This document shows positions 1 through 64,000 of a stretch of 64,000 nucleotides of DNA, piece after piece. Position 1 is the first letter of the stretch. Every line of letters starts with the position of its first letter. The notes beneath the pieces were generated by a model. That model did no database searches, was not told where the DNA came from, and was given only the letters and a program-made list of their open reading frames with translations. This DNA is from a virus (taxonomy: Duplodnaviria > Caudoviricetes): the IMG/VR virus record IMGVR_UViG_2767802067_000002, positions 1-64,000 of that record. One strand, written 5' to 3'. Both the position numbers and the translations under genes were made by a program.

Positions 1-128
1 GTTCATTCCTTCCGGATGGGTGGGCGGTGCGTGGCGGTCCGGCGGTGCGACCGCCGCGGCTGGCGGCCCGCCAGTCCGCCGCAGTGTCAGCGGCGCCTGG
101 CGGGAGTTCGAGTGCGAGGCGGGGACGG

Positions 129-707
129 TCAGGTCGTCCGCTTCGCCACGTAGTGGAGGGTCTGCCGGCCCGCGGCCAGGTGCTTGAGCGCGGCCTTGGC
201 CGCCTTGCCGACCTCGGCCCAAGTGGTCGTGTAGCCGGGGCGGTTGGCGAAGGGGACGATGCTGCACAGGGCGCGCATCAGGGAGAGGACGGCGGGCTGG
301 AAGCTCAGCTCCATGTCCTCCTTCGGGGCCAGCTCTTCCAGGTCGAGGAGAGTGGAGTTCAGCCGGTGGTGGATCAGCTCGCCGTACAGGAGGTTCGCGT
401 CGGCGTTCGTGCCGGGCGACGTCTGGGTGACCGGGGTCCAGAACGGGGTGCGACCGCGAGCCCAGGACGCCCCGGAGACCAGGGCGTGGATCGTGCCCAT
501 GCGGGCCTCGTCCACGTCCACGCGGTCAAGGTCGAACAGCGCGATCAGTTCGACCCAGGTTCGGAGCATGCCGAGCAGCCGGGCCCTGCTGAACGTCATG
601 CCGTCCGGGAGGGTGTAGCCGAGCAGCTCCAGCGCGGTGCGTAGCCCCTCGGCGTCGACGATCGGCGGCCGGTCCACCGGGCCGCGTCCGCGCGGGTCTT
701 CGGGCAT
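129..707 (-). CDS. Hypothetical protein
   Basis: Protein-like composition; GGAGGAGAG RBS upstream. Confidence 0.7.
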   Translation of the reverse strand: MPEDPRGRGPVDRPPIVDAEGLRTALELLGYTLPDGMTFSRARLLGMLRTWVELIALFDLDRVDVDEARMGTIHALVSGASWARGRTPFWTPVTQTSPGTNADANLLYGELIHHRLNSTLLDLEELAPKEDMELSFQPAVLSLMRALCSIVPFANRPGYTTTWAEVGKAAKAALKHLAAGRQTLHYVAKRTT

Positions 708-826
708 CGTTCTCTCTCCTCCTCCGGCCGGGCCGCCGTGGCCCGGGCCGGACGTGCTGGATCGTCAGTCGGTGCTGGTGCCCGGACGCGGCTTCGCGCG
801 GCGGGCGGGGGTGTGCGTGCGGGGGG

Positions 827-1096
827 TCAGAAGAGTCCCCAGCGCCTGGGCTTCTGCGGCTCGACCGGGCCGCCGCTGCCGCCTTCGCGGACGCTGCCCA
901 TCTCGACCTTCGCGCCGGCCTTCCTCTCCAGGGCCCGCTGTCCCTTCTGCCGGGCCTCCTCCGGGCTCGACGCTCGGACGAGGCCGGCGATGGGCTTGGC
1001 AGGCTTGTTGAGGCTGCGGACGAGGCCGGTGACGGAGAAAGTGCGCTCCTCGCCCTGGCCTTGGTCCTTGGGCTCCTCGGCCTTCTTCCGGCCCAC
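827..1096 (-). CDS. Small hypothetical protein
   Basis: GTG start overlaps the stop of the upstream Nudix gene; Lys/Glu-rich, ends RRWGLF. Confidence 0.6.
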   Translation of the reverse strand: MGRKKAEEPKDQGQGEERTFSVTGLVRSLNKPAKPIAGLVRASSPEEARQKGQRALERKAGAKVEMGSVREGGSGGPVEPQKPRRWGLF

Positions 1097-1620
1097 TACG
1101 CCACGACCCCCGGGAGCGGCTTGCTGTCGCGCAGCTCGACCGGCGTACCGGTGTTCCACGCCGCCAGGACGTGGGTGAAGCGGGCGAGGGAGTTGCCGGT
1201 GAGCAGCCCGCGCGCCTCCTCCTCGGTCGCCCACTGCATCCGGTCGTACCCGGAGGTCGGGGCGAGCTGGGGCACGGCGTCCGCCGGGACCGAGACGCCG
1301 TACAACCAGTTGTGCCGCTCCACCTGGCCCTGTCCGGGCCGCGCGGTGGTGTGGTCGGTGCCGAGGAGACGCAGGCCGGCCGAGGCGGTGATGCCGACCT
1401 TCTGCGCCAGGTGCGCGGTGACGGCGTCGCGCGGAGCCTGCCCCTCCTCCACGCTCCCGCCAGGGATGCCCATTGGGTCACCGGCCTTCCGCGCCCGGTT
1501 GATGAGGAGATAGCGGGCGGCGCCGTCCGGGCCGGTCTGCACGACGAGGGCGTTGGTGCCGAGTCCGACGGGCCGTCCGGCCCGCCATGCGGCGCGGCCG
1601 CTGTCGATGGTTGTGGTCAT
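1096..1620 (-). CDS. Nudix-fold protein with degenerate Nudix box
   Basis: YLLI...GIPGGSVEEGQAPRDAVTAHLAQKVG: GX5E present, REUXEE absent. Confidence 0.75.
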   Translation of the reverse strand: MTTTIDSGRAAWRAGRPVGLGTNALVVQTGPDGAARYLLINRARKAGDPMGIPGGSVEEGQAPRDAVTAHLAQKVGITASAGLRLLGTDHTTARPGQGQVERHNWLYGVSVPADAVPQLAPTSGYDRMQWATEEEARGLLTGNSLARFTHVLAAWNTGTPVELRDSKPLPGVVA

Positions 1621-1726
1621 GGTCCCCTCCTTCGTCCCGGCGTCCGTCGCCGGGCTTGCTCCGCCGCCGGTGGCAGCGGAAGTCTGTGGGTGGCGGATGG
1701 TCAGGCCGCGGTGGCCGGTAGCGGGT

Positions 1727-1951
1727 TCACGGCTTGATGTCGGTGACGTTGACCTGGAAGCCGGGCGGCCAGCGCCGCACCCACACCTCGACCATCCGGC
1801 TGCCCCGAACGCGGACGTGGAGGAGGCGGCCGCGGCGCTCGGCCTCCGGCCGCTCCGGGGCGGGGTTCAGCGGCCGTCCGCGGGTGAAGGAGAACCCGGT
1901 GACGAGGTAGTACAGGCAGACGGCGAACAGGACGAGGTTGCTGACGTACAC
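1727..1951 (-). CDS. Small membrane protein
   Basis: N-terminal hydrophobic helix LVLFAVCLYYLVTGF. Confidence 0.5.
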   Translation of the reverse strand: MYVSNLVLFAVCLYYLVTGFSFTRGRPLNPAPERPEAERRGRLLHVRVRGSRMVEVWVRRWPPGFQVNVTDIKP

Positions 1952-2053
1952 GGCACTTCCGTTCGGTCGGTGTGGCGGTCGGCCCGCTGGCACCCGGTGT
2001 GCCTGCCGCCCCGGGCCGGGGGCGGTGCCGCTTCCGTGAGCTCTGCTGGCCGC

Positions 2054-2539
2054 TCACCACCTGGCATCCGCCGGGATGTAGGCGGCCGCGCGGTCCCGTG
2101 CCCGCTGCGCCTTCGTGATGGAGGCGCAGCGGCGGGCGACGGCGGGGCGGGCGGCGAGGTGGGAGGCGTAGGGGACGGCGGTGGCGCGGAAGCAGCCGGG
2201 ACGGTTATCGGCGGCCGCGACCAGGTGGTCGATCAGGTTGGTGGTGCACTTCCAGTCCCGGTCCTCCTCGTTCGGGTGGCCAACGGCGAAATGCGCGGTG
2301 ACGACGATTCCGGCGGTGAGGAGGCGGCGGGTGACGGAGGCGACGGTCGCCCGATCGAACGCCTTGCCCATGGCGTGCAGGACGACGTCGGAGCCGGAGC
2401 CGACGCCGAGGGACACCTCACGCACGCCCCGGTGCGCGATGGCCGCGAGGTAACTGTCGGGGATGCGGTCGTACAGGGGCACCATCTGGTCTTCGCGCCA
2501 GAGCAGGAGGGCGGGGTCGACAGGAGCGATGTCGAGCAT
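2054..2539 (-). CDS. Truncated or degenerate radical-SAM-like protein (C-terminal barrel half)
   Basis: SLGVGSGSDVVLHAMGK...GIVVTAHFAVGHPNE resembles GxESGSxxVLxxMxK...FIxGxPxE; no CxxxCxxC; start uncertain. Confidence 0.55.
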   Translation of the reverse strand: MLDIAPVDPALLLWREDQMVPLYDRIPDSYLAAIAHRGVREVSLGVGSGSDVVLHAMGKAFDRATVASVTRRLLTAGIVVTAHFAVGHPNEEDRDWKCTTNLIDHLVAAADNRPGCFRATAVPYASHLAARPAVARRCASITKAQRARDRAAAYIPADARW

Positions 2540-3063
2540 CTTGCTGTCGGTGGTGCGCACTTCCCACTCCACTTCACACCGGGTCGGCGCTGCCGACCTC
2601 CTCGGCTGGGACTGTTCGTCCTGCCCGGCCTGTCCCTGGCGGAGGGTCAGGCCGCGGCTGCCCCCGGTGGCCGGACGGCCCGGCCACCGGGTTCGTCCCG
2701 GGGCCCCTCCCCGCGCCCCGCCGTGGACGGGGAGGGAACCCGGGGTGCCGCGCGTACCCGCAGCCACTCGCGGAACGGGGTGCGGCGCGGCGGCCCGCCG
2801 CCGCTCCTGCCCGCGGCTCCCCGGGACGAGCGGGGAGTGGTGCGCGTCCCGGCAGCGGGGACCGGGGCAGGAGTGTCAGCCGGCCTTCCCCCGCCCAGCA
2901 GCAGGGCGGGGAGTTCACGGCGGGAGCTGCCCCGTAGATGGAGGAGACCGAGGCAGCTCCCGCTCCCCGGGCGAAGACCGGGCCCGGGGTATGCACCGCG
3001 GCGGAAGCCGCGGGGTAGTGCTCCCCGTCCGGGGCGTGCTGTTCGCGCCCCGGACGGGGAAGT

Positions 3064-3432
3064 TCAGTGGTGGCCGTGCCCTCGCGGGCGGCGGCCGTGG
3101 CCGTGGCCCGCCTGCTGCTGCAGCTGGGCGAAGATGCCGGTAACGAGGGCGAGCAGTTCGTCGGCCTGCGCGGCCAACTTCTCGCGCTCGTTCTTGTACG
3201 TCTCGGTCACCGCCCGGATCGACGCCTTCGCGCCTTCCAGCTCGGCCAGGAGCAGCCGGCCTGCCTCCAGCGCCTCCGGCTGGCCGTGCAGGAACGCGAC
3301 GGACGCTTCCAGGGCCGCATCCTCCGCCTCCACCTGCGCATCGACCTCCTGGCCGAAGTCCCTCTCCTCGCGGGAGAAGTAGGCGCGCAGGGTCGGGCTG
3401 TACGCCTTGCGGTACGCCCAGCGGCCCCTCAC
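3064..3432 (-). CDS. Hypothetical coiled-coil protein
   Basis: Helical composition, His-rich tail; start uncertain. Confidence 0.5.
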   Translation of the reverse strand: MRGRWAYRKAYSPTLRAYFSREERDFGQEVDAQVEAEDAALEASVAFLHGQPEALEAGRLLLAELEGAKASIRAVTETYKNEREKLAAQADELLALVTGIFAQLQQQAGHGHGRRPRGHGHH

Positions 3433-3807
3433 GCTGCCACCACCGGCGGCACGGGCAGGCCGTCAGCGAGTTCACCAGGGCCCGCGTCGCGGGCGAGCTG
3501 GCTCACACGGTCCAGCGCCGCGGCGCCGGCCGGGGAGTCGAGCCGGATCGGCTCGTCAGGGGTGGGCTGCACGACGTCCTCCGAAGCAGGTTGGGACTCC
3601 CCGGTCCGTGTCGTCGGTCAGATCGGGGAGGAGCTGGGCAGAGACCCCGCCGGCGGGAGGCGTCACCGCCCGCGGGGTCTCCGTGGCGGCCTCCCTCACC
3701 CGACCCATGAGGACGGGAGGCCCGGCGCGCCTCGGCAGCGCGCCGATCGTCCGCCGGGCGGGACCGGCGGACACCCGGGGGGCACGAGTCCCCGGGGGCT
3801 GTGGTGC

Positions 3808-4368
3808 CTACGCGACCGCCCGGCTGGGCCGGACCGCGCATAAGCGGGAGGTGCTGGCCACCGCGGCGATGACGGCCGCACGCCGTACGGCCTGCGACGT
3901 GATCGACGCCAGGTTCAGCGGCGGCACCGGCTGCTGGAGGGCCAGCACCGCCCACACCTTCTTCCCGTGCGGGGTCAGGTCGGCCTGCCACTTCTCGGCG
4001 AGCCCGGCGACCAGAAGCATGCCTCGGCCGGACTCGGCACCGTCGTTGCCGACCGCGTCCGCCGGAAGGTACGGCTTCGCCCTGCTGCCGTCGTGGACGG
4101 CCACCACCAGGCGGTCGCCCCCGGGGAACAGGAACAGGCTCACCAGATGCCGGCCGGGCGGGCTGTGCCGGAGCGCGTTCGCCACCAGCTCGTGCGCGAT
4201 CCACATCATGTCGCCGCGGTCGGCGCGCCCGATGCCCCAGTCCTTGAGCGTGTTGTCCAGCTTCTCCCGCACCGGGCCGACGACGCCGAGACGTACCTCA
4301 AGGTCGGGGTCCGTCGCGTCGATCGCCAGGCGGTAGACCCGGCCGAGACGCCCCCTCCGCCCGCTCAC
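3808..4368 (-). CDS. HATPase_c ATP-binding protein (RsbW/anti-sigma-like)
   Basis: ELVANALRH, VHDG, ESGRGMLLV and GKKVWA motifs. Confidence 0.9.
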   Translation of the reverse strand: MSGRRGRLGRVYRLAIDATDPDLEVRLGVVGPVREKLDNTLKDWGIGRADRGDMMWIAHELVANALRHSPPGRHLVSLFLFPGGDRLVVAVHDGSRAKPYLPADAVGNDGAESGRGMLLVAGLAEKWQADLTPHGKKVWAVLALQQPVPPLNLASITSQAVRRAAVIAAVASTSRLCAVRPSRAVA

Positions 4369-4772
4369 CGCTGCGCCCCGGCGTCGACCCGCTCCAGCGC
4401 GGGGGGAGCCGCAGGGGCGGGCGGGAGCTTCCGCACCCCGTCCGAGGGCGGGATCGGCGGCACGGGGGTCCGATGGGTAATCAGAACGGCCCTGTGCGCG
4501 GCGACTTCACCCGCGAAGTCGTCCCAGCCCTTGCGGCAGATGGAGAGCATCGTGCGGTCGAGGGTCACGACCATCACGACGTCGCCGCCAGCCACGAGCG
4601 CCATCACGCGCTGCCAGCCGGGGCGCTCGGCCGCCGGGAGGAGTTCGTCGGTGTCGACGATGTTCTCGGACACCGGGATGTTCTCGGAGGTGGCGCGCTG
4701 CTCGCACCATCCCGTGAGGAGGTCCAGGCTGAGGGTGTCGCTGGTGCAGAGGTAGGTGACGGCGGTGCGCAT
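4365..4772 (-). CDS. Degenerate serine-recombinase (resolvase) catalytic-domain-like protein
   Basis: YLCTS (vs YxRVS), ERPGW, GDVVMVVTLDR; no DNA-binding domain. Confidence 0.6.
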   Translation of the reverse strand: MRTAVTYLCTSDTLSLDLLTGWCEQRATSENIPVSENIVDTDELLPAAERPGWQRVMALVAGGDVVMVVTLDRTMLSICRKGWDDFAGEVAAHRAVLITHRTPVPPIPPSDGVRKLPPAPAAPPALERVDAGAQR

Positions 4773-5042
4773 GGGGAGGCTCCTGTGTGGACGACACAGT
4801 CGGTCGCCGTGCCCGGTCCCTACAGGGGTGTGGGGCCGTGCTCGGCAGCTCGGAGGGGAGCGTGGTGCGCCACTGGGAATCCGGGGCCCGCGGTGAAGCT
4901 CGTGCGGGTGCCCGCCTGGTCTGACAGCCGGTCACGTCGGGGGACGCTCGGCGGTCAGGGGCGCTGACTCTTCCGCGAGGGGGGAGAGCCCCGGGCGCTC
5001 GACGAAGGGGTGCGCCCGGGGCCCTGCTACGTGCGGGGCTGA

Positions 5043-5147
5043 CTACTCGTCGCCGCCGGCCGAGCTACCGGCGCTGTCGTTGTTGCCGCCCTCGCCGCCG
5101 TCGGTCTGGTGGTCGTTGTTCCCGCTGCCGTGCTTGTTGTTGCTCAT
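5043..5147 (-). CDS. 34-aa Gly/Asn/Asp-rich peptide
   Basis: AGGAGG RBS before ATG; MSNNKHGSGNND...GGDE. Confidence 0.5.
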   Translation of the reverse strand: MSNNKHGSGNNDHQTDGGEGGNNDSAGSSAGGDE

Positions 5148-5446
5148 GGGCCTGTACCTCCTGGTGGGCCGCCGAGGCGGCGTCAGTGTGGAAACGCCCC
5201 CAGGAACCGTGAGGCCCCCGGGCGGGGCGCAGGACCGTACCACCGCGCCGTTGCGGGGGTGCGGAGCGACCGGTGTGCGATGTTCCTCGTGCTGCTCACC
5301 GGCTGCTGACATTCAGTGAACTGGTAGTCACGCAACCGGGGATAGGACATTCTGGGGGCGCTGTCCTCACGCCCCTAGGACATTTCCGAGCGGGGGGACG
5401 GCACGAGGATGGCGAGGGGGTCGCCTTCCCGGACTGAGGAGCGCCC

Positions 5447-6751
5447 ATGGCAGAGGTCCGCCCGAACGACGTGCTCAGAGGGTTGATGGACAGCGCCAAG
5501 CTGTCCGCGGAGGACGTGGCGAAGGCGGTCAACGCCGCAGAGGAGAGGCTGTTCGAGAAGCCGGGGAACACCACCGGCCGACAGGTCCGCCGCTGGCTGT
5601 CCGGGGAGACGGCGCAGCCGCGCGTCCCCTCCCTCGTCGGCCTGATGGACGTGTTCAACCTGTCCGGCGACGCCTTGGGCTTCACGCTTTCGGGTAAAAG
5701 ACTGCGTGATCTTGCGGCGTTCCAGCCGACCTCTACGCTGCTTGTGGACACCCCCGACCAGGAGGAGGACCACGTGCGCCGACGCTCCTTCATGCTCGCC
5801 GCAACCGGCAACCTGATCAGCTTCGCATTCGCCCCGCTACCGAGCGGCGGCCGGATAGGAGCAAGCGACGTCGAGAGAATCCGCGAGACCATCACCAAGC
5901 TGCACGCCGTGGACGACCTCTACGGCGGCGACCAGCTGGCCGACATCGCGGAGGAGTTCGTCCGGCAGATCGAGGGCGCGATGGCCCGGTGCCTCTACGG
6001 GCCGAACGTCGAGAAAGCGCTGTACCGCGTCATCGGCGAGCTGCACGCCAGCGCCGGGTGGTTCGCGTTCGACAGCGGCGACCAGGAGCGCGCAAGCCGC
6101 AACTTCGACAGCGGGCTCCGCGCCGGCCTCCTCTCCGGCGACAAGCACCTCCAGGCCCGCATCTGGGCGTACATGTCCCGCCAGTCCTGGGCCCTCGGCC
6201 GGGCGACCGAGACCATCACCATCGCCCGCCTGGCGCTCGACGCGACCCGCAACAGCCGCGACCACCGGCTGACCGCCCTCCTGCACGGCCGCCTCGCCCT
6301 CGGCTACGCCGCCTCCGGGCAGAAGGCACAGACCGGCAACGCCCTGGCGAAGGCCGAGACCGTCCTCGACCGAGTCGGCCCCGACCCGGTCCACCCGTGG
6401 CTCGCCTTCGTCGGCGCCGGAGAGGTCCTGTCGGCCGGGGCGCTGGCGTACATGAGCCTCCGCCAGCCCGACAAGGCCGCGCGCCAGGAAGAGCAGGCGA
6501 TGGCGCTGCGCCCCCCGGGGTTCCGGCGGAACCAGTTCGCGACGAGTGTCCACCTCGCGCAGTGCTACATCGCCGACGGCCAGGTCGAGCGCGGGATCAG
6601 CATGGCCGGTGAAGCGCTCGACCTCTACCCGACCGTCAACTGCCCCCGCTGGGCGGTCCACCTCGGCACGGTCCGGGACAAGCTGTCCGGGATGGATCTT
6701 CCCGAGGGGACCGCCTTCGTGGAACGCTACGACACCGTCACCGCCGCATAG
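5447..6751 (+). CDS. XRE-type HTH plus TPR-like transcriptional regulator
   Basis: N-terminal HTH (VRRWLSGET), RRRSF linker, AGWFAFDSG motif typical of Streptomyces regulators. Confidence 0.85.
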   Translation: MAEVRPNDVLRGLMDSAKLSAEDVAKAVNAAEERLFEKPGNTTGRQVRRWLSGETAQPRVPSLVGLMDVFNLSGDALGFTLSGKRLRDLAAFQPTSTLLVDTPDQEEDHVRRRSFMLAATGNLISFAFAPLPSGGRIGASDVERIRETITKLHAVDDLYGGDQLADIAEEFVRQIEGAMARCLYGPNVEKALYRVIGELHASAGWFAFDSGDQERASRNFDSGLRAGLLSGDKHLQARIWAYMSRQSWALGRATETITIARLALDATRNSRDHRLTALLHGRLALGYAASGQKAQTGNALAKAETVLDRVGPDPVHPWLAFVGAGEVLSAGALAYMSLRQPDKAARQEEQAMALRPPGFRRNQFATSVHLAQCYIADGQVERGISMAGEALDLYPTVNCPRWAVHLGTVRDKLSGMDLPEGTAFVERYDTVTAA

Positions 6752-6766
6752 GACAGGAGCAGCAAC

Positions 6767-7318
6767 GTGGCCGCCCCCGGACCGACCCTGACCGTCACCT
6801 ACTACACCGCCGAGGACCTGCCCGAGATCGAGCCGGTACTGCTCGACCTCTACGACCGGATCTACGCCGAGGAGAAGGCCGGGGACGAGTTCTTCACCAT
6901 GGAGGCGTTCACCGGCCGCCTCCGCCGCCAGACCGCCAGTCCGCGCTGGGGCTGCACCCTCGGAGAGGTCGACGGCCGGCCGATCGGCTACGCCTACGGA
7001 TTCGCCCGCACCGCCGACTACCAGTGGGGCGGCCTGATCGAGACGGAGCCCGGCGCCGACCTCACGGAGACCGACAGCAGGACGTTCGCGTTCTGCGAGA
7101 TCATGGTCCTCCCTGAGTTCAGGGGGACCGGCATCGCCCACACCCTGCACGAGGAGCTGCTGTCGCACCGCCCCGAGGAGCGAGTGCACCTCCTGGTCGA
7201 GGAGGAGCACCCCCGGGTGCGGGCCCTCTACGAGCGGTGGGGCTACGTGAAGATGGGGATCATCCAGCACCCCGGCTCGCCCCGCTACGTCTCCATGTTC
7301 CGGCCCATCACCCTCTGA
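6767..7318 (+). CDS. GNAT N-acetyltransferase
   Basis: EIMVLPEFRGTGIA acetyl-CoA motif; ALYERWGY. Confidence 0.9.
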   Translation: MAAPGPTLTVTYYTAEDLPEIEPVLLDLYDRIYAEEKAGDEFFTMEAFTGRLRRQTASPRWGCTLGEVDGRPIGYAYGFARTADYQWGGLIETEPGADLTETDSRTFAFCEIMVLPEFRGTGIAHTLHEELLSHRPEERVHLLVEEEHPRVRALYERWGYVKMGIIQHPGSPRYVSMFRPITL

Positions 7319-7351
7319 GCCGGCGGACAGCGCCCGCCGGCTCACCACCCG

Positions 7352-7624
7352 TCAGGACAGGACGAAGGAACTCGGGCGCGGCGGGGTCGACAGCACCCGG
7401 GCGAACTCGGTGAAGGCCGCGACGACCGGCATCCGGGCCCAGAACTCCGCGCACACCCGGCAGGAGATCCGCACGCCCTCGCCCCGGCTGCACACCCGGT
7501 GCTCACCCTCCACCGCGTGCTCCCGCTCCGGGTGCTGGCACATCGGGCACGGCCGCAGCCGGGCCACACGCTCAATCTGGCGGCGGGCCCGGTCCAGCCG
7601 CGGGTACGGGCGCCGGTTCGCCAC
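7352..7624 (-). CDS. Small Cys/His zinc-binding-type protein
   Basis: CPMCQH...H...C...CRVC; start uncertain. Confidence 0.45.
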   Translation of the reverse strand: MANRRPYPRLDRARRQIERVARLRPCPMCQHPEREHAVEGEHRVCSRGEGVRISCRVCAEFWARMPVVAAFTEFARVLSTPPRPSSFVLS

Positions 7625-7635
7625 GGTGTACGGCC

Positions 7636-8088
7636 TCACAGCGCACCCCCGACATGGCGGTGCCCTGCCGATGGGGGGGAGACCGGCAGGGCACCGCGGT
7701 GCCCAGCCGATGGGGGGTTGACCGGCTGGGGTGACAACGAGTCTGCCCCCGAAGCGTGATCGTTGTGCACGGTTCGCCGATGCTCCTCCAGAGCGGCCGC
7801 CACGCGCTCCCTGCGGGCCGCCTCGCGCCGGTTGGCGGACGCCGTGAGGGACTGGCTGATCTCCTCCGGGCTGTACGCCGCCAGCGCCTCGCCGAGCGTC
7901 TGTCCCTCGGCCGCGCCGGGGCGGGCGGGGAGCTCGATCCGGCCGGGCTCCAGGCCCGGCCACTCGTCGTGGTGCCAGCCGCACCGCTCGGGGCAGGACC
8001 AGCGCACGCACCCGGCCTTGGCGTGGCCGAGCGGGTACGGGAACTCCGGCTGCGGCAGGCAGGGCGCGTCGCCCCCGAGGATGCTCAC
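7636..8088 (-). CDS. Hypothetical protein
   Basis: GTGA overlap with upstream gene; CPERCGWHH. Confidence 0.5.
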   Translation of the reverse strand: MSILGGDAPCLPQPEFPYPLGHAKAGCVRWSCPERCGWHHDEWPGLEPGRIELPARPGAAEGQTLGEALAAYSPEEISQSLTASANRREAARRERVAAALEEHRRTVHNDHASGADSLSPQPVNPPSAGHRGALPVSPPSAGHRHVGGAL

Positions 8089-8456
8089 GCCTCGCCCCCT
8101 GCGGCGCCGCGGGTCTCCGGCTCCTCGGCGGCCTGGTCCACGAGGCCGACCGCGCGCACCGCGTCCACCGCCGGGCGCAGCTTCTCCGCGAGGACCTGGA
8201 GGCGGCGCACCGCCTCCTCGAGGACGTCGTCCTCCGGCCCGCCCCACCGGCCGGTCGCCAGCTCGACCAGCTCCACGTCCGGCAGCGACCGCAGCCACTC
8301 CGCACGCTGCCCCGGCTCTCGCCGCGCCGCGTCGAACTGCCGGACCGCCCCAGCAAGACGCTGCGTGCCGGCATCGGTCAAGTCCAGCCTGATCCGCCCG
8401 GTGTGGTCGTGGACCACCCCTTCGTAGTCCTCGGGACCCAGGTGCAGAGACGTCAT
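8085..8456 (-). CDS. Hypothetical protein
   Basis: GAGGAGG RBS; protein-like composition. Confidence 0.65.
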   Translation of the reverse strand: MTSLHLGPEDYEGVVHDHTGRIRLDLTDAGTQRLAGAVRQFDAARREPGQRAEWLRSLPDVELVELATGRWGGPEDDVLEEAVRRLQVLAEKLRPAVDAVRAVGLVDQAAEEPETRGAAGGEA

Positions 8457-8722
8457 CGGTAGATCCTCCTCGCGGTTACGGCCGGACAGGATGGCACAAA
8501 CCGCCCGACCGCCGCCGACGAAGGACCGGCGCGGGCCGCCGCGTATTCGCCGGTGACTCGGTCATGTTCGTCCTGCCGGGACGGGCGGCCACCGAAGTGA
8601 CCTGGTCGCGCTGACGGCTGTCACCGGCTGCACCCCGCGCTCAATCGAACAGTGAATTGAGTGCAGAGAGTCATGGCATGATCACTTGCCGTTGTGCAAA
8701 ACCCTTCAACTGGAGAGATCTC

Positions 8723-9598
8723 ATGCGTGCACTGAAGAGGCTCAGGTCCGCCGCCACGGCGGCGGTCGCGGCCGGGATGCTGCTCGTGGTGGCCGGCCCC
8801 GGGCAGGCCGCGCACGCGGACGGCCCGCAGGCCCCCGGCGCCCCGCTCTACGGACTCCAGGTCGTGAAGCAGACCGGCAAGGTCGACAACTTCGAGCGGC
8901 AGATGGTGTTCTGCCCGCCCGGCACCGTCGCCATCGGCGGCGGCGGGGAGGCGTCGATCGGCTGGAACCCGGGCAGCGACACCCTGTCCCTGGTCGGGAG
9001 CTTCCCCGTCATCGAGCGCGGCGATGCGACCGGCTGGACGGCGAACGCGCGCACCTACACCTCCGACCCCCTGACCGTCACGGTGTACGCGGTCTGCGCC
9101 GAGCGCCCGTCCGGATACGAGGTCCTCACGAAGGGCGAGACGCCCGTCCCCCGGGGCCAGACCAGCACCCTCACCTGCCCGGCAGGCAAGATCGTGACCG
9201 GCGGCGGCGGCGAGGTCATGGGCGGCTACACCGGGCTGAGCAAGTCCTACCCCGCCCCGGTCACCACGGGCCTGCCGAACCAGTGGGCCGTCGGCGGCTA
9301 CAACGACCAGACCATCACGGCCGACATGACCACCTACGCGCTCTGCGCCGCCCCGGTCCAGTACATGACCGTCGCGAGCCACACCACCACCTCTAACAAT
9401 CCCGTCGGCGGCCTCCTGGCCTGCCCGACCGGCAAGACCGTCATGGGCGGCGGAGCCTCGGCGAACGGCGACACCGCGGCCCTGACCTCGACCAGGCCCG
9501 CCCTCGCCCGCGAAGGGGCCGTCCGCGACGGCTGGTGGGCCCAGGCCAGCACCTTCTACGACCCCTCCAGCGCCGACCTGTACGTGATGTGCCGGTGA
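8723..9598 (+). CDS. Secreted protein with three CPxGxxxxGGG repeats (moron-like)
   Basis: Signal peptide ending AAHA; CPPGTVAIGGG, CPAGKIVTGGG, CPTGKTVMGGG. Confidence 0.8.
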   Translation: MRALKRLRSAATAAVAAGMLLVVAGPGQAAHADGPQAPGAPLYGLQVVKQTGKVDNFERQMVFCPPGTVAIGGGGEASIGWNPGSDTLSLVGSFPVIERGDATGWTANARTYTSDPLTVTVYAVCAERPSGYEVLTKGETPVPRGQTSTLTCPAGKIVTGGGGEVMGGYTGLSKSYPAPVTTGLPNQWAVGGYNDQTITADMTTYALCAAPVQYMTVASHTTTSNNPVGGLLACPTGKTVMGGGASANGDTAALTSTRPALAREGAVRDGWWAQASTFYDPSSADLYVMCR

Positions 9599-9625
9599 CC
9601 GTGGCGGACAGCCACGAACGAAAGG

Positions 9626-9660
9626 ACCGCCCGCCCCCGGAGCCATGGGGGCGGGCGGTC
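9626..9660. terminator. Hairpin between convergent genes
   Basis: GACCGCCCGCCCCC...GGGGGCGGGCGGTC inverted repeat. Confidence 0.65.
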
Positions 9661-9663
9661 CGC

Positions 9664-10050
9664 TCAGGGAGCCGACGGTGCCGGCGGCGGGTCGCAGTCG
9701 GCCTCGGCCGGGCAGAGCTGCGAGAGGCGGCGGTTTGCCAGGTCGACCGCGTCCCGCAGGCTGCTGCCGTGGTTCGGGTTCATCTGCTCCTCGACCCGGG
9801 CGACGCGGTTCTCGATCCCGGCCATCCGGTCCTCGATCCCGCCGACGCGCTCCATCACGCCGAGGCGGGCCGGGACGCCCGGCCGTTCGGGTTCGCCGTT
9901 CCAGTCGTCGATGAACTGCTCGATCTTCCCGCCGAGGCGCAGCGCCCCGCGTACGGCCTTCCACGCGAGGGCACCGACCGCCGCGGCGAGGGTGAGCGCC
10001 CCACCCCAGATCAGGAAGACATCCACCGCCGGAACTCCGGTGCTGTCCAC
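9664..10050 (-). CDS. Lysis-cassette membrane protein
   Basis: N-terminal TM helix, coiled coil, PNHGSSLRDAVD motif. Confidence 0.7.
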   Translation of the reverse strand: MDSTGVPAVDVFLIWGGALTLAAAVGALAWKAVRGALRLGGKIEQFIDDWNGEPERPGVPARLGVMERVGGIEDRMAGIENRVARVEEQMNPNHGSSLRDAVDLANRRLSQLCPAEADCDPPPAPSAP

Positions 10051-10053
10051 CGC

Positions 10054-10275
10054 TCACTCCTCCTGACGCGGGGAGTGCCGGGCCTTCCAGCCGGCCACGA
10101 ACGCGGCCGTCCCCGGGATGATCGACAGGATGAACGGGCTGATGCTGTCCGGCATCCAGTCGAGCAGCCGGGCGTTGTCCTGCGCCTCGGCGAGCACGGC
10201 GAGCAGGCCGGTCGTTCCCAAGTAGGCGAAGGCCGCCCCCGCCTTGACCTTCGTCTCCACGCGGTGCTTGGCCAT
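10054..10275 (-). CDS. Holin
   Basis: 73 aa, two TM segments, next to endolysin. Confidence 0.8.
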   Translation of the reverse strand: MAKHRVETKVKAGAAFAYLGTTGLLAVLAEAQDNARLLDWMPDSISPFILSIIPGTAAFVAGWKARHSPRQEE

Positions 10276-10291
10276 GGAATTCCCCTCTCTC

Positions 10292-11212
10292 TCAGTTGAC
10301 GACGTCGAAGCCGTGCTTCGCGCCGAGCTTCGTCAGCGAGTCCCGGCCGGGGATGCCGTCGGCGGCCTGGCCGGGCGCCCGCCCGCGGTACCCGCAGCGC
10401 TCCTGCCAGCCGGACATCGCCGTCACCGTGCTGGTCCCGTAGTGGCCGTCCTGGAAGACCTTCGACAGCAGGCCCTCGTCGACCAGGGCGGCCTCGACCG
10501 TCACGACGCCGGCGTACGTGACCGGCGTCCCGGCCATCTGGGGGTTCGTCCGGGCAGCTTCGATCAGCTTCGATAGGGACACCTGCGGGCGGGCCGGGGT
10601 CGGCGTCCCACGCCGGGGGCCGCCCTGCCCGAGGCGGGCCGCGATCCGGTCCCGCATCGGCGCCATGGCGAACGACGGGTCGATCTTCCCCGGCTGCCAC
10701 TCCTTGTGGCCGATCACGCTCGCGGCGTTCCAGCCGTGCGCCCGGCACAGCGCCGCCGACACCTTCACGATCGCGTCGAGCTGCGCCTCCGGCCACGGGT
10801 CCCGGCCGTCGCCCAGGTTCTCGCACTCGAACCCGTAGAAGTGCCTGTTCCCGTCGACCGTGGCGACGGTGTCGACCGGCAGGGAGCGCTGCGCGATGAC
10901 CGCGTCCAGCACGGCCGGATCGCCCAGGCCGGCGTGGTTGGTCCGGCCGTAGCCGATCAGGTACACCACCCCGGACTTCGCGATCACGCCGTGGCACAGC
11001 GGCCCGGGCAGGCCCTCGTACCCGTCGTGGCACATCTGCACCGTCTGGTCGGTGCCGCGGGTGACGCTGTGGTGGATCACCACCCCGTTCACCGGGCCCC
11101 ACGGTCCCTTGGCGTTGCGGTTCCACGTCCGCCAGGACGGGCCCTCGACCACGTCCAAGCCTTCGTCACGCAGCGCAGCCAGGAACCGGTCTGCGCTCAG
11201 CGGGTCACTCAT
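10292..11212 (-). CDS. Endolysin, N-acetylmuramoyl-L-alanine amidase with peptidoglycan-binding domain
   Basis: VIHHS, NHAG, GFECEN, GHKEW, KIDP; C-terminal DGHYG and DGIPG. Confidence 0.92.
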   Translation of the reverse strand: MSDPLSADRFLAALRDEGLDVVEGPSWRTWNRNAKGPWGPVNGVVIHHSVTRGTDQTVQMCHDGYEGLPGPLCHGVIAKSGVVYLIGYGRTNHAGLGDPAVLDAVIAQRSLPVDTVATVDGNRHFYGFECENLGDGRDPWPEAQLDAIVKVSAALCRAHGWNAASVIGHKEWQPGKIDPSFAMAPMRDRIAARLGQGGPRRGTPTPARPQVSLSKLIEAARTNPQMAGTPVTYAGVVTVEAALVDEGLLSKVFQDGHYGTSTVTAMSGWQERCGYRGRAPGQAADGIPGRDSLTKLGAKHGFDVVN

Positions 11213-11663
11213 CGCCGTGCACCTCCTTCTCGCTGTCCGGACACTGTCCGGACGCCGTGCCCCCCAAGTCCTCCGGGCTGTCCGCGCCCGTGTCCGCCCG
11301 GACATCTACGGACACGTCCACGGACACCGTGTCCGGACGGTGTCCGTGCAGGTCACCGGCCACGTCGGCAAGGGTGTCCGCCGTGTCCGGGGCGTCGTGT
11401 CCGTCGTGTCCGGACACCGTGTCCGGATCTTGTCCGCCGCCCTCCTCGGCCGGCTTCGGCAGGCCGATGGGATCGCACGGCACGAGCTTCGGCACCGGCC
11501 CGCTCAGGTCGACCCGGTAGTACTGGCCGTTGAGCATCGCTACGCCGTGTGGCGGCTTGGTGTCGCCGACGTTGGTCGTCACCGCCCGGCCGAGGGCGCG
11601 CTGCGCCGCCATCGCGGCCTGCACCGGCCGCTGGACGGCGCGCTGGATGGACTGCGGAGCCAC
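11205..11663 (-). CDS. Hypothetical protein; C-terminal half encoded by the TGTCCG cluster
   Basis: AGGAGG RBS; overlaps endolysin start. Confidence 0.6.
   Translation of the reverse strand: MAPQSIQRAVQRPVQAAMAAQRALGRAVTTNVGDTKPPHGVAMLNGQYYRVDLSGPVPKLVPCDPIGLPKPAEEGGGQDPDTVSGHDGHDAPDTADTLADVAGDLHGHRPDTVSVDVSVDVRADTGADSPEDLGGTASGQCPDSEKEVHGDE
11234..11436. repeat. Cluster of about 15 TGTCCG/CGGACA boxes, including TGTCCGGACA palindromes
   Basis: Read directly from sequence; both orientations. Confidence 0.9.
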
Positions 11664-11672
11664 CTGGTCCTC

Positions 11673-12821
11673 CTACGGGGTCGGGGGTGCGGGGTCGTTG
11701 CCGAGCGGCACGAAGCTGACGGCGACCTGCTCGCCGGAGTCGCCCCACTCCACGTCGACGTCGGTCAGCCGGTAGGCCACCGTGACGTTGCTGCACATGC
11801 CGGTCGTGATGACGTTGAAGCGGGAGCCGGCCACCAGCTGATCGATCGTCACCGGGGCGTCCGAGGTGAGCCGGGAGCCGTTCGGCACGCTGAGCCCGAT
11901 CGGCACCGGGTACCGGCCGACCTGCGACGCCTGGGCAAGCTGGAGCAGGTCGTAGCCGGACATGTTCTCCGCCTGCGACAACACCAGGGAGTCGAGCCGC
12001 CCGTACGGGGTGTTCAGGAACCCGGACACGCCCCAGGCGGCGTCGGTGAGGTCGTCCCGGGTCTGGTTGGTCGCCCACATGATCGCGCTGCCGGAGGCGC
12101 CGTCCTTGATGATCTCGACGTCGCCCGCGATGTGATCGAGCGTCAGCGTCGCCTGCGCCCGGTCACCGGCGAGCTGCGGCCGCCCCAGGATGATCCGCCG
12201 TCCCACGGTGGTGTACTCCAGGCCGCGGGGGACCAGCTCCTCATTCATGATCTTGAGGACGGGCACGATCCAGATCGAGGCGTCATCGGAGCCGTCCTTC
12301 TCGAACCGCGTGATGGTCGCGGAGTCGTTGCGGACGATGAACGGCATGATGTTGCACCAGTCCGGAGGGAAGCTGAACACCACGTTGTTGACGTTCAGCG
12401 AGATGATCGACTCCGCGATCTGCTGCACCGGCGCGGCCGGCTTCGCCGGGTCGCCGACGTTGACGTACCGCAGCACCTCCGTGTTCATGGTCCGGTTCAG
12501 CCACTCGGTGACGTCCTTCGCCTCCACCCGGAAGGTGTCCCGCGACTCCACGGTGCGCGTCACCGGGCCCTGCCACACCAGGTCGCCGTCCCGGTAGATG
12601 CTCAGCTCGTGGATGTACGGCTCGATGTCGCCGAGCTGCCCGCAGCAGTCCGGCGCCCGGCCCTTGGCGATCGTGATGAACGCCTCGCTGGTGTCGTTGA
12701 TCGTCCGGTTCCACGCCAGCCCGGTCAGCCCGGACACCCCGGGCGAGGTGAACGGCCTGGAGCCGCCCCGCCAGTGGATCACCGCCGAGTACTGCTGAGG
12801 ACACCCGAGCACGCCGGTCAT
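11673..12821 (-). CDS. Minor tail protein
   Basis: HELSIYRDGDLVWQGPV; position downstream of tape measure. Confidence 0.8.
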   Translation of the reverse strand: MTGVLGCPQQYSAVIHWRGGSRPFTSPGVSGLTGLAWNRTINDTSEAFITIAKGRAPDCCGQLGDIEPYIHELSIYRDGDLVWQGPVTRTVESRDTFRVEAKDVTEWLNRTMNTEVLRYVNVGDPAKPAAPVQQIAESIISLNVNNVVFSFPPDWCNIMPFIVRNDSATITRFEKDGSDDASIWIVPVLKIMNEELVPRGLEYTTVGRRIILGRPQLAGDRAQATLTLDHIAGDVEIIKDGASGSAIMWATNQTRDDLTDAAWGVSGFLNTPYGRLDSLVLSQAENMSGYDLLQLAQASQVGRYPVPIGLSVPNGSRLTSDAPVTIDQLVAGSRFNVITTGMCSNVTVAYRLTDVDVEWGDSGEQVAVSFVPLGNDPAPPTP

Positions 12822-12828
12822 CGCCGCA

Positions 12829-14094
12829 TCACCCCGCGTCCGTGCGGGTCACCATCAGCACCCGCGCCCGCGTGCCCGCCCCGGTCGACGCCTTGGTGGT
12901 CAGGATCTCGATGCACATGCCCTCCGGGCACCCGAAGACCGGCCATTGGAACGCGCCACCCTGCGCCCCGTACAGCGGCGGGTGCGCCGTGGCGGAGCCG
13001 ATCCCGGCGGTGGAGCACTCCAGCTCGGCCCGCTGCGTCCGGCCGTCGACGGTGAGGACCGACCCGGCCGGCAGGTACGGGGTCTGGAGGTCGGTGCAGA
13101 TCCCGCACGGGTCGGCGAGCGGGTCATTGCAGTCCGTCCCGGTGAGCGACGCGCGGAAGCGGACGACGATGCGGCGCAGGTCCGTCGACCCGACCTCGAG
13201 TTCCAGCACCGGGACCATGTCCAGGCGGTTCGGGACGTCGGTCACCGGGATCGAGATGACCGTCCGCAGGAAGGTGTCCGTGCCGGTCGGGTAGCAGGGG
13301 TCCACCGGGATCGGCACCCGGTTGGGGAGCGTCGGCGACGGGCACTCCGGGTCTTCCAAGCAGTCGGCCGGCTGCACGCAGTCGTCGTAGGCCGCGTCCG
13401 GGTCCGTGACCACCGTCGTGCCCGCGGTGAGGTCGTGCCACGTCTCGCTCACGGTCAGCGGGTTCCGGTAGATCCACGGCGTCCCGGCGATCAGCGAGAA
13501 GGTGACTCGGGCGAGGATGCCGTCGGTCAGGTACTCCAGGGACTCGACGTCCGGGCCCTCCAGCAGCCCGACGTTGTACAGGTAGCGCATGGAGTCGCAG
13601 CCCTCGCACGTCGGGCAGCAGGCGAAGACGCCGAGGGTGGAGCCGACGCACCCGTCGTCGCAGCAGCCGGACAGCGAGGCCGCCAGCCAGGACAGCCCGT
13701 ACTCCAGCGCGCACTCGTCCCGGACGATCATCAGCACCGTGTACGTGATGATCCGGTGCGCACGCCGCGCGATGCCCAGTGCCGAGCCGTCCCCGACCAG
13801 CGGGATCGGCGTCCGCGAGATCGTGGACTTCTGGAAGCCCGTGACGTCCAGGCCCATGAAGCCCAGGACGTTCGCCGACTCCGGCACCGCCTCGTCGTAC
13901 CAGGGCGCCTCGTCCGTCGCCGGGTCGACGTACGGCGTGTACGGGTCCTTCGTCAGGTCGCCGTGGTCGAGCGCGCACGGCAGCTCGGGGCAGGCGTCGC
14001 ACTCGATCGGTAGGCAGTAGAGCTGCGCGTACGTCGTCGCCCGGACCGAGTTGATGATCTCGGTGCAGGCGAAGTCGGCATAGTCGAAGATCAC
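12829..14094 (-). CDS. Minor tail or distal tail protein, Cys-rich
   Basis: Directly after tape measure; FSLIAGTPWIY, LTVDGRT. Confidence 0.75.
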   Translation of the reverse strand: MIFDYADFACTEIINSVRATTYAQLYCLPIECDACPELPCALDHGDLTKDPYTPYVDPATDEAPWYDEAVPESANVLGFMGLDVTGFQKSTISRTPIPLVGDGSALGIARRAHRIITYTVLMIVRDECALEYGLSWLAASLSGCCDDGCVGSTLGVFACCPTCEGCDSMRYLYNVGLLEGPDVESLEYLTDGILARVTFSLIAGTPWIYRNPLTVSETWHDLTAGTTVVTDPDAAYDDCVQPADCLEDPECPSPTLPNRVPIPVDPCYPTGTDTFLRTVISIPVTDVPNRLDMVPVLELEVGSTDLRRIVVRFRASLTGTDCNDPLADPCGICTDLQTPYLPAGSVLTVDGRTQRAELECSTAGIGSATAHPPLYGAQGGAFQWPVFGCPEGMCIEILTTKASTGAGTRARVLMVTRTDAG

Positions 14095-14095
14095 G

Positions 14096-17000
14096 TCACA
14101 CCCCCGCTGCTCGGGCCACGCGCCCGTACAGGTGCTGAGCCAGGACCGCCGAGTCGTCGACCCTGCTGTTGATGTGCCAGTTGTGCGTGACGTTGGAGAC
14201 CGGTGCCGGCCCGCCCGACGACCCGCCCGCCCGCCGCGGTGGCCCGATCGCGCCCTGCCTGGCCAGGAGGCTCAGCAGGCCGGACTGCGCCGCCAGCTCG
14301 ACCGCCCGCTGCGGCCGGGACAGCGGGATGATGACCTCCGGCCCGGCCTCGCCGACCAAGCCGACGACTGGGCTCGTGACGATGCCGCCGTTCGCGAAGG
14401 GCAGCACCGCCCGGACCGCAGCCGGAAGGCCGGACTTGATCTTCGAGACGATCCGCGAGCCGATGTCGCCCAAGGCGTTGATGATCTTCCCGGGCAGCGT
14501 GGAGAACAGCGACACGATCGAGCTGATCAGCCCGTTCACCGCGCTCGTCGCCGAGCTCACCGCCGAGGAGAACGCCGAGGCGATCTGCGATCCGATCGAC
14601 GACAGCGCCGAGCCGATCCGGCCCGGCAGGCCCGAGAAGAACGACACCGCGCTGTTGATGAACGAGCTGATCGCGTTGATCGCCGAGTTCCCCGCCGACG
14701 TGAACAGGCCCGACAGCAGCCCGGCCAGCGAGGCCACCGCCGAGACGATCCGGCCGGGCAGCGCCACGAAGAACGCGATCGTCGAGTTGATGAACGACGT
14801 CGTCGCCGCCGTCGCGGAGTTGAACGCGCTGGTGAACACCGAGAGCAGGAACACCCCGAGGCTGGTCGCCGCCGCCACGATCTGACCCGGCAGCGCGGTG
14901 AAGAACGCGATCGTCGCGGTGATGAAGTTGCCGATCGCCGTGACCGTCGCGTTGAAGGCGTCGACGAACAGCGTCACCAGCGTGATCGCCAGCGACGCCA
15001 GCGCGTCGGCGATCTTGATCGGCAGGTTGTAGAAGAGGAAGATCACCGCCGCGAGGGCCGTCAGCAGCGCGATGCCCAGCGCCGCCATCGCGTTGACGAA
15101 GGCGTCGACCAGCAGCCCGGGCAGCGCCGCCAGGCCGGCGACGATCCGCCCCGGCAGCGCCACGAAGAACGCCACCACCGCGTCGATCGCCGTCGAGACC
15201 GCCGTCGAGATCGTCGCGCCGACGCCGGTGAAGAACTCGCCGAGCAGCCCACCGAGCGTCGCCAGGCCGGCCACGATCCGGCCCGGCAGCGCCTGGAAGA
15301 ACGCGACCGTGGAGTCCAGCGCGGAGCCCGCCGAGCTGGACAGCGAGGAGAACGCCGAAGCGACCTGGCCGGGCAGCGCCGTGATGAACTGGACGACCGA
15401 GGTGATCCCGTTGACCAGGAACGTCAACTCGCTGACGACCAGCTGGATGTACGGCACCGCCGCCTTGATGGCCACCCAGCCGACGAACGCCGCCGCGACC
15501 TGGAGGACCGGCGCCAGGAGCTGAACGACCATCACCAGCAGCGGCGCCAGCGCCTCGACCAGCGAGGCGATCGGCGGCAGCACCGGCAGCAGCGCCTGCA
15601 CCAGGGCGTTGAACGCCTCGATGATCGGCGGGAGGACCGGCAGCAGCGCGCCGACCAGCGCGGTGATCAGCGGAGTCACCGCGGCGACGACCCGCACCAG
15701 CAGCTGCGCCACCGACGTGAGCACCGGCGCCAGAGCGGCGATCACCTGCGCCACGGCCTGGCCGATCCCGGTCGCCAGCGGCTGGAGCGCGGTGACCAGC
15801 TGCGCGAACGCCTGCGCCACCAGCGGCAGGATCGGCAGCAGGGCGCCGGACAGCGCCGAGATGATCGGGGCGAACAGGCCGACCAGGAGCTGGAGCGCCG
15901 GGGCCAGCGCCGTGGCCACGGCCGCGACGACCTGGCCGAGCAGCGGCAGCAGCGGCGCCAGCGCGGTCAGGATCGCCGCGATCGCCACGCCGACCGGGCC
16001 GAGGCTCGGGCCGATCGCGGCCAGCCCGGTAGCGAGGGCGCCGCCGATCGTCGCCAGGGCCGGAGCGATGGCGGCCAGCGCCGGGCCCAGCGAGTTGACC
16101 AGCGAGACCAGCGCCGGGCCCAGCGACGTGAAGATCGGCCCGAGTGCCGGGGCGATGCCGCCGAGCTGCGCCACCAGCGCCGAGATGATCGGCCCGAGCT
16201 GCGCCGCGATCTGGGCGATCGTCCCGAAGACGTTGCTGAGCGCCTGCTGGCCGGACGCCGACTTCGCGAACTCCGCGAAGCTCGCGGTGATCTTCTGGAT
16301 GTTGCCGAGCAGCCCGCCGCCCGACGAGTTCGCCGCCGCGAAGACGCTCGACAGGATGCCGCCGACGTTCTGGAGGATCCCGCCGAGCTGGCCGAAGACG
16401 TTCAGCGCGCCGTCGACCCACGCCACGGCCTGCCCGCCCGACGCGATCCGGTTCAGGAAGTCCCCGAACCTGGTGGCCAGGCCGTTGATGCCCGAGCCGA
16501 GCTCCGACCCGAACGCCTGGGCCACCACCGAGGCGACGTTGAGCAGGCCGCTGACGACCGGCTGGATCGCCCCCTGCAGCCCGCCGACGGCGTCCCGCGT
16601 GCCCTGGAGGATCCCCTGCAACGAGGACAGCGCCTGCTGCGACGCCGCGAACTTCAAGCCCTCCTGGGCGGCCTTGCCGAACTCCGTTGCGATGCCCTGG
16701 AGGCCGGACTGCAACGGCAGCAGGTTCTTGATCGCCCCGCCGATCTCGCCGGCGAACTGGGCGAAGAACGACTGCTGGACGGCCTGCTGAACTGCCTTCA
16801 GCTCCGGCGCCAGCGAGCGGACCGCGGTGACCGCCTGCTGCGCCGCCGGGGCAAGGCCCTTGATGGCCTCCTCGAACGCCTTGGTGTCGCCGGTGAGCGC
16901 CGCCGACAGCGCGTCGGAGACGCCGAGCACCGCGAGCTTGAGCGTCCCCAGGGCGGCCTGGAACCCGATGATCGCCGCCGGGGCCGCGGCGATGATCCCG

Positions 17001-18319
17001 GCCGCCGGGGCCAGCGCAGCCACCAGGCTCGCAACGCCCTGCGCGGCGCCGGCGGCCGCGATGCCGACCGCGCCGAACCGCAGCAGCCCGGCCAGCGCGG
17101 TGCCCGCCCGGGAGGCGATGCCACTCAGCCCCGCCAGCGCCCGGGAGAACCGGTCGCGGTCGACGTCCGTGTTCACCTGGACGTCCGGGGCGTTGTGCTC
17201 CCGTACCCGCCGGTCGAAGCCGGACATGTCCGGGACGACCCGGATCGACACCTCTTCGTCGGCGACGGCCGCGCGGACGCGGTCCATGAAGCCGGACATG
17301 TCCGGCGCCACCGGCAGGTTGATGCTGTCCAGCCCCCGCAGGCCGCCGAGCAGCGCCGCATCGAACCGGCTCAGGTCCGGAACGACGCGGATCGAGATGT
17401 CGTCGCCGGCGAGCGCGGCCCGCACCCGCGTGTCGAAGCCGGTCAGGTCCGGCGCGACCCGGATGTCGATGCTGTCGATCGACCGCAGGCCGCTGAGCAG
17501 CGCGGCGTCGAACCGGGCCAGGTCCGGGACGACGTTGACCGTGGCGTCCGGGAGGCCGGTCAGTCCGGCGCGCAGCGAGGCGTCGAAGCCCGACAGGTCC
17601 GGCGCGACGTTGACCTGCGCGTCCGGCAAGCCGCTGAGCCCGGCGCGCAACGCGGCGTCGAAGCCCGACAGGTCCGGCGCGACGTTGACCGTGGCGTCCG
17701 GCAAGCCGCTGAGCCCGGCGCGCAGCGAGGCGTCGAAGCCCGACAAGTCCGGCGCGACGTTGACCTGCGCGTCGGCCAGGCGGCCGATCCCTGCCCGGAG
17801 CTCGGCGTCGAACCCGTCGACGTCCGGGATGACCGAGACAACGGCGTCCCGGAGGGAGCGCAGGCCCCGCTGGAGGGCCGTCTCGAAGCCGTCCAGGTCC
17901 GGGACGGTGTGGACCTCGAACTGGTCTCCGTTGGAGACCGCCCGCAGTAGCTCGGCGTCGAACCGGTCGACGTCCGGGACCGCTCGGACCCGAATCTCGT
18001 CGCCGGTGACCAGCGCCCGCCGCAGCGCCGTGTCGAACCGGTCGACGTCCGGCACCACCGGGATGGAGACGGCCGCCAGCGTCCTGGTGCTGCGCTCGAT
18101 CGCCGCCGCGAAGCTCTCGACGTCGGGGACGATCGGGACCGAGATCGCGGCCCGCAGGCCGCGCTCGATGTTGCTGCGGATCGCGGCACCGATGCCGCGG
18201 GTGCTGCGGTCGAGGGCTCGCTGGATCCGCTGCCCGAGGCTTCGGGCGTCGGCGACGGCCTCGGAGTCGTCCAGGACGATCCGGACGACGCCGACTCCGA
18301 AGTCCTCTTCGGTGGCCAC
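14096..18319 (-). CDS. Tape measure protein
   Basis: About 1400 aa Ala/Leu/Gly-rich amphipathic repeats; FANGGIV...GEAGPEVIIPL. Confidence 0.93.
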   Translation of the reverse strand: MATEEDFGVGVVRIVLDDSEAVADARSLGQRIQRALDRSTRGIGAAIRSNIERGLRAAISVPIVPDVESFAAAIERSTRTLAAVSIPVVPDVDRFDTALRRALVTGDEIRVRAVPDVDRFDAELLRAVSNGDQFEVHTVPDLDGFETALQRGLRSLRDAVVSVIPDVDGFDAELRAGIGRLADAQVNVAPDLSGFDASLRAGLSGLPDATVNVAPDLSGFDAALRAGLSGLPDAQVNVAPDLSGFDASLRAGLTGLPDATVNVVPDLARFDAALLSGLRSIDSIDIRVAPDLTGFDTRVRAALAGDDISIRVVPDLSRFDAALLGGLRGLDSINLPVAPDMSGFMDRVRAAVADEEVSIRVVPDMSGFDRRVREHNAPDVQVNTDVDRDRFSRALAGLSGIASRAGTALAGLLRFGAVGIAAAGAAQGVASLVAALAPAAGIIAAAPAAIIGFQAALGTLKLAVLGVSDALSAALTGDTKAFEEAIKGLAPAAQQAVTAVRSLAPELKAVQQAVQQSFFAQFAGEIGGAIKNLLPLQSGLQGIATEFGKAAQEGLKFAASQQALSSLQGILQGTRDAVGGLQGAIQPVVSGLLNVASVVAQAFGSELGSGINGLATRFGDFLNRIASGGQAVAWVDGALNVFGQLGGILQNVGGILSSVFAAANSSGGGLLGNIQKITASFAEFAKSASGQQALSNVFGTIAQIAAQLGPIISALVAQLGGIAPALGPIFTSLGPALVSLVNSLGPALAAIAPALATIGGALATGLAAIGPSLGPVGVAIAAILTALAPLLPLLGQVVAAVATALAPALQLLVGLFAPIISALSGALLPILPLVAQAFAQLVTALQPLATGIGQAVAQVIAALAPVLTSVAQLLVRVVAAVTPLITALVGALLPVLPPIIEAFNALVQALLPVLPPIASLVEALAPLLVMVVQLLAPVLQVAAAFVGWVAIKAAVPYIQLVVSELTFLVNGITSVVQFITALPGQVASAFSSLSSSAGSALDSTVAFFQALPGRIVAGLATLGGLLGEFFTGVGATISTAVSTAIDAVVAFFVALPGRIVAGLAALPGLLVDAFVNAMAALGIALLTALAAVIFLFYNLPIKIADALASLAITLVTLFVDAFNATVTAIGNFITATIAFFTALPGQIVAAATSLGVFLLSVFTSAFNSATAATTSFINSTIAFFVALPGRIVSAVASLAGLLSGLFTSAGNSAINAISSFINSAVSFFSGLPGRIGSALSSIGSQIASAFSSAVSSATSAVNGLISSIVSLFSTLPGKIINALGDIGSRIVSKIKSGLPAAVRAVLPFANGGIVTSPVVGLVGEAGPEVIIPLSRPQRAVELAAQSGLLSLLARQGAIGPPRRAGGSSGGPAPVSNVTHNWHINSRVDDSAVLAQHLYGRVARAAGV
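17200..18140 (-). repeat. About 13 repeats of ~24-25 aa (VxPDLSGFDAxLR) in the tape measure N-terminus; central units are near-perfect 75-bp repeats
   Basis: Protein translation and DNA repeats at 17521-17770. Confidence 0.85.
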
Positions 18320-18345
18320 TGGCAACCTCGCGTGAGCGATCGGTT

Positions 18346-18378
18346 GCCCGGCCTAGCACCAGCGGCGATCCCAGATTA
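18346..18378 (-). promoter_or_regulatory. Late promoter and leader motif (tape measure)
   Basis: TAATCT-N5-CGCCGCTGGTGCTAGGCCGGGC on minus strand. Confidence 0.7.
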
Positions 18379-18710
18379 GCGGGTGCGCATCCCGGCGACC
18401 CGTGCGTCCTCCGCCGCCATCTCCTGCATTAGCTGCTGGGCGCGGTTCGCGGTCATGCCCGAGCCTGGGACGCGCACGCGCTGACCGGGTGGCGGGCGGA
18501 AGCCGTGCGGCGGCTGCCAGAGCTTCGCCCGGTTGCGCTTGCGCTGCGCGTCGTCCTCGGCGCCCTGGTCCATCGACACCTCGGCCGCCGACAACATGAC
18601 CCGCAGCGGCCAGGCGTGGACGTCTACCCCCTGGAGGGCAAGGCCGCCCTCCCACGAGTCCCACGACTCGGCGATGCTTGCGCAGAGCCGCTGGACAACC
18701 CAGTAGGGCG
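18376..18710 (-). CDS. Tail assembly chaperone, frameshifted C-terminal extension
   Basis: Overlapping -1 frame PYWVVQRL... with no clear RBS or start; lies between chaperone and tape measure. Confidence 0.6.
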
Positions 18711-19145
18711 CGCCCCGCCTCCGTACAGCTCGACCGCCCACTCCAGCAGCTCGACCAGGACGCGGTCCGGCAGGCGCAGCGACTCGTCCTTCACCGTCGC
18801 GCCTTCCTGCTCGGCCGCCGCCTTCGCCGCCAGGCCCGGCTCGCTGTACGAGCCGACGGCGACCCCGCCGGCGACGACGTCCCACCGGGCGAACACCGCG
18901 GCGGACTCCGGCAGCATCAGGCTCGCCAGGAACACCCGCAGCGAGCCGACGACCTGGCGGAGCTTCGCCGGCTCGACGTTGCCCAGGTCGTTCAGGTCGA
19001 CGCCGAGCTCGGCCTGCGAGTTCCGCAGCTTCTCGTAGGCGTCCAGGAACTCGTCGCCGTAGACCTCGGGCTCGAAGCTGAGCTTGTGCGGCCCGATCTC
19101 GGCGACATGGGGGACGGTGTTCAGGGCAAAGGTGCGCGTGGCCAC
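18624..19145 (-). CDS. Tail assembly chaperone
   Basis: LLEWAVELYGGGARPT...SS; position; GAGGAG RBS. Confidence 0.75.
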   Translation of the reverse strand: MATRTFALNTVPHVAEIGPHKLSFEPEVYGDEFLDAYEKLRNSQAELGVDLNDLGNVEPAKLRQVVGSLRVFLASLMLPESAAVFARWDVVAGGVAVGSYSEPGLAAKAAAEQEGATVKDESLRLPDRVLVELLEWAVELYGGGARPTGLSSGSAQASPSRGTRGRAALPSRG

Positions 19146-19177
19146 GGGTGGCTCCTCATCTCCCGCGTGCATCGCCT

Positions 19178-19213
19178 CGGCCCACAACCAGCAGACGTGC
19201 ACCGGAAAGGGTA
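19178..19213 (-). promoter_or_regulatory. Late promoter and leader motif variant (tail chaperone)
   Basis: TACCCT...CTGCTGGTTGTGGGCCG. Confidence 0.55.
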
Positions 19214-19294
19214 GCGGTCGGACGCCCGACCCCCGGGCTTCGCTCCTGGCCTCAGCTGTTGCCCCGTCGCCCCGGCCGCCACTACCGTCCAGGC

Positions 19295-19567
19295 GTGATC
19301 GGAAAACTGGCGGGCGCGGTCCTCGGGTTGGTGGCCGCCGGGGTGGCGGCGCAGCGGCGCACGGCAGCCCGCAGGCCGGCGCCCACGCCCCGCATTCGGA
19401 CCTGGCACTACTGGCGCTGCGAGTGCGGCGGGCACTCTCGCGGCGCGTTCATCACCCGGGATGAGGCGTGGTGGGCCGGCGAGCGGCACAGGCTGCGCAA
19501 GGAAGCCGGCCATCCGTTCGCCGAGCTCTACACCACCGAAGAGGAGTGGAACTACCCCACCGATTGA
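19295..19567 (+). CDS. Small membrane-anchored protein with CxC...H motif, opposite strand within tail region
   Basis: N-terminal hydrophobic helix; WRCECG...H. Confidence 0.5.
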   Translation: MIGKLAGAVLGLVAAGVAAQRRTAARRPAPTPRIRTWHYWRCECGGHSRGAFITRDEAWWAGERHRLRKEAGHPFAELYTTEEEWNYPTD

Positions 19568-19583
19568 GGGGTGGCCCAGCAGC

Positions 19584-19961
19584 TCAGGCGCCCTCGCGCA
19601 GTGCCCGCCCCAGGAAGTTGTTCGCCCGGGTGCCCGGGTGGTTGACCCGGGCCGCGAAGACGACGTGGCCGGACACCTCGAACCGCAACGCCTTCGCCCG
19701 CCGGGGCCGGATGACGTGCGGCCTGGTCCCGTTCAGGACGAACAGCGTCGCCGGGTGGTCGCACGACACGACGCCTTGCAGGCCGCGGGGCGTTTCGTCT
19801 ACCCGCGTCTCGATGTAGGCCGGCATCGTCCCCGGCGCCTCGCGGCGGGCGATGGCCGCGACCCGCTCGGTGCGCGCCCGCAGGCGCTTCTCCGCCAGGC
19901 CGCCGCGCAGCCGCAGGAACCGGGCGATCCGGCCCTGATCGATCGTCACCTCAACGCTCAC
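19584..19961 (-). CDS. Tail completion or neck protein (HK97 gp10-like)
   Basis: GTRPHVIRPRRAKALRF...VNHPGT..NNFL. Confidence 0.75.
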   Translation of the reverse strand: MSVEVTIDQGRIARFLRLRGGLAEKRLRARTERVAAIARREAPGTMPAYIETRVDETPRGLQGVVSCDHPATLFVLNGTRPHVIRPRRAKALRFEVSGHVVFAARVNHPGTRANNFLGRALREGA

Positions 19962-20551
19962 GGCCCCTCCGTCTCCGCCGGGCACGCGCAGTCGACCAGC
20001 GCCACCGTCACCCGCTGCTCCAGGCCGACGCAGCCACCCTGCGGGCCCACCGTCTTCTGCGTACCCACGGAGAACCTGCGCGCACGCGGCAGGCCCAGCG
20101 TGTCCGGCAGGCAGCACAGCATCGCGTTGTAGACCGTGGCCTCGTCGACGTGGAGGACCTTCGCCGCCGCCGCCAGCTCATCGCACGACGGCGGACAGCC
20201 CTCCTCCGTGACCGACGGGGCGCAGCGCAGCAGGGTGACGGCCAGCTCGACGGCGGTGATCTGCGGCGGGACGCAGCCGCGCACGCCCAGCACGATCGAG
20301 GTCTCGGTCGGGAAGTCCTCCAGCGTCGACCGGTACAGCCGCACCACGCTGACCGACAGCTGCCCGCCGGTGTCGCCCGTGCACGGGTCCTCGCAGCCGT
20401 CCCACGCCACCTGGCCCGGCACGACGCACGTCCGGCAGTCGGGGCAGCCAGGCTGTCCTTCCACCTCGGCGGAGGTGGCCTCCAGGGCCGCGCAGACGCA
20501 GCCGAGGACGGCTTCCGTCAGCTCGTGGATCGCGAGCACGGGCAGAGCCAC
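19958..20551 (-). CDS. Tail terminator-like protein, Cys-rich
   Basis: Position; LLRC...GPQGGCVG motif. Confidence 0.65.
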   Translation of the reverse strand: MALPVLAIHELTEAVLGCVCAALEATSAEVEGQPGCPDCRTCVVPGQVAWDGCEDPCTGDTGGQLSVSVVRLYRSTLEDFPTETSIVLGVRGCVPPQITAVELAVTLLRCAPSVTEEGCPPSCDELAAAAKVLHVDEATVYNAMLCCLPDTLGLPRARRFSVGTQKTVGPQGGCVGLEQRVTVALVDCACPAETEGP

Positions 20552-20587
20552 CAGGGGACTCCTTCGGTCGGGCCGGGAACACCCCGG

Positions 20588-21391
20588 TCAGGTCGTCAGC
20601 CGGGGCCGCTTGAAGTCCGGCGAGTAGACGCGGCTCGGGGACGTGAGCCGGTACGGGTTCACCGCCGCGAGCCACATGTCCACGACGGCCAGGCCGGTCC
20701 GGCCCTCGCTGTAGATCAGCGTCGGGTCGGCCTTCTCGATCTCGACGCCCTGCCGGACCATCCGCGTGACGTTCTGGTTCGCGCGGCAGCCGCACGAGCC
20801 CTTCCCGCCGCAGCCCTTGAGCAGGTGGCAGGTCAGCTCGCTGACGGCGGCGATCGCAGACTCGTCCAGCGGCAGCCCCACCCGGTAGGTGACGCACAGC
20901 GTCCCCTCGGTGCCGCACGGGGCGGCGAGGTCGTAGCAGCCGTCCCAGCACGCCCCGTCGGTGCGCACCAGCAGGCTGCCGTTGTCGACGCGGTACGCCT
21001 CCGGCTCCAGCGCCACCGTGCCGTCCTGCACCGAGACGATGTCGTACACCGGCCCGGGCAGGTAGAGCTCGCACAGCTCGCCGCACGAGCAGTCCGTGGA
21101 GCACCCGCAGACCGAGGCGTTCCGCCACGCCCCGTCCGTGCCGATGTACGGGATCCACGGGGTGCCCACGATGCCCCGGCTCCAGCCGACGGTCAGCGGG
21201 TAGTCGTCCAGGCAGGAACGGCGGCACGGCCGGACCGTGTACGGGCACGACGGCCCCCACCGGCGGCCGGACAGCCGGAACAGGATCTGCGAGGCGACTG
21301 CCGTCCACCGGTCGATGTCGGCCTGCTCGACACCCTCGGTGTCGCAGCACAGCTTCACCGGCCACGGTGAGCACACGTCAGGCTGGAGCAC
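20588..21391 (-). CDS. Head-tail adaptor
   Basis: LFRLSGRRW, YRVDNG..LVRTDG, RQGV, TGL..VDMWL..VNP. Confidence 0.75.
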   Translation of the reverse strand: MLQPDVCSPWPVKLCCDTEGVEQADIDRWTAVASQILFRLSGRRWGPSCPYTVRPCRRSCLDDYPLTVGWSRGIVGTPWIPYIGTDGAWRNASVCGCSTDCSCGELCELYLPGPVYDIVSVQDGTVALEPEAYRVDNGSLLVRTDGACWDGCYDLAAPCGTEGTLCVTYRVGLPLDESAIAAVSELTCHLLKGCGGKGSCGCRANQNVTRMVRQGVEIEKADPTLIYSEGRTGLAVVDMWLAAVNPYRLTSPSRVYSPDFKRPRLTT

Positions 21392-21394
21392 CCG

Positions 21395-22072
21395 TCAGAC
21401 CTCCAGTTCGTACGGGCTGGGCGTCGGGAACGCCTCCCGGAGGAACGCCCCCACGTACCCGTGCCGGAAGGCGTCCGTGCCGACCGACAGGACCGGCGCG
21501 TCCAGCGGGAACCTGGGCCCGCGGTACTCGACGACGGCCTTCCCGGCCGGCTCCCCTCCGAGGCCGGCCAGGTTGCCGTACAGGGTGCGCACGTACGGGC
21601 GGGCCAGGCCCTGCGCCGCGTCGAGGGCGGCCAGGGCGCCCGCCTTGTCGACCAGGAGCAGCCCGTTCTCGTACACAACCGGGTCCGGGTGGCCGAGCTC
21701 GGCGAGGCGCGCGACGGTCTCGGCCTGGTCCTCGACGTCGCGGGCCGGGCCGCCGTGCATCACCGGCACGTCCCCGCCCAGGGGCGTCAGGGTGACCGTG
21801 CCCGGCCCGGCGAAGAGGAACGGGTCCGAGATTGCCGAGTCCTCGACGGCGGCCCGCAGCACCCCCGCGGTGCCGGCGTCGGGGTCCGCGTCGAGGAAGA
21901 CGGCGTTGGCCAGCCACCCCGGCCACCGGCCGGCCACGAAGAGGCTGTCGTGCGGGAGGTGGGCCGCCCACGAGCGCGCGGCGTACCGCAGCAGCTCGGG
22001 GGCGGCCCCGACCCGGACCGGGACGACGAGGTCCGGACGGCGCGGAGCCGCCGCTGTCTTGGCCCGGGCCAC
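21395..22072 (-). CDS. Stealth/glycosyltransferase-like protein (degenerate)
   Basis: ELLRYAARSW...LPHD.LFVAG..P.WL resembles ELRYSLRS; ends FPTPSPYE. Confidence 0.5.
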   Translation of the reverse strand: MARAKTAAAPRRPDLVVPVRVGAAPELLRYAARSWAAHLPHDSLFVAGRWPGWLANAVFLDADPDAGTAGVLRAAVEDSAISDPFLFAGPGTVTLTPLGGDVPVMHGGPARDVEDQAETVARLAELGHPDPVVYENGLLLVDKAGALAALDAAQGLARPYVRTLYGNLAGLGGEPAGKAVVEYRGPRFPLDAPVLSVGTDAFRHGYVGAFLREAFPTPSPYELEV

Positions 22073-22773
22073 TACGGCACCGGGGTAAGGCAGACGCCGC
22101 CGGTGACGGCCACGTAGTCACAGACCGCGGCCGGCGGGGCGATCGTCGTCAGGAAGGTACGCCGGTGGCAGGTCGAGCCGAGCGGCGTCAGCATCGTGCC
22201 CGCGGTGTTCGCCGCGTCCTTGGCCTGCACGTTGTAGGGGCCGACGCCCCACTTCCCGCCCGCCCGGGTCGCACCGGTCAGGGTGAGGTCGACCGCCTCG
22301 CTGCCGAGCTCGATGTCCCCGAGCAGGCCGTTGGTCACCCACGGCAGCAGGAAGTACATCCACTGCCCGGTCGCGCCCACCGCGCACTCGTCGCTGATGA
22401 CCTCGGTCCAAATCTCCAGCGCGAAACCGGAGTTGCACTGGACCGAGCAGTCGTCGTACCCGATCGGCTTGCCGTCGTAGCCGAAGTACACCGGGTTCCC
22501 GGTGGCGATGTCGATGAACTCCGGCGCCAGCGAGAAGAAGTGCAACTCGAGGTCGTAGCCGTTGAACGTGGGGCATCCGCGCTTGAAGCCGCACTGGCGG
22601 CCGTTCGCCGCCTTGTACTCGATGTCCGTGCCGTCCGTGGTGTTGACGTTCATCGCGAGCGTCGAGAAGCAGTCGAACACGTACCCGGAGTCGTTGGCGC
22701 AGACAGGACGGCCGCAGCCGTCAACCTTCGTGAGGCGGATGGTGCTCGCTTCCGCGGTCAAGGGGCAACCCAT
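22072..22773 (-). CDS. Major tail protein
   Basis: IRLTKVDGCGRP, GFALEIWT, YFLLPWV, WGVGPYNV as in actinophage cluster-B-like tail tubes. Confidence 0.85.
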   Translation of the reverse strand: MGCPLTAEASTIRLTKVDGCGRPVCANDSGYVFDCFSTLAMNVNTTDGTDIEYKAANGRQCGFKRGCPTFNGYDLELHFFSLAPEFIDIATGNPVYFGYDGKPIGYDDCSVQCNSGFALEIWTEVISDECAVGATGQWMYFLLPWVTNGLLGDIELGSEAVDLTLTGATRAGGKWGVGPYNVQAKDAANTAGTMLTPLGSTCHRRTFLTTIAPPAAVCDYVAVTGGVCLTPVP

Positions 22774-22800
22774 GGGGCCCTCCAACGGTGAGTGTTGGTA

Positions 22801-22838
22801 GGCCCGGCCCAGAACCAGCAGCGCTACCACCCAGCATA
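22801..22838 (-). promoter_or_regulatory. Late promoter and leader motif (major tail)
   Basis: TATGCT-N7-AGCGCTGCTGGTTCTGGGCCGGGCC. Confidence 0.75.
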
Positions 22839-22890
22839 GGGGGCGCAGCGGGCCCGGAGGGGGCAGGAACGGCCGCAGGGCGGTGGACGT

Positions 22891-22930
22891 GCTGAGAGGG
22901 CGTCAGGGCGGCCCCCGACGCCCTCTCAGC
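22891..22930 (-). terminator. Terminator hairpin
   Basis: GCTGAGAGGGCGTC...GACGCCCTCTCAGC. Confidence 0.7.
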
Positions 22931-22940
22931 AGCCCTTCGG

Positions 22941-23129
22941 CTACTCCTTCGCGGGAAGGCCCGCGAGGACGCCGGCCAGGTTCACCACCGGCGGCTCCAG
23001 CCCGGCCGCCGCCTGCTGCTCCCGGTACTCCTCCTCGCTGATCTCCCTCCAGCCGTCCGGCACCGGCAGGACGCCGCCGGTGCGCATCAGGGATGTGCCG
23101 CTCTCGGAGACGTAGAACTTGGCCGCCAT
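22941..23129 (-). CDS. Small protein, fibre-chaperone-like
   Basis: GWREISEEEY; AAGAGG RBS; follows the repeat protein. Confidence 0.6.
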   Translation of the reverse strand: MAAKFYVSESGTSLMRTGGVLPVPDGWREISEEEYREQQAAAGLEPPVVNLAGVLAGLPAKE

Positions 23130-23139
23130 CGGGGCCTCC

Positions 23140-25776
23140 TTACGGGGTGTTCGTGGTGTAGATGATGAAGGCGTCCGAGGTCCACTGGTTGATCCGCGTG
23201 ATCTGACCGGACGTCACGTTGACGGCCGGGTAGATCGCGATCGAGGACGGCGTACCCGCCGGGATGTTCCAGTTCGTGACGTAGACGTTGCCGTTGCGGC
23301 GGATGCGCCGGCCGTTCGGTGCGCTGCTCAGCTCGCCCCACAGCGGCCGGACGGACACGTTGCCGTCCTGGACGACGACGAGCCCGACGTCGAAGACGCT
23401 GCCGGTGGTGTACTCGATGTCGAAGTTCCCGGTGTTGCCGACGACGTAGCCGTACGTCCGGCAGTCGTTCCCGACGAAGTTCGCCGGGAGGTTGAACTGC
23501 TGGTTCGCGCCCGCGTCGACCAGCCTCCAGCCGCCGGACGGGCCGATCGGGGTGAGGAACCCGCCGGTGAAGTGGTCCACGTAGATGTGGTCCTCGGCGG
23601 AGTAGTGCTCCGGCGGGGTCCACAGCTTGCCCGTGGTCGGGTCGCACTTGAGGGTCGAGTGCGTCGGCGCGTCGCAGGTCCAGGTAGCCGACCACGCCTC
23701 CTGGCCGGCCTCCGGGACGACGACGAGCGGGTCCGCCGCCGTGCCGACACCGTCAAGGCCGCAACCGGTCACCAGCGCCGCCGCAGCCGGGGAGAAGAGA
23801 CCGCCGTCCGTGCCGATCTTCGTCTGGTTCCCCGCGTCGGTGCTGATCTGGGCCTTGATGACGCCGGTGGCCGGGTCGTAGTCGATGCCGGGGCCCTCGC
23901 TGATGCACGTCCTGACCTGCGCGCACTCCAGGTAGAGCCCGTTCGCCCCCGCCTTGATGAGGTTGGTGCCGCCGCCCGGCGGGGCCGGGTCGAGCTTCAC
24001 CACGCTGCTCACCACGTACGGCGACGCCGCGGTGCCGGCGCCCGTCACCGTGTTGTCGACCGTCGGGGTGTCCCCGGCCGTGACGACGGTGCTCCCACCG
24101 CCGCCGCTGGCCGGGGTGTACAGGCCGCCGTCGGTGCCGATCACGGTCGTGTTCCCCGCGTCGGTGCTGATCTGGGCCTTGATGACGCCCGTCGCCGGGT
24201 CGTAGTCGATGCCCGGGCCCTCGCTGATGCACGTCCTGACCTGCGCGCACTCCAGGTAGAGCCCGTCACTGTTGAGCTTGATCAGGTTCGTGCCGCCGCC
24301 CGGCGGGGTCGGGTCGAGCCTGACGTCCGACTTGATCACGTACGGGTCGCCGGCCGCCCCGGTGCCGGTGATCGCCATGTCCACCGAGGAGGTGTCGAGG
24401 ATCTGCACGATCGTCCCGCCGCCGCCGCCACCGACCGGGGCCCACAGGCCGCCGTCCGTGCCGAAGGTCAGCGAGTTCCCGCCGTCCGCCGACAGCTGCG
24501 CCTTGATGACGCCGGTGGCCGGGTCGTAGTCGATGCCGGGGCCTTCGCTGATGCACGTCCTGACCTGCGCGCACTCCAGGTAGAGGCCGTTCGCCCCCGC
24601 CTTGATGAGGTTGGTGCCGCCGCCGGGAGGGGTGGGGTCGAGCTTCACCACGCTGCTCAGCACGTACGGCGACGCCGCCGTGCCGGTGCCGGTGAGGGTG
24701 TGGTCGACCGTGCTGGTGTCCTGCACCGTGAGCTGCCCGGAAGACGAGGTGTAGATCCCGCCGTCCGGGCCGATGCTGGTGACGTTCCCGGCCTGGGTGC
24801 TGATCTGGGCCTTGATGACGCCGGTGGCCGGGTCGTAGTCGATGCCCGGGCCCTCGCTGATGCACGTCCTGACCTGCGCGCACTCCAGGTAGAGCCCGTT
24901 CGCACCGGTCTTGATGAGGTTGGTGCCGCCGCCCGGCGGGGCCGGCTCCAGCTTCACGACGCTGCTCACCACGTACGGCGACGCCGCCGTGCCGGTGCCG
25001 GTGAGGGTCATGTCGACCGTGCTCGTGTCCTGCACCGTCACCTGGCCGGACACGGGGGTGAGGATCCCGCCGTCCGGGCCGATGCTCGTCGTGTTCCCGG
25101 GCTGGGTGCTGATCTGCGCCTTGATGACGCCGGTGACCGGGTCGTAGTCGATGCCCGGGCCCTCGCTCAGGCACGTCCTGACCTGCGCGCACTCCAGGTA
25201 GAGGCCGGTCGCCGAGGTCTGGATCAGGTTCGTCCCGCCGCCGGGCGGGGTCGGGTTGAGCTTCACCGTGCTGCTCAGCACGTACGGGTTCGCCGCGGTA
25301 CCGGTGCCGGTCAGGGTGTGGTCGACCGTGGAGGTGTCGACCACGGAGAGCTGCCCGGAGGACGCGGTGTAGATCCCACCGTCTCCGCCGATCGTCGTCA
25401 CGTTGCCGGGCAGGCCGCTGATCTGAGCGGAGATCACACCGGTTGCGGGGTTGTAGTCGATCCCCGGGCCCTCGGAGATGCACGTCCTGACCTGCGCACA
25501 CTCCAGGTACAGGCCCTCGGCGTTCGACTTGATCAGGTTCGTCCCGCCGCCGGGCGGGGTCGAGTCCAGCTTCACCGCGCTGCTGATGACGTACGGCGAG
25601 CCGGCCGACCCGTTCCCGCTGATCGTCATGTCCACCGTGTCGGTGTCCGTGACCTGGACGATCGTCTGGTCCGCGCTGATCACGTACGGCGAACCCGCCG
25701 ACCCGTTCCCGGTGATCGTGACGCGGCTACCGGCCTGGAGGACGCAAGAGCACGTAGTGCGGCAGCAGGTCGCCAT
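23140..25776 (-). CDS. Virion fibre or decoration protein with six ~103-108-aa tandem repeats
   Basis: GLYLECAQVRTC(I/L)SEGPGIDY occurs six times; starts MATCCRTTCSC. Confidence 0.85.
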   Translation of the reverse strand: MATCCRTTCSCVLQAGSRVTITGNGSAGSPYVISADQTIVQVTDTDTVDMTISGNGSAGSPYVISSAVKLDSTPPGGGTNLIKSNAEGLYLECAQVRTCISEGPGIDYNPATGVISAQISGLPGNVTTIGGDGGIYTASSGQLSVVDTSTVDHTLTGTGTAANPYVLSSTVKLNPTPPGGGTNLIQTSATGLYLECAQVRTCLSEGPGIDYDPVTGVIKAQISTQPGNTTSIGPDGGILTPVSGQVTVQDTSTVDMTLTGTGTAASPYVVSSVVKLEPAPPGGGTNLIKTGANGLYLECAQVRTCISEGPGIDYDPATGVIKAQISTQAGNVTSIGPDGGIYTSSSGQLTVQDTSTVDHTLTGTGTAASPYVLSSVVKLDPTPPGGGTNLIKAGANGLYLECAQVRTCISEGPGIDYDPATGVIKAQLSADGGNSLTFGTDGGLWAPVGGGGGGTIVQILDTSSVDMAITGTGAAGDPYVIKSDVRLDPTPPGGGTNLIKLNSDGLYLECAQVRTCISEGPGIDYDPATGVIKAQISTDAGNTTVIGTDGGLYTPASGGGGSTVVTAGDTPTVDNTVTGAGTAASPYVVSSVVKLDPAPPGGGTNLIKAGANGLYLECAQVRTCISEGPGIDYDPATGVIKAQISTDAGNQTKIGTDGGLFSPAAAALVTGCGLDGVGTAADPLVVVPEAGQEAWSATWTCDAPTHSTLKCDPTTGKLWTPPEHYSAEDHIYVDHFTGGFLTPIGPSGGWRLVDAGANQQFNLPANFVGNDCRTYGYVVGNTGNFDIEYTTGSVFDVGLVVVQDGNVSVRPLWGELSSAPNGRRIRRNGNVYVTNWNIPAGTPSSIAIYPAVNVTSGQITRINQWTSDAFIIYTTNTP

Positions 25777-25817
25777 GGGGCGCTCCCCTCACGCCTCTAC
25801 GGCGTGCGCAGAAAGGA

Positions 25818-25854
25818 GGCCCGGCCTAGCACCAGCAGCGCTGCGCCCAGTCTA
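25818..25854 (-). promoter_or_regulatory. Late promoter and leader motif (repeat protein)
   Basis: TAGACT-N6-AGCGCTGCTGGTGCTAGGCCGGGCC. Confidence 0.75.
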
Positions 25855-25904
25855 GCGACGGCCCGCCCGGCGGCCCGGAGGAGTAGGCCGGGCCGCCCGG
25901 CCGC

Positions 25905-26444
25905 TCACACGCCCTGGCCGGCCTCGATCGCCAGGAGGTGGACCGTCGCCCCCGAGAGGGGCTGCGGGACCTGGAGGACGCTGATCCCGAGGATCACCAC
26001 GCCGGGACTCTGACGGACGTTCACCGTGCAGGAGGCACCGGACAGGGCCGTGACGCGCGCCTCGGTGACGTTGTTGTTGGTGGTCGCCAGGCCGACGCTC
26101 GTGACCGGCGCAGCGGGGAACGCGGGGGTGAACGTGAAGGTGGCGTTCCCGGAGCCGTCCGAGACGGCCGTCCCGGCGTAGACGCGGCGGGCCGCGGTCG
26201 GGGCGACGACCCACCGGGTGCCGTCCGACTGCACCCTCCGCGCCCGGCCGGCCAGGACGGTCAGCGTCGCGGTCGGTACGCCGTCGACCAGGAACGGCGT
26301 CGCCCCCGTCGAGGACCACACCGCGGAGGCGGCGGAGGTGTTCGTGAGGTCGTGCGTCCGGCCGGAGACGGTCGTCGGGTCCGGCAGGGACTCCGTGGCC
26401 GTAGACGCTTCGACGATCAGCGCGTCGGTGTCGTGCAGGCTCAT
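25905..26444 (-). CDS. Putative virion protein with beta-rich C-terminal domain
   Basis: VQSDGTRW, FTFTPAFPAAP; operon context. Confidence 0.7.
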   Translation of the reverse strand: MSLHDTDALIVEASTATESLPDPTTVSGRTHDLTNTSAASAVWSSTGATPFLVDGVPTATLTVLAGRARRVQSDGTRWVVAPTAARRVYAGTAVSDGSGNATFTFTPAFPAAPVTSVGLATTNNNVTEARVTALSGASCTVNVRQSPGVVILGISVLQVPQPLSGATVHLLAIEAGQGV

Positions 26445-26453
26445 GATGGCCCC

Positions 26454-28331
26454 TCAGAGGGTGTCGTCGAAGGACTTGTTGGCGAGCCGCCCGGCGTTCG
26501 CTGCCGTCAGCGTCTTCACCGCAACGAGGCTCACCTCCGTGTCGGTGTGGACGAACGCGCCGCCGTTGACCGTCGCCCCGCCCGCGACCCGGCACCGCTG
26601 CGCCGCTCCGCCCGCCGGGAGGTTCAGCGTCGAGCCCTGCTCAACCGTGCAGTCCCGGACCGGCTGACCGGCGACCCGGGCGCCCGCGACGGTCAGCGTC
26701 GACTGCCCGCGCACGCTCATCCCGTAGACGTCGCCCACGCCGCCGCCAGCGGAGCCGGTGAGGCCGGTCAGGGTGAGGGTCGACAGGCCCTCGATCCGGT
26801 TGTTCCGGACCTGCTTCGCGGTCGCGTCGCCCCCGGTGTAGGTGATCGTGGAACCGCCGTCGACGTGGTTGTCCGTGAACGCGGTCTGCCCGGATAGGCC
26901 GCTGGAGGCGTTGTTGATCGTGACGATGCCGCCGAGGATGTCGCAGCCGTCGATGACCGCGCCGTCCGTCGTCCCGGTGATCGTGATGACGCCCTCACCG
27001 GCCACGGAGCTACCGCGCACCACGGATCGGCTGATCTGGTTGGCGTTCGTGCCGGTCGTCGTGGAGAACGTCACCTGGGCGCCGCCCTCAATCCGGGACT
27101 GGTCGAGCCGGTCCCCGATTGAGGCGATGGCCGCCGCGGTGGTGCCGGACTCGGTGACCGTGGCTAGGCCGCCGACGTAGGAACCGACGCCCATGGACAG
27201 GGAGCGCACGGACGTCACGACCATCGTGCCGTTCTCCAGGGTGCCGTTCTGGAGACTCAGGCTTCCGGAGGACCCGGCGGCGAGGCGCAGCGTGCCGCTC
27301 TTCGTCCAGGACCCGGAGAGCTGGATGGTGCCGCTGCCCTGGTGGTCGATCGTGGTCCCGGTGTAGTAGCCGGCCGTGATGTCCATGCGGCCCGCGGCCG
27401 GGCCGCGCGTGACGATGATGTTGTCGATCGTCGCGTCGGTGACGTTGACGCTGGAGCCGTTCACCCCGTCGACGGTCCATAGGATGCCGAAGGCGATGTC
27501 TGAGCGCGTGATGGCGACCGTGGTGTCACCGAGGCTGGTGATGCTGCCCCCGGCCGCTGCGCCGCGCAGCCTGGACGTGGAGACCGAGAAGCTGGCCGCG
27601 ACGGTCCCGGCCTGGCCGCGCAGGGTCACGCCCCGTAGGTCCGACGTGCCGATGCTGACCGTCTTCAAGCTGCCCGGGTCATTGATGACCGACGAGGAGA
27701 ACAGCCGGGACGACGCCTGGATGAGGATGGAGCCGGTGGCCGCGCCGGTCACGGTCGTCCCGTGCAGGTGCGAGTTCGTGATCGACATCACGTTGCCCGT
27801 GGTGACGACGCTGCTGTTCTCGATCTTGCTCGCGGTCATGTTGCCGCTGGCCCAGCCGGTCATGTCCAGCGTGCTGTTCGCGACCCGGTTGCCGGTGACC
27901 ACGCGCGCGGTCGCCGGGGCGGTCAGCGTCACCGAGTCGAACTCGTTCTCCGACCACAGCGCGGTGCCCCAGGGGAAGGTGCCGAGGATCGGGGACGTGC
28001 CGGTCGAGTCCCGGACGACGTTGTTGAGGTTGTCCCGCAGCTCGATGAGCTGGCCGACCGCGCCGCGGTCGATGTCGTACAGGCCCGCCCACCCGTTGTT
28101 GTCGTACGGGGTGAACACCTTCGCCTCCAGGGCGAGGGTGGAGGCGTTGACGGCGTGGAGCTCCACGAGGTTCGGGCCGGCCAGGGTCGCCCCCTGGGTG
28201 AAGTCCGTGAGCACGTAGTGGCACTGGGGGTCGAGGCCGCCCGCGTCCCGCAGGGCGCGCAGCGCCGCGGCCGTCATCGGGCCCGGGCACGCCGCCTGTG
28301 TCGGCGGGGTGAAGCTACCGGAGGTGGACAT
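26454..28331 (-). CDS. Putative beta-helix spike or fibre protein
   Basis: Long Gly/Thr/Ser/Val/Ile-rich beta-solenoid-like sequence. Confidence 0.7.
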   Translation of the reverse strand: MSTSGSFTPPTQAACPGPMTAAALRALRDAGGLDPQCHYVLTDFTQGATLAGPNLVELHAVNASTLALEAKVFTPYDNNGWAGLYDIDRGAVGQLIELRDNLNNVVRDSTGTSPILGTFPWGTALWSENEFDSVTLTAPATARVVTGNRVANSTLDMTGWASGNMTASKIENSSVVTTGNVMSITNSHLHGTTVTGAATGSILIQASSRLFSSSVINDPGSLKTVSIGTSDLRGVTLRGQAGTVAASFSVSTSRLRGAAAGGSITSLGDTTVAITRSDIAFGILWTVDGVNGSSVNVTDATIDNIIVTRGPAAGRMDITAGYYTGTTIDHQGSGTIQLSGSWTKSGTLRLAAGSSGSLSLQNGTLENGTMVVTSVRSLSMGVGSYVGGLATVTESGTTAAAIASIGDRLDQSRIEGGAQVTFSTTTGTNANQISRSVVRGSSVAGEGVITITGTTDGAVIDGCDILGGIVTINNASSGLSGQTAFTDNHVDGGSTITYTGGDATAKQVRNNRIEGLSTLTLTGLTGSAGGGVGDVYGMSVRGQSTLTVAGARVAGQPVRDCTVEQGSTLNLPAGGAAQRCRVAGGATVNGGAFVHTDTEVSLVAVKTLTAANAGRLANKSFDDTL

Positions 28332-28340
28332 CGCTCTCCC

Positions 28341-29441
28341 TTAGGCGTTGAGGAGTTCGAGACGGAACCGGATCGGGGGCTGCACCGACACGTTGTTGAA
28401 GTGCAGGGCGATCGTGCTCCCCCCGTTCATCCGGACCGTCCCCGACGAGGCGGACTGCGGCGGCCCGGACACGTACGTCAGGCGGGCGCGGTGTCCGCCC
28501 CCGAAGACGTTCGAGAGGCGCTGTTCGCCGATGTCCATGCCGGTCAGGTTGGTGGGCCAGGTGATCGCGGGGGACCCGGAGGCCGTGAAGGAGATGAAGG
28601 CGGCGCCGGAGGGCTGACCGTTCCCGTTGTCGCCGAAGCTCATCTCCACCGCGCTCACGCCGTTCCAGGTGAAGGACGGCGTGCCGGTGGTCGGGTCGTA
28701 GCAGGCCCCGGTGAGCGTCCACCCGGTGGCGGAGGACGGGGTGGGCACGACGTTGCACATGTTCTCCGCCGTGCCGGACGGGTCGTCCCCGAAGGCGCTG
28801 GAGTTCATGGTGAGCGTGGGCGTGATGAACGGCGTGGGCTGGTCGCAGGACACCACGTCCGCGTTCGCCACGAGGTTGCCGTACTGGTCGTACCACTCCA
28901 GCGTGGTCCCCCGCCGACATGCGAACACCGGCTCGAAGGTGAGGAGTTGGAGTTCCCGCCACAGCGGGGCGATCGCCCCGCCGATCTGCTTGTCCAGGGT
29001 GCGCAGGACCACCCGGTCCACCCCGGTCAGCTCCAGCCCGAGAGGGAGCGTGTGCGTGGTGGGACCCGCGCCGTTCACCCCCTGGAACGTCGCCGTGGTC
29101 AGCAGCGTCGCCCCGGCGTAGAACTCGGCGGTGAAGCGGTTCAGCCCGTCGGAGTCGGTCAGCAGGCTGCCGCCCTGGTTCCACAGCCTGAGGCCCCGCA
29201 CCCGGTTGTGCGGGGTGCTGAGGGTGTACTCCACCCGCAGCGTCGTGCTCGGCGTGTTCCCGACCGTCGTGGTGTACCCCGAGTTGACGGTCGAGGTCGT
29301 GTCGCCGTCAGCCGTCAGGGCCAGGTTCGTCTGGGTCCATCCGGCCTGTGACGCCGTCTCGGCGACCCCGGTGAACTGGACGCCGACCAGCGCGCACGCA
29401 GAGGCCAACCCCACGGGGCAGCAGTTGCAGGGGACCGCCAT
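28341..29441 (-). CDS. Putative virion protein with discoidin/CBM-like domain
   Basis: ADGDTTS...VRGLRLWN...RELQL; starts MAVPCNCC. Confidence 0.65.
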   Translation of the reverse strand: MAVPCNCCPVGLASACALVGVQFTGVAETASQAGWTQTNLALTADGDTTSTVNSGYTTTVGNTPSTTLRVEYTLSTPHNRVRGLRLWNQGGSLLTDSDGLNRFTAEFYAGATLLTTATFQGVNGAGPTTHTLPLGLELTGVDRVVLRTLDKQIGGAIAPLWRELQLLTFEPVFACRRGTTLEWYDQYGNLVANADVVSCDQPTPFITPTLTMNSSAFGDDPSGTAENMCNVVPTPSSATGWTLTGACYDPTTGTPSFTWNGVSAVEMSFGDNGNGQPSGAAFISFTASGSPAITWPTNLTGMDIGEQRLSNVFGGGHRARLTYVSGPPQSASSGTVRMNGGSTIALHFNNVSVQPPIRFRLELLNA

Positions 29442-29459
29442 GGGCTCACCTCTCTTAGA

Positions 29460-29495
29460 CCGGGCGGGACGGCCCTCGTGGGTCGTCCCGCCCGG
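29460..29495 (-). terminator. Intergenic hairpin
   Basis: CCGGGCGGGACGGCCC-TCGT-GGGTCGTCCCGCCCGG. Confidence 0.65.
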
Positions 29496-29504
29496 CGCCG
29501 GCTC

Positions 29505-32500
29505 CTAGCGCTGGGTCCAGTTCGCGATCACGGTCGCCCCGGCCTGCGGGGTAATGCTGGTCGGGCCCGTGAGCGTGTTGTCGTCCTGGGCGCTCCAGGT
29601 GAGCGTCAGGCCGGCCGGGAGCCCGGTGACCGCCGTCCCGTTCGCGTCCACCAGGTCCCACAGGCCGGAGACGCCCGTCACGGTGAGGCTCGTGAGCGTG
29701 CCCGCGACGTCACCGCCCGGGGTCCACGGCGTGCCGTTGGTGAGGGTGCGCGCCTGGGCCGTGAGGGTGCGGACCGTGTCGTCGTTGACGCACGCCACGA
29801 TGTTCGCGTTGGCGACCGCCGCCCCGGTCACCGAGTCGACCAGCGTCACGGTGCCGTTGGTGTTCCGGATGGCCGTCGCCCGGCCGCTGCCTGTGTTGGT
29901 GCACAGGTCATCGGCGAGGACCTGCGGGCAGCAGTCGGAGCAGATGCCGACCGTGCCGACCGGGGCGAACGCTGCACCGGCCAGGGTGGTGTTCGTGGTG
30001 GAGACCAGGGCGCCCGTAAGCGAGTTGAAGCGGAACAGCCGGATGAACGCGGTGCCGTTCTGGTCGCACAGCACCTCCTCCACGAAGTCCGTGTCCGCCT
30101 GCACCGTCTGGGCGCAGACCCCGACCGCGCCCGTGGGCACGAACGCCGCGCCGGCCAGGGTGGTGTCGGTGAAGCCGGTGACCGCGCCGGTCGTCCCGTA
30201 GGTGTAGGTCCGGATGAACCGGTTCGGGGTGGCCGCGCTGTCGCAGAGGATGAACGACTCGCTGTCGACGCCCGTGCCCGTCCCGCAGGTGCCGACCGCG
30301 CCGACCGGGGCGAACGCTGCGCCCGCGAGGGTCCGGTCCGTGAAGCTGCTGACGACGCCGGCCGCGTCGTAGGCGTAGGTGCGCAGGAAGCGGGTGCCGT
30401 TGGAGTCGCAGAGGATCTGCGACTCGGCGTCGACCCGGTCCCCGGGGCTGGCGGGCTGGCACACGCCGACCGTCCCGGTCACGGTGTACAGCGACCCGTC
30501 AAACGTCGTGTCGTAGTGCCCGGCGATGCTCCCGTCCACCCCGTAGACGAAGTGCCGCAGGAACGGCGTCGACTCGTCGCTGATGCACGCCGGGTTCGGG
30601 GCGGCGTCCGTGACGACCATGCTGTAGCTCGTCAGCAGGTACTCGGGGTGCGTGGTCGGCTGCCACACCAGGTAGGAGTGGTGGACGGTGATAGCCCCGG
30701 CGGCGAGGTCGGCGTACGGGACATCGGCCTCCAGCGTGACCGCGACGGTGGTACCGGACGGGAACGGGCCGATGGTCTGGGAGTCGACGGTCGCCGCGCC
30801 GTTGCGGAGGCTGATGCCCACCGTGCCGCTCGAAGGCGAGCCCTGGCCCGTGTTCCGGACGCTGAACGTGTGCCGGATGTGCACCGTGGTCGGCGGCCCG
30901 CACGGCGCGGTTCCCGGGGGCACCAGGGCGTACTGGACGTTGAAGAACCGCGAGGTCGGCGGGTTCGTCCCCCACGTCGGGACCGTGAGCGACGGGGAGG
31001 CGCCGGTCACCCAGGCGTTGACGTCGGCCACGGCCGGGATCGGGGCGTTCCCGGGCGGGTTGGGTGCCTGGCCGACCGCCGTCGCCGCGATGACGGGCGG
31101 GTCGCCCGTGAAGTCGCACAGCTGCACAACCTCGGCGTCGGTGCCGCCACTGGCGCACGGCACGACCGTGAAGCCGTCCGCGGTCGGGTCGAGGGCGTTG
31201 CCGAGCGCGTCGAAGAAGCCGATCCCGTTCGGGGTCTGCGGGGTGGCCGGGATCGAGTCCTGGTGCCGCGCCCAACCCGCGTGCAGGGCCGTACCGGTAG
31301 ACGTCAGGGTGTAGCAGATCGCCTCGCGGTCGGCGGCGTCCGGCTGGCAGAGCTGGACGGGGCCGACCGGGGCGTAGACCGTGACGCCGTCGAGCTCGAA
31401 GTCCCACAGGGCGTCGTTGGTGCCGGCGATCGGGCTGCCGACGTACCGGCGGAGGAACTGGTGCCCGCCCGCGCCCTGGTCGCACAGGACCTCCTCGAAG
31501 AAGGCGCTCTCCGCGCAGATCAGGATGACCGGGAACGGGACGACCTCGACGCCGGACAGGGTGTAGACATGGGCGGTGCCGTCCGCGTCCCGGGTCAGGA
31601 ACCCCTGGCGCTGGAGGCTGGTAGCGGGATCGCTGAAACAGATGGGCCCGAGGACGTCCGCGCCCGCGCAGGTACCGACCGTGCCGACCGGGGTGTACGC
31701 CGCTCCGTCGAGGGTGAAGTCGCTGTGCGCCTTGACCTGGGGCTGGCCAACGTCGCTGACGGCCTGGACGTACTTGCGCAGGAAGGGCCCGCTGTCGTCG
31801 CAGAGGACCTGGTCGCCCATGAACGCGGTGTCCGTGCAGGAGCCGATGGTGTAGCTGGACGGCGCGGCCACGGGGCCGCCATCGGGACCGACGAAGGAGT
31901 CCGCCAGCACCCCGCCGGAGGCGTCGGTGATGACGACGCGCTGGAGGTTGGTCCGGACGCCGCCGATCGTCGCGCACACCGGGTAGGTGTGCACGAGGTT
32001 CGCGGCTACGGAGCCGCCGTCGCCGCCGGCCGCGGCGGCCGGGCACGGGCCGGGGGTCGGCGCCGGGGCCTGGCCCCAGAACGCCGAGTTCGTCAGGATG
32101 GCGCCGGTCTCGGCGTTCTGCCACGAGTGGATCGTCCCGGTCTCGCAGATCGGGGACCACAGCTCGTCTTCGCAGACGGTGGTGGTCTCGTCCACGGTGA
32201 CGACGCAGGTGTCGTCGTCCGTGGTCGCGGTGGCGCGCTGGTCCGGGCGGTCGATGTAGGCGCGCATGTCGGTGAACAGGCCGCCGCGGGCACCGCCGAC
32301 CGGGTTGTTCGTCGACAGCGCCAGGGTGTAGGTGCTGCCGCCGGTCAGCGGGATCGTCTGGCTGAACTGGGTCCAGGGGTTCGGGCCACCGCTGTTGGTG
32401 ACGGACGGCGGGTTGCTGACGTCATCGATCAGGTCGCCGTTCTGGGCGTCGTCCGTGTCGCCGTTGTCCAGGGTGATCCGGTGCTGCTCGCCGTTGTCGC

Positions 32501-33485
32501 GGGCACCGTGGACGACGCGGATGATGAAGTTCGCCGAGGCCGGAGCGGTGAAGGTCTGCCAGATGGTCGAGCGGCCACCGGGCGGCGGCCCGTCCGAAGT
32601 GATCTCCTGGACCGGGGTACCGCGAGGCGTCGGGGTCGTGCTCTGGCCATCCGCGACGTCCCGGCCCCAGATCTCGAAGGTGCGCCCGACGTCGTTGGTC
32701 TCCCACCCGGAGTTCGCGACGTTGGTGCAGTTCGCCCGGCCGGACGGCGGGAAGCCGGGGAACGGCCCGGGGTCGTCCTGCCGGGCCAGGAGGTGGAAGC
32801 CGTAATTGCCCTGCGAAACAGGCGGGTTGAGCGGCGGCGTCTCGTTGTACGCCGGGTTGATGATCATGTCCTGGCCGCCGTTGTAGACCAGTTCGATCAG
32901 GTCCGGCGGGGACTGGTCCAGGCGCAGGCACTCGATGTGGATCTGCATCGGCGCGGCGGTACCGCAGATGGTCTGTCCGGCGTTCGGGTTCGTGATGGTG
33001 ACCGTGGCCGATGCCGGGACGCGCCCCTCGATGAAGGCGGTCAGGTCTTGCCGGAACTGCTCTCCGTCCGGGTCGGCCACGTCCCAGACGATGTTCGCGG
33101 CGTTCGTGACCTGGTCGACCTGCAAGCTCTGGACCGCGAACCCCGGGTTGATCGGCAGCGTGATGTCGTACTGCCGGCCGGGGTGGTCGACGGGCCCCGT
33201 CGCCGTAGTCGTGCGGTGGAACGCCACGGGCTCCAGGCAGCCGGTCTCGCCAGGGCACGGCATGAGGGTGCCCTGCGCCACGTACGCGATGCCCGTCGCC
33301 GGGTCCACGAAGGTTGGCGGGCCCATCGGGGCGCCGGCAGCGTCGTACTCCCACACCGCCATCGCGGTACCGGCAATGGTCCCGTCCGGCAGGGTGTCGC
33401 AGAGGATCGTCTGCTCGACGTCGACACCGGCCGCCCCCGTACCCCCTCCCTCGCACGGCTGCGGCTGGAACGGCGGAGTCGTCAC
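29505..33485 (-). CDS. Large Cys-repeat virion protein
   Basis: About seven LCD..G..F.R.Y...TL.G..(F/Y).P.G.VG.C modules with inserted domains. Confidence 0.8.
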   Translation of the reverse strand: MTTPPFQPQPCEGGGTGAAGVDVEQTILCDTLPDGTIAGTAMAVWEYDAAGAPMGPPTFVDPATGIAYVAQGTLMPCPGETGCLEPVAFHRTTTATGPVDHPGRQYDITLPINPGFAVQSLQVDQVTNAANIVWDVADPDGEQFRQDLTAFIEGRVPASATVTITNPNAGQTICGTAAPMQIHIECLRLDQSPPDLIELVYNGGQDMIINPAYNETPPLNPPVSQGNYGFHLLARQDDPGPFPGFPPSGRANCTNVANSGWETNDVGRTFEIWGRDVADGQSTTPTPRGTPVQEITSDGPPPGGRSTIWQTFTAPASANFIIRVVHGARDNGEQHRITLDNGDTDDAQNGDLIDDVSNPPSVTNSGGPNPWTQFSQTIPLTGGSTYTLALSTNNPVGGARGGLFTDMRAYIDRPDQRATATTDDDTCVVTVDETTTVCEDELWSPICETGTIHSWQNAETGAILTNSAFWGQAPAPTPGPCPAAAAGGDGGSVAANLVHTYPVCATIGGVRTNLQRVVITDASGGVLADSFVGPDGGPVAAPSSYTIGSCTDTAFMGDQVLCDDSGPFLRKYVQAVSDVGQPQVKAHSDFTLDGAAYTPVGTVGTCAGADVLGPICFSDPATSLQRQGFLTRDADGTAHVYTLSGVEVVPFPVILICAESAFFEEVLCDQGAGGHQFLRRYVGSPIAGTNDALWDFELDGVTVYAPVGPVQLCQPDAADREAICYTLTSTGTALHAGWARHQDSIPATPQTPNGIGFFDALGNALDPTADGFTVVPCASGGTDAEVVQLCDFTGDPPVIAATAVGQAPNPPGNAPIPAVADVNAWVTGASPSLTVPTWGTNPPTSRFFNVQYALVPPGTAPCGPPTTVHIRHTFSVRNTGQGSPSSGTVGISLRNGAATVDSQTIGPFPSGTTVAVTLEADVPYADLAAGAITVHHSYLVWQPTTHPEYLLTSYSMVVTDAAPNPACISDESTPFLRHFVYGVDGSIAGHYDTTFDGSLYTVTGTVGVCQPASPGDRVDAESQILCDSNGTRFLRTYAYDAAGVVSSFTDRTLAGAAFAPVGAVGTCGTGTGVDSESFILCDSAATPNRFIRTYTYGTTGAVTGFTDTTLAGAAFVPTGAVGVCAQTVQADTDFVEEVLCDQNGTAFIRLFRFNSLTGALVSTTNTTLAGAAFAPVGTVGICSDCCPQVLADDLCTNTGSGRATAIRNTNGTVTLVDSVTGAAVANANIVACVNDDTVRTLTAQARTLTNGTPWTPGGDVAGTLTSLTVTGVSGLWDLVDANGTAVTGLPAGLTLTWSAQDDNTLTGPTSITPQAGATVIANWTQR

Positions 33486-33524
33486 GGCATCCTCCTGGAG
33501 GAGTTGGGCGGGGTCGTCGGCACG

Positions 33525-34019
33525 TCAGCCTCCGTGCACGCGGGTGCGGTGCATCGCCAGGCCGCGGTCGCCGCTGAACGACTTCTGGCAGTCCGCGCAG
33601 ACGAACTCGGCAGCGTCGTCCTGGTCCTCGGTGGCGGGCTGCTCCTCGACCGGGACGTCCTCCAGCGGCGCGAAGTCCGGCCCGTCGAGCGGGACCGCGT
33701 CGGGCTCGTGCGCCTCCGGGGGAAGCTCGGGCAGCGCCTCGCCGGGTCCGGACTCCTGCTCGGCGCCCGGCGCCGTCTCGGGCGGCGCGCTGCCCGGCTC
33801 CGTCTCGGCCGGGGCCGCCGCGTCCTGCCGCGGCACGTACGGCTGCCCGTCGACCAGGGCGCCGAGCAGCAGCTCCTCGGGCACGTCGGCGAACAGTGCG
33901 GCGGGTACGCCGAACGACGACGGGCCGACGGTGCGGAGCTTCGGCCGCTGGGCGACCGCCCAGGCCGCGAACGGCTGCCGGAGCTCGGCGGCGGGCTGGA
34001 TGGACAGGTTGCTGCTCAC
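33525..34019 (-). CDS. Acidic protein with C-terminal C2H2 zinc finger
   Basis: CADC...F...GLAMHRTRVH. Confidence 0.75.
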   Translation of the reverse strand: MSSNLSIQPAAELRQPFAAWAVAQRPKLRTVGPSSFGVPAALFADVPEELLLGALVDGQPYVPRQDAAAPAETEPGSAPPETAPGAEQESGPGEALPELPPEAHEPDAVPLDGPDFAPLEDVPVEEQPATEDQDDAAEFVCADCQKSFSGDRGLAMHRTRVHGG

Positions 34020-34029
34020 AGGTGGCTCC

Positions 34030-34854
34030 TCAGCACAGGGTGACGCGGACCGCCGCGGCGCGGCAGCAGGCGATCTCGACGACGAAGGTCTGCTGGGCCT
34101 GGACCCGGCGGTCGTTGGTGCGCAGGTTGACGCTCTCCGCGTCCTTGAGCGGTACGACCTCGACTTCGTCCCGGCGGACCCGGACCGGGCTGGTGGCGTA
34201 CAGCCACGCCTCGCCCGGGTCCGCGGTGGTGCAGTCGGGCGGGCCGACGTTGACGCTGTAGCCGGCGCCGAGGACGACGCAGGACCCGGCGAGGGTGCGG
34301 GGCCCGCCGGTGTCGACGCCGATGATGACGGAGCGCTCGGACAGCAGCGCGCCGGCGCCGACCGGGATGTGCAGCACGCCGGCGCCGCCGTACTCGGTGC
34401 CGAGCCAGGTCTCCAGGATCCCGATGCCCTGAGCGACCGTCACCGCCCCGGCCGCCGGGGTCTGGTCCTCGGCCATCGGGCACAGCACGTCGCGCAGGAA
34501 CCACTCCTCCAGGGCGCGCTGGGCGCCCATCCGAAGCGACTCCTTCACGTGCGCGACGGCTTCCTCGTACGGGTAGCCGATCGTCGTGCACTCAGTGCCG
34601 GACACGATCGTCACCGGCGCGGCCGAGCAGGTCCCCGGCTTGTCGTAGACGACGTCGCCGGGCTCGGGCTCCCCTTCGGGCGGGCACCAGGTGGTGTCGT
34701 GCGCGTCGGCGCAGCTGAGGGGCCGCCAGTCGGTGCCCAGCATCTCGTGCGGGTCGGCGGAGTCGATGATCTCGGTGCAGCCACCGAGGAGGCCGTAGGG
34801 CAGCGGCTCCCCGGGGGCGGCGGTCACGTACTTGCGTAGCCCGGCGTCGGGCAT
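34030..34854 (-). CDS. Capsid protein 2 (candidate pentamer protein, Rosebush/cluster-B-like)
   Basis: Directly after the major capsid gene; PYGLL, GVLHIP, VVLGAGY. Confidence 0.65.
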   Translation of the reverse strand: MPDAGLRKYVTAAPGEPLPYGLLGGCTEIIDSADPHEMLGTDWRPLSCADAHDTTWCPPEGEPEPGDVVYDKPGTCSAAPVTIVSGTECTTIGYPYEEAVAHVKESLRMGAQRALEEWFLRDVLCPMAEDQTPAAGAVTVAQGIGILETWLGTEYGGAGVLHIPVGAGALLSERSVIIGVDTGGPRTLAGSCVVLGAGYSVNVGPPDCTTADPGEAWLYATSPVRVRRDEVEVVPLKDAESVNLRTNDRRVQAQQTFVVEIACCRAAAVRVTLC

Positions 34855-34938
34855 TGCGGGCCTCCATCGTCGTCAGGACGGTGCGCCCGGTCCCGGCACG
34901 GAGCAGAGCCGGGCCCGGGCGCACCGCGTGCGGGGCCG

Positions 34939-36576
34939 TCAGGCGACGGGGCAGGACAGGGTCTTCTGCGCACCGGTCGAGCCGTCGGCGCAGACCGGCA
35001 CGGTGACGAGGCGGGTGTCGACCGACCTGTCCACGAGAGCGACGCACTCCTCGCTGAAGGTCGCCGTGTAGTCGTTCTTGCTGAACTTCACGGAGTCGTG
35101 GACCACGCCGAGGTTGATCTCCGCGCCACGTCCAGCCTGGAGAGAACCAGCGGGGTAGATCAGGAAGCTGACCTCGTCGGGCCACGCGGTGGCCGGCGTC
35201 GCGCCGCCGATCTCACCCGGCTGCGCCGGGGTCAGACCGCGCGCCCACTGGATCCGGGTGCCGAGCGGCGTGTACAGGTCCTGGACCATGCCGATGTCGA
35301 CCTGGTCCAGCCCGACGCCGTTCCGGCGCGCCAGGTCGGCCAACATCATGTTCCTGCTCCACCACGGGAACACGACCTCGAGCGCGGTTCCTTCGCAGAG
35401 CGAGTGACGCTCGATCATGTCCGCCGCGGTGAGGGCGACGGCGCCGTGCAGCGCCGAGACGGTGCCCATCGTCGCGGTCAGTGCGACCGAGGTCGCGGTG
35501 GCCACGGCCTGCTCGAACAGCTCCTGCTTGATGCGGATCTCGTGCGCGACCATCTGGTTGCGCAGGTACCAGGCGACGAGCTCCGGGAAGTGCCGCTGCG
35601 TCAGGATGCCCGCTTCCAGGCAGATCCCGACCGCCTCGCAGCGGACTTCCAGCGGCTGCGGGCACGGGATCTTGAAGCACGGCTTCGTGGCGCCCGCGAT
35701 GTCGTCGGCCTCGGTGTGCACCCAGGTCATCGCGGCGACGTCCAGCGTCGGCGGCTTGTAGTAGCGGATACCGCCCCTGGCGAGCTGCGTCTCCGGCAGG
35801 TCCCACAGCATGTCGGGGCAGGCCACGTCGGCGATGTCGTAGACCATCTCCGACACCGCGCACCAGCCGCCGGACGCGACCAAGTCCCCCTTCGGCAGGC
35901 GCCGCTGGTTGGAGGCGGTGAGGGTCACCGAGGTGCCCTCCGGGATGGAGCCGGCGTCGGTGACGATCAGCTCGTCCGGGTACGGGTGCGAGTAGCTGGC
36001 GACCTGGCTGCTGCCGCCGTTGATGGTCTTGAGGGCGTTCGCGCGGGCGATGACACCTGCGGTCAGGTCGTCGAAGTTGATGGTGCTGCCCGGCTTGTGG
36101 CCGGGGACGTCGACCGACGCGGTGATGCGGGTCGCCGGCTTGTTCTCCTCGGGGAGGACGCGGCGCTGGCCCGCGCGGACCGCACTGAGGTTCAGACGGG
36201 GCCTCGCCGGCGGGGTCGCGGCCGCGGTCGCCGCCGCTTCCGGCTCCGGCTCGGGCTCGTCGGACGCGGTCGCCTCGGTTTCCGTCTCGGCCTCCGGCTC
36301 GACCTGGGCGGCGGGCTCCTCAGCCTGGCCGCGCACCTGGGCGGCGAGAGCATCGATCTCGGCGGCGGCCTGCTGCGCCGCGTCCAGCCGGGACGCCTGC
36401 TCGGCGCGGATGTCGTTGACGGCCGCCGCGATGGCGCGCATCTCGGCCAGGTCGTCCTGGCTGATGCTGGTGCTGTTGGAGCGGGAGTCGAACGCGGCGA
36501 CCGCCGCGTCCAGGAGTGCGCCGAGCTCGTCGTCGGTCAGCGCGCTGTAGCTCTCGGGGAGCTCGAACGGGTCCAT
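34939..36576 (-). CDS. Major capsid (hexamer) protein with N-terminal scaffold-like domain
   Basis: LVASGGWCAVSE..YD, DLPE...RGG, LGVVHDS...NDY..FSEE. Confidence 0.9.
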   Translation of the reverse strand: MDPFELPESYSALTDDELGALLDAAVAAFDSRSNSTSISQDDLAEMRAIAAAVNDIRAEQASRLDAAQQAAAEIDALAAQVRGQAEEPAAQVEPEAETETEATASDEPEPEPEAAATAAATPPARPRLNLSAVRAGQRRVLPEENKPATRITASVDVPGHKPGSTINFDDLTAGVIARANALKTINGGSSQVASYSHPYPDELIVTDAGSIPEGTSVTLTASNQRRLPKGDLVASGGWCAVSEMVYDIADVACPDMLWDLPETQLARGGIRYYKPPTLDVAAMTWVHTEADDIAGATKPCFKIPCPQPLEVRCEAVGICLEAGILTQRHFPELVAWYLRNQMVAHEIRIKQELFEQAVATATSVALTATMGTVSALHGAVALTAADMIERHSLCEGTALEVVFPWWSRNMMLADLARRNGVGLDQVDIGMVQDLYTPLGTRIQWARGLTPAQPGEIGGATPATAWPDEVSFLIYPAGSLQAGRGAEINLGVVHDSVKFSKNDYTATFSEECVALVDRSVDTRLVTVPVCADGSTGAQKTLSCPVA

Positions 36577-36606
36577 CGGCCGTGTCTCCAGATCAGTCGG
36601 AGAGAT

Positions 36607-36644
36607 GGCCCGGCCCAAAACCAGCAGCGCTCCCGGAAATAGTA
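36607..36644 (-). promoter_or_regulatory. Late promoter and leader motif (major capsid)
   Basis: TACTAT-N7-AGCGCTGCTGGTTTTGGGCCGGGCC. Confidence 0.75.
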
Positions 36645-36670
36645 GCCGCCCCCGGGTTCCGGGGGCGGCT
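36644..36670 (-). terminator. Hairpin abutting the capsid promoter
   Basis: AGCCGCCCCCGG-GTT-CCGGGGGCGGCT. Confidence 0.65.
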
Positions 36671-36705
36671 CCTGTCAAGCAGGTGCGCGGCGCGGGCCGC
36701 GACGG

Positions 36706-36888
36706 TCAGGCCGTCTTCGGGGCGATCTCCGTGCTGCCCTTCGGCCGGGCGATGCTCCCCGGGTAGCGGAGCGCGACCGCCTTCGCCGTCGCCTGGGTGC
36801 CGCCCGGGAAGAGGACCTTGCCGTTGCCGCCGTCGGCGACGACCTCCCACTGGTTGCTGCTGCCGCCCTTGTTGCATCCGCAGGCCAT
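36706..36888 (-). CDS. Small MACGC-type head-region protein
   Basis: MACGCNKG start; lies between protease-like gene and capsid. Confidence 0.7.
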   Translation of the reverse strand: MACGCNKGGSSNQWEVVADGGNGKVLFPGGTQATAKAVALRYPGSIARPKGSTEIAPKTA

Positions 36889-36890
36889 GG

Positions 36891-39800
36891 TCAAACTCCG
36901 TTCTCGGTGGTGCCGGACATGCCGGCGGTGGTCTTCTGGCGAATCGGGGCGAGCGCGGCGGCCAGCTCGGCGACCTCGGCGCGGGCCGCCTGGCGCTGCT
37001 CCATGGCCTCGGCGAGACGGTCGACGAATCCGGGGTCGGACATGGCCGCGGCGACGACTTCGGCGACGTCCTCGACGGACACGGACACGTACGTGTCCGC
37101 CCCGTGTCCGGACACGGTGTCCGGACGGTGTCCGCCCAGGTCAGGGTGGATGTCCTCGGCGATGGCGGACACGTCCGCCGGGATGTCCGGGACGTGTCCG
37201 GACACGGTGTCCGCCGTGTCCGCGAGGACGGCGGAGGCCGCGAGGGCGAGGTTCGAGCGCTCGGCGACGGCGGACGCCAGCAGCGGCGAGGAGTGCCCGG
37301 GCACCGGCACGGACAGCACCGCGCGCAGCTCCCACTGGCCGCCCCGCCGCTTCTGCCGCAGGTGGTAGCTGGGCTGGCACGCGGCGAACACCAGACGGTC
37401 CCAGTCGGACAGCCACGGCCCGGCCGCGCCGCTGAACCACATGCCCCGCTCGTTCATGCCGACGGTCACGATCCCCGCCACGGTCCGGGTGTCGTCGAAC
37501 TGGCAGCTCGCGGTCTCGCACTCGGCGCCGTCGCGGTGGTGGCCGACGTTCATGGTTAGCGCACCGGCCTTCACGCTGCCGCCGTCGTCCAGCGGGAACT
37601 TCTTCCGCAGGAAGTGGCTCAGGTCGATCTCGCCGAGCGATTCGATCGTCACCTTCTTCCCCGGGATGCCCGCGTGCGGCTCTCCGGCCTGCGCGACCCA
37701 GCCGTAGATCCGGCCGTTCGCGTAGTGGACGCCGCCGGACCCGGGCGGCAGCTCCTCCACGGTCGGCTCGACGAACCAGGCAGCGGGCATCGGCGGGAGC
37801 CCCTGCAACGCGGTCCACGCCGACGCCACCAGGTCCTCGTCGGAGATGTCGGCGGACGCGGTGACGGGGCCCTCCGGGTGGCTGGACGGGCCGACGTAGA
37901 CGCCGCGCGCCAGGCGCACCAGCCGGCCGGACTCGACGGCCTGGGCGAGGTGGTTGCGGACGGTGGACACCAGCAGGCCCAGGGCCTTCGCGACGTCGCT
38001 CGCGCCGACCGGCACCGGCGAGGAGCACACGAACACCACGACCTGGTCGTGGACGCCGCTGTCGTCCGCCGCCGCGGTGGCCGAAGCGGTCTCCTCCTCG
38101 ACCCACGGCGGCGCGTCCGGGGCGCCGTCGACCTCCTCGGCGATCCGCGCGTACAGCTTCTCCACGTTGGCCTTGACGGCGTCGCTGTCCTTCTCCGGCA
38201 GGTCGACGCCGCCCATGCCGCCCTGGAGCACCGACGCGACCGCGTAGACCCCGGCCGGGACGATGTGGAGCTCACCGTCGAAGACGTCCGCGAACGGCAG
38301 CTTGTACGCGCTGGCGGTCGCCGGGTCCGCCTCGTCGTCGCGCCACAGGAACCCGGCGGCGAGCTTCTTCGGGTCCACCGCGCCGTCGTCGCCGGTCGCG
38401 TAGGCCAGGATCCGCTTCTGCGCACCCGGGCCGTCCCAGCGGGCCTCGGGGTCGTCGTGGACCGGCAGGGCCAGGTCGCCGACGGCGGACGCCGCCAGCT
38501 CTCCGACCGGGTCCAGGACGATCCGGGCCCGGTTGTAGGCGGGCATCGCGACGAGGGTCGCACCGCGCAGCCGCGCCCGGGTCACCCGGATCAGGAAGTC
38601 CCCGGACTTCTCGGAGTGGATGACCAGGCCCTCGTCGGTGTCGGGGTCGCCGGCCGCCGCGGTGCGGGCCCGCTCCTCCTGGAGCGGAATCTGCATCAGC
38701 TCGACGTCCGAGGCGGTGATCGGCTCCCCGGTCGGGCGGGTGAGGACGCCGGTCCCGCCGAACGCCGCGCGCAGCGCGTCGCCGCTGATCCTCCCGTCCG
38801 GGCCGGTGATGAGCTGCACCTGGTGCTGCGTCCGGGACATGGTGACGCCGGAGGCGGTCCAGTCGCCGGCCGCGGTGGCGGTGATCGCCCACGAGCCGTC
38901 GTCGAGCCGCAGGAAGCTCGCGTGGGCGAGGCGCGCGGAGGCGGCCAGGCCGTACCAGCCGTCGTCCTCCTCCGCGACCTGGTCGGCCGGGTTGTAGGTG
39001 CGGTCGACGAACTCGACCTCGGCGTCGTCCAGGTCGACGCTGACGCCGAGCGGGGCGCCCTCGTCGAGGAGCAGCACCGCGTCGGCGGCGGCCGGGCGAG
39101 CCGGGTAGAGGACCCCGCTGCCGCCGATCCGGTCGCCGGTGCGGTTCAGCTCCTGGATGGAGCCGATCAGCTCGGCGCCCTCGTGGCCGCCGAGCATCTG
39201 CTCCGCGTACTGGAGCGGCCACGGGCCGTCGGACCAGTAGAGCGAGCCCTTCGCGAAGACCCTGCCATCGCCCGTCTGTTCGTTCTCGAACGCCAACGCG
39301 GTGTCGTCCGGGGTGGACCAGCCGCGGGTCTCGATTCCGGCGGCCGTGGCGTCTGCGGGTTCCATCGGTGTTTCCTCCTCGGTGGTGCCGAGCGGGATGT
39401 CGGCGTACTCGCCCGCGAAGGCGACGCGGAGCCGGTCGAAGGTGACCGGGCCGAGCCGGTCGGTCATCTCCTGGAGCGGCCAGCCCTCGGGGCTGTAGAT
39501 CCCGCACACGTGCGGCGCCCAGGGCGAGTGCTGGACGGGCAGCTCCGGATGGTCGTGGGTGCCTTCCAACGCCATCAGGGCGGCGTCGTGGGCGTCCTCC
39601 AGCACGGGGGCGCCGGCCGGGCGGTCGCGGTCGTCGCCGACGGCCCACACCCACGACGGGGAGGCCGACCCCGGGTTCCAGTGGTTCACGCCGAAGGCGC
39701 GGCCGGCGATCGTGCCGCCGACCGTCTTGGCGAAGGCGCGGACCTCGGCGATCAGCTCGTTGCGCTGCTCCGGGGTCCAGTCGGCGCCTTCGCCGAGGAA

Positions 39801-40775
39801 CGCGAGGGTCAGGTGCAGCTCGCCGACGTCCTCGCCGCCGGGGAACGCCAGGCGTTCGGCGTCGGCCGCGGTGGGCATCAGGGCGATCATCGCGCCGCTC
39901 AGGTGGCTGCCGTCGGCGGCAGCGGTCACGTCCGGGTCCACATCGGTTTCCCTTCGATCTGAAAACGCCGCCCGAGGGGGCTCCTGAACTTCGAAGGCGG
40001 CCGTGCGGGGCTGCGGTGCCAAAGCAATCCGGCACCGGCAGTTGATCGTGAGGTCGGGCGGGGCGGTCGGGTCGCCGGGGACGGCCATGCTGACGCCGCC
40101 GACGGTGAACGGCTCGCCGAGCAGCTGGATCTGACCGTCCGTCTCCTGGTGGGCGTCGCGCACGCGCTCGTCGTGGCGGGTGATCCACTGCTTGACGAGG
40201 GGCCGGTCCGGGCCGGTCAGGTCCCGGCCGGCTGCCTCCGTCGCGGTGTTCCAGGCCCGGGTGGCCTCGGTGCGGGCGATCCGCTCTTCGCGGGCGTCGC
40301 CGAGCTGCGCCCCCTCGCGGGCGAAGGTCTCCCGCAGGCGGGCGCGCAGCTGGTCGACGTCCTCACCGGCGGCGACGCCTTCGGCCAGGTCCCGGGCGGC
40401 AGCGGCGGCCAGGCGGTCGCCGACCGAGTTCAGCAGCCGCTCGGTGACGGTGACGTAGTCGCCCAGCGAGCGGGGCAGGGCCCGGCCGTCGTCGTACCGG
40501 CCGGGCAGGTCGTCCCAGCCAGCGGGTAGCTCGGCGTCGACCGAGTCGGCGGCGTCGTTCGCGGCGGTCTCCGCGGTGCCGAGGAGGCGCCGCATGATGC
40601 CGCCGACCCTGCTGCGCCACATCCGGGCGATCCGCGAGACCGAGAAGCGGGCGGCGACGATCTCCGTCGCGTTCCGCAGCTCGGCGGCGAACTCGTCGGC
40701 GACCTCGGCGAGCGCCTGGGCGACGGCGTCGGCGATCTGCTGCTCGGCCTGGTCCAGTTCGCGGTCACTGGCCAC
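36891..40775 (-). CDS. MuF-like minor head, 2H phosphoesterase, maturation-protease-like and wHTH fusion
   Basis: IARTE...KQW...RVRDAH...PGDP...INCRC (MuF); HLTL and HVC (2H); TGDGR, GVSVDLD, GATLV..PAY (protease-like); LVRLARGVY (wHTH). Confidence 0.85.
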   Translation of the reverse strand: MASDRELDQAEQQIADAVAQALAEVADEFAAELRNATEIVAARFSVSRIARMWRSRVGGIMRRLLGTAETAANDAADSVDAELPAGWDDLPGRYDDGRALPRSLGDYVTVTERLLNSVGDRLAAAAARDLAEGVAAGEDVDQLRARLRETFAREGAQLGDAREERIARTEATRAWNTATEAAGRDLTGPDRPLVKQWITRHDERVRDAHQETDGQIQLLGEPFTVGGVSMAVPGDPTAPPDLTINCRCRIALAPQPRTAAFEVQEPPRAAFSDRRETDVDPDVTAAADGSHLSGAMIALMPTAADAERLAFPGGEDVGELHLTLAFLGEGADWTPEQRNELIAEVRAFAKTVGGTIAGRAFGVNHWNPGSASPSWVWAVGDDRDRPAGAPVLEDAHDAALMALEGTHDHPELPVQHSPWAPHVCGIYSPEGWPLQEMTDRLGPVTFDRLRVAFAGEYADIPLGTTEEETPMEPADATAAGIETRGWSTPDDTALAFENEQTGDGRVFAKGSLYWSDGPWPLQYAEQMLGGHEGAELIGSIQELNRTGDRIGGSGVLYPARPAAADAVLLLDEGAPLGVSVDLDDAEVEFVDRTYNPADQVAEEDDGWYGLAASARLAHASFLRLDDGSWAITATAAGDWTASGVTMSRTQHQVQLITGPDGRISGDALRAAFGGTGVLTRPTGEPITASDVELMQIPLQEERARTAAAGDPDTDEGLVIHSEKSGDFLIRVTRARLRGATLVAMPAYNRARIVLDPVGELAASAVGDLALPVHDDPEARWDGPGAQKRILAYATGDDGAVDPKKLAAGFLWRDDEADPATASAYKLPFADVFDGELHIVPAGVYAVASVLQGGMGGVDLPEKDSDAVKANVEKLYARIAEEVDGAPDAPPWVEEETASATAAADDSGVHDQVVVFVCSSPVPVGASDVAKALGLLVSTVRNHLAQAVESGRLVRLARGVYVGPSSHPEGPVTASADISDEDLVASAWTALQGLPPMPAAWFVEPTVEELPPGSGGVHYANGRIYGWVAQAGEPHAGIPGKKVTIESLGEIDLSHFLRKKFPLDDGGSVKAGALTMNVGHHRDGAECETASCQFDDTRTVAGIVTVGMNERGMWFSGAAGPWLSDWDRLVFAACQPSYHLRQKRRGGQWELRAVLSVPVPGHSSPLLASAVAERSNLALAASAVLADTADTVSGHVPDIPADVSAIAEDIHPDLGGHRPDTVSGHGADTYVSVSVEDVAEVVAAAMSDPGFVDRLAEAMEQRQAARAEVAELAAALAPIRQKTTAGMSGTTENGV
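37037..37222. repeat. Second cluster of about 13 TGTCCG/CGGACA boxes
   Basis: Read directly; same boxes as 11234-11436. Confidence 0.9.
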
Positions 40776-40980
40776 GGGGGACCTCCATCGTGGGGTGCGG
40801 GGTCGCGCCGCAGTTCAGGCACACCGCGAACCCTCCGGCGGGCTTCTTCTCGTCTCCCAGGCTGACGTCGACGGTGACGAGGTCCAGCGAGTCCGTCTCG
40901 CACGCCGCGCACAGCTGGCCGGTGTGGTGCCGCCACTCCAAGCCGACTTCGAGGGCCGGCTCCTCGGGCTCACTCGCCAA
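40765..40980 (-). CDS. Small C4 zinc-ribbon protein
   Basis: CAAC...CLNC; overlapping start and stop. Confidence 0.6.
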   Translation of the reverse strand: MASEPEEPALEVGLEWRHHTGQLCAACETDSLDLVTVDVSLGDEKKPAGGFAVCLNCGATPHPTMEVPRGQ

Positions 40981-41185
40981 CGGGGGCCTCCAGGACAGCT
41001 TCGGGGCAGGGCTCCGGGATCGGGCCGATGTACATCGCAGACGGGACGAGGGTCTGCGTGCCGAGGCCGGTGTGGATGGTCAGCGAGTGGAGGCCGGGGA
41101 CCCGCTGGAGGACGGTGGCTTCCAGGCCGCCGCAGTGCGGGCACAGCCCAACGCGGTGCAGCTGCTCGGGCGGGCGGTCAGGCAC
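40970..41185 (-). CDS. Small CxxC protein
   Basis: CPHC; RBS; coupled to neighbours. Confidence 0.5.
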   Translation of the reverse strand: MPDRPPEQLHRVGLCPHCGGLEATVLQRVPGLHSLTIHTGLGTQTLVPSAMYIGPIPEPCPEAVLEAPVGE

Positions 41186-41390
41186 GGTCGGTCCTCCTCG
41201 GGCGGGGCGGGTGGTCTAGGTCGTCGCAGACCTCGCACCACTGGACGACGTCGAGGACCGACACCCCGTCGGGCGCGAGGAGCAGCAGCTCGGCGGCCAG
41301 CAGGGTGAAGGCCCGGCAGCCGGAACACCACAGCTCCCACGGCGTTCCGGTGGTGACCACGGCGGCCATGGCCTGGCGGCGGGCGCTCAC
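41178..41390 (-). CDS. Small C4 zinc-ribbon protein
   Basis: CSGC...CEVC; GTGA overlap with portal stop. Confidence 0.55.
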   Translation of the reverse strand: MSARRQAMAAVVTTGTPWELWCSGCRAFTLLAAELLLLAPDGVSVLDVVQWCEVCDDLDHPPRPRRTDRA

Positions 41391-43204
41391 GCGGCCACCG
41401 CCAGGGGTGCGCACGTGGCGATCGCGGCCGGGACGACGTCGTAGCTGTGGGCGACGCCGGCGGCGATCAGCTCGCGGCAGTAGTCGTCCAGGCTCGCGGT
41501 CAGGCACTCCGGGTCGACGCCGTACCGGTTGGCGATCTCGGGGACGCGCACCCACGCCCCGGCGAGGAGCCGCCACTGGTCGATCTGGTCGGCGTCGACG
41601 GCCAGCAGCGCGTGAAGGGCCGCCGGGGTCGTCTCGCGGGCCTGGGCGCGTTCGGAGCGGGGGCAGGCCGGGGTGCGGAGCAGCTTCTCGCCGGCGGCCG
41701 ACAGTGCGCCCCAGATCAGGCCGTCGGCGGCGGCGAGGAGCCCGGCGAGGTCGATGTCCGCCGCGGTGGTCGCGGCGGAGGCGGGCAGGGTGTCCGGCTC
41801 GGCGGTGGTTTCGTCGACGGGCAGCGGCCCGGATGCCTTCTCCTGCACCTGGTCCTGCGGCTGGTCCTGCGGCTGCTTGGACCGGGCCGCGATCTCGTCG
41901 GCGTTGGGGGCGTCGTCCTCGTCGAAGCCGGTCTCGCGGCGCAGCGCCGCCGCCGAGATCGCGCCGAGCTCGAACAGCTTCAACGCGGTCTCAGACCGGT
42001 TGGTGCGCACCCGCAGCGGGCTGGAGTCGTACCAGACCAGGCAGCGCCCGGCGTCCTCGACGCCGTCGGCTTCCAGGAGCGGGCGCAGCCACTGCGTGGT
42101 GAACGCGCGGCAGACCGTCTTGGCCTTCGGCTCCACTCCCAGGCGGATCGCCTCGGAGGTCAGAGCCCACTGGCCCCAGTGGTTGACGTCGCCGAGCCCC
42201 AAGACCACCTCGGCGGGGATCTCCAGGCCGGTGGCGAAGCGGCGGATCTCCTCGTCGCGCAGCTTGATCGCGAGTTCGTCGAAGTCGCTGTCGAAGCGGA
42301 TCAGCTTGAACTCGGGGATCGTCTCGGCCGGGACCTCCAGCACGATCGGCACCGTGGCGGCGGCGCTCTCCGGGTCCTTGATCGCCGTCTCGGCGATCAC
42401 CATCAGGACTTCGATCAGGTCGTCCTCGGCGGCGGCCTGGCCGGGCGCTGTCGGGAAGCGGGTGCCCTTCGGCACCAGCAGGATGCCGCGGCCGGTGATC
42501 CGGCTGCGCGCGATGGCCTTCACCGCCGCGTTCAGCAGCGCCAGCGATTCGAGCTGGTCGAGGCTGGAGCGGACCGCCGAGTCCGCTTCCAGGTAGACGT
42601 CCGGGCTGGGCTCCCACACGCGGATCGCGGCCGGGATCGAGTCGTCCAGCGGGCCCTCGGGGTCGGCGGGCGGGATCTCCACCGGCTCGCCGTCGATGAT
42701 CGCGGTCAGCTTCCCGGACTGCTGCTGGACCTCCTTGACGGACAGCACCCGCCACAGGTCCGCCGGGTCCTGGACCGAGGCGCTTTCGGGGGCGGGCAGG
42801 ATGATGACCCAGCCCTCGCCGGCGACCGTCAGGTGCGGCCCGAACTTGCCCATCAGCTCGGCCTGGCCGTCGGGCCCGCCCGCGATCTGCGCGACGTACT
42901 GGCTGGCCGGGTGCTCGGGGGGCAGCCGCTCGATCGAGCCGTCGTCGGCCCGGTAGCCCGCATACAGGGTGACGCCGGACATCGCGTTGCCCATCCAGCG
43001 CCCGGCGAACCGCACCTCGGGCACGGTGCGGTAGTAGCTCCAGGCCGCCAGCTGCCACGACTGGTCGACGGGCTTGGCCCGGCTGATCTTCCGGCCGGTG
43101 TAGCGGGCCGCGGCAGCCGTCAGCGACATGGACTCGACGCGGACCGGGACCGGCGCCCGCTTCGGCTCGGCCTTGGGCCTGGGCTTGCGCGTGGGGGCGC
43201 TCAC
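41387..43204 (-). CDS. Portal protein
   Basis: WQLAAWSYY..VPEVRF, HLTVAGEGW, NHWGQW; follows terminase. Confidence 0.85.
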   Translation of the reverse strand: MSAPTRKPRPKAEPKRAPVPVRVESMSLTAAAARYTGRKISRAKPVDQSWQLAAWSYYRTVPEVRFAGRWMGNAMSGVTLYAGYRADDGSIERLPPEHPASQYVAQIAGGPDGQAELMGKFGPHLTVAGEGWVIILPAPESASVQDPADLWRVLSVKEVQQQSGKLTAIIDGEPVEIPPADPEGPLDDSIPAAIRVWEPSPDVYLEADSAVRSSLDQLESLALLNAAVKAIARSRITGRGILLVPKGTRFPTAPGQAAAEDDLIEVLMVIAETAIKDPESAAATVPIVLEVPAETIPEFKLIRFDSDFDELAIKLRDEEIRRFATGLEIPAEVVLGLGDVNHWGQWALTSEAIRLGVEPKAKTVCRAFTTQWLRPLLEADGVEDAGRCLVWYDSSPLRVRTNRSETALKLFELGAISAAALRRETGFDEDDAPNADEIAARSKQPQDQPQDQVQEKASGPLPVDETTAEPDTLPASAATTAADIDLAGLLAAADGLIWGALSAAGEKLLRTPACPRSERAQARETTPAALHALLAVDADQIDQWRLLAGAWVRVPEIANRYGVDPECLTASLDDYCRELIAAGVAHSYDVVPAAIATCAPLAVAA

Positions 43205-43536
43205 TGGTCGTTCCGGGTGTCGTCCCAGCGATTGATGACCACCCCGGCGCCGGCGACGGCCAGCCACTCGATGCCGTGGACGAGAACGGGGGCCTGCGCC
43301 CACTGGCCGGAGGCGAGCAGGTAGGTGGCGAGCAGGAAGCCGGCCACCCACCATCCGGTGCAGTAGACGCAGGAGATCAGGGTGAGCAGCAGGTCCCGGA
43401 CGTTCGACTCGGGCTTCTTCACGCGCCAGTCGATGACCTGGTCCCGGAGCGGGTCGAGGATCGTGTCATGGACGATCAGCTGGGTGCCGCGGTAGCAGGC
43501 GAAACCGAGCACTCCCAGCTCGGCCAGGTTCAGCAT
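43201..43536 (-). CDS. DUF1360-like membrane protein
   Basis: YR.TQLIV.DTI...R, LISCVYCTGWW. Confidence 0.75.
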   Translation of the reverse strand: MLNLAELGVLGFACYRGTQLIVHDTILDPLRDQVIDWRVKKPESNVRDLLLTLISCVYCTGWWVAGFLLATYLLASGQWAQAPVLVHGIEWLAVAGAGVVINRWDDTRNDQ

Positions 43537-43648
43537 GGGGTTCGCCCCTCGGGTCGGGTTCCTCCGAAAACGAGGGGGCATCGTAGGGCAAACAGCGAAA
43601 TCCCGTCAGAAACGAACGATCACGCTGCAATTCGGGCGTGATCGGACG

Positions 43649-43888
43649 TCAGAACAGGGACGTCGGCTCGTCCGGCTCGGGCTCGACACCGGGGATCTCC
43701 AGCTGCGCCCCGGGGCCCGGCATGTCGATGATCTCCAGCGACTCCTTGCAGGACACCAGCACGCCGCCGACCCGGCGCTCGTCCGGGGCGTCGTGCCGCC
43801 ACAGCCGGCCCTTGGACGGTCGTCCGGCGACCGGCCCAACCGCGACGTCCTTGGGGCAACTTGGGCACTTCACCCGGGGCAGCTTCAC
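43649..43888 (-). CDS. Small zinc-binding protein
   Basis: CPSC...H...C; ends PTSLF. Confidence 0.6.
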   Translation of the reverse strand: MKLPRVKCPSCPKDVAVGPVAGRPSKGRLWRHDAPDERRVGGVLVSCKESLEIIDMPGPGAQLEIPGVEPEPDEPTSLF

Positions 43889-44087
43889 ATCCGCAGTGTG
43901 ACCGGCCGGGCGCAGCGAGTACAGCCGCGTCCGGCCGACCGCTATGCTTCCCGCCTCCGGGGACGGCGGTCGGCTTGACGCCAGTGCCCATGGGAAGCGC
44001 CGAGATTGATCCGCACTCGGTGGCCGCCGTCCCCGGTCAGCCGGCCAAGACGCTCCAGGCCCGGGCGGGCCGCCGACCCTAGCGCCG

Positions 44088-44420
44088 TCACCGGGACGCC
44101 GCCGCGGCCTCCTGCCGCTCCTTCCACAGCCGCTCGTACGCCAGGTGGCAGGACCAGTACGTCCAGCCGGTGACGGACAGGTAGGCCGGGAGCATGCCGT
44201 CCGCCTCGTGCCACTCGTGGACGACCTCGCCGTCCGCCGTGCCGTCGTCGAGGACGTACGCCGACTCGAACTGCGCGTTCCCGGCGACAGTCGGCCTGCT
44301 GCCGGTGAGGGCCCAGCGGCGGCGGTACGTCTTGCCGTCCGGCCCGGTCTTCGTCACCGGCCCGGGGATGGGCCCGAAGTACGCCCACGTCGGGTCGGTG
44401 GTCTTGTCGTGTTCGGTCAT
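44088..44420 (-). CDS. Hypothetical protein
   Basis: AAGGAG RBS; protein-like composition. Confidence 0.65.
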   Translation of the reverse strand: MTEHDKTTDPTWAYFGPIPGPVTKTGPDGKTYRRRWALTGSRPTVAGNAQFESAYVLDDGTADGEVVHEWHEADGMLPAYLSVTGWTYWSCHLAYERLWKERQEAAAASR

Positions 44421-44525
44421 GCGGTCAGTCTCCTTCGGCAGGCGGGGCGGCACCCCGGGGTTGAGCCAGGCACCGGGGGGCGCAGCGAGGCGCGGGCCGG
44501 GGCTGGGGTGCGCCCCGGCCGCCCG

Positions 44526-46109
44526 TCACCGGCCGATCCGCCGCCCGTACAGGCCCGCCGCCGGGCTCTGCTGCCCGCTGCCGGTCGGCTGCGGGGCGGT
44601 CGGCAGCGGCGCGTGCACGATCGCGCCCTTGTTGGCCTCCGGGATCAGGCCGTACGCCAGGACGCACGAGGCGTCGATCCGGCCCGGCGAGTCCGGGTCG
44701 GTCGGCATCCACGTCGCCCACTCCTTCTCCAGGTCGGTGAACACCCCACGCAGCCGCACCCGGTCCTGCACCATCAGCTGCGCCACCGGCTCCGCCCTGA
44801 GCAGCTTCCCCTGCTTCGCGCGGACGGGCAGGATCGCCGGCATCAGCTCGGTCTCCGGGATCTCCCCGGCCCGCTGCAACGCCTCCCACGAGTTCGAGAT
44901 CGCCAGGACGGCCATGTCCCGGCCGAAGTTCCACTCCACGTAGATGATCGAGGCGTTCTGCTCGTGGGCGAGCTTGCACGCCGCGGTGGACCACGCGGCC
45001 GACGACATCGGCGCCGACACGTCGTGCGTGATCCACACCCGCTTGTCGTCGCCGAGGAACCCGGCGACGACGCCCGCGGTGTCCCGGCCGCCGCCGGACG
45101 GGTCGATCGACACCGCGATCTTCTGCGGCGTCACCCCGCTGCCGTGGTCGCGGATCAGCCGCAGCAGCTCCCACGACACCAGCGCGCCTTCGGCCGGCTG
45201 CGGGTCGCCCTGCGCGAGCGAGTGCCAGTCCCGGACGATCGACGTCTTCTTCATGTCCGCCCACCAGGCCAGCAGCGCCCGCCGGTCCCTGGTGCGGATC
45301 TTCGGGTGCGGCAGCGGGTCGCCGTCGCGGCGCCCGAGCGGGTCCGGCCCGAACTTGCTCGGATTCGCGATCGCGGGCAGGTGGATGACCTTCCACCGGC
45401 CGCCGTCCTCCAGCCGCCCCTCGTCCTCCAGGCGCCGCCCAGCCCAGTCGTCCGGGTGCCAGCGGGTCTGGATCCCGACGACCGCGTTCCGGTCCGGCTG
45501 CAAGCGCTTGAGGGCCGTGGACGAGTACCAGTCGTGCAGGGCGGTGCGGGACGCCTCGCTCTCCGCGTCGGCGCGATCCTTGTGCGGGTCGTCGATGATC
45601 AGCAGGTTCGCGCTGTGGCCGGTCAGGCCCTTGCCGACCGACACCGAGCGGACGCCGCCGCCGAGAGTCACCGACCAGTCCTGCATCGCCCCGGACCCGG
45701 CCTTCATCCGCAGGTCGTACTCGTCGCCGTACTCCTCGACGTACGACCTGATCGTCTTGCCGCGCTTGAGCGCCAGGTCGTCGCCGTACGACGTCACCAC
45801 GACCGCGTCCGCCGGGTACAGGCACAGCCACCAGAACGGGAACCACTCACCGACCGACGTCGATTTGCCGACCTGGGGCGGCGTGAAGATCATCAACCTG
45901 TCGTATTCACCCCGGGTGACGCCGGCCAGCGCATCGCCGATCAGCCGCAGGTGCGGGCGCATCCGGAACGTCGGGTCGAGGCCGCGTGCCAGGGTGACCG
46001 GGTCGCGCAGCAGGTCCCGGCTCATCGCCCTCTTCGCGGCCTCCAGCCGCTGGAGCACCGTGGCGTCGTCCAGATGCTCCAGCCCGTCGGCGGCGTCCCG
46101 TGTCCTCAC
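44526..46109 (-). CDS. Terminase large subunit
   Basis: PPQVGKS Walker A, LLIIDDP Walker B, TRWH, SIDPS nuclease motif. Confidence 0.95.
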   Translation of the reverse strand: MRTRDAADGLEHLDDATVLQRLEAAKRAMSRDLLRDPVTLARGLDPTFRMRPHLRLIGDALAGVTRGEYDRLMIFTPPQVGKSTSVGEWFPFWWLCLYPADAVVVTSYGDDLALKRGKTIRSYVEEYGDEYDLRMKAGSGAMQDWSVTLGGGVRSVSVGKGLTGHSANLLIIDDPHKDRADAESEASRTALHDWYSSTALKRLQPDRNAVVGIQTRWHPDDWAGRRLEDEGRLEDGGRWKVIHLPAIANPSKFGPDPLGRRDGDPLPHPKIRTRDRRALLAWWADMKKTSIVRDWHSLAQGDPQPAEGALVSWELLRLIRDHGSGVTPQKIAVSIDPSGGGRDTAGVVAGFLGDDKRVWITHDVSAPMSSAAWSTAACKLAHEQNASIIYVEWNFGRDMAVLAISNSWEALQRAGEIPETELMPAILPVRAKQGKLLRAEPVAQLMVQDRVRLRGVFTDLEKEWATWMPTDPDSPGRIDASCVLAYGLIPEANKGAIVHAPLPTAPQPTGSGQQSPAAGLYGRRIGR

Positions 46110-46795
46110 TCGGCGCCCTGGTCCTCGTCGTCGCCGTCCGGCCCGGCCGGGTACGTCTCCTCGTCGTCCTCGTCGGCCTGGCCGCCACCGACGGCCGCGA
46201 CCTGGTCGTCCTCGTCATCGGCGCCGTCGATCGCGGCGAGCCGGCGGTTCACGGACTCGGCGAGATCCGAGAGCTGCTTGCGGCGCTGCTCCTCCGGCAT
46301 CTGCGCGAACGCCGCGAGCTGCGCCGCCAGCGGGTTCCCGCCCTGGCCGCCGGTGATGGCGATGGTCTCCGTCGGATCGCCGAACAGCACCCGGCGCTGG
46401 CGCATGGTCACGTCCAGCAGGCGGATGAAGTCCCCGGGGCTCAGGTCGTCGGCCCGCAGGGTGCCCAGGCGCTGCGCCAGCTTGCCGATCGCTGCGCCCA
46501 AGATCTTCGCGTCCGACTCGGCGGCCTTGCGCCGCTCCTCCAGCCACGTCGCCTCGTAGAGCCGGTCCAGGTGCCGGTCCCACGCCTCGACGCGCTCGCG
46601 CCAGCGGAACTCCGCCGCGACGTTCCTCACGTGCCCGGGCGCGAGTGTCAGCTTCTCCGCAGCCTTCACCAGGGTGCGGGCGCGGCCGAGGTCCCGGTAC
46701 GTGACGAATTGCCCGTGTTTGCGGGCTGACTCTCCGGGCTGACGCTCCCAGGGGTCCAGGGTGGCGGTCAGGGTGATCGGCTGTGCGGTGCTCAT
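46106..46795 (-). CDS. Terminase small subunit-like protein
   Basis: WERQPGES...F..YRDLG..R...W.ER..AWD; directly upstream of terminase large subunit. Confidence 0.7.
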   Translation of the reverse strand: MSTAQPITLTATLDPWERQPGESARKHGQFVTYRDLGRARTLVKAAEKLTLAPGHVRNVAAEFRWRERVEAWDRHLDRLYEATWLEERRKAAESDAKILGAAIGKLAQRLGTLRADDLSPGDFIRLLDVTMRQRRVLFGDPTETIAITGGQGGNPLAAQLAAFAQMPEEQRRKQLSDLAESVNRRLAAIDGADDEDDQVAAVGGGQADEDDEETYPAGPDGDDEDQGAE

Positions 46796-47754
46796 GGCTG
46801 GGCGTCACCCTGCGGGGCGGGGGCGTCGGGCTGGGCGGGCACCGTGCTGGGCTCCCAGTTGCTGCCGGACAGGTACTCGCCGGCCAGGCGCTCCAGCAGC
46901 AGGTAGCCCTTGCCCTGCGGGATCTCGCCGCGTCCCTCCGCTGCGGCGATCGCCTTGTTCAGCGTGACGGCGGCGGTGGCGGGGAGGTGGCGGGCTCCGA
47001 TGACGGTCTCCAGGCCGACCTGCCCGTTGTGCAGCGCTTCCCAGGCGGGGGTCTGGTAGCCGGCCTGCAAGTCGGTGAGGTGCTGCTCGACGATCGCGAG
47101 GATGGCGTGGAGCGCGGTCGCGACGTTGCCCACCTTGTGGGCGGCGTGCGTGGAGGCGAGCGTGTCGAGGGTCTGGGCGTAGTCGGCCCGGGCGGCGAGC
47201 CAGGAGACGTTCTGGCTGAGGCGGGCGAGGTCGAAGGCTTCGCGGGCCGCTTCGAGCTCGGACGGCAGGAACACGAGGCTCACGGTGGCGAAGTCGAGGT
47301 TCGCCTCCGACAGGCCCTCGGGGGAGACTTCGGCGAGGAGCTGGAGCACGTCGTCGTCCAGGCCGGAGTAGGCCCGCCAGTCGACGTCCTCGATGGCGTC
47401 GTACAGCTGCTTGAGGGTCGCCGGGTCGTCCTTGCCGGTGATGGCGTTGTGGGAGAGCTGGCGGGCGATCAGCTCGTCCTTGTGCTGCGGGTCGGAGATC
47501 AGCATGACGTCGATCTCTTCGAGGCCGGCGGCCACCGAGGCGTCGCAGCGGTGGTTGCCGGACAGGACGAGCTCGCGGCCTTCCTCGTACTCGCCGGCGC
47601 CGCCGTAGATCAGGGGGACGCTGGTCAGGCAGCCGTCGGCCTTGACGTTGGCCACCAGCCGGTCGAACTCCTCCTTCGTCTGGTAGTGCGCGTTCACCTG
47701 GAGGCGGGTGAGGAGCCGCGGGTCGCGGCGGACCAGGCGGGGCTTGATCGTCAT
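46792..47754 (-). CDS. ParB-like N-terminal domain protein
   Basis: NAH...F..LV.N...DG, LSGNHR, QLSHNAI.G.DD. Confidence 0.8.
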   Translation of the reverse strand: MTIKPRLVRRDPRLLTRLQVNAHYQTKEEFDRLVANVKADGCLTSVPLIYGGAGEYEEGRELVLSGNHRCDASVAAGLEEIDVMLISDPQHKDELIARQLSHNAITGKDDPATLKQLYDAIEDVDWRAYSGLDDDVLQLLAEVSPEGLSEANLDFATVSLVFLPSELEAAREAFDLARLSQNVSWLAARADYAQTLDTLASTHAAHKVGNVATALHAILAIVEQHLTDLQAGYQTPAWEALHNGQVGLETVIGARHLPATAAVTLNKAIAAAEGRGEIPQGKGYLLLERLAGEYLSGSNWEPSTVPAQPDAPAPQGDAQP

Positions 47755-49109
47755 CGGTTGAGGTCCTTTCCGTGCTTGCGCTTCCACAGGTCGAGGGCGC
47801 CGTCGAGGTCGTAGGTGCCGAGGGGGCCGCCGTACTGCAGCTGGTAGGCGTGGATGCCGTCGCCGGGGTCCTTCGCGCTGGCCTGGGTGCGCTTCTGGAG
47901 CTTCACGCCGGGGATGCCGCGGCCGTACTTCGCCGAGTTGGGCCGGTCGGTGAACGCCGTGGTGGACCAGGCGTCGATCCGCTTGGACAGGGACCGCTGA
48001 ACGAGGAGCTGCGCCTCCTTTGTGGAGGCGGCCATGACGATCAGCTTGGCCAGGCGCCGGTACCGCGACCACGACACCGGGAAGTCGGACATCAGGTAGG
48101 CGCAGTTCGGGTCGAACTTCGGCGGCAGGTAGGCGAACGCGCCGATCAGCTTGCCGTCGACGGAGACGCCGCAGGCGAGCAGCGGGCTGCCGGGCAGGAT
48201 GCTCTTGGACATGAACTGCGAGCGGATCGCGGCGAACTGGCCGCCGGTCAGGACGTGCAGGGCCATCCGCTCGCCCAGTTCCTCGTCCTGGCCGATCTTC
48301 GGCATCTTGATCGTCTCGATGGGCTGGTGGGGCCGGACGATCCGGCGGGGTCCGGAGGCGGCGTACACGTAGATCGGCAGGCCGCGGTTGGCGGTCTGGA
48401 CGACGCCGGCGAGCTGCGGGCGCAGCTCCGGGCGTTCGATGTGCAGGCCGAGGACCCAGTGCGGCCGGTCCTGGACCTGCTCGATGATCCGCTCCTTGCC
48501 TTCCTCGGTGAGGTCGCCGAACGTCGGCTCGGGCCAGGCGAACGCGGCGTCGATCGGGGCGAACTGGGCCTGGTAGTCGCCCGAGTAGAACGGCGGGAAC
48601 ATCACCACCGGCGCCTCGGGCGGCACCTCCTGGTCGAGGTAGTCGCGGACGTCGCCGGCGAAGAACCCGCCGAGCTTCGTCTGCAAGCCCTTGAGCTTGG
48701 TGGCGGTCTTCTCGTGCATCCGGGGCCACTGGTCCTGCGTCGCGGCCATCATCCGCCGGTAGTAGGCGCCCTCCTTGCCGACGAACTGGAGGAAGCGGGT
48801 GCCGAGCATCAGCGTCGCCATCAGGTCGGTGCGGTCATCCAGGTACGGGTGGAGCCAGCCCAGCTCGTCCTCGTACTCGGGGCGCAGCGTGAACTCCAGC
48901 GGCTGCCCGGCGAGGAACCAGCCGAGGGAGCACGAGTACGCCTGGATGTCGTTGCCGTGGACGCGGCGGGCGTCGCCGAAGCGGGAGTGGAGCACCCGCT
49001 CGATCGTGAAGTTGCCGGAGCAGCCGACGTAGATGTCCTCCCCGGGCCACTCGCCGGCGTGCTCGTAGATGATCGAGCGGAGCGGGGCGGGGATCGAGCC
49101 ACGGAACAC
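47751..49109 (-). CDS. Adenine-methyltransferase-like protein with an additional C-terminal domain
   Basis: YVGCSGNFT, HGNDI, FPPFY (variant of DPPY); AGGAGG RBS. Confidence 0.65.
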   Translation of the reverse strand: MFRGSIPAPLRSIIYEHAGEWPGEDIYVGCSGNFTIERVLHSRFGDARRVHGNDIQAYSCSLGWFLAGQPLEFTLRPEYEDELGWLHPYLDDRTDLMATLMLGTRFLQFVGKEGAYYRRMMAATQDQWPRMHEKTATKLKGLQTKLGGFFAGDVRDYLDQEVPPEAPVVMFPPFYSGDYQAQFAPIDAAFAWPEPTFGDLTEEGKERIIEQVQDRPHWVLGLHIERPELRPQLAGVVQTANRGLPIYVYAASGPRRIVRPHQPIETIKMPKIGQDEELGERMALHVLTGGQFAAIRSQFMSKSILPGSPLLACGVSVDGKLIGAFAYLPPKFDPNCAYLMSDFPVSWSRYRRLAKLIVMAASTKEAQLLVQRSLSKRIDAWSTTAFTDRPNSAKYGRGIPGVKLQKRTQASAKDPGDGIHAYQLQYGGPLGTYDLDGALDLWKRKHGKDLNR

Positions 49110-49278
49110 GTCGGCCTCCTGGTGCGCCTGGGGAAGGGCGCCGGCCAGCGGCTGACCTGCACCGGCCCGCGCGGCCAGGAATGATGACACATCAGACGTG
49201 GGCGGACGTTACTGGACAGTCCTGGACGGTTCCGGACGATCGTGGACGCCCGGCGCCGGTCGCCGCGGCCCGGAACGG

Positions 49279-49310
49279 GCGAAGCCCCCGCCGCGGGGCG
49301 GGGGCTTCGC
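49279..49310 (-). terminator. Terminator hairpin after tRNA
   Basis: GCGAAGCCCCCGCC...GGCGGGGGCTTCGC. Confidence 0.75.
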
Positions 49311-49315
49311 TGGGG

Positions 49316-49387
49316 AGCGCCAGCCAGGATTTGAACCTGGGCCTCTCAACCTGGAAGGCGAGCGTGCTCACACTGCACTACCGGCGC
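49316..49387 (-). tRNA. tRNA-Gly(TCC), atypical
   Basis: GCGCCGG/CTGGCGC acceptor plus U discriminator, GTGC/GCAC D-stem, CTTCCAG loop, CCAGG-TTCAAAT-CCTGG T-arm. Confidence 0.8.
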
Positions 49388-49694
49388 ACGCCCGGCTGCG
49401 ACGCTGCACGCTCAGCCGGACAGGACAGATGATGACACATCGGACGGTGGGGCCGGTAACGGATCACGTACGGAGCGTGTCCGGCGGGCCCTGTGGCGGC
49501 CTGTCGGGCGGGTCGTGGGAGGGGGGAGGGCATCGGGGGGTGGCACTCTTAGACGTGCCGGAGGGGCCTTGCGGGGGCTTCACCCCTCCGATCCGGGCCG
49601 GACCTTCTGGGCAGTCGGGCGGCGCGGGAGCTGGAGAAGGCCGAAGGGCCAGGGCGCTCGGTCCACCCTGGCCCTTCGCCGCGCTCGGCGCCGG

Positions 49695-51710
49695 TCAACC
49701 CTCCCAGCAGGCGACCACCATCCCGGCCGCCGGGGCGGGTGCGGTCGCGGCCTCGGCGATGATCTCGGCCATGCTCACGTCCAGGCGGAAGCGGTGGCCG
49801 GTCATCTCCTCCGCGAGGGCATAGCGGGCGGCCAGCGCGGGCTGCAGGTGGGCGGCACGCACGAGCGCGGCCCGGGAGGCCAACACGCAGTTGCCCGTCA
49901 TCAGGTCCTCGGCCAGCGCGAACGCCTGGGCGCCGGGGACGACCGCGCAGTACACCTCCTCGACCCGATCGGTCGGGGTCACCTCGTCGACCACCCACAG
50001 CCTGTCGTGCGCTTCGCGGACGGTGGCCTTCTCGGCAATCCGGTCGCGGTGGGCGTCGATCTTCCAGAACCAGTCCGGCAGGTCGGTGGCGTCCAGCGTG
50101 ATCGTGTAGAGCGGCGTGGCCGCCTTGCCCGTCCCGACCCGCATCGACGTCCTCACCGGCCCGTACCCGACGCCGCACACCGCGGCGACATCCCGGATCA
50201 CCTGCATCGACTCCTTGCTCGCCGAGGCCATCCGGGCGGAGCCGTGCTCGGTCACGGTTCCGTCGGCCGCGAAGTAGCCAGCGAGCCAGGACAGCAGGAA
50301 CGACCGGGACTCCCGCAAGTCCGGGCCTTCCTTCCAGAGCCGGGGCAGGCCGTAGATCCTCAGTGCGTCCTTGCCGTTCAGCCTGGTCGGCTTGGGCCGG
50401 TGCGCGGCGAAGTAGGGCAGGATCGCACCGTCCTTCTCAGCCAGGTGGATGTCGAGGCATGCGGGGCGGTCGCCCGACCCCTTCGTCCCGTCGCCGTACA
50501 CGAAGCCCTGCGCGACCGCGAACGGTACTTCCCCGCCCTGGGCCAGCGACTGCGCCTTCACGCTGCGCAGCCTGGTGCCCAGGGTCAGCTCGCTGGTGAC
50601 CAGCTCGACCGTCACGTCCTCGTAGCCGTTGTGGCGGCCGTCCTTCTTCGGCGGCCGCAGCTTCCGGTCCCAGGTCAGCCACCGGTGCTCGGCGGTGGCG
50701 TGGACGATCCGGGTCTGCCGCCCGCGGTGCATCGTGATGCGCCACAGCCGCTGGACGCCGAACGCTCGGACTTCCACCTCCTTGAACGATCCGGCCCCGC
50801 TCAGCCCGTACGGAGTGACCTTCGGGATCAGCAGCTCATGTCGCCCGCCGGCGAGCTCCGCGATCGGGCGCAGCCCGGCCCGGGTCACGACCTCGGTCTC
50901 ACCGGCGAGGCAGAACACGCAGCTCAGGCGCGGCATCCCAGCCTTGTAGGCGGGGTGCGGGCGGGTGCCCGCGACGAAGATCGCGGCCCAGACGTCCGCC
51001 GTTGACCAGCCGTGGATAGGCAGCCAGGTGTCCACCCACCGCAGGGTGTTCGACGCACCGTGCTGCATCCGGTCCTTGGCCGGGATCTTCTTCGGTTTGA
51101 GCCCGGCGGCCTCGGCGGCCTTGGCGGCCTCCTTCGCGGCCTCGGTGGCCTTCCGGCGCCGCTGGCACTCCGCGCACGGGCAGGTCTTCGAGCCGTCGTG
51201 GCAGAAGGGCACGAGCTTGCGCCGGGCGGCGCTCTCGTCCGCGCGCAGGCCCATCACGTTGAGGATCCGGACCACGCCGACGTGGCCGGCGGCCCGGGCC
51301 TCGTTCACCAGCATGGTGATCAGCTTCCGGATCGGCCCGCGCTTAAAATCCGATGTACACCACCTGTTGTCGGCCGAAGGCCACATGCCGCGTTCTTCGA
51401 CGCGCTCGATCAGGTTGGAGCCGACCCGCTGCACCGTCTCGAACCGCAGGCCGTAGTGCCGGGCGTGCTCCTCGGCGAGCTCCCGCACCCCGGGCCACTC
51501 GACGATCCCGAGGTCCGCGTGCACCACCACGACCCGGTCCGCGACGCCGGCCGCCGTGGCGTGCAGCATCAGCTCCGCGAGCATCGCCTGCGAGTCCTTG
51601 CCCCCACTGACGTTCGCGATGATCCACCGGTACGAGGCGAGGTCCGGCACCTCGGGGCGCAGCTCGACCAGGTCGAACGCGGCCTGCCCGGGGATGACTC
51701 GTCGCGCCAT
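49695..51710 (-). CDS. PAPS-reductase-family (PP-loop) protein with intein
   Basis: SGGKDS, RWCTSDFKRGP, GLRADES..R, HPAY..G..RLSCVF[intein]C. Confidence 0.88.
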   Translation of the reverse strand: MARRVIPGQAAFDLVELRPEVPDLASYRWIIANVSGGKDSQAMLAELMLHATAAGVADRVVVVHADLGIVEWPGVRELAEEHARHYGLRFETVQRVGSNLIERVEERGMWPSADNRWCTSDFKRGPIRKLITMLVNEARAAGHVGVVRILNVMGLRADESAARRKLVPFCHDGSKTCPCAECQRRRKATEAAKEAAKAAEAAGLKPKKIPAKDRMQHGASNTLRWVDTWLPIHGWSTADVWAAIFVAGTRPHPAYKAGMPRLSCVFCLAGETEVVTRAGLRPIAELAGGRHELLIPKVTPYGLSGAGSFKEVEVRAFGVQRLWRITMHRGRQTRIVHATAEHRWLTWDRKLRPPKKDGRHNGYEDVTVELVTSELTLGTRLRSVKAQSLAQGGEVPFAVAQGFVYGDGTKGSGDRPACLDIHLAEKDGAILPYFAAHRPKPTRLNGKDALRIYGLPRLWKEGPDLRESRSFLLSWLAGYFAADGTVTEHGSARMASASKESMQVIRDVAAVCGVGYGPVRTSMRVGTGKAATPLYTITLDATDLPDWFWKIDAHRDRIAEKATVREAHDRLWVVDEVTPTDRVEEVYCAVVPGAQAFALAEDLMTGNCVLASRAALVRAAHLQPALAARYALAEEMTGHRFRLDVSMAEIIAEAATAPAPAAGMVVACWEG
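49890..50912 (-). mobile_element. Intein (341 aa) with LAGLIDADG endonuclease
   Basis: N-terminus CLAGETEV, block B HATAEHRW, QGFVYGDG and LAGYFAADG, C-terminus TGN followed by C. Confidence 0.9.
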
Positions 51711-51769
51711 CTGCTCCTCCTTCGGGGTGGGGGCCGGGACCTTACGGCCCCGGCCCGGCTGTCGGTCGG

Positions 51770-52066
51770 TCAGCTCGCCTGGTAGGCGGTCAGGTCGCTG
51801 TCGGGGGCCAGCGCGAGGCCCAGGCGGGCGAGCAGCCGGTCGACGGCCTCGCGGGCGGTGGCGCCCCGGGCCGTGTCGACGCGACCGAGGGCGTCCATCG
51901 CTTCGACGCCGAGCTCCTCGAGGACCCGCGCGCGCCGGACCGGGTCGGTCGGAGCGGGCGCGGCGTCCCACAGGGTGTAGCCGGCGCCGTCGCGGCCGAC
52001 GATGACGAACTCGCGCTCGCCGGGGTCGGCGGTGCCGGTCGCGGGGGTCTGGGCGGTGGTGCTCAT
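51770..52066 (-). CDS. Hypothetical protein
   Basis: AAGGAG RBS. Confidence 0.7.
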   Translation of the reverse strand: MSTTAQTPATGTADPGEREFVIVGRDGAGYTLWDAAPAPTDPVRRARVLEELGVEAMDALGRVDTARGATAREAVDRLLARLGLALAPDSDLTAYQAS

Positions 52067-52091
52067 CGGGCTCTCCTTCGTGGTGGTGGGT

Positions 52092-52133
52092 GGGGGTCGG
52101 GGCGCGGCCGGATTCCCGCCCGGCCGCGCCCGG
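52092..52133 (-). repeat. Intergenic hairpin repeat A (identical copy at 53898-53939, variant at about 54448-54482)
   Basis: GGCGCGGCCGG-GCGGGAAT-CCGGCCGCGCC on minus strand. Confidence 0.85.
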
Positions 52134-52138
52134 CGCGG

Positions 52139-52612
52139 TCAGGCCGCGGTCGCCAGGCAGGCGGCCAGCACCTCCCGCGCGGTCTCGTCGACCGAGGTCG
52201 CGATCAGGTCGGTGACCGTCTCGGGGCACAGCGGGTACGGGTACTCGCCGCCGGTGTACCGGTCGCCCTTGCCGAGCAGCCGGTCGGCCTCGTCGCTGGT
52301 CAGCGCGGTGCCGTCCGCCAGGTTCCAGGCCCACAGGCCGTGCGCGCCGTCGTCGTTGACGTCCGGGACGGTCACGGCCACGACGGCGGGCGCGTCGTCG
52401 TCCAGCGCGGTGGCGATCGTGTCGAGCAGCCGGCCGAGCTCCAGCCGGTCGAAGCCGACCTCCCACTCGGGGCCGAGCTCGCCGACGGCCTGGGCGAAGC
52501 CGCCGCGCTCGGCGATGACCGCGAGGGTGATCCGGGCGTCGTCTTCGAAGACGACGTTGAACGCGGCGGTGACGACCTGGGCGGCCCGGGCGATGGTGGA
52601 GGTGCTGCGCAT
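52139..52612 (-). CDS. Hypothetical protein
   Basis: GAGGG RBS; ends LATAA. Confidence 0.7.
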   Translation of the reverse strand: MRSTSTIARAAQVVTAAFNVVFEDDARITLAVIAERGGFAQAVGELGPEWEVGFDRLELGRLLDTIATALDDDAPAVVAVTVPDVNDDGAHGLWAWNLADGTALTSDEADRLLGKGDRYTGGEYPYPLCPETVTDLIATSVDETAREVLAACLATAA

Positions 52613-52752
52613 CGTGATCCCTCTCTGGGTGGTCGTGTGGGAGGCTGTGGGGGTCGCGTTCGCCTGGGGTCGAGGTACCTGGTGGGGCGGGCGCGACCAG
52701 CGCGGCCGACGGATTCCCACGCTTTTGCGCCCGTCGGCCGCGCACCTGCCGG

Positions 52753-53871
52753 TCAGGCCGCGGCGGCCTCGTCGCCGTTCTCCTCGGCGGCGAACATCGC
52801 GTCGAGCTGTCCCAGCTGGTCGACCTGCTCGGCGGTGAGCGCACCGTCCGGGTCGCCGACCGTGTCGTACAGTTCGACCGCCGTGCGCAGCGCGCCGCGC
52901 ACTCCGAGCCCGCCGACCAGGCGCAGCGGGCCGTCGAGGTCGCCGTCGTAGTCGGCGAACAGGCCGGCGAGCTTGGTCACCTGCCCGACCTGTGCGCTGC
53001 TGAGCTGGTCGTACGGGTCGCCGTAGGAGCCCAGCAGCTCGACGGCCGCGCGCACCGCGCTCAGCACGCCCACCGCGCCGAGCAGTTCGAGCGCCCCGGC
53101 GATCGGCCGGGTGGTCGCGGCGCGCGGGGTGCCGGGCAGGGCGACGGTGAACACCCCAGTGCCGCGCCCCTCCTCCTCCCAGCCGAAGTCGCCCAGGATC
53201 TCCTCGTCGGTCCGGACGAAGGTCAGGGTGTCGGTCAGGTAGCCGTTCGCGTCGAAGGCGAGCTTGTCGAACGCGCCGTCCTGGGGCTCCGTCCACACGG
53301 TCTCGGTGCCCTGGTGGACGGCGGCCAGGGCCAGGCCCTTGGTGCGGACCGTGATGTCGGTCGCGTCCGGGTACTGCTCGCGGACGGCCATGCCGATCAT
53401 CGCGAGCCCGGCCTTCATCATGGCCTCGCGGGCGCGCTGCGCGTCCTCGAACGCCCACTCGTAGCTGCCGGTGATGTCGTCGGCCTCCGCCTGGGCAGGG
53501 GCCGGGGCGGCGGCCGCGGCCTGCTGGACGCGGTTGGCGGCGTTCCGCCGCCGGATGCGGGCGATCTCCGCGACCGCGCTCCGGACTGCGCTGCGCCGGG
53601 TGTGGCCGGTGGCCCACACCTTCTTGAAGCCGTCGACGTCCCGGACCTCCCAGCCGCCGAACGACCGGTAGACGGTCACCTGCCAGTCGGTGGCGTCCTC
53701 CGCCGGCGGGACGTCCGCCGGGAAGTCGGCGGGCACGGTGAACAGGTAGCCCTCGCGGCCGTACAGGGCGTCCGTCTCGATCGGGGCCGGGCCGGGCCGG
53801 TTCGGGCCGTACTTGGTGAGCTTGACGGCCAGGTCGATGCCGTCGGCGGTGGTGGTGGTGATGGTGGTCAT
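52753..53871 (-). CDS. Multidomain hypothetical protein; central domain paralogous to 53945-54316
   Basis: AMIGMAVREQYPDAT..HQGTETVW..DFGWE vs AMIAEAIRAEHPGAT..HQGGETVW..DFGWE. Confidence 0.75.
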   Translation of the reverse strand: MTTITTTTADGIDLAVKLTKYGPNRPGPAPIETDALYGREGYLFTVPADFPADVPPAEDATDWQVTVYRSFGGWEVRDVDGFKKVWATGHTRRSAVRSAVAEIARIRRRNAANRVQQAAAAAPAPAQAEADDITGSYEWAFEDAQRAREAMMKAGLAMIGMAVREQYPDATDITVRTKGLALAAVHQGTETVWTEPQDGAFDKLAFDANGYLTDTLTFVRTDEEILGDFGWEEEGRGTGVFTVALPGTPRAATTRPIAGALELLGAVGVLSAVRAAVELLGSYGDPYDQLSSAQVGQVTKLAGLFADYDGDLDGPLRLVGGLGVRGALRTAVELYDTVGDPDGALTAEQVDQLGQLDAMFAAEENGDEAAAA

Positions 53872-53944
53872 CGGGTTCTCCTCTTGGCTGGTGGCTTGGG
53901 GGTCGGGGCGCGGCCGGATTCCCGCCCGGCCGCGCCCGGGGCGG

Positions 53945-54316
53945 TCAGGCCGCGGTCGGCAGGGGGACGGTGAACACCTCCACCTGGTGCTCGTCCTGCT
54001 CCCAGCCGAAGTCGCACAGGGTCTCGTCGTCGCCGTCCCGGACGAAGCCCAGGAGGTCGGCCAGCATGCGGTGGACGTCGTCGGCGAGCAGGTTGAAGAC
54101 CTTGGGGTCGTGGGCCCACACGGTCTCGCCGCCCTGGTGGATGGCGGTCAGCGTCGCGTTCGCGGCGTGGATCGTGATGCCGGTCGCGCCGGGGTGCTCG
54201 GCGCGGATGGCCTCGGCGATCATCGCGACGCTGGCGGTCGCCAGGGCTTCGCGGGCGTGGAGCGCGGCGGCGTAGGCCGCTTCGCTGGCGGCGATGAGGG
54301 CGGTGGTGATGCGCAT
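53945..54316 (-). CDS. Hypothetical protein
   Basis: GAGGAG RBS; paralogy as above. Confidence 0.75.
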   Translation of the reverse strand: MRITTALIAASEAAYAAALHAREALATASVAMIAEAIRAEHPGATGITIHAANATLTAIHQGGETVWAHDPKVFNLLADDVHRMLADLLGFVRDGDDETLCDFGWEQDEHQVEVFTVPLPTAA

Positions 54317-54337
54317 CGGGTTCTCCTCTGGCGGTCT

Positions 54338-54353
54338 TAGTGGGTAGGCACTA
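54338..54353. promoter_or_regulatory. Palindromic operator TAGTGG-N4-CCACTA (1 mismatch)
   Basis: One of five copies; overlaps a CATAGT -10-like hexamer. Confidence 0.65.
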
Positions 54354-54488
54354 TGTTCAACGCCGGGGCGTCCCTGGAGTACCGGGGTGACGCCGGGTAT
54401 TTTCAGAAAATCGCAGCTCAGCGGGCATTTGTCCTCACCCGGAGCCGGGGGCGCAGCCGGACTCCCGCCCGGCCACGCCCGGTGCGGG

Positions 54489-56333
54489 TCAGGCCGCGAG
54501 GGCCAGCCAGGGGCGCCCCTGGCCCGGCGCGTACCGGCTGATCTCCTCGCCGGTGATGCACTCGGTCAGGGCGCACATCAAGATCTCGGCGACGTTGGGC
54601 GTCACCGCGTTGCCGTACTGCTTGACCCGGGCCCTCTTCGAGCCGAGCACGATGTAGTCGTCCGCGAAGCTCATCGCGCGGCCGATCTCGTGGGGCTGGA
54701 GCATCCGGAACAGGACCCGCGAGAGGTCCCACTCGCCGTCCGGGGTGATGAACGCGAACCTGTCGCGGGTCGACTGGGTGCCCATCGGCTCGCTCACCGG
54801 CTTGGCCCGGCCGTTGCCGTAGTACGGGACGAGGAGGCCGTCCCCGGGGGTCACCAGCGACTGGTGGCCCGCCGCGGTCAGGGTCCGCAGCGGCTCGCTG
54901 ACCGGGGTGCACATCTGACCGGGATCGCCGTTCGGGGTGTTGTTCCGCATCACGAACGCGGAGGTCACCAAGCCGTGGTGGTTGCCGCCGGCCGACACGG
55001 TGTGCAGCGGCTCCCGGATGTGCCTGGCCTTCTCCAGGTCGCCGCCGCCGCGCATCGGGATGATGAACGGCGCGTAGGCGAGGGCCGTCTCCAGCCTGGT
55101 CGTCTGGGTGCGCAGCGGGTCGTCCAGGCGCATCGCCTTCTTCCCGTCGCGGCCCTCGCAGGGAATCAGCAGCGGCGGGATCACCAGGCCGTCGCTCTCG
55201 CGGGTGGTGCGGGTCGCCATCGGGTCGCAGACGCTCGCGGCGCCGTTCCGCCAGGTGCCGCCGGTCGGGACGAGCAGCGGGCCCGGCTGGCCGCCGGTCA
55301 GATCGTCGCCGAACAGCGCACCCTGCTGGTCCCCGAGCGGGCCGCCGGGGGTCGGCCAGAACTTCTCGACCCCGGCCCGGATGCGGGCCATCGTGTTCGG
55401 GGCCAGCCCTTCCGGGCACTCCTCGGACTTCGGCCGGTCACCGATGGGCGTTCCTTCGATCCCCCAGTCGATCGCCGCGGCGGCCGGGAGGACGTCGGGC
55501 TCGACGACCTGGCCGCACGAGGACTTCGGGCACCGGTAGGTGTAGCTGGCGCGGTACCGGCCCATGTCCTGGCCTGGCTTGTTGAACACCTGCATCGAGT
55601 CGACCCACTCGGCGCAGTTGACGCAGAACGCCTTGGGGCGGAGCCACTTGTCCCAGTCGGGGTGGCGGCCAAGGGACTTGTGCCAGTACGCGACGTACAG
55701 CCGGTCGCGGCTCTGCGGGGCACGGTGCACGCTGCGCGGGTCGGCGTGCATCGAGTTCAGCGCGATGACCCGCACGAAGTAGCCGAGCTTGCGGATCTCG
55801 TTCAGCCACTGGTCCCAGTCGACCCAGCTCCTGACGTCCGTCACGTTCTCGACCACTCCGGCCTTGACCAGGCCGCCGCGCTCGATCACCCCGCGCAGGT
55901 AGAGCGGCACCTCCTCCATCAGGGCCCGCGACTCTTCCTCCTCCTTCGTGGGGCCGACCGGCTGCCCGTTCTCGTCGAGGAGCGCGGCCTCCTGCTCGGC
56001 GTACAGGCTCAGCAGGTCACCCTGCATCGCCTTGTCGAAGTCCCGCTTCTTGCCCTTGGCGGATGACCAATTGGTGCACTCTGGGGAGGCCCAGAACAGG
56101 TCCGTAATCTCCCACGCCCAGACCGGGGCCTTGCGGATGTCGCCCCGGTAGTGGGCGACGCCGGGGAAGTTGGCCTCGTGGCTGTCGATGGCCTGCTTCC
56201 AGTGGTTCGCCGCGCGGGCCACCCGCAGGCCGGGCACCGCGTGCATGCCCTGGGACGAGCCGCCTGCCCCGCTGAACCAGTCTTGGACCGTGAGCTCGTT
56301 CTGGTCGGCCCACTTCGTCCGCATCGCTGCCAT
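54489..56333 (-). CDS. DNA (cytosine-5)-methyltransferase
   Basis: DWFSGAGG (motif I), ASPECT (IV), ENV (VI), QSRDR (VIII), YGNAV (X). Confidence 0.93.
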   Translation of the reverse strand: MAAMRTKWADQNELTVQDWFSGAGGSSQGMHAVPGLRVARAANHWKQAIDSHEANFPGVAHYRGDIRKAPVWAWEITDLFWASPECTNWSSAKGKKRDFDKAMQGDLLSLYAEQEAALLDENGQPVGPTKEEEESRALMEEVPLYLRGVIERGGLVKAGVVENVTDVRSWVDWDQWLNEIRKLGYFVRVIALNSMHADPRSVHRAPQSRDRLYVAYWHKSLGRHPDWDKWLRPKAFCVNCAEWVDSMQVFNKPGQDMGRYRASYTYRCPKSSCGQVVEPDVLPAAAAIDWGIEGTPIGDRPKSEECPEGLAPNTMARIRAGVEKFWPTPGGPLGDQQGALFGDDLTGGQPGPLLVPTGGTWRNGAASVCDPMATRTTRESDGLVIPPLLIPCEGRDGKKAMRLDDPLRTQTTRLETALAYAPFIIPMRGGGDLEKARHIREPLHTVSAGGNHHGLVTSAFVMRNNTPNGDPGQMCTPVSEPLRTLTAAGHQSLVTPGDGLLVPYYGNGRAKPVSEPMGTQSTRDRFAFITPDGEWDLSRVLFRMLQPHEIGRAMSFADDYIVLGSKRARVKQYGNAVTPNVAEILMCALTECITGEEISRYAPGQGRPWLALAA

Positions 56334-56350
56334 CGTTTCGCTCTCTTCCC

Positions 56351-56409
56351 GCTGGGGTCGGTGGTGGGTTGGCCGGCCGGGCGGGATTCCCGCCCCGCCC
56401 GGTCGGCGG
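56351..56409 (-). repeat. Intergenic hairpin repeat B (near-identical copy at 57814-57871)
   Basis: CCGACCGGGCGGGGCGGGAATCCCGCCCGGCCGG. Confidence 0.85.
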
Positions 56410-56425
56410 GGGTGGTGAGGGTAGG

Positions 56426-56521
56426 TCAGCCGCGGCGCGCGGCGCTGGTCTGGACGACGCTTCCGCGCAGCCTCTCGGGGAGGCCCCCGAGGCTCGGGGC
56501 GCTGTCGCTGGTGGCTCGCAT
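56426..56521 (-). CDS. Possible 31-aa leader peptide
   Basis: GAAGGAAG RBS, ATG...TGA between promoter box and methylase. Confidence 0.35.
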   Translation of the reverse strand: MRATSDSAPSLGGLPERLRGSVVQTSAARRG

Positions 56522-56586
56522 GTTCTTCCTTCGCTGGTGGGTTGGTGTGTTGTTGATCTACTTCCATCATTCCCAAGTGGATTTGA

Positions 56587-56612
56587 GCTAACCCATTTGA
56601 CCAAATGGATTT
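56587..56612. promoter_or_regulatory. AT-rich box GCTAACCCATTTGRCCAAATGRATTT (copy at 58966-58991, variant near 63649-63670)
   Basis: Contains CATTTG-N2-CAAATG palindrome; upstream of operon starts. Confidence 0.7.
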
Positions 56613-56683
56613 AGGAAAGATTCGGGGCTCGCAGGCGAACGGGCGGCGGGCATTGTGCCCGCCGCCCGCCTCCTGGCGCTCGG

Positions 56684-57802
56684 TCAGGCCGCGGCGCTGG
56701 TGCGGCGCTCGGCGCGGCGGGCGCGGTCGCGCTCGCGGCGGCAGGTGCGGCAGGTCCGGCGGCTCTTGTGCCGGTAGGTGTTCGCCTCGTCGTAGGCGTG
56801 GCCGTTCTTGCAGCGCTCGACCGGCTCCGGGTGCTGCTCGGCACCGCACTTCGGGCACTGCGCCTCGTGCGCCTCGGGGAACGCGCCGCAGTCGCAGGAC
56901 CAAGTCTCGATGCACCAGGTCCAGCCGCTGCCGCCGCCGATGGCGTACAGGCCGTCGGCGTCGCGGGCGATGATCTCGACCGTGCGCTCCGGGTCGCGCT
57001 CGTCGTAGTGCTGCCAGCCGACGAGCATCACGACGGCCAGGGCGTCGCCGCCGAGGCCGCCGTCGATGACGTGGACGGTATCGAAGGTGCCCGCGCCGTA
57101 CTGCTCGTTCAGGCGGGCGGTGTCGGCCGCGAGCTGGCGAGCGGCGTCCAGGGTGAAGCGCGGGCTGACGTAACTGTTCCGGGTGGCGGGCGGGGTGACC
57201 CGGGCCGGTGCGCTGATGACGTCGGTGTCGATGCACACCCGGGTGTCGATGTCGCCGGCGGGCTCGGGCTTCGCGGCCCGTGCGGCGGCCTGCTGCTCGG
57301 CGGCCTGGTTCGCGGCGTACTGCTCGGCCTTCTCGTCGGCAGGCATCTCGCAGTCCTCGCGGAGCTGGCCGCAGCCCGAGCAGTGGGTCTCGTGCCAGTC
57401 GGTGCCGTCGTCGCAGTCGACGCACCACCAGGACGCCGCGTACCAGCACCACTCCCAGCCGCCGATGCCGTACAGGCCGTCCTCGTCGGGCTCGATGATG
57501 TCCGTGCATTCCTCGGGGCCGGAGTCGGGGAGGTACTGCCAGGAGACCTTGGTGACGATCGCGCGCGGGGTGCCGTCCGGGTTGGTGCCGCCTTCGACGA
57601 TGTGGACGGTGTCGACGCAGTCGCGGCCGAACTCCTCGGCCTGCTGGTCGAGGAACTTGGCGAGCTTGCGGACGGTGGTCAGGTCGAAGCAGGGTGACAG
57701 CCAGCCGTTCCACCGGTTGGTCGGGTCGACCATGGCCGGGAAGTCGGGGCCGTCGAGGGTCACGAGGGTGGCGACACGGTTGGGGTAGCGGGTGGAGGTC
57801 AT
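56684..57802 (-). CDS. Protein with two tandem YxIGGxxWxW domains and zinc ribbons
   Basis: PxF.L..VR.LA...DTVH(I/V)...Y.IGG..W.W twice; CKNGH...CRTC tail. Confidence 0.8.
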   Translation of the reverse strand: MTSTRYPNRVATLVTLDGPDFPAMVDPTNRWNGWLSPCFDLTTVRKLAKFLDQQAEEFGRDCVDTVHIVEGGTNPDGTPRAIVTKVSWQYLPDSGPEECTDIIEPDEDGLYGIGGWEWCWYAASWWCVDCDDGTDWHETHCSGCGQLREDCEMPADEKAEQYAANQAAEQQAAARAAKPEPAGDIDTRVCIDTDVISAPARVTPPATRNSYVSPRFTLDAARQLAADTARLNEQYGAGTFDTVHVIDGGLGGDALAVVMLVGWQHYDERDPERTVEIIARDADGLYAIGGGSGWTWCIETWSCDCGAFPEAHEAQCPKCGAEQHPEPVERCKNGHAYDEANTYRHKSRRTCRTCRRERDRARRAERRTSAAA

Positions 57803-57884
57803 CGTTCGCTCCTGCTGGGGTCGGTGGTGGGTGGCCGGCCGGGCGGGATTCCCGCCCCGCCCGGTCGGCGGAGGTGAGTGGGGG

Positions 57885-58376
57885 TCAGGCGGTGGCGTCG
57901 GCGGGCGCGGCCTGGTCGTCGCGGGCGCGGCCGCAGTTCTCGCAGGTGGCGGTGTGCCACTCGTCGCGCAGGCCGCAGGCGCACTGCCAGGACGCCGTCT
58001 CCCAGGCCCAGTGGTTGCCGATCCAGTACCGGCCGGTGCGGTCCGGGGTGACGATGCGGGTCGCGGCTCGCGGGCTATTGACCGCGCGGTCCCAGGTGAT
58101 GACCATGACGACGGCCATCGGGACGGACGGGTCCTCGTCCTCGTCCTCGTCGTCGAAGTCGCGGGGTGCGGGGTCGTTGCCGCTGTCGTCGCCGAGGACG
58201 TGGACGGTCACGGTGCCGTCGTGGCCGGCGCGCTCGGCGAGGGCCTGCGTGGCGGTGGCGAGGGCGCGGGCGTCGGCCAGGGAGAAGGCGTGAGCGCGGT
58301 CGGGGGCGTCGAGGTCCACTTCGGCGTTCACGACCTGGTCGCCGTCCAGGAGGAGGCGGGTGGGGGTGAGGTGCAT
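57885..58376 (-). CDS. Paralogue of the same domain with zinc ribbon
   Basis: FSLADARALA...TVHVL...YWIGNHWAW...CACG...CENC. Confidence 0.75.
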   Translation of the reverse strand: MHLTPTRLLLDGDQVVNAEVDLDAPDRAHAFSLADARALATATQALAERAGHDGTVTVHVLGDDSGNDPAPRDFDDEDEDEDPSVPMAVVMVITWDRAVNSPRAATRIVTPDRTGRYWIGNHWAWETASWQCACGLRDEWHTATCENCGRARDDQAAPADATA

Positions 58377-58440
58377 GGCGTTCTCCTCTGTCGGGGTCTG
58401 CGGTTGCTGGTGGGCTGTGCTGGATGGGGCTGGCGGTCGG

Positions 58441-58896
58441 TCAGAACAGGGCCGGCTGAGCGAGGGCCGGGGCGGGGGCGGGGCGGCGGATGCGCGGCTT
58501 GGCGCCGAGCTCGGGGACCTGCTGGCCGGTCCGCTCGGTCCACCAGCTCGCGAAGTGCTGGCGGTGGCAGAAGTTGCCGGGCTTGCTCAGAACGTCGAAG
58601 CACAGGAGGACGAGCGGGGTGTCTCCGGCGCCGATCGCGTCGCCGATGGCCTCCAGTTCGGCGCGGACCTTGGCGACGCCGACCTTGTCGAGCTGGTCGC
58701 GGTAGCGGAGCTCGTAGGCGTCCTCGGCGAGGTCCGCGGCGAGGAGCCCCCAGCTCGGGGTGAGGGTGCGGGCGTGCCCGGCGACCGGCTCGAAGAAGGA
58801 CCGGGCCGCCCCGGCCGTGGTGCGCACGGGGACGCCCATCGTGAGCCGGTACTCCTGGTAGGTGCAGGTCGCGAGGTTCAGCTGGCCAGGGAGCAT
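58441..58896 (-). CDS. DUF488-like protein
   Basis: LVLLCFD...CHR..F..W; LTPS. Confidence 0.75.
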   Translation of the reverse strand: MLPGQLNLATCTYQEYRLTMGVPVRTTAGAARSFFEPVAGHARTLTPSWGLLAADLAEDAYELRYRDQLDKVGVAKVRAELEAIGDAIGAGDTPLVLLCFDVLSKPGNFCHRQHFASWWTERTGQQVPELGAKPRIRRPAPAPALAQPALF

Positions 58897-59019
58897 CGCG
58901 CGTCCTTCCTGTCGGGGTCTGTGGTGGTTTGTGGTGCTACCAAGATCATTTCCCGTGGGGCCCTGGCTAACCCATTTGGCCAAATGAATTTGACAAAGAG
59001 TTCGCCAGGAACCCGCAGG

Positions 59020-59406
59020 TCAGAGGGCTTCCGGCTCGAACGGGATCAGCGGGAACAGGCCGTCCGTCGCGTACCAGCACCACTCGTGGCCGCCGACCGC
59101 GTACCGGCCGTCCGCGTTCGGCCGCAGGATCTCGGCGGCCTCCTCGGCGCGCTCGCCGCCGAGGTACATCCAGCACACGACCAGCACGACCGCGTGCGCG
59201 GTGCCGCTCACGTCGCCGTCCAGCACGTGCACCGTGTCCACCGAGCCGTGCCCGTACCGGGCGGCCTCCTCCTGGCTGGCGGCCGCGATCTCGCGCACGG
59301 TCTCCAGGTCGAACCAGGGCTTCACGTAGCCGTCGCGCTGGTCGGCGGGGTCCACCATCGCCGGGTACCGGTCGCGGTCGTTGCAGCACACCAGGGTCTG
59401 GATCAT
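59020..59406 (-). CDS. Single-domain paralogue of 56684-57802
   Basis: YPAMVDP...PWFDLETVR...DTVHVL...YAVGGHEWCW. Confidence 0.8.
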   Translation of the reverse strand: MIQTLVCCNDRDRYPAMVDPADQRDGYVKPWFDLETVREIAAASQEEAARYGHGSVDTVHVLDGDVSGTAHAVVLVVCWMYLGGERAEEAAEILRPNADGRYAVGGHEWCWYATDGLFPLIPFEPEAL

Positions 59407-59482
59407 CGGTCTCTCCTCCGGTTATGGGTCCGGCCGGGTCCGGGGCTCGCGCCCCGGCCCGGCCGGCTGGTCTGGCGGTCGG

Positions 59483-59947
59483 TCAGTCGAGCGGCAGGGT
59501 CGCCGCGAGGCCCAGGTCGACCCGGTAGGCGGGGCGGCCGCCCCGGCTGGGCAGTGCGGTGCACACCGGGCGCCAGGTCGGCGCCGTCGACTCGTCCAGG
59601 TACTGCGTCCACTCGGTGACGTCGTGCAGGCCCACCTCGGCGTCCTCGACACCCGGGGTGGTCGCGAACGTCAGCTCCTCCCAGCCGCCCGTCCAGTAGC
59701 GGCCGGTCAGGGACAGCTCGCCGTCCGCGCCCTGGACCAGCTCGGCGTGCGCGGCGTCGAAGCCGGCGCCGGGCTCGCAGTTCGTCAGGATGTCGCGCAC
59801 CGCGGCGGCCAGGACGACGAGCATCACGCGGCCCAGCCGCTGGCGGTCGCCCTGCTCCTCGATGAGAACGGCGTCGACCGCAGCGCCGATCGCCTCGCCG
59901 TCGGGCAGGTTGTAGGCGGGGGGCTGGGTGGGGCTGTGGGCGGGCAT
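59483..59947 (-). CDS. Hypothetical protein
   Basis: AGGAGG RBS. Confidence 0.7.
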   Translation of the reverse strand: MPAHSPTQPPAYNLPDGEAIGAAVDAVLIEEQGDRQRLGRVMLVVLAAAVRDILTNCEPGAGFDAAHAELVQGADGELSLTGRYWTGGWEELTFATTPGVEDAEVGLHDVTEWTQYLDESTAPTWRPVCTALPSRGGRPAYRVDLGLAATLPLD

Positions 59948-60033
59948 TGGGCCTCCTGTGCGGGGTCGGGTGGGGTGAGGGAAGCCGGCCGGGCCGGGGC
60001 GCCGCTTGGGGGTGCCCTGGCCCGGCCTGGCGG

Positions 60034-60477
60034 TCAGAGATCGAACAGGGTGGGCGGCGCGGCGGGCGCCTGCCGGGGCTGGGCGCCCAGCTCGGGGATC
60101 ACCTCGCCGGTGACCTCCTCGTACCACCGCGAAAACTGGTTCCGGTGGCACCAGTTGCCGGGCTTGCTGAGCACGTCGAAGCAGAGCAGGACGAGCGGGG
60201 TGTCGCCCGCCCCGCTCCGGCGGGCGATGAACTCCAGCTCGGCGCGGATCGCGTCGATGCCGGTCGCGTTGAGCATCCGCCGGTACTGGAGCTCGTAGGC
60301 GTCGGCCGGGAGGCCGTTGCGGGCGGCGTCGACCAGGTCGCGGCTCGGGGTGATGCTCTGGGCGTGGCCGGCGACCGGCTCGGTGAAGAACCTGGCTCCT
60401 CCGACCGTGGTCCGGACCGCCAGGCCCATCGGGGGCCGGTACTCCTGGTAGGTGCAGGTCGCGAGGTTGAGGATCAT
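60034..60477 (-). CDS. DUF488-like protein, paralogue of 58441-58896
   Basis: LNLATCTYQEYR...GAGDTPLVLLCFDVLSKPGN.CHR shared. Confidence 0.78.
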   Translation of the reverse strand: MILNLATCTYQEYRPPMGLAVRTTVGGARFFTEPVAGHAQSITPSRDLVDAARNGLPADAYELQYRRMLNATGIDAIRAELEFIARRSGAGDTPLVLLCFDVLSKPGNWCHRNQFSRWYEEVTGEVIPELGAQPRQAPAAPPTLFDL

Positions 60478-60551
60478 GCTGGGCGGTTCCTTTCGGTGCT
60501 GCTGGTGGTGGGGGGTCATCTTGGGGCCTTTCGCGGTTCGGGGTGGCGGTG

Positions 60552-60567
60552 TAGTGGGTAGCCACTA
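60552..60567. promoter_or_regulatory. Palindromic operator TAGTGG-N4-CCACTA
   Basis: Perfect copy upstream of DUF488-like gene. Confidence 0.7.
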
Positions 60568-60640
60568 TGGCCAACGCCTGAGCCGCCCTGTGGTTCCGGG
60601 AGGACCCCGGGGGTTCGCTGCAAAACCGCAGGTCACCGGC

Positions 60641-61471
60641 TTACGCGGCGATGCCGAACAAGCCGAGCTGGAGCGGCTGGCGCTGGAGCCAGTCGTAGGT
60701 GCGGAGCGGGCCGCCCGCGTACCCGGGGATGAACACCAGGCAGGTCCGGACGTTCGTCCCGCAGACCGCGAAGCTGTCCTCGGGCAGAGCCTCGATCTCG
60801 CCGCCGACCTCCTCGACCATCGCGCGGAACTCGACCGAGGCGCGGTCGCTCCACCACATCAGGCCCTGGGACATCACGGAGACCAGGATCCCGTCGTCCT
60901 TCATGAACCCGATCGCGTGCTTGATGTGGTCCAGGCCCCTGGCGAAGGGCGGGTTCATCACGATCCGGTCGAAGCCCTCCGGGTAGTCCAGTGGGTCCAG
61001 GGAGAGGAAGTCGTCGCGGATCACCGCCCGGCAGTCGCCCTGCCGGCGGAGGACGTCGGCGCGCACGGGGTCGATCTCGACGGCGTCGACCAGGGCGCCG
61101 CGCCTGGCGAGCTCGGCGGTCAGGGCGCCCGACCCGGCCGAGGGCTCCAGGACGGTCGTCCCGGCGTAGACGCCGGCGAGGTCGCAGATCTGCATGGTCA
61201 GGCTCGGCGGGGTCGGGAACCAGCCCTGCTCGGTGCGGGTGGGGAACTCGCCGGCCGTGAGGCACTGCCGCATGTGCTCCTCGACCCGGTACGGGAAGAC
61301 GTGGGCTCGGACCGCCGTGCGGCTGTCCCAGCGGCCGCCCATCTCCTTGAGGACGCGGTCCACCTGCTCGTACACGGGGCGGTCGAGCTCGAAGGGGATG
61401 CGCACCCGGTCGTCGCGGATCTCGGTGCGCGGGTCGGTGAGGACGGCCAGGGCGTCGCTGGGGAATCGCAT
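60641..61471 (-). CDS. N6-adenine DNA methyltransferase-like protein
   Basis: FPTP, VLEPSAGSG, VEID, MNPPF. Confidence 0.88.
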   Translation of the reverse strand: MRFPSDALAVLTDPRTEIRDDRVRIPFELDRPVYEQVDRVLKEMGGRWDSRTAVRAHVFPYRVEEHMRQCLTAGEFPTRTEQGWFPTPPSLTMQICDLAGVYAGTTVLEPSAGSGALTAELARRGALVDAVEIDPVRADVLRRQGDCRAVIRDDFLSLDPLDYPEGFDRIVMNPPFARGLDHIKHAIGFMKDDGILVSVMSQGLMWWSDRASVEFRAMVEEVGGEIEALPEDSFAVCGTNVRTCLVFIPGYAGGPLRTYDWLQRQPLQLGLFGIAA

Positions 61472-61547
61472 GGGGCTCCGATCTCTCTCGGCTGGGGGTG
61501 GGGTGGGGCGCACCGCGGTTCGGTCGGGGTGCGCCCCTGGGTGGCCT

Positions 61548-61563
61548 TAGTGGCTACCCACTA
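61548..61563. promoter_or_regulatory. Palindromic operator TAGTGG-N4-CCACTA
   Basis: Perfect copy upstream of methylase. Confidence 0.7.
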
Positions 61564-61571
61564 TGTGAGGG

Positions 61572-62189
61572 TCAAGCGGAAATCCGGGTGTAGACGAGCT
61601 GCCAGAACTTGTCGACCGGAATGCCGTACTGGGCGGCCCGGGCGTACCCGAGGGTGATGGTGCCGGGGGCGACCTTGAGCTGCTGGAAGTCGGCCGGGAA
61701 CTGGGCGTCGACCAGTTCGGCGAGATCGGCGCCGGCGATGGTGCCGACCTGCTCGGGCTCGACGTGGCGCTCCTTGCGGAACGCCACGGTCTCGATCTTG
61801 TAGGTGGCGTCCGTGTCGACGTCCAGAATCGGGGTGCTGACCTTGGTGTAGATGCGCCGGCGGGTCATCTGGCCGTTCTTCTTGCTGGGCAGCGTCCAGC
61901 GCACGGTGATGGTGGAGGAGCCCTCCTCCTGCTCGATCACGTTGTAGGGGGCCACGAGGCAGGCGTAGAGCTCGGCGCGGAGGTCGGCGCCGGACACGTA
62001 CTGCTCTCCGCTGGAGTCGCTCTTGCCGTCGAACCACACCTCGCCCTGGGAGAGGTAGACCGCGGCGGTGTCGATCGCGTAGCTCTCCAGGACGGCTTCG
62101 ACCATCTCGCGGATGCCGGGGCGGCCGACGGCCGAGCGGGGGATGGTGTGGCGGATGATGGCGGCCGCGGCGGGAGTGGTGGTGCGCAT
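61572..62189 (-). CDS. Hypothetical protein
   Basis: AAGGAG RBS. Confidence 0.75.
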   Translation of the reverse strand: MRTTTPAAAAIIRHTIPRSAVGRPGIREMVEAVLESYAIDTAAVYLSQGEVWFDGKSDSSGEQYVSGADLRAELYACLVAPYNVIEQEEGSSTITVRWTLPSKKNGQMTRRRIYTKVSTPILDVDTDATYKIETVAFRKERHVEPEQVGTIAGADLAELVDAQFPADFQQLKVAPGTITLGYARAAQYGIPVDKFWQLVYTRISA

Positions 62190-62217
62190 TGGGGCTCCTT
62201 GGTGAGGCGGGATGGCT

Positions 62218-62364
62218 TAGTGGGTAGCCAATATGACTAACGCTTGAGGGGGCTTGTGGTGCCGGGTGGATCGCGGTGAATTCGCAGGGGAGGGCGGGTG
62301 GTGGGGCGCGCCCCGGTTCGGTCGGGACGCACCCCGTGGGGCCACTCATAGTGGCTACCCACTA
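62218..62364. promoter_or_regulatory. Two further operator copies (62218-62233 and 62349-62364)
   Basis: TAGTGGGTAGCCAATA and TAGTGGCTACCCACTA. Confidence 0.7.
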
Positions 62365-62372
62365 TCAACAGG

Positions 62373-63584
62373 TCAGGCGGCGGCCAGCTCCGGGTTGATC
62401 CGGATGATGGAGCCCTCGCGCACCGAGGCGATGGCCTCGGCCTTCCGCATGTTGGCCTGCGCCTTGGAGATGACGTCGGCCAGGTGCTTGAGGCGCAGCG
62501 AGTAGCCGCCGACTCCGCCGGGGGTGCCGGCGAGCAGCAGGGCCAGCTCCTCCGGGTCGGCCGCGGCCAGGTCGGCGAGCACCTGGCCCGCGCCGCTCAT
62601 GCTGTCGACCCGGCCGACGAGCTTCTTGCGCTCGCCCTGGATGCGCTCGCGCTCGGACTCGGGGAGGTGCGCCGCACCTCCGGGCAGCAGCTCGCCCTGC
62701 TGGTCCTTCGTCTGCCGCGGGGCCTCGTCGGCGAGGACGAAGAAGCTGCCCTGGTCGGCCTGCCGCTTCTCCTCGGAGTGGGCGGCCTGGGCGAACGCCT
62801 CGGCGTCGCGGACGGTCTTGAACTCGCCGCGCGCCCACTTCCCGAGGAACCGCTGCTGGTTGTCGGGGCTGAGCTGCGCGACGTACCAGGAGAGGCCGAC
62901 CGGCAGGTGGCCCTTGGCGAGGGCGTCCTGCGCGGCGTCGCTGAGCTTGAGGAGGTCGATCCGCCAGCCCACGTACTGGACGGACTTGCCGACCATCTTC
63001 GCGACCTGGGCGGGCTCGTAGCCGTGCTCGTCCACGAGGCGCTTGAAGGACTTCGCCTCCTCCATCGGGGTCATGTCCGCGCGGGCCGCGTTCTCGGCGA
63101 CCTGCTCGGCCAAGGTCTTGCCCGCCTCGGCCTCCCCGCCGCTTCGGACGACGGTCTTCATGTGGGTGAGGCCGGCGAGCTGCGCGGAGTGCCACCGTCG
63201 CTCGCCCACCACGATCACGTAGCGCTTGACGCCGATCTTGCGGACGGTGATCGCCTGGAGCTGGCCGAGCTCCTTCATCGACTCGGCGAGCTCCTGGATC
63301 TTGACCGGGTCGAACTCCTCGCGGGGCTGGTCCGGGTCGGGCTCGATCTGCTCGATCGGGATCAGCTTGTGCGTCTCGCGCACCTCACTGGCGGCCGCTT
63401 CGACCTTCTCGGCGGCCACCTCGCGGCGCTTCTGGACCCGGGTGGGCTCGATCGGCTCGGCGGCCTTCTTCGCGGCGCGCGGCTTGGCGGGGGCCGCCTT
63501 CTTCGCGGCCGCCGGCTTGGCGGGCGCGGCGGCCTTCTTCGCGGCGCGGGGCTTGGCGGCCTTGGTGGCAGGGGTGGCGGTCAT
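62373..63584 (-). CDS. parB: ParB/RepB/Spo0J partition protein with Ala/Lys/Pro-rich N-terminus
   Basis: DQPR..F...ELAESM...GQLQAI, GERRW, EN..R.D.TPMEEA, HTH. Confidence 0.9.
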   Translation of the reverse strand: MTATPATKAAKPRAAKKAAAPAKPAAAKKAAPAKPRAAKKAAEPIEPTRVQKRREVAAEKVEAAASEVRETHKLIPIEQIEPDPDQPREEFDPVKIQELAESMKELGQLQAITVRKIGVKRYVIVVGERRWHSAQLAGLTHMKTVVRSGGEAEAGKTLAEQVAENAARADMTPMEEAKSFKRLVDEHGYEPAQVAKMVGKSVQYVGWRIDLLKLSDAAQDALAKGHLPVGLSWYVAQLSPDNQQRFLGKWARGEFKTVRDAEAFAQAAHSEEKRQADQGSFFVLADEAPRQTKDQQGELLPGGAAHLPESERERIQGERKKLVGRVDSMSGAGQVLADLAAADPEELALLLAGTPGGVGGYSLRLKHLADVISKAQANMRKAEAIASVREGSIIRINPELAAA

Positions 63585-64000
63585 GGCGCTGGCCTTCTGG
63601 GTGGGGTGGTGGGTGGCTACACCATCATCATTTCCGGAAGTCGACTTGTCCAAACCAATTTGAGCAAAGTAGTTGCCGCAAATCCGCAGGTCAGAGGCCG
63701 CGCCAGCCCCCTGCTCGACCTCGTCGGCGGGCTCCTCGATCGGCTCGACCAGGGTCGGTTCACCGGCGGGCACGCGGAAGAGCTGGCCGTTCGGCCGGAC
63801 CGCCCAGTCCTCGCCGTCCGCGAGGCCGAGCTGCGCCATGTTCACCGGCTTCCCGCAGGCGTCGCAGCCGAAGTCGCCGCGCTCGCGGGCGCGCACCGGG
63901 GCGCTCTCGTCGCAGTGCGCACAGACCATCGGGACCAGGTCGTCGCGGTCCTCGCCGGGTCGTGCGGCCGGGGCCGGCTGGGCGGCGCCCACCGCGACCG
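63585..64000 (-). CDS. Partial C4 zinc-ribbon ORF, in frame with ParB without a stop
   Basis: CAHC...CDAC; likely starts beyond the window. Confidence 0.45.

Follow-up and report, generated by a model that had tools for sequence, protein, structure and literature searches.

A conserved leader hairpin upstream of virion genes in actinomycete temperate phages: a candidate late-gene control element

When one short sequence recurs in front of several virion genes of a phage, it raises the question of whether it works as DNA or as RNA, and at which step of late-gene expression. The window analysed here, a stretch of 64,000 nucleotides from IMG/VR record IMGVR_UViG_2767802067_000002, belongs to a prophage on a 319-kb contig and not, as an earlier note made from the sequence alone had supposed, to a phage-plasmid; close relatives are circular 100-kb plasmids. 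The motif GCYGCTGGT(T/G)NT(G/A)GGCCG(G/A)GC occurs in five exact copies, all on the same strand and each 5' of a gene in the virion region (minus-strand matches at 36611-36627, 25822-25838, 22805-22821, 19178-19194 and 18349-18365; Table 1), and in this exact form at no other site of the whole 8.78-Mb genome. The copies stand where the note had placed them, with no mismatch to its consensus, and the five upstream hexamers it had named are all present. A shuffled window yields 0.66 matches at two or fewer mismatches, and the observed number of 7 was reached in 0 of 100 shuffles. The downstream genes had been read as major capsid, fibre-like, major tail, tail-chaperone and tape-measure genes: the major head protein, major tail protein and tape measure stand, whilst the chaperone is a chaperone-position protein and the 'fibre' is an 878-aa protein without a family match.

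Table 1. Positions in the window of the parts of the five leader cassettes
Feature	Position	Strand	Basis
Capsid: G+C-rich terminator-like hairpin, adjoining the -10 hexamer	36645..36669	-	sequence reading
Capsid: -10-like hexamer TACTAT	36639..36644	-	sequence
Major capsid leader: P1 hairpin, closing stem GCUG...GGGC	36608..36628	-	covariance-model score 36.8 bits
Capsid leader: P2 helix, GGCC/GGCC + UCUCC/GGAGA over Shine-Dalgarno	36578..36610	-	folding; relatives
Capsid: start codon ATG	36576-36574	-	
Fibre-like gene: -10-like hexamer TAGACT	25849..25854	-	sequence
878-aa gene leader: P1 hairpin, loop variant UGCUA	25819..25839	-	covariance model, 28.8 bits
878-aa gene leader: P2 helix, GGGCCUCCUUUC/GAGGGGAGCGCCC + inner hairpin	25778..25822	-	folding
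878-aa gene: start codon ATG	25776-25774	-	
Major tail: -10-like hexamer TATGCT	22833..22838	-	sequence
Major tail leader: P1 hairpin	22802..22822	-	covariance model, 36.9 bits
Major tail leader: P2 helix, GGGCCU.CCAAC/GUUGG.AGGGCCC	22775..22805	-	folding; relatives
Major tail: start codon ATG	22773-22771	-	
Tail-chaperone: -10-like hexamer TACCCT	19208..19213	-	sequence
Tail-chaperone leader: P1 hairpin, variant UCUG...GAGG, no P2	19175..19195	-	covariance model
Tail-chaperone: start codon GTG	19145-19143	-	
Tape-measure: -10-like hexamer TAATCT	18373..18378	-	sequence
Tape-measure leader: P1 hairpin, loop variant UGCUA	18346..18366	-	covariance model, 31.7 bits
Tape-measure leader: P2 helix, GGCAACC/GGUUGCC around inner hairpin	18321..18348	-	folding; orthologues
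Tape-measure: start codon GTG	18319-18317	-	

Beyond the window, approximately 250 distinct copies are found in related actinomycete phages (prophages, 100-kb Streptomyces plasmids and phage TurkishDelight), with 20 of the 21 motif positions conserved, the site always among the virion genes and the orientation always that of transcription. Four complete genomes carry 9, 6, 7 and 3 forward copies and no reverse copy, all of them inside the virion-gene region. A TAnnnT hexamer lies 9-19 nt upstream of the motif in 203 of 249 copies (82%), at a distance of 10-18 nt in about 80%, and its fifth position is C in 92% (TAnnCT), a preference that was not imposed by the search; no -35 signal was found upstream of the hexamers across the family, nor any consensus -35/-10 pair in the region. 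An upstream hairpin ends -1 to +2 nt from the hexamer in 132 of the 203 family copies with one, and that of the capsid cassette gives weak Rfam matches to the 3'-end hairpins of sRNA models. Of 229 evaluable copies, 207 have the 21-nt hairpin formed by the motif (P1) 27.4 +/- 3.0 nt before the start codon. Major-tail and tape-measure leaders repeatedly carry two copies in tandem, the first of which lies far from any ribosome-binding site (RBS).

In P1, three closing pairs are followed by an inner stem with bulges, and the loop hardly varies (UUNUG, or the variants UGYUA/CGKUA). Comparison of homologues, which the earlier note had put forward as a check, reveals that the closing pairs covary, G-C being replaced by A-U and C-G by U-A via U-G. 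An A at +14 occurs exclusively with a T at -2 (18/18 copies, Fisher p = 4e-13) and an A at +15 exclusively with a T at -3 (6/6 copies, p = 3e-9), pair -4:+16 occurs also as A-U, and the U-A variant at -2:+14 is present in at least six gene classes. Where a closing pair is altered by a single change, about 50 copies hold a compatible U-G or G-U, against 2 A/C mismatches and no C/A. The variant chaperone copy keeps all three closing pairs (U-G, C-G and U-A). Within the loop, G at position 5 accompanies A at position 8 in 7/7 copies (p = 9e-14), and Woodruffvirus variants replace U4 with C4. As the inner pairs never vary, this covariation tests 3 of approximately 7-8 pairs, and P1 as modelled is weak, its enforcement costing a median of +6.7 kcal/mol relative to the free ensemble. 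Because the covariation retains pairing with tolerance of G-U, comparative evidence supports the motif acting as RNA on the coding strand rather than as a plain DNA site.

In some leader classes, positions 11-16, which make up the 3' strand of P1, have an alternative partner in the spacer that runs from the Shine-Dalgarno sequence to the start codon, and pairing there can form a second helix, P2. Four such stems written out in the earlier note are reproduced as minimum-free-energy structures, with the chaperone copy lacking a stem. The note's proposal that the 3' end of the motif belongs both to its own hairpin and to an RBS-covering helix survives for capsid, major-tail, tape-measure and two minor-tail classes, in which the sequences differ and some changes are compensatory, but does not extend to all leaders: the chaperone Shine-Dalgarno is open (paired probability 0.34), and the motif tail is seldom engaged in fibre and minor-tail-A leaders. 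In tape-measure, major-tail, capsid and minor-tail B and C leaders the P1 tail pairs downstream in 0.86-0.99 of cases, and in chaperone, fibre and minor-tail A leaders a P2 using this tail is weak or mostly absent. RBS occlusion is specific to certain gene classes and not universal.

Where P2 does occur, several comparisons speak for it. The spacer from Shine-Dalgarno to start has a paired probability of 0.76, compared to 0.56 in 515 intergenic control leaders from the same loci (p = 5e-17), and the Shine-Dalgarno itself one of 0.70 compared to 0.56 in the same controls. A helix of at least 6 bp between a leader's own 5' arm and its pre-start region is found in 39% of leaders, against 15% of mismatched leader pairs. 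Across 27 orthologous tape-measure leaders, P2 is a 9-pair helix, 95% paired, in which two pairs show compensatory changes, amongst them G-C to A-U at motif position +14. In relatives, each of the 10 distinct capsid-gene leaders folds an equivalent P2, from differing sequences. Folding energies of the leaders in the window are unexceptional for G+C-rich DNA (z-scores of -0.4 to -1.2, and +1.9 for the chaperone leader, which folds less well than 200 of 200 shuffles), and with single-leader scores so unremarkable the stems draw their support from comparison across relatives and not from energy.

We tentatively favour a reading, though with slightly less than even confidence, in which P1 is a docking hairpin for one conserved trans factor that acts on late mRNAs after initiation of transcription, likeliest at the initiation of translation. 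Each site would then be a compact late-gene expression cassette of four parts in order: a terminator-like hairpin, a -10-only promoter (TAnnCT), P1 at 0-8 nt into the predicted transcript, and a start codon 27 +/- 3 nt further on. The putative factor, of phage or host, would dock on P1, whilst the free RNA of capsid, major-tail, tape-measure and some minor-tail leaders would rest with its RBS covered by P2; factor binding, or co-transcriptional formation of P1, would be expected to favour the open state. As chaperone-type leaders hold P1 without P2, the latter appears to be a gene-specific add-on, which may tune output. We infer, as did the earlier note, that leaders could be OFF by default and opened by a trans factor; no activating phage protein or sRNA came to light, also in profile searches of complete carrier genomes for the Com zinc ribbon (PF10122, no match in five genomes at E <= 1) and for a NusG paralogue (PF02357, none in four at E <= 1, with control genomes responding).

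The proposed logic would be that of Com on the mom leader of phage Mu, where the protein-binding site lies 5' of, and overlaps, a hairpin hiding the mom Shine-Dalgarno and start, and the bound state opens the RBS. The likeness extends to a conserved site (here of predicted binding) 5' of and overlapping an RBS-hiding hairpin of a late gene, but it varies by class, the stem being present in those leader classes named above whose P1 tail pairs downstream, and weak or missing in the chaperone, fibre and minor-tail A classes. Mu has one mom leader, whereas here 3-9 copies per genome stand before virion genes, many without an inhibitory stem. A stronger form, which we regard as possible but doubtful, would make P1 and P2 a two-state leader switch working genome-wide in a large family of actinomycete temperate phages, with one highly conserved factor binding the 21-nt hairpin to free capsid and tail RBSs together. 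That factor is possibly a host component, given that the hairpin is near-identical across divergent phages, and such a switch, if true, would add a class of its own to the known phage riboregulators, together with a new RNA-protein pair. Against a toggle, locking P1 in silico raises Shine-Dalgarno accessibility only from 0.26 to 0.34; spacer shuffling lowers stability modestly, from -20.0 to -18.2 kcal/mol, and P2 compensates for variant tails in some leaders only. With chaperone, fibre and minor-tail-A leaders mostly devoid of a tail-using P2, toggling between P1 and P2 cannot be what P1 does in general.

Rival readings must be weighed against a docking role in translation. It is conceivable, though we think it unlikely, that P1 acts near the promoter as an RNA element modifying RNA polymerase, either alone as in HK022 put or bound by protein as in lambda N/boxB, with late transcription then reading through the hairpins before the next cassettes and P2 being incidental or serving a separate purpose. 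P1 does lie at the extreme 5' end of predicted transcripts and would fold before P2 can, a terminator-like hairpin adjoins the next promoter in most cassettes, and the tandem copies of major-tail and tape-measure leaders fit an importance of loading efficiency. Like the lambda and HK022 sites, it is a small promoter-proximal sense hairpin, its loop conserved and its stem variable or covarying, repeated at several transcription units. In lambda, however, nut pairs a linear boxA with a boxB hairpin of conserved GNRA-like pentaloop and serves early operons through an N-type protein, whereas P1 has no conserved boxA-like element beside it, precedes late virion genes and keeps a fixed 27-nt distance to the start that antitermination does not need. 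Read-through is also not obviously required where every unit has its own promoter, the upstream hairpins are without U tracts, and four complete genomes yielded no NusG-type paralogue; nor did an N-like gene come to light.

Less probably still, P1 could be a 5'-terminal stabiliser against 5'-end-dependent RNases (RNase E or J), or a nuclease processing signal that removes the 5' arm of P2 and frees the RBS. The predicted 5' end lies 0-8 nt before the hairpin, which precedes the virion proteins needed most abundantly, and a cut within or after P1 would abolish P2, as P2 uses positions 11-16. A plain stabiliser, however, would have no need of the invariant loop and bulges of an element conserved at 20 of 21 positions, and where copies stand in tandem the second is not at the 5' terminus.

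The earlier note had raised a DNA site just downstream of the transcription start as the alternative. Taken as duplex DNA bound either by the prophage repressor (an operator or 'stoperator') or by a late activator, this we consider improbable. It would account for an asymmetric, orientation-specific, multi-copy sequence in short intergenic gaps and inside the polymerase footprint at a -10-only promoter, and a WhiB-like regulator is the sole non-structural protein common to all sampled carriers. Against it, the motif's own closing stem covaries so as to retain complementarity within one genome holding several variants, and T/G is tolerated there where C/A is not, a pattern that marks pairing of the sense RNA and not contacts between protein and DNA; start-proximal sequences are complementary to the motif tail, and copies are limited to virion genes instead of being spread genome-wide. 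That the motif is itself a promoter, read by a polymerase or sigma factor specific to the phage and with transcripts beginning at the GGGC tail, is scarcely credible: some 20 contiguous conserved bp before G-rich sequence are superficially T7-type and tandem copies could be tandem promoters, but the covariation marks base-paired and hence transcribed RNA, a conserved -10-like hexamer already lies upstream, and four complete genomes have no detectable sigma-70 region 2 and no annotated RNA polymerase.

Comparison with known elements suggests that this late-gene control element is apparently undescribed. Rfam 15 gave no match at any site (E <= 1 over 27 kb), in keeping with the earlier note's failure to recognise the motif, and with membership defined as a covariance-model match at or above the family gathering score, focused searches (E <= 10) returned only sub-threshold chance matches of at most 17 bits against cut-offs of at least 37 bits; no description of the motif was found in Rfam or the searchable literature. 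A lambda-type nut site was rejected, with no conserved positions outside -4..+16 and a location in late virion genes, as was a leader of the RfaH/LoaP type, in which a specialised NusG paralogue is encoded with the target operons, the four complete carrier genomes having none.

Among actinobacteriophages, both start-associated sequences and stoperators resemble the motif as multi-copy, orientation-specific conserved sequences in short gaps upstream of genes, their function being unknown or tied to a repressor. The start-associated sequences (SAS/ESAS) of cluster K mycobacteriophages differ in sequence and, unlike the present motif, which ends 27 nt before the start, SAS take in the RBS at 3-8 bp from it. 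Cluster A stoperators, reportedly described by Brown et al. in 1997 as asymmetric, orientation-specific multi-copy sites in short intergenic gaps, are duplex DNA sites of the immunity repressor spread through both genome arms; this candidate was rejected for an element confined to the virion region with the G-U-tolerant covariation of RNA pairing. SAS are mentioned in PMC12699233 and PMC11373665. Two mutually exclusive helices governing the Shine-Dalgarno recall T-boxes, and the present element differs in having no T-box sequence or specifier architecture, a length of 21 nt and no Rfam match. In the translational T-box leaders of Actinobacteria, it is sequestrator and anti-sequestrator helices that decide whether the Shine-Dalgarno is free. 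Finally, the T4 late genes e, soc, 49 and I-TevI likewise have RBS-covering hairpins tied to a late promoter, but a promoter embedded in the hairpin was rejected here: in T4 the start lies inside the stem, whereas the -10 hexamer of these cassettes stands upstream of P1 and of both P2 arms, so that the late transcript would hold the whole hairpin.

All five minus-strand copies of the motif described in the earlier note match the consensus given there without a mismatch, and the five hexamers claimed upstream of them were likewise found on reading the sequence (Table). Dinucleotide-preserving shuffles of the window give a mean of 0.66 matches with up to two mismatches allowed; a scan of the whole 8.78-Mb assembly confines the exact form to the five sites, and a covariance model of the motif read as a sense-strand RNA hairpin (P1) recovers the same five copies in the window and none besides. 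The window corresponds to G000:C11:182309-246308 of a 318,697-bp contig. As homology to the early genes of phage TurkishDelight runs to about C11:290,000, it is part of a large integrated prophage, rather than of plasmid origin as had been assumed.

Table. Motif copies, the genes behind them and associated features (window positions, unless prefixed by G000:C11, the contig holding the window, or by an L-number, a locus of a motif-carrying relative)
Feature	Position	Strand	Remark
Motif copy, major head protein	36611-36627	-	0 mismatches
Motif copy, 878-residue protein	25822-25838	-	0 mismatches
Motif copy, major tail protein	22805-22821	-	0 mismatches
Motif copy, tail-chaperone position	19178-19194	-	0 mismatches
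Motif copy, tape measure	18349-18365	-	0 mismatches
Major head protein gene	34939-36576		
878-residue protein gene	23140-25776		without family match
Major tail protein gene	22072-22773		
Gene in tail-chaperone position	18624-19145		
Tape measure gene	14096-18310		
~60-residue MAC(G/S/A)C.KN protein	36706-36894	-	
~60-residue MAC(G/S/A)C.KN protein	L009:19829-19999; L133:11153-11338		
Tandem hairpin copies	L012:18510-18603; L012:22901-22982		also L014, L127, L120, L089, L135
Woodruffvirus diverged hairpins	L133:11380-11440, 14575-14635, 1860-1950; L132:11745-11800, 340-400		
Small WhiB-like protein	G000:C11:283185-283913		outside window
Small WhiB-like protein	L257:7397-8074; L013:19951-20328		

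Relatives of the capsid region were found in three circular Streptomyces plasmids of ~100 kb and in TurkishDelight, a temperate phage, and the motif is present in all four. A pattern scan of IMG/VR found at least 118 stretches with the motif, and at least about 250 distinct copies are left after removal of duplicates. In species-representative genomes, multi-copy loci occur in Streptomyces, Kitasatospora, Embleya and Nonomuraea; single matches in Tsukamurella, Kribbella, Actinomadura, Blastococcus and proteobacteria lie inside membrane-protein genes, lack closing stem and hexamer, and were set aside as chance. Four complete genomes hold 9, 6, 7 and 3 copies, every one oriented with transcription and together spanning only the region from the capsid gene to the end of the tail and lysis genes. 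Downstream genes fall into orthologous classes: fibre-like, chaperone, major tail, tape measure, three minor-tail, capsid and lysin-like. Among 50,697 deposited phage genomes the canonical form occurs in TurkishDelight only. In the Woodruffvirus phages TP1604 and Mischief19, the capsid and major tail genes are preceded by a diverged variant, CUGGCGKUAGGCCG, whose loop is CGKUA and whose closing stem is GCU...GGU; a shortened form, GCUGCGCGCUAGGCCGG, stands before the tape-measure gene. One canonical Nonomuraea copy with an upstream TAGACT (L191:5816-5842) lies before a gene resembling the N-terminus of a tyrosine recombinase, not a virion protein.

Aligned copies share 21 informative positions, GCYG CUGGUUNUGGGCCGGGC, numbered -4 to +16, of which position 6 alone is free. 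A TAnnnT hexamer stands 9-19 nt upstream in 203/249 copies, with C as the fifth base in 92% of the 203, a constraint absent from the search pattern. No -35-like element is conserved across the aligned copies and no consensus sigma-70 promoter was found in the region; a -10 role for the hexamer would place transcript starts 0-8 nt before the motif. Around two-thirds of copies have a G+C-rich hairpin that ends at most a few bases from the hexamer. That of the window's capsid cassette draws weak Rfam hits to sRNA models at their terminator ends, and a U tract is absent from all upstream hairpins. The distance from motif to start codon is 27.4 +/- 3.0 nt in 207 of the 229 evaluable copies, with most of the remainder being first members of tandem pairs or misses of the start-codon caller. 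Such tandem double hairpins, 23-45 nt apart, recur in several phages, in their major-tail and tape-measure leaders, and the second copy in major-tail leaders regularly has a GCUG...GAGC (U-A) closing stem. Some minor-tail leaders (L123, minus strand, around the motif copy at strand index 5436; L045 and L103 alike), on which the start-codon caller failed, have ATC where their orthologues have ATG; their start codon is thus probably an in-frame GTG further upstream. Judged by eye, an upstream open reading frame, a tRNA-like mimic and a sigma-54-like promoter within the motif had no supporting feature and were dropped.

The RNA-level reading of the motif put forward in the earlier note, and the covariation among homologues that it proposed as a check, are both supported by the closing stem of P1, where positions -4, -3 and -2 pair with +16, +15 and +14 and covary on the coding strand in a G-U-tolerant manner. 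The combination GCC/GGC occurs in 163 copies, GCU/GGC in 38, GCU/AGC in 13, GUC/GAC and GCC/GGU in 4 each and ACC/GGU in 3, with double variants rarer. A at +14 is found exclusively with U at -2 (18/18, p = 4e-13) and A at +15 exclusively with U at -3 (6/6, p = 3e-9); the U-A variant is present in at least six gene classes. Single changes are wobble-compatible on the motif strand in ~50 copies, whilst A/C occurs twice and C/A never, an asymmetry explained neither by a palindromic DNA site nor by an RNA from the opposite strand. As several variants coexist within one genome, the pattern is not one of co-evolution with the specificity of a protein. The observed covariation score was reached by 0/500 shuffles, and the P1 structure scores above all slid registers. 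The inner stem is invariant and lies outside the reach of covariation; it is modelled as G2-C12 and G3-C11, with U-G or C-G pairs beside them and a bulge of one or two bases, and the register with U1-G13 is the one favoured by RNAalifold. Extension of the stem outwards by three pairs (-7 to -5 with +17 to +19) was rejected, these being unpaired in 59-70% of copies. Within the loop, positions 5 and 8 switch jointly from U..G to G..A in 7/7 copies, and the Woodruffvirus form has C in place of U at position 4, a pattern reminiscent of a swap between two loop types. Three window copies have the loop UUNUG and two UGCUA, and the chaperone copy retains its three closing pairs as U-G, C-G and U-A.

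The second helix, P2, would cover the RBS. The stems written out in the earlier note agree with the sequence, and four window leaders fold in that way, the motif's GGGC/GGCC tail and a C-rich stretch pairing with the Shine-Dalgarno sequence and pre-start bases. Folding energy alone was rejected as proof of these stems: single-leader z-scores are weak (-0.4 to -1.2 for the four), and in these genomes about -17 kcal/mol is what any 48-nt leader reaches, control leaders having 56% pairing of the Shine-Dalgarno sequence. Motif leaders fold more stably than 515 intergenic controls taken from their own loci (-19.9 vs -17.5 kcal/mol) and are more often paired at the Shine-Dalgarno sequence (0.70 vs 0.56) and the spacer between it and the start codon (0.76 vs 0.56, p = 5e-17). 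A helix of at least 6 bp forms between the 5' arm and its own pre-start region in 39% of cases, vs 15% with the regions of other leaders. Downstream pairing of the P1 tail depends on gene class: its probability is 0.99 for tape-measure leaders and 0.86-0.89 for those of the major-tail, capsid, minor-tail B and minor-tail C classes, but falls to about 0.45 for fibre, chaperone and minor-tail A. Tape-measure leaders (n=27) share a nine-pair helix into P1 positions 11-16, which is 95% paired; two of its pairs show compensatory changes, among them a G-C to A-U replacement at motif +14 found where -2 is U, so that both P1 and P2 remain possible there. In capsid leaders (n=10) the helix is kept with quite different sequences. 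Compensation for variant tails is present in some leaders and absent in others. Of the RBS-occluding stem originally proposed, a P1-overlapping helix in several gene classes is thus supported by comparison of relatives, but the window's chaperone leader is without it. A universal OFF switch is not supported, P2 being class-specific and the Shine-Dalgarno sequence mostly free in the chaperone class (paired 0.34). The window's chaperone leader (19143-19195, minus strand) folds worse than all 200 of its dinucleotide shuffles (z = +1.89); this class seems selected for lack of structure, unlike the adjoining tape-measure leader.

P1 and P2 compete for positions 11-16. As P2 is much the stronger and enforcing P1 has a median cost of 6.7 kcal/mol, P1 would be present only transiently during transcription, or when held by something. 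With P1 enforced, Shine-Dalgarno accessibility is predicted to rise by little, from 0.26 to 0.34; most RBSs would stay closed in the thermodynamic model if P1 alone were held. The occurrence of P1 without P2 in the chaperone class, its tandem copies and its near-invariant loop and bulges point to a modular recognition element, to which P2 looks like a gene-specific addition. We tentatively favour, with slightly less than even confidence, a leader hairpin on which a putative factor docks to gate translation. That the element is instead a put- or nut-like RNA that modifies the polymerase is unlikely, and a 5' stabiliser or processing signal is less probable again. A DNA operator, the alternative raised in the earlier note, is improbable, the wobble asymmetry of the closing stem being unexpected for a palindromic DNA site. 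A promoter for a phage polymerase is highly improbable.

For the docking hairpin, a trans partner was sought. Profile searches of complete carrier genomes detected no NusG-type, sigma-70 region 2 or Com-type protein, the search for a complementary sRNA or antisense RNA returned signal equal to noise in this G+C-rich DNA, and a gp112-like protein was rejected as common factor on its absence from two carrier plasmids. The sole non-structural protein common to all sampled hairpin carriers (the window's prophage, TurkishDelight, TP1604 and plasmid NZ_CP108279) is a small WhiB-like protein, whose gene adjoins a RusA resolvase gene in TurkishDelight and the plasmid. Since proteins of this family work through the principal sigma factor, it is a reasonable candidate activator of the putative -10-only promoters. 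We know of no WhiB protein that binds RNA, so the lead is restricted to the promoter part of the cassette, and WhiB genes are common in actinophages. P1 is near-identical across phages whose proteins are 50-70% identical, a degree of conservation compatible with a partner supplied by the host.

To our knowledge, very little has been learnt of how late genes are controlled in Streptomyces phages and phage-plasmids. Rfam gave no relevant match, relaxed thresholds included, and no description of the motif was found in the searchable literature by phage name, topic or motif strings; the repeated motifs of Gordonia phages Vardy and CaiB differ in sequence. Hundreds of prophages have their main virion transcription units marked by this element, which offers annotators a signature for promoter and leader, and experimenters a short target for mutation. 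The 21-nt hairpin has clear compensatory mutants and can be used to study the timing and balance of virion protein synthesis. If a specific binding factor exists, hairpin and factor could serve as a portable expression switch in high-G+C actinomycetes. Two further features accompany the cassettes: the gene for a conserved protein of ~60 residues, starting MAC(G/S/A)C.KN, separates the MuF-protease fusion gene from the capsid cassette, and Cys-rich N-termini are frequent in proteins behind the hairpin (MARCGCGGG, MASVCVC, MAxAGCGxH, MxCPLIANA).
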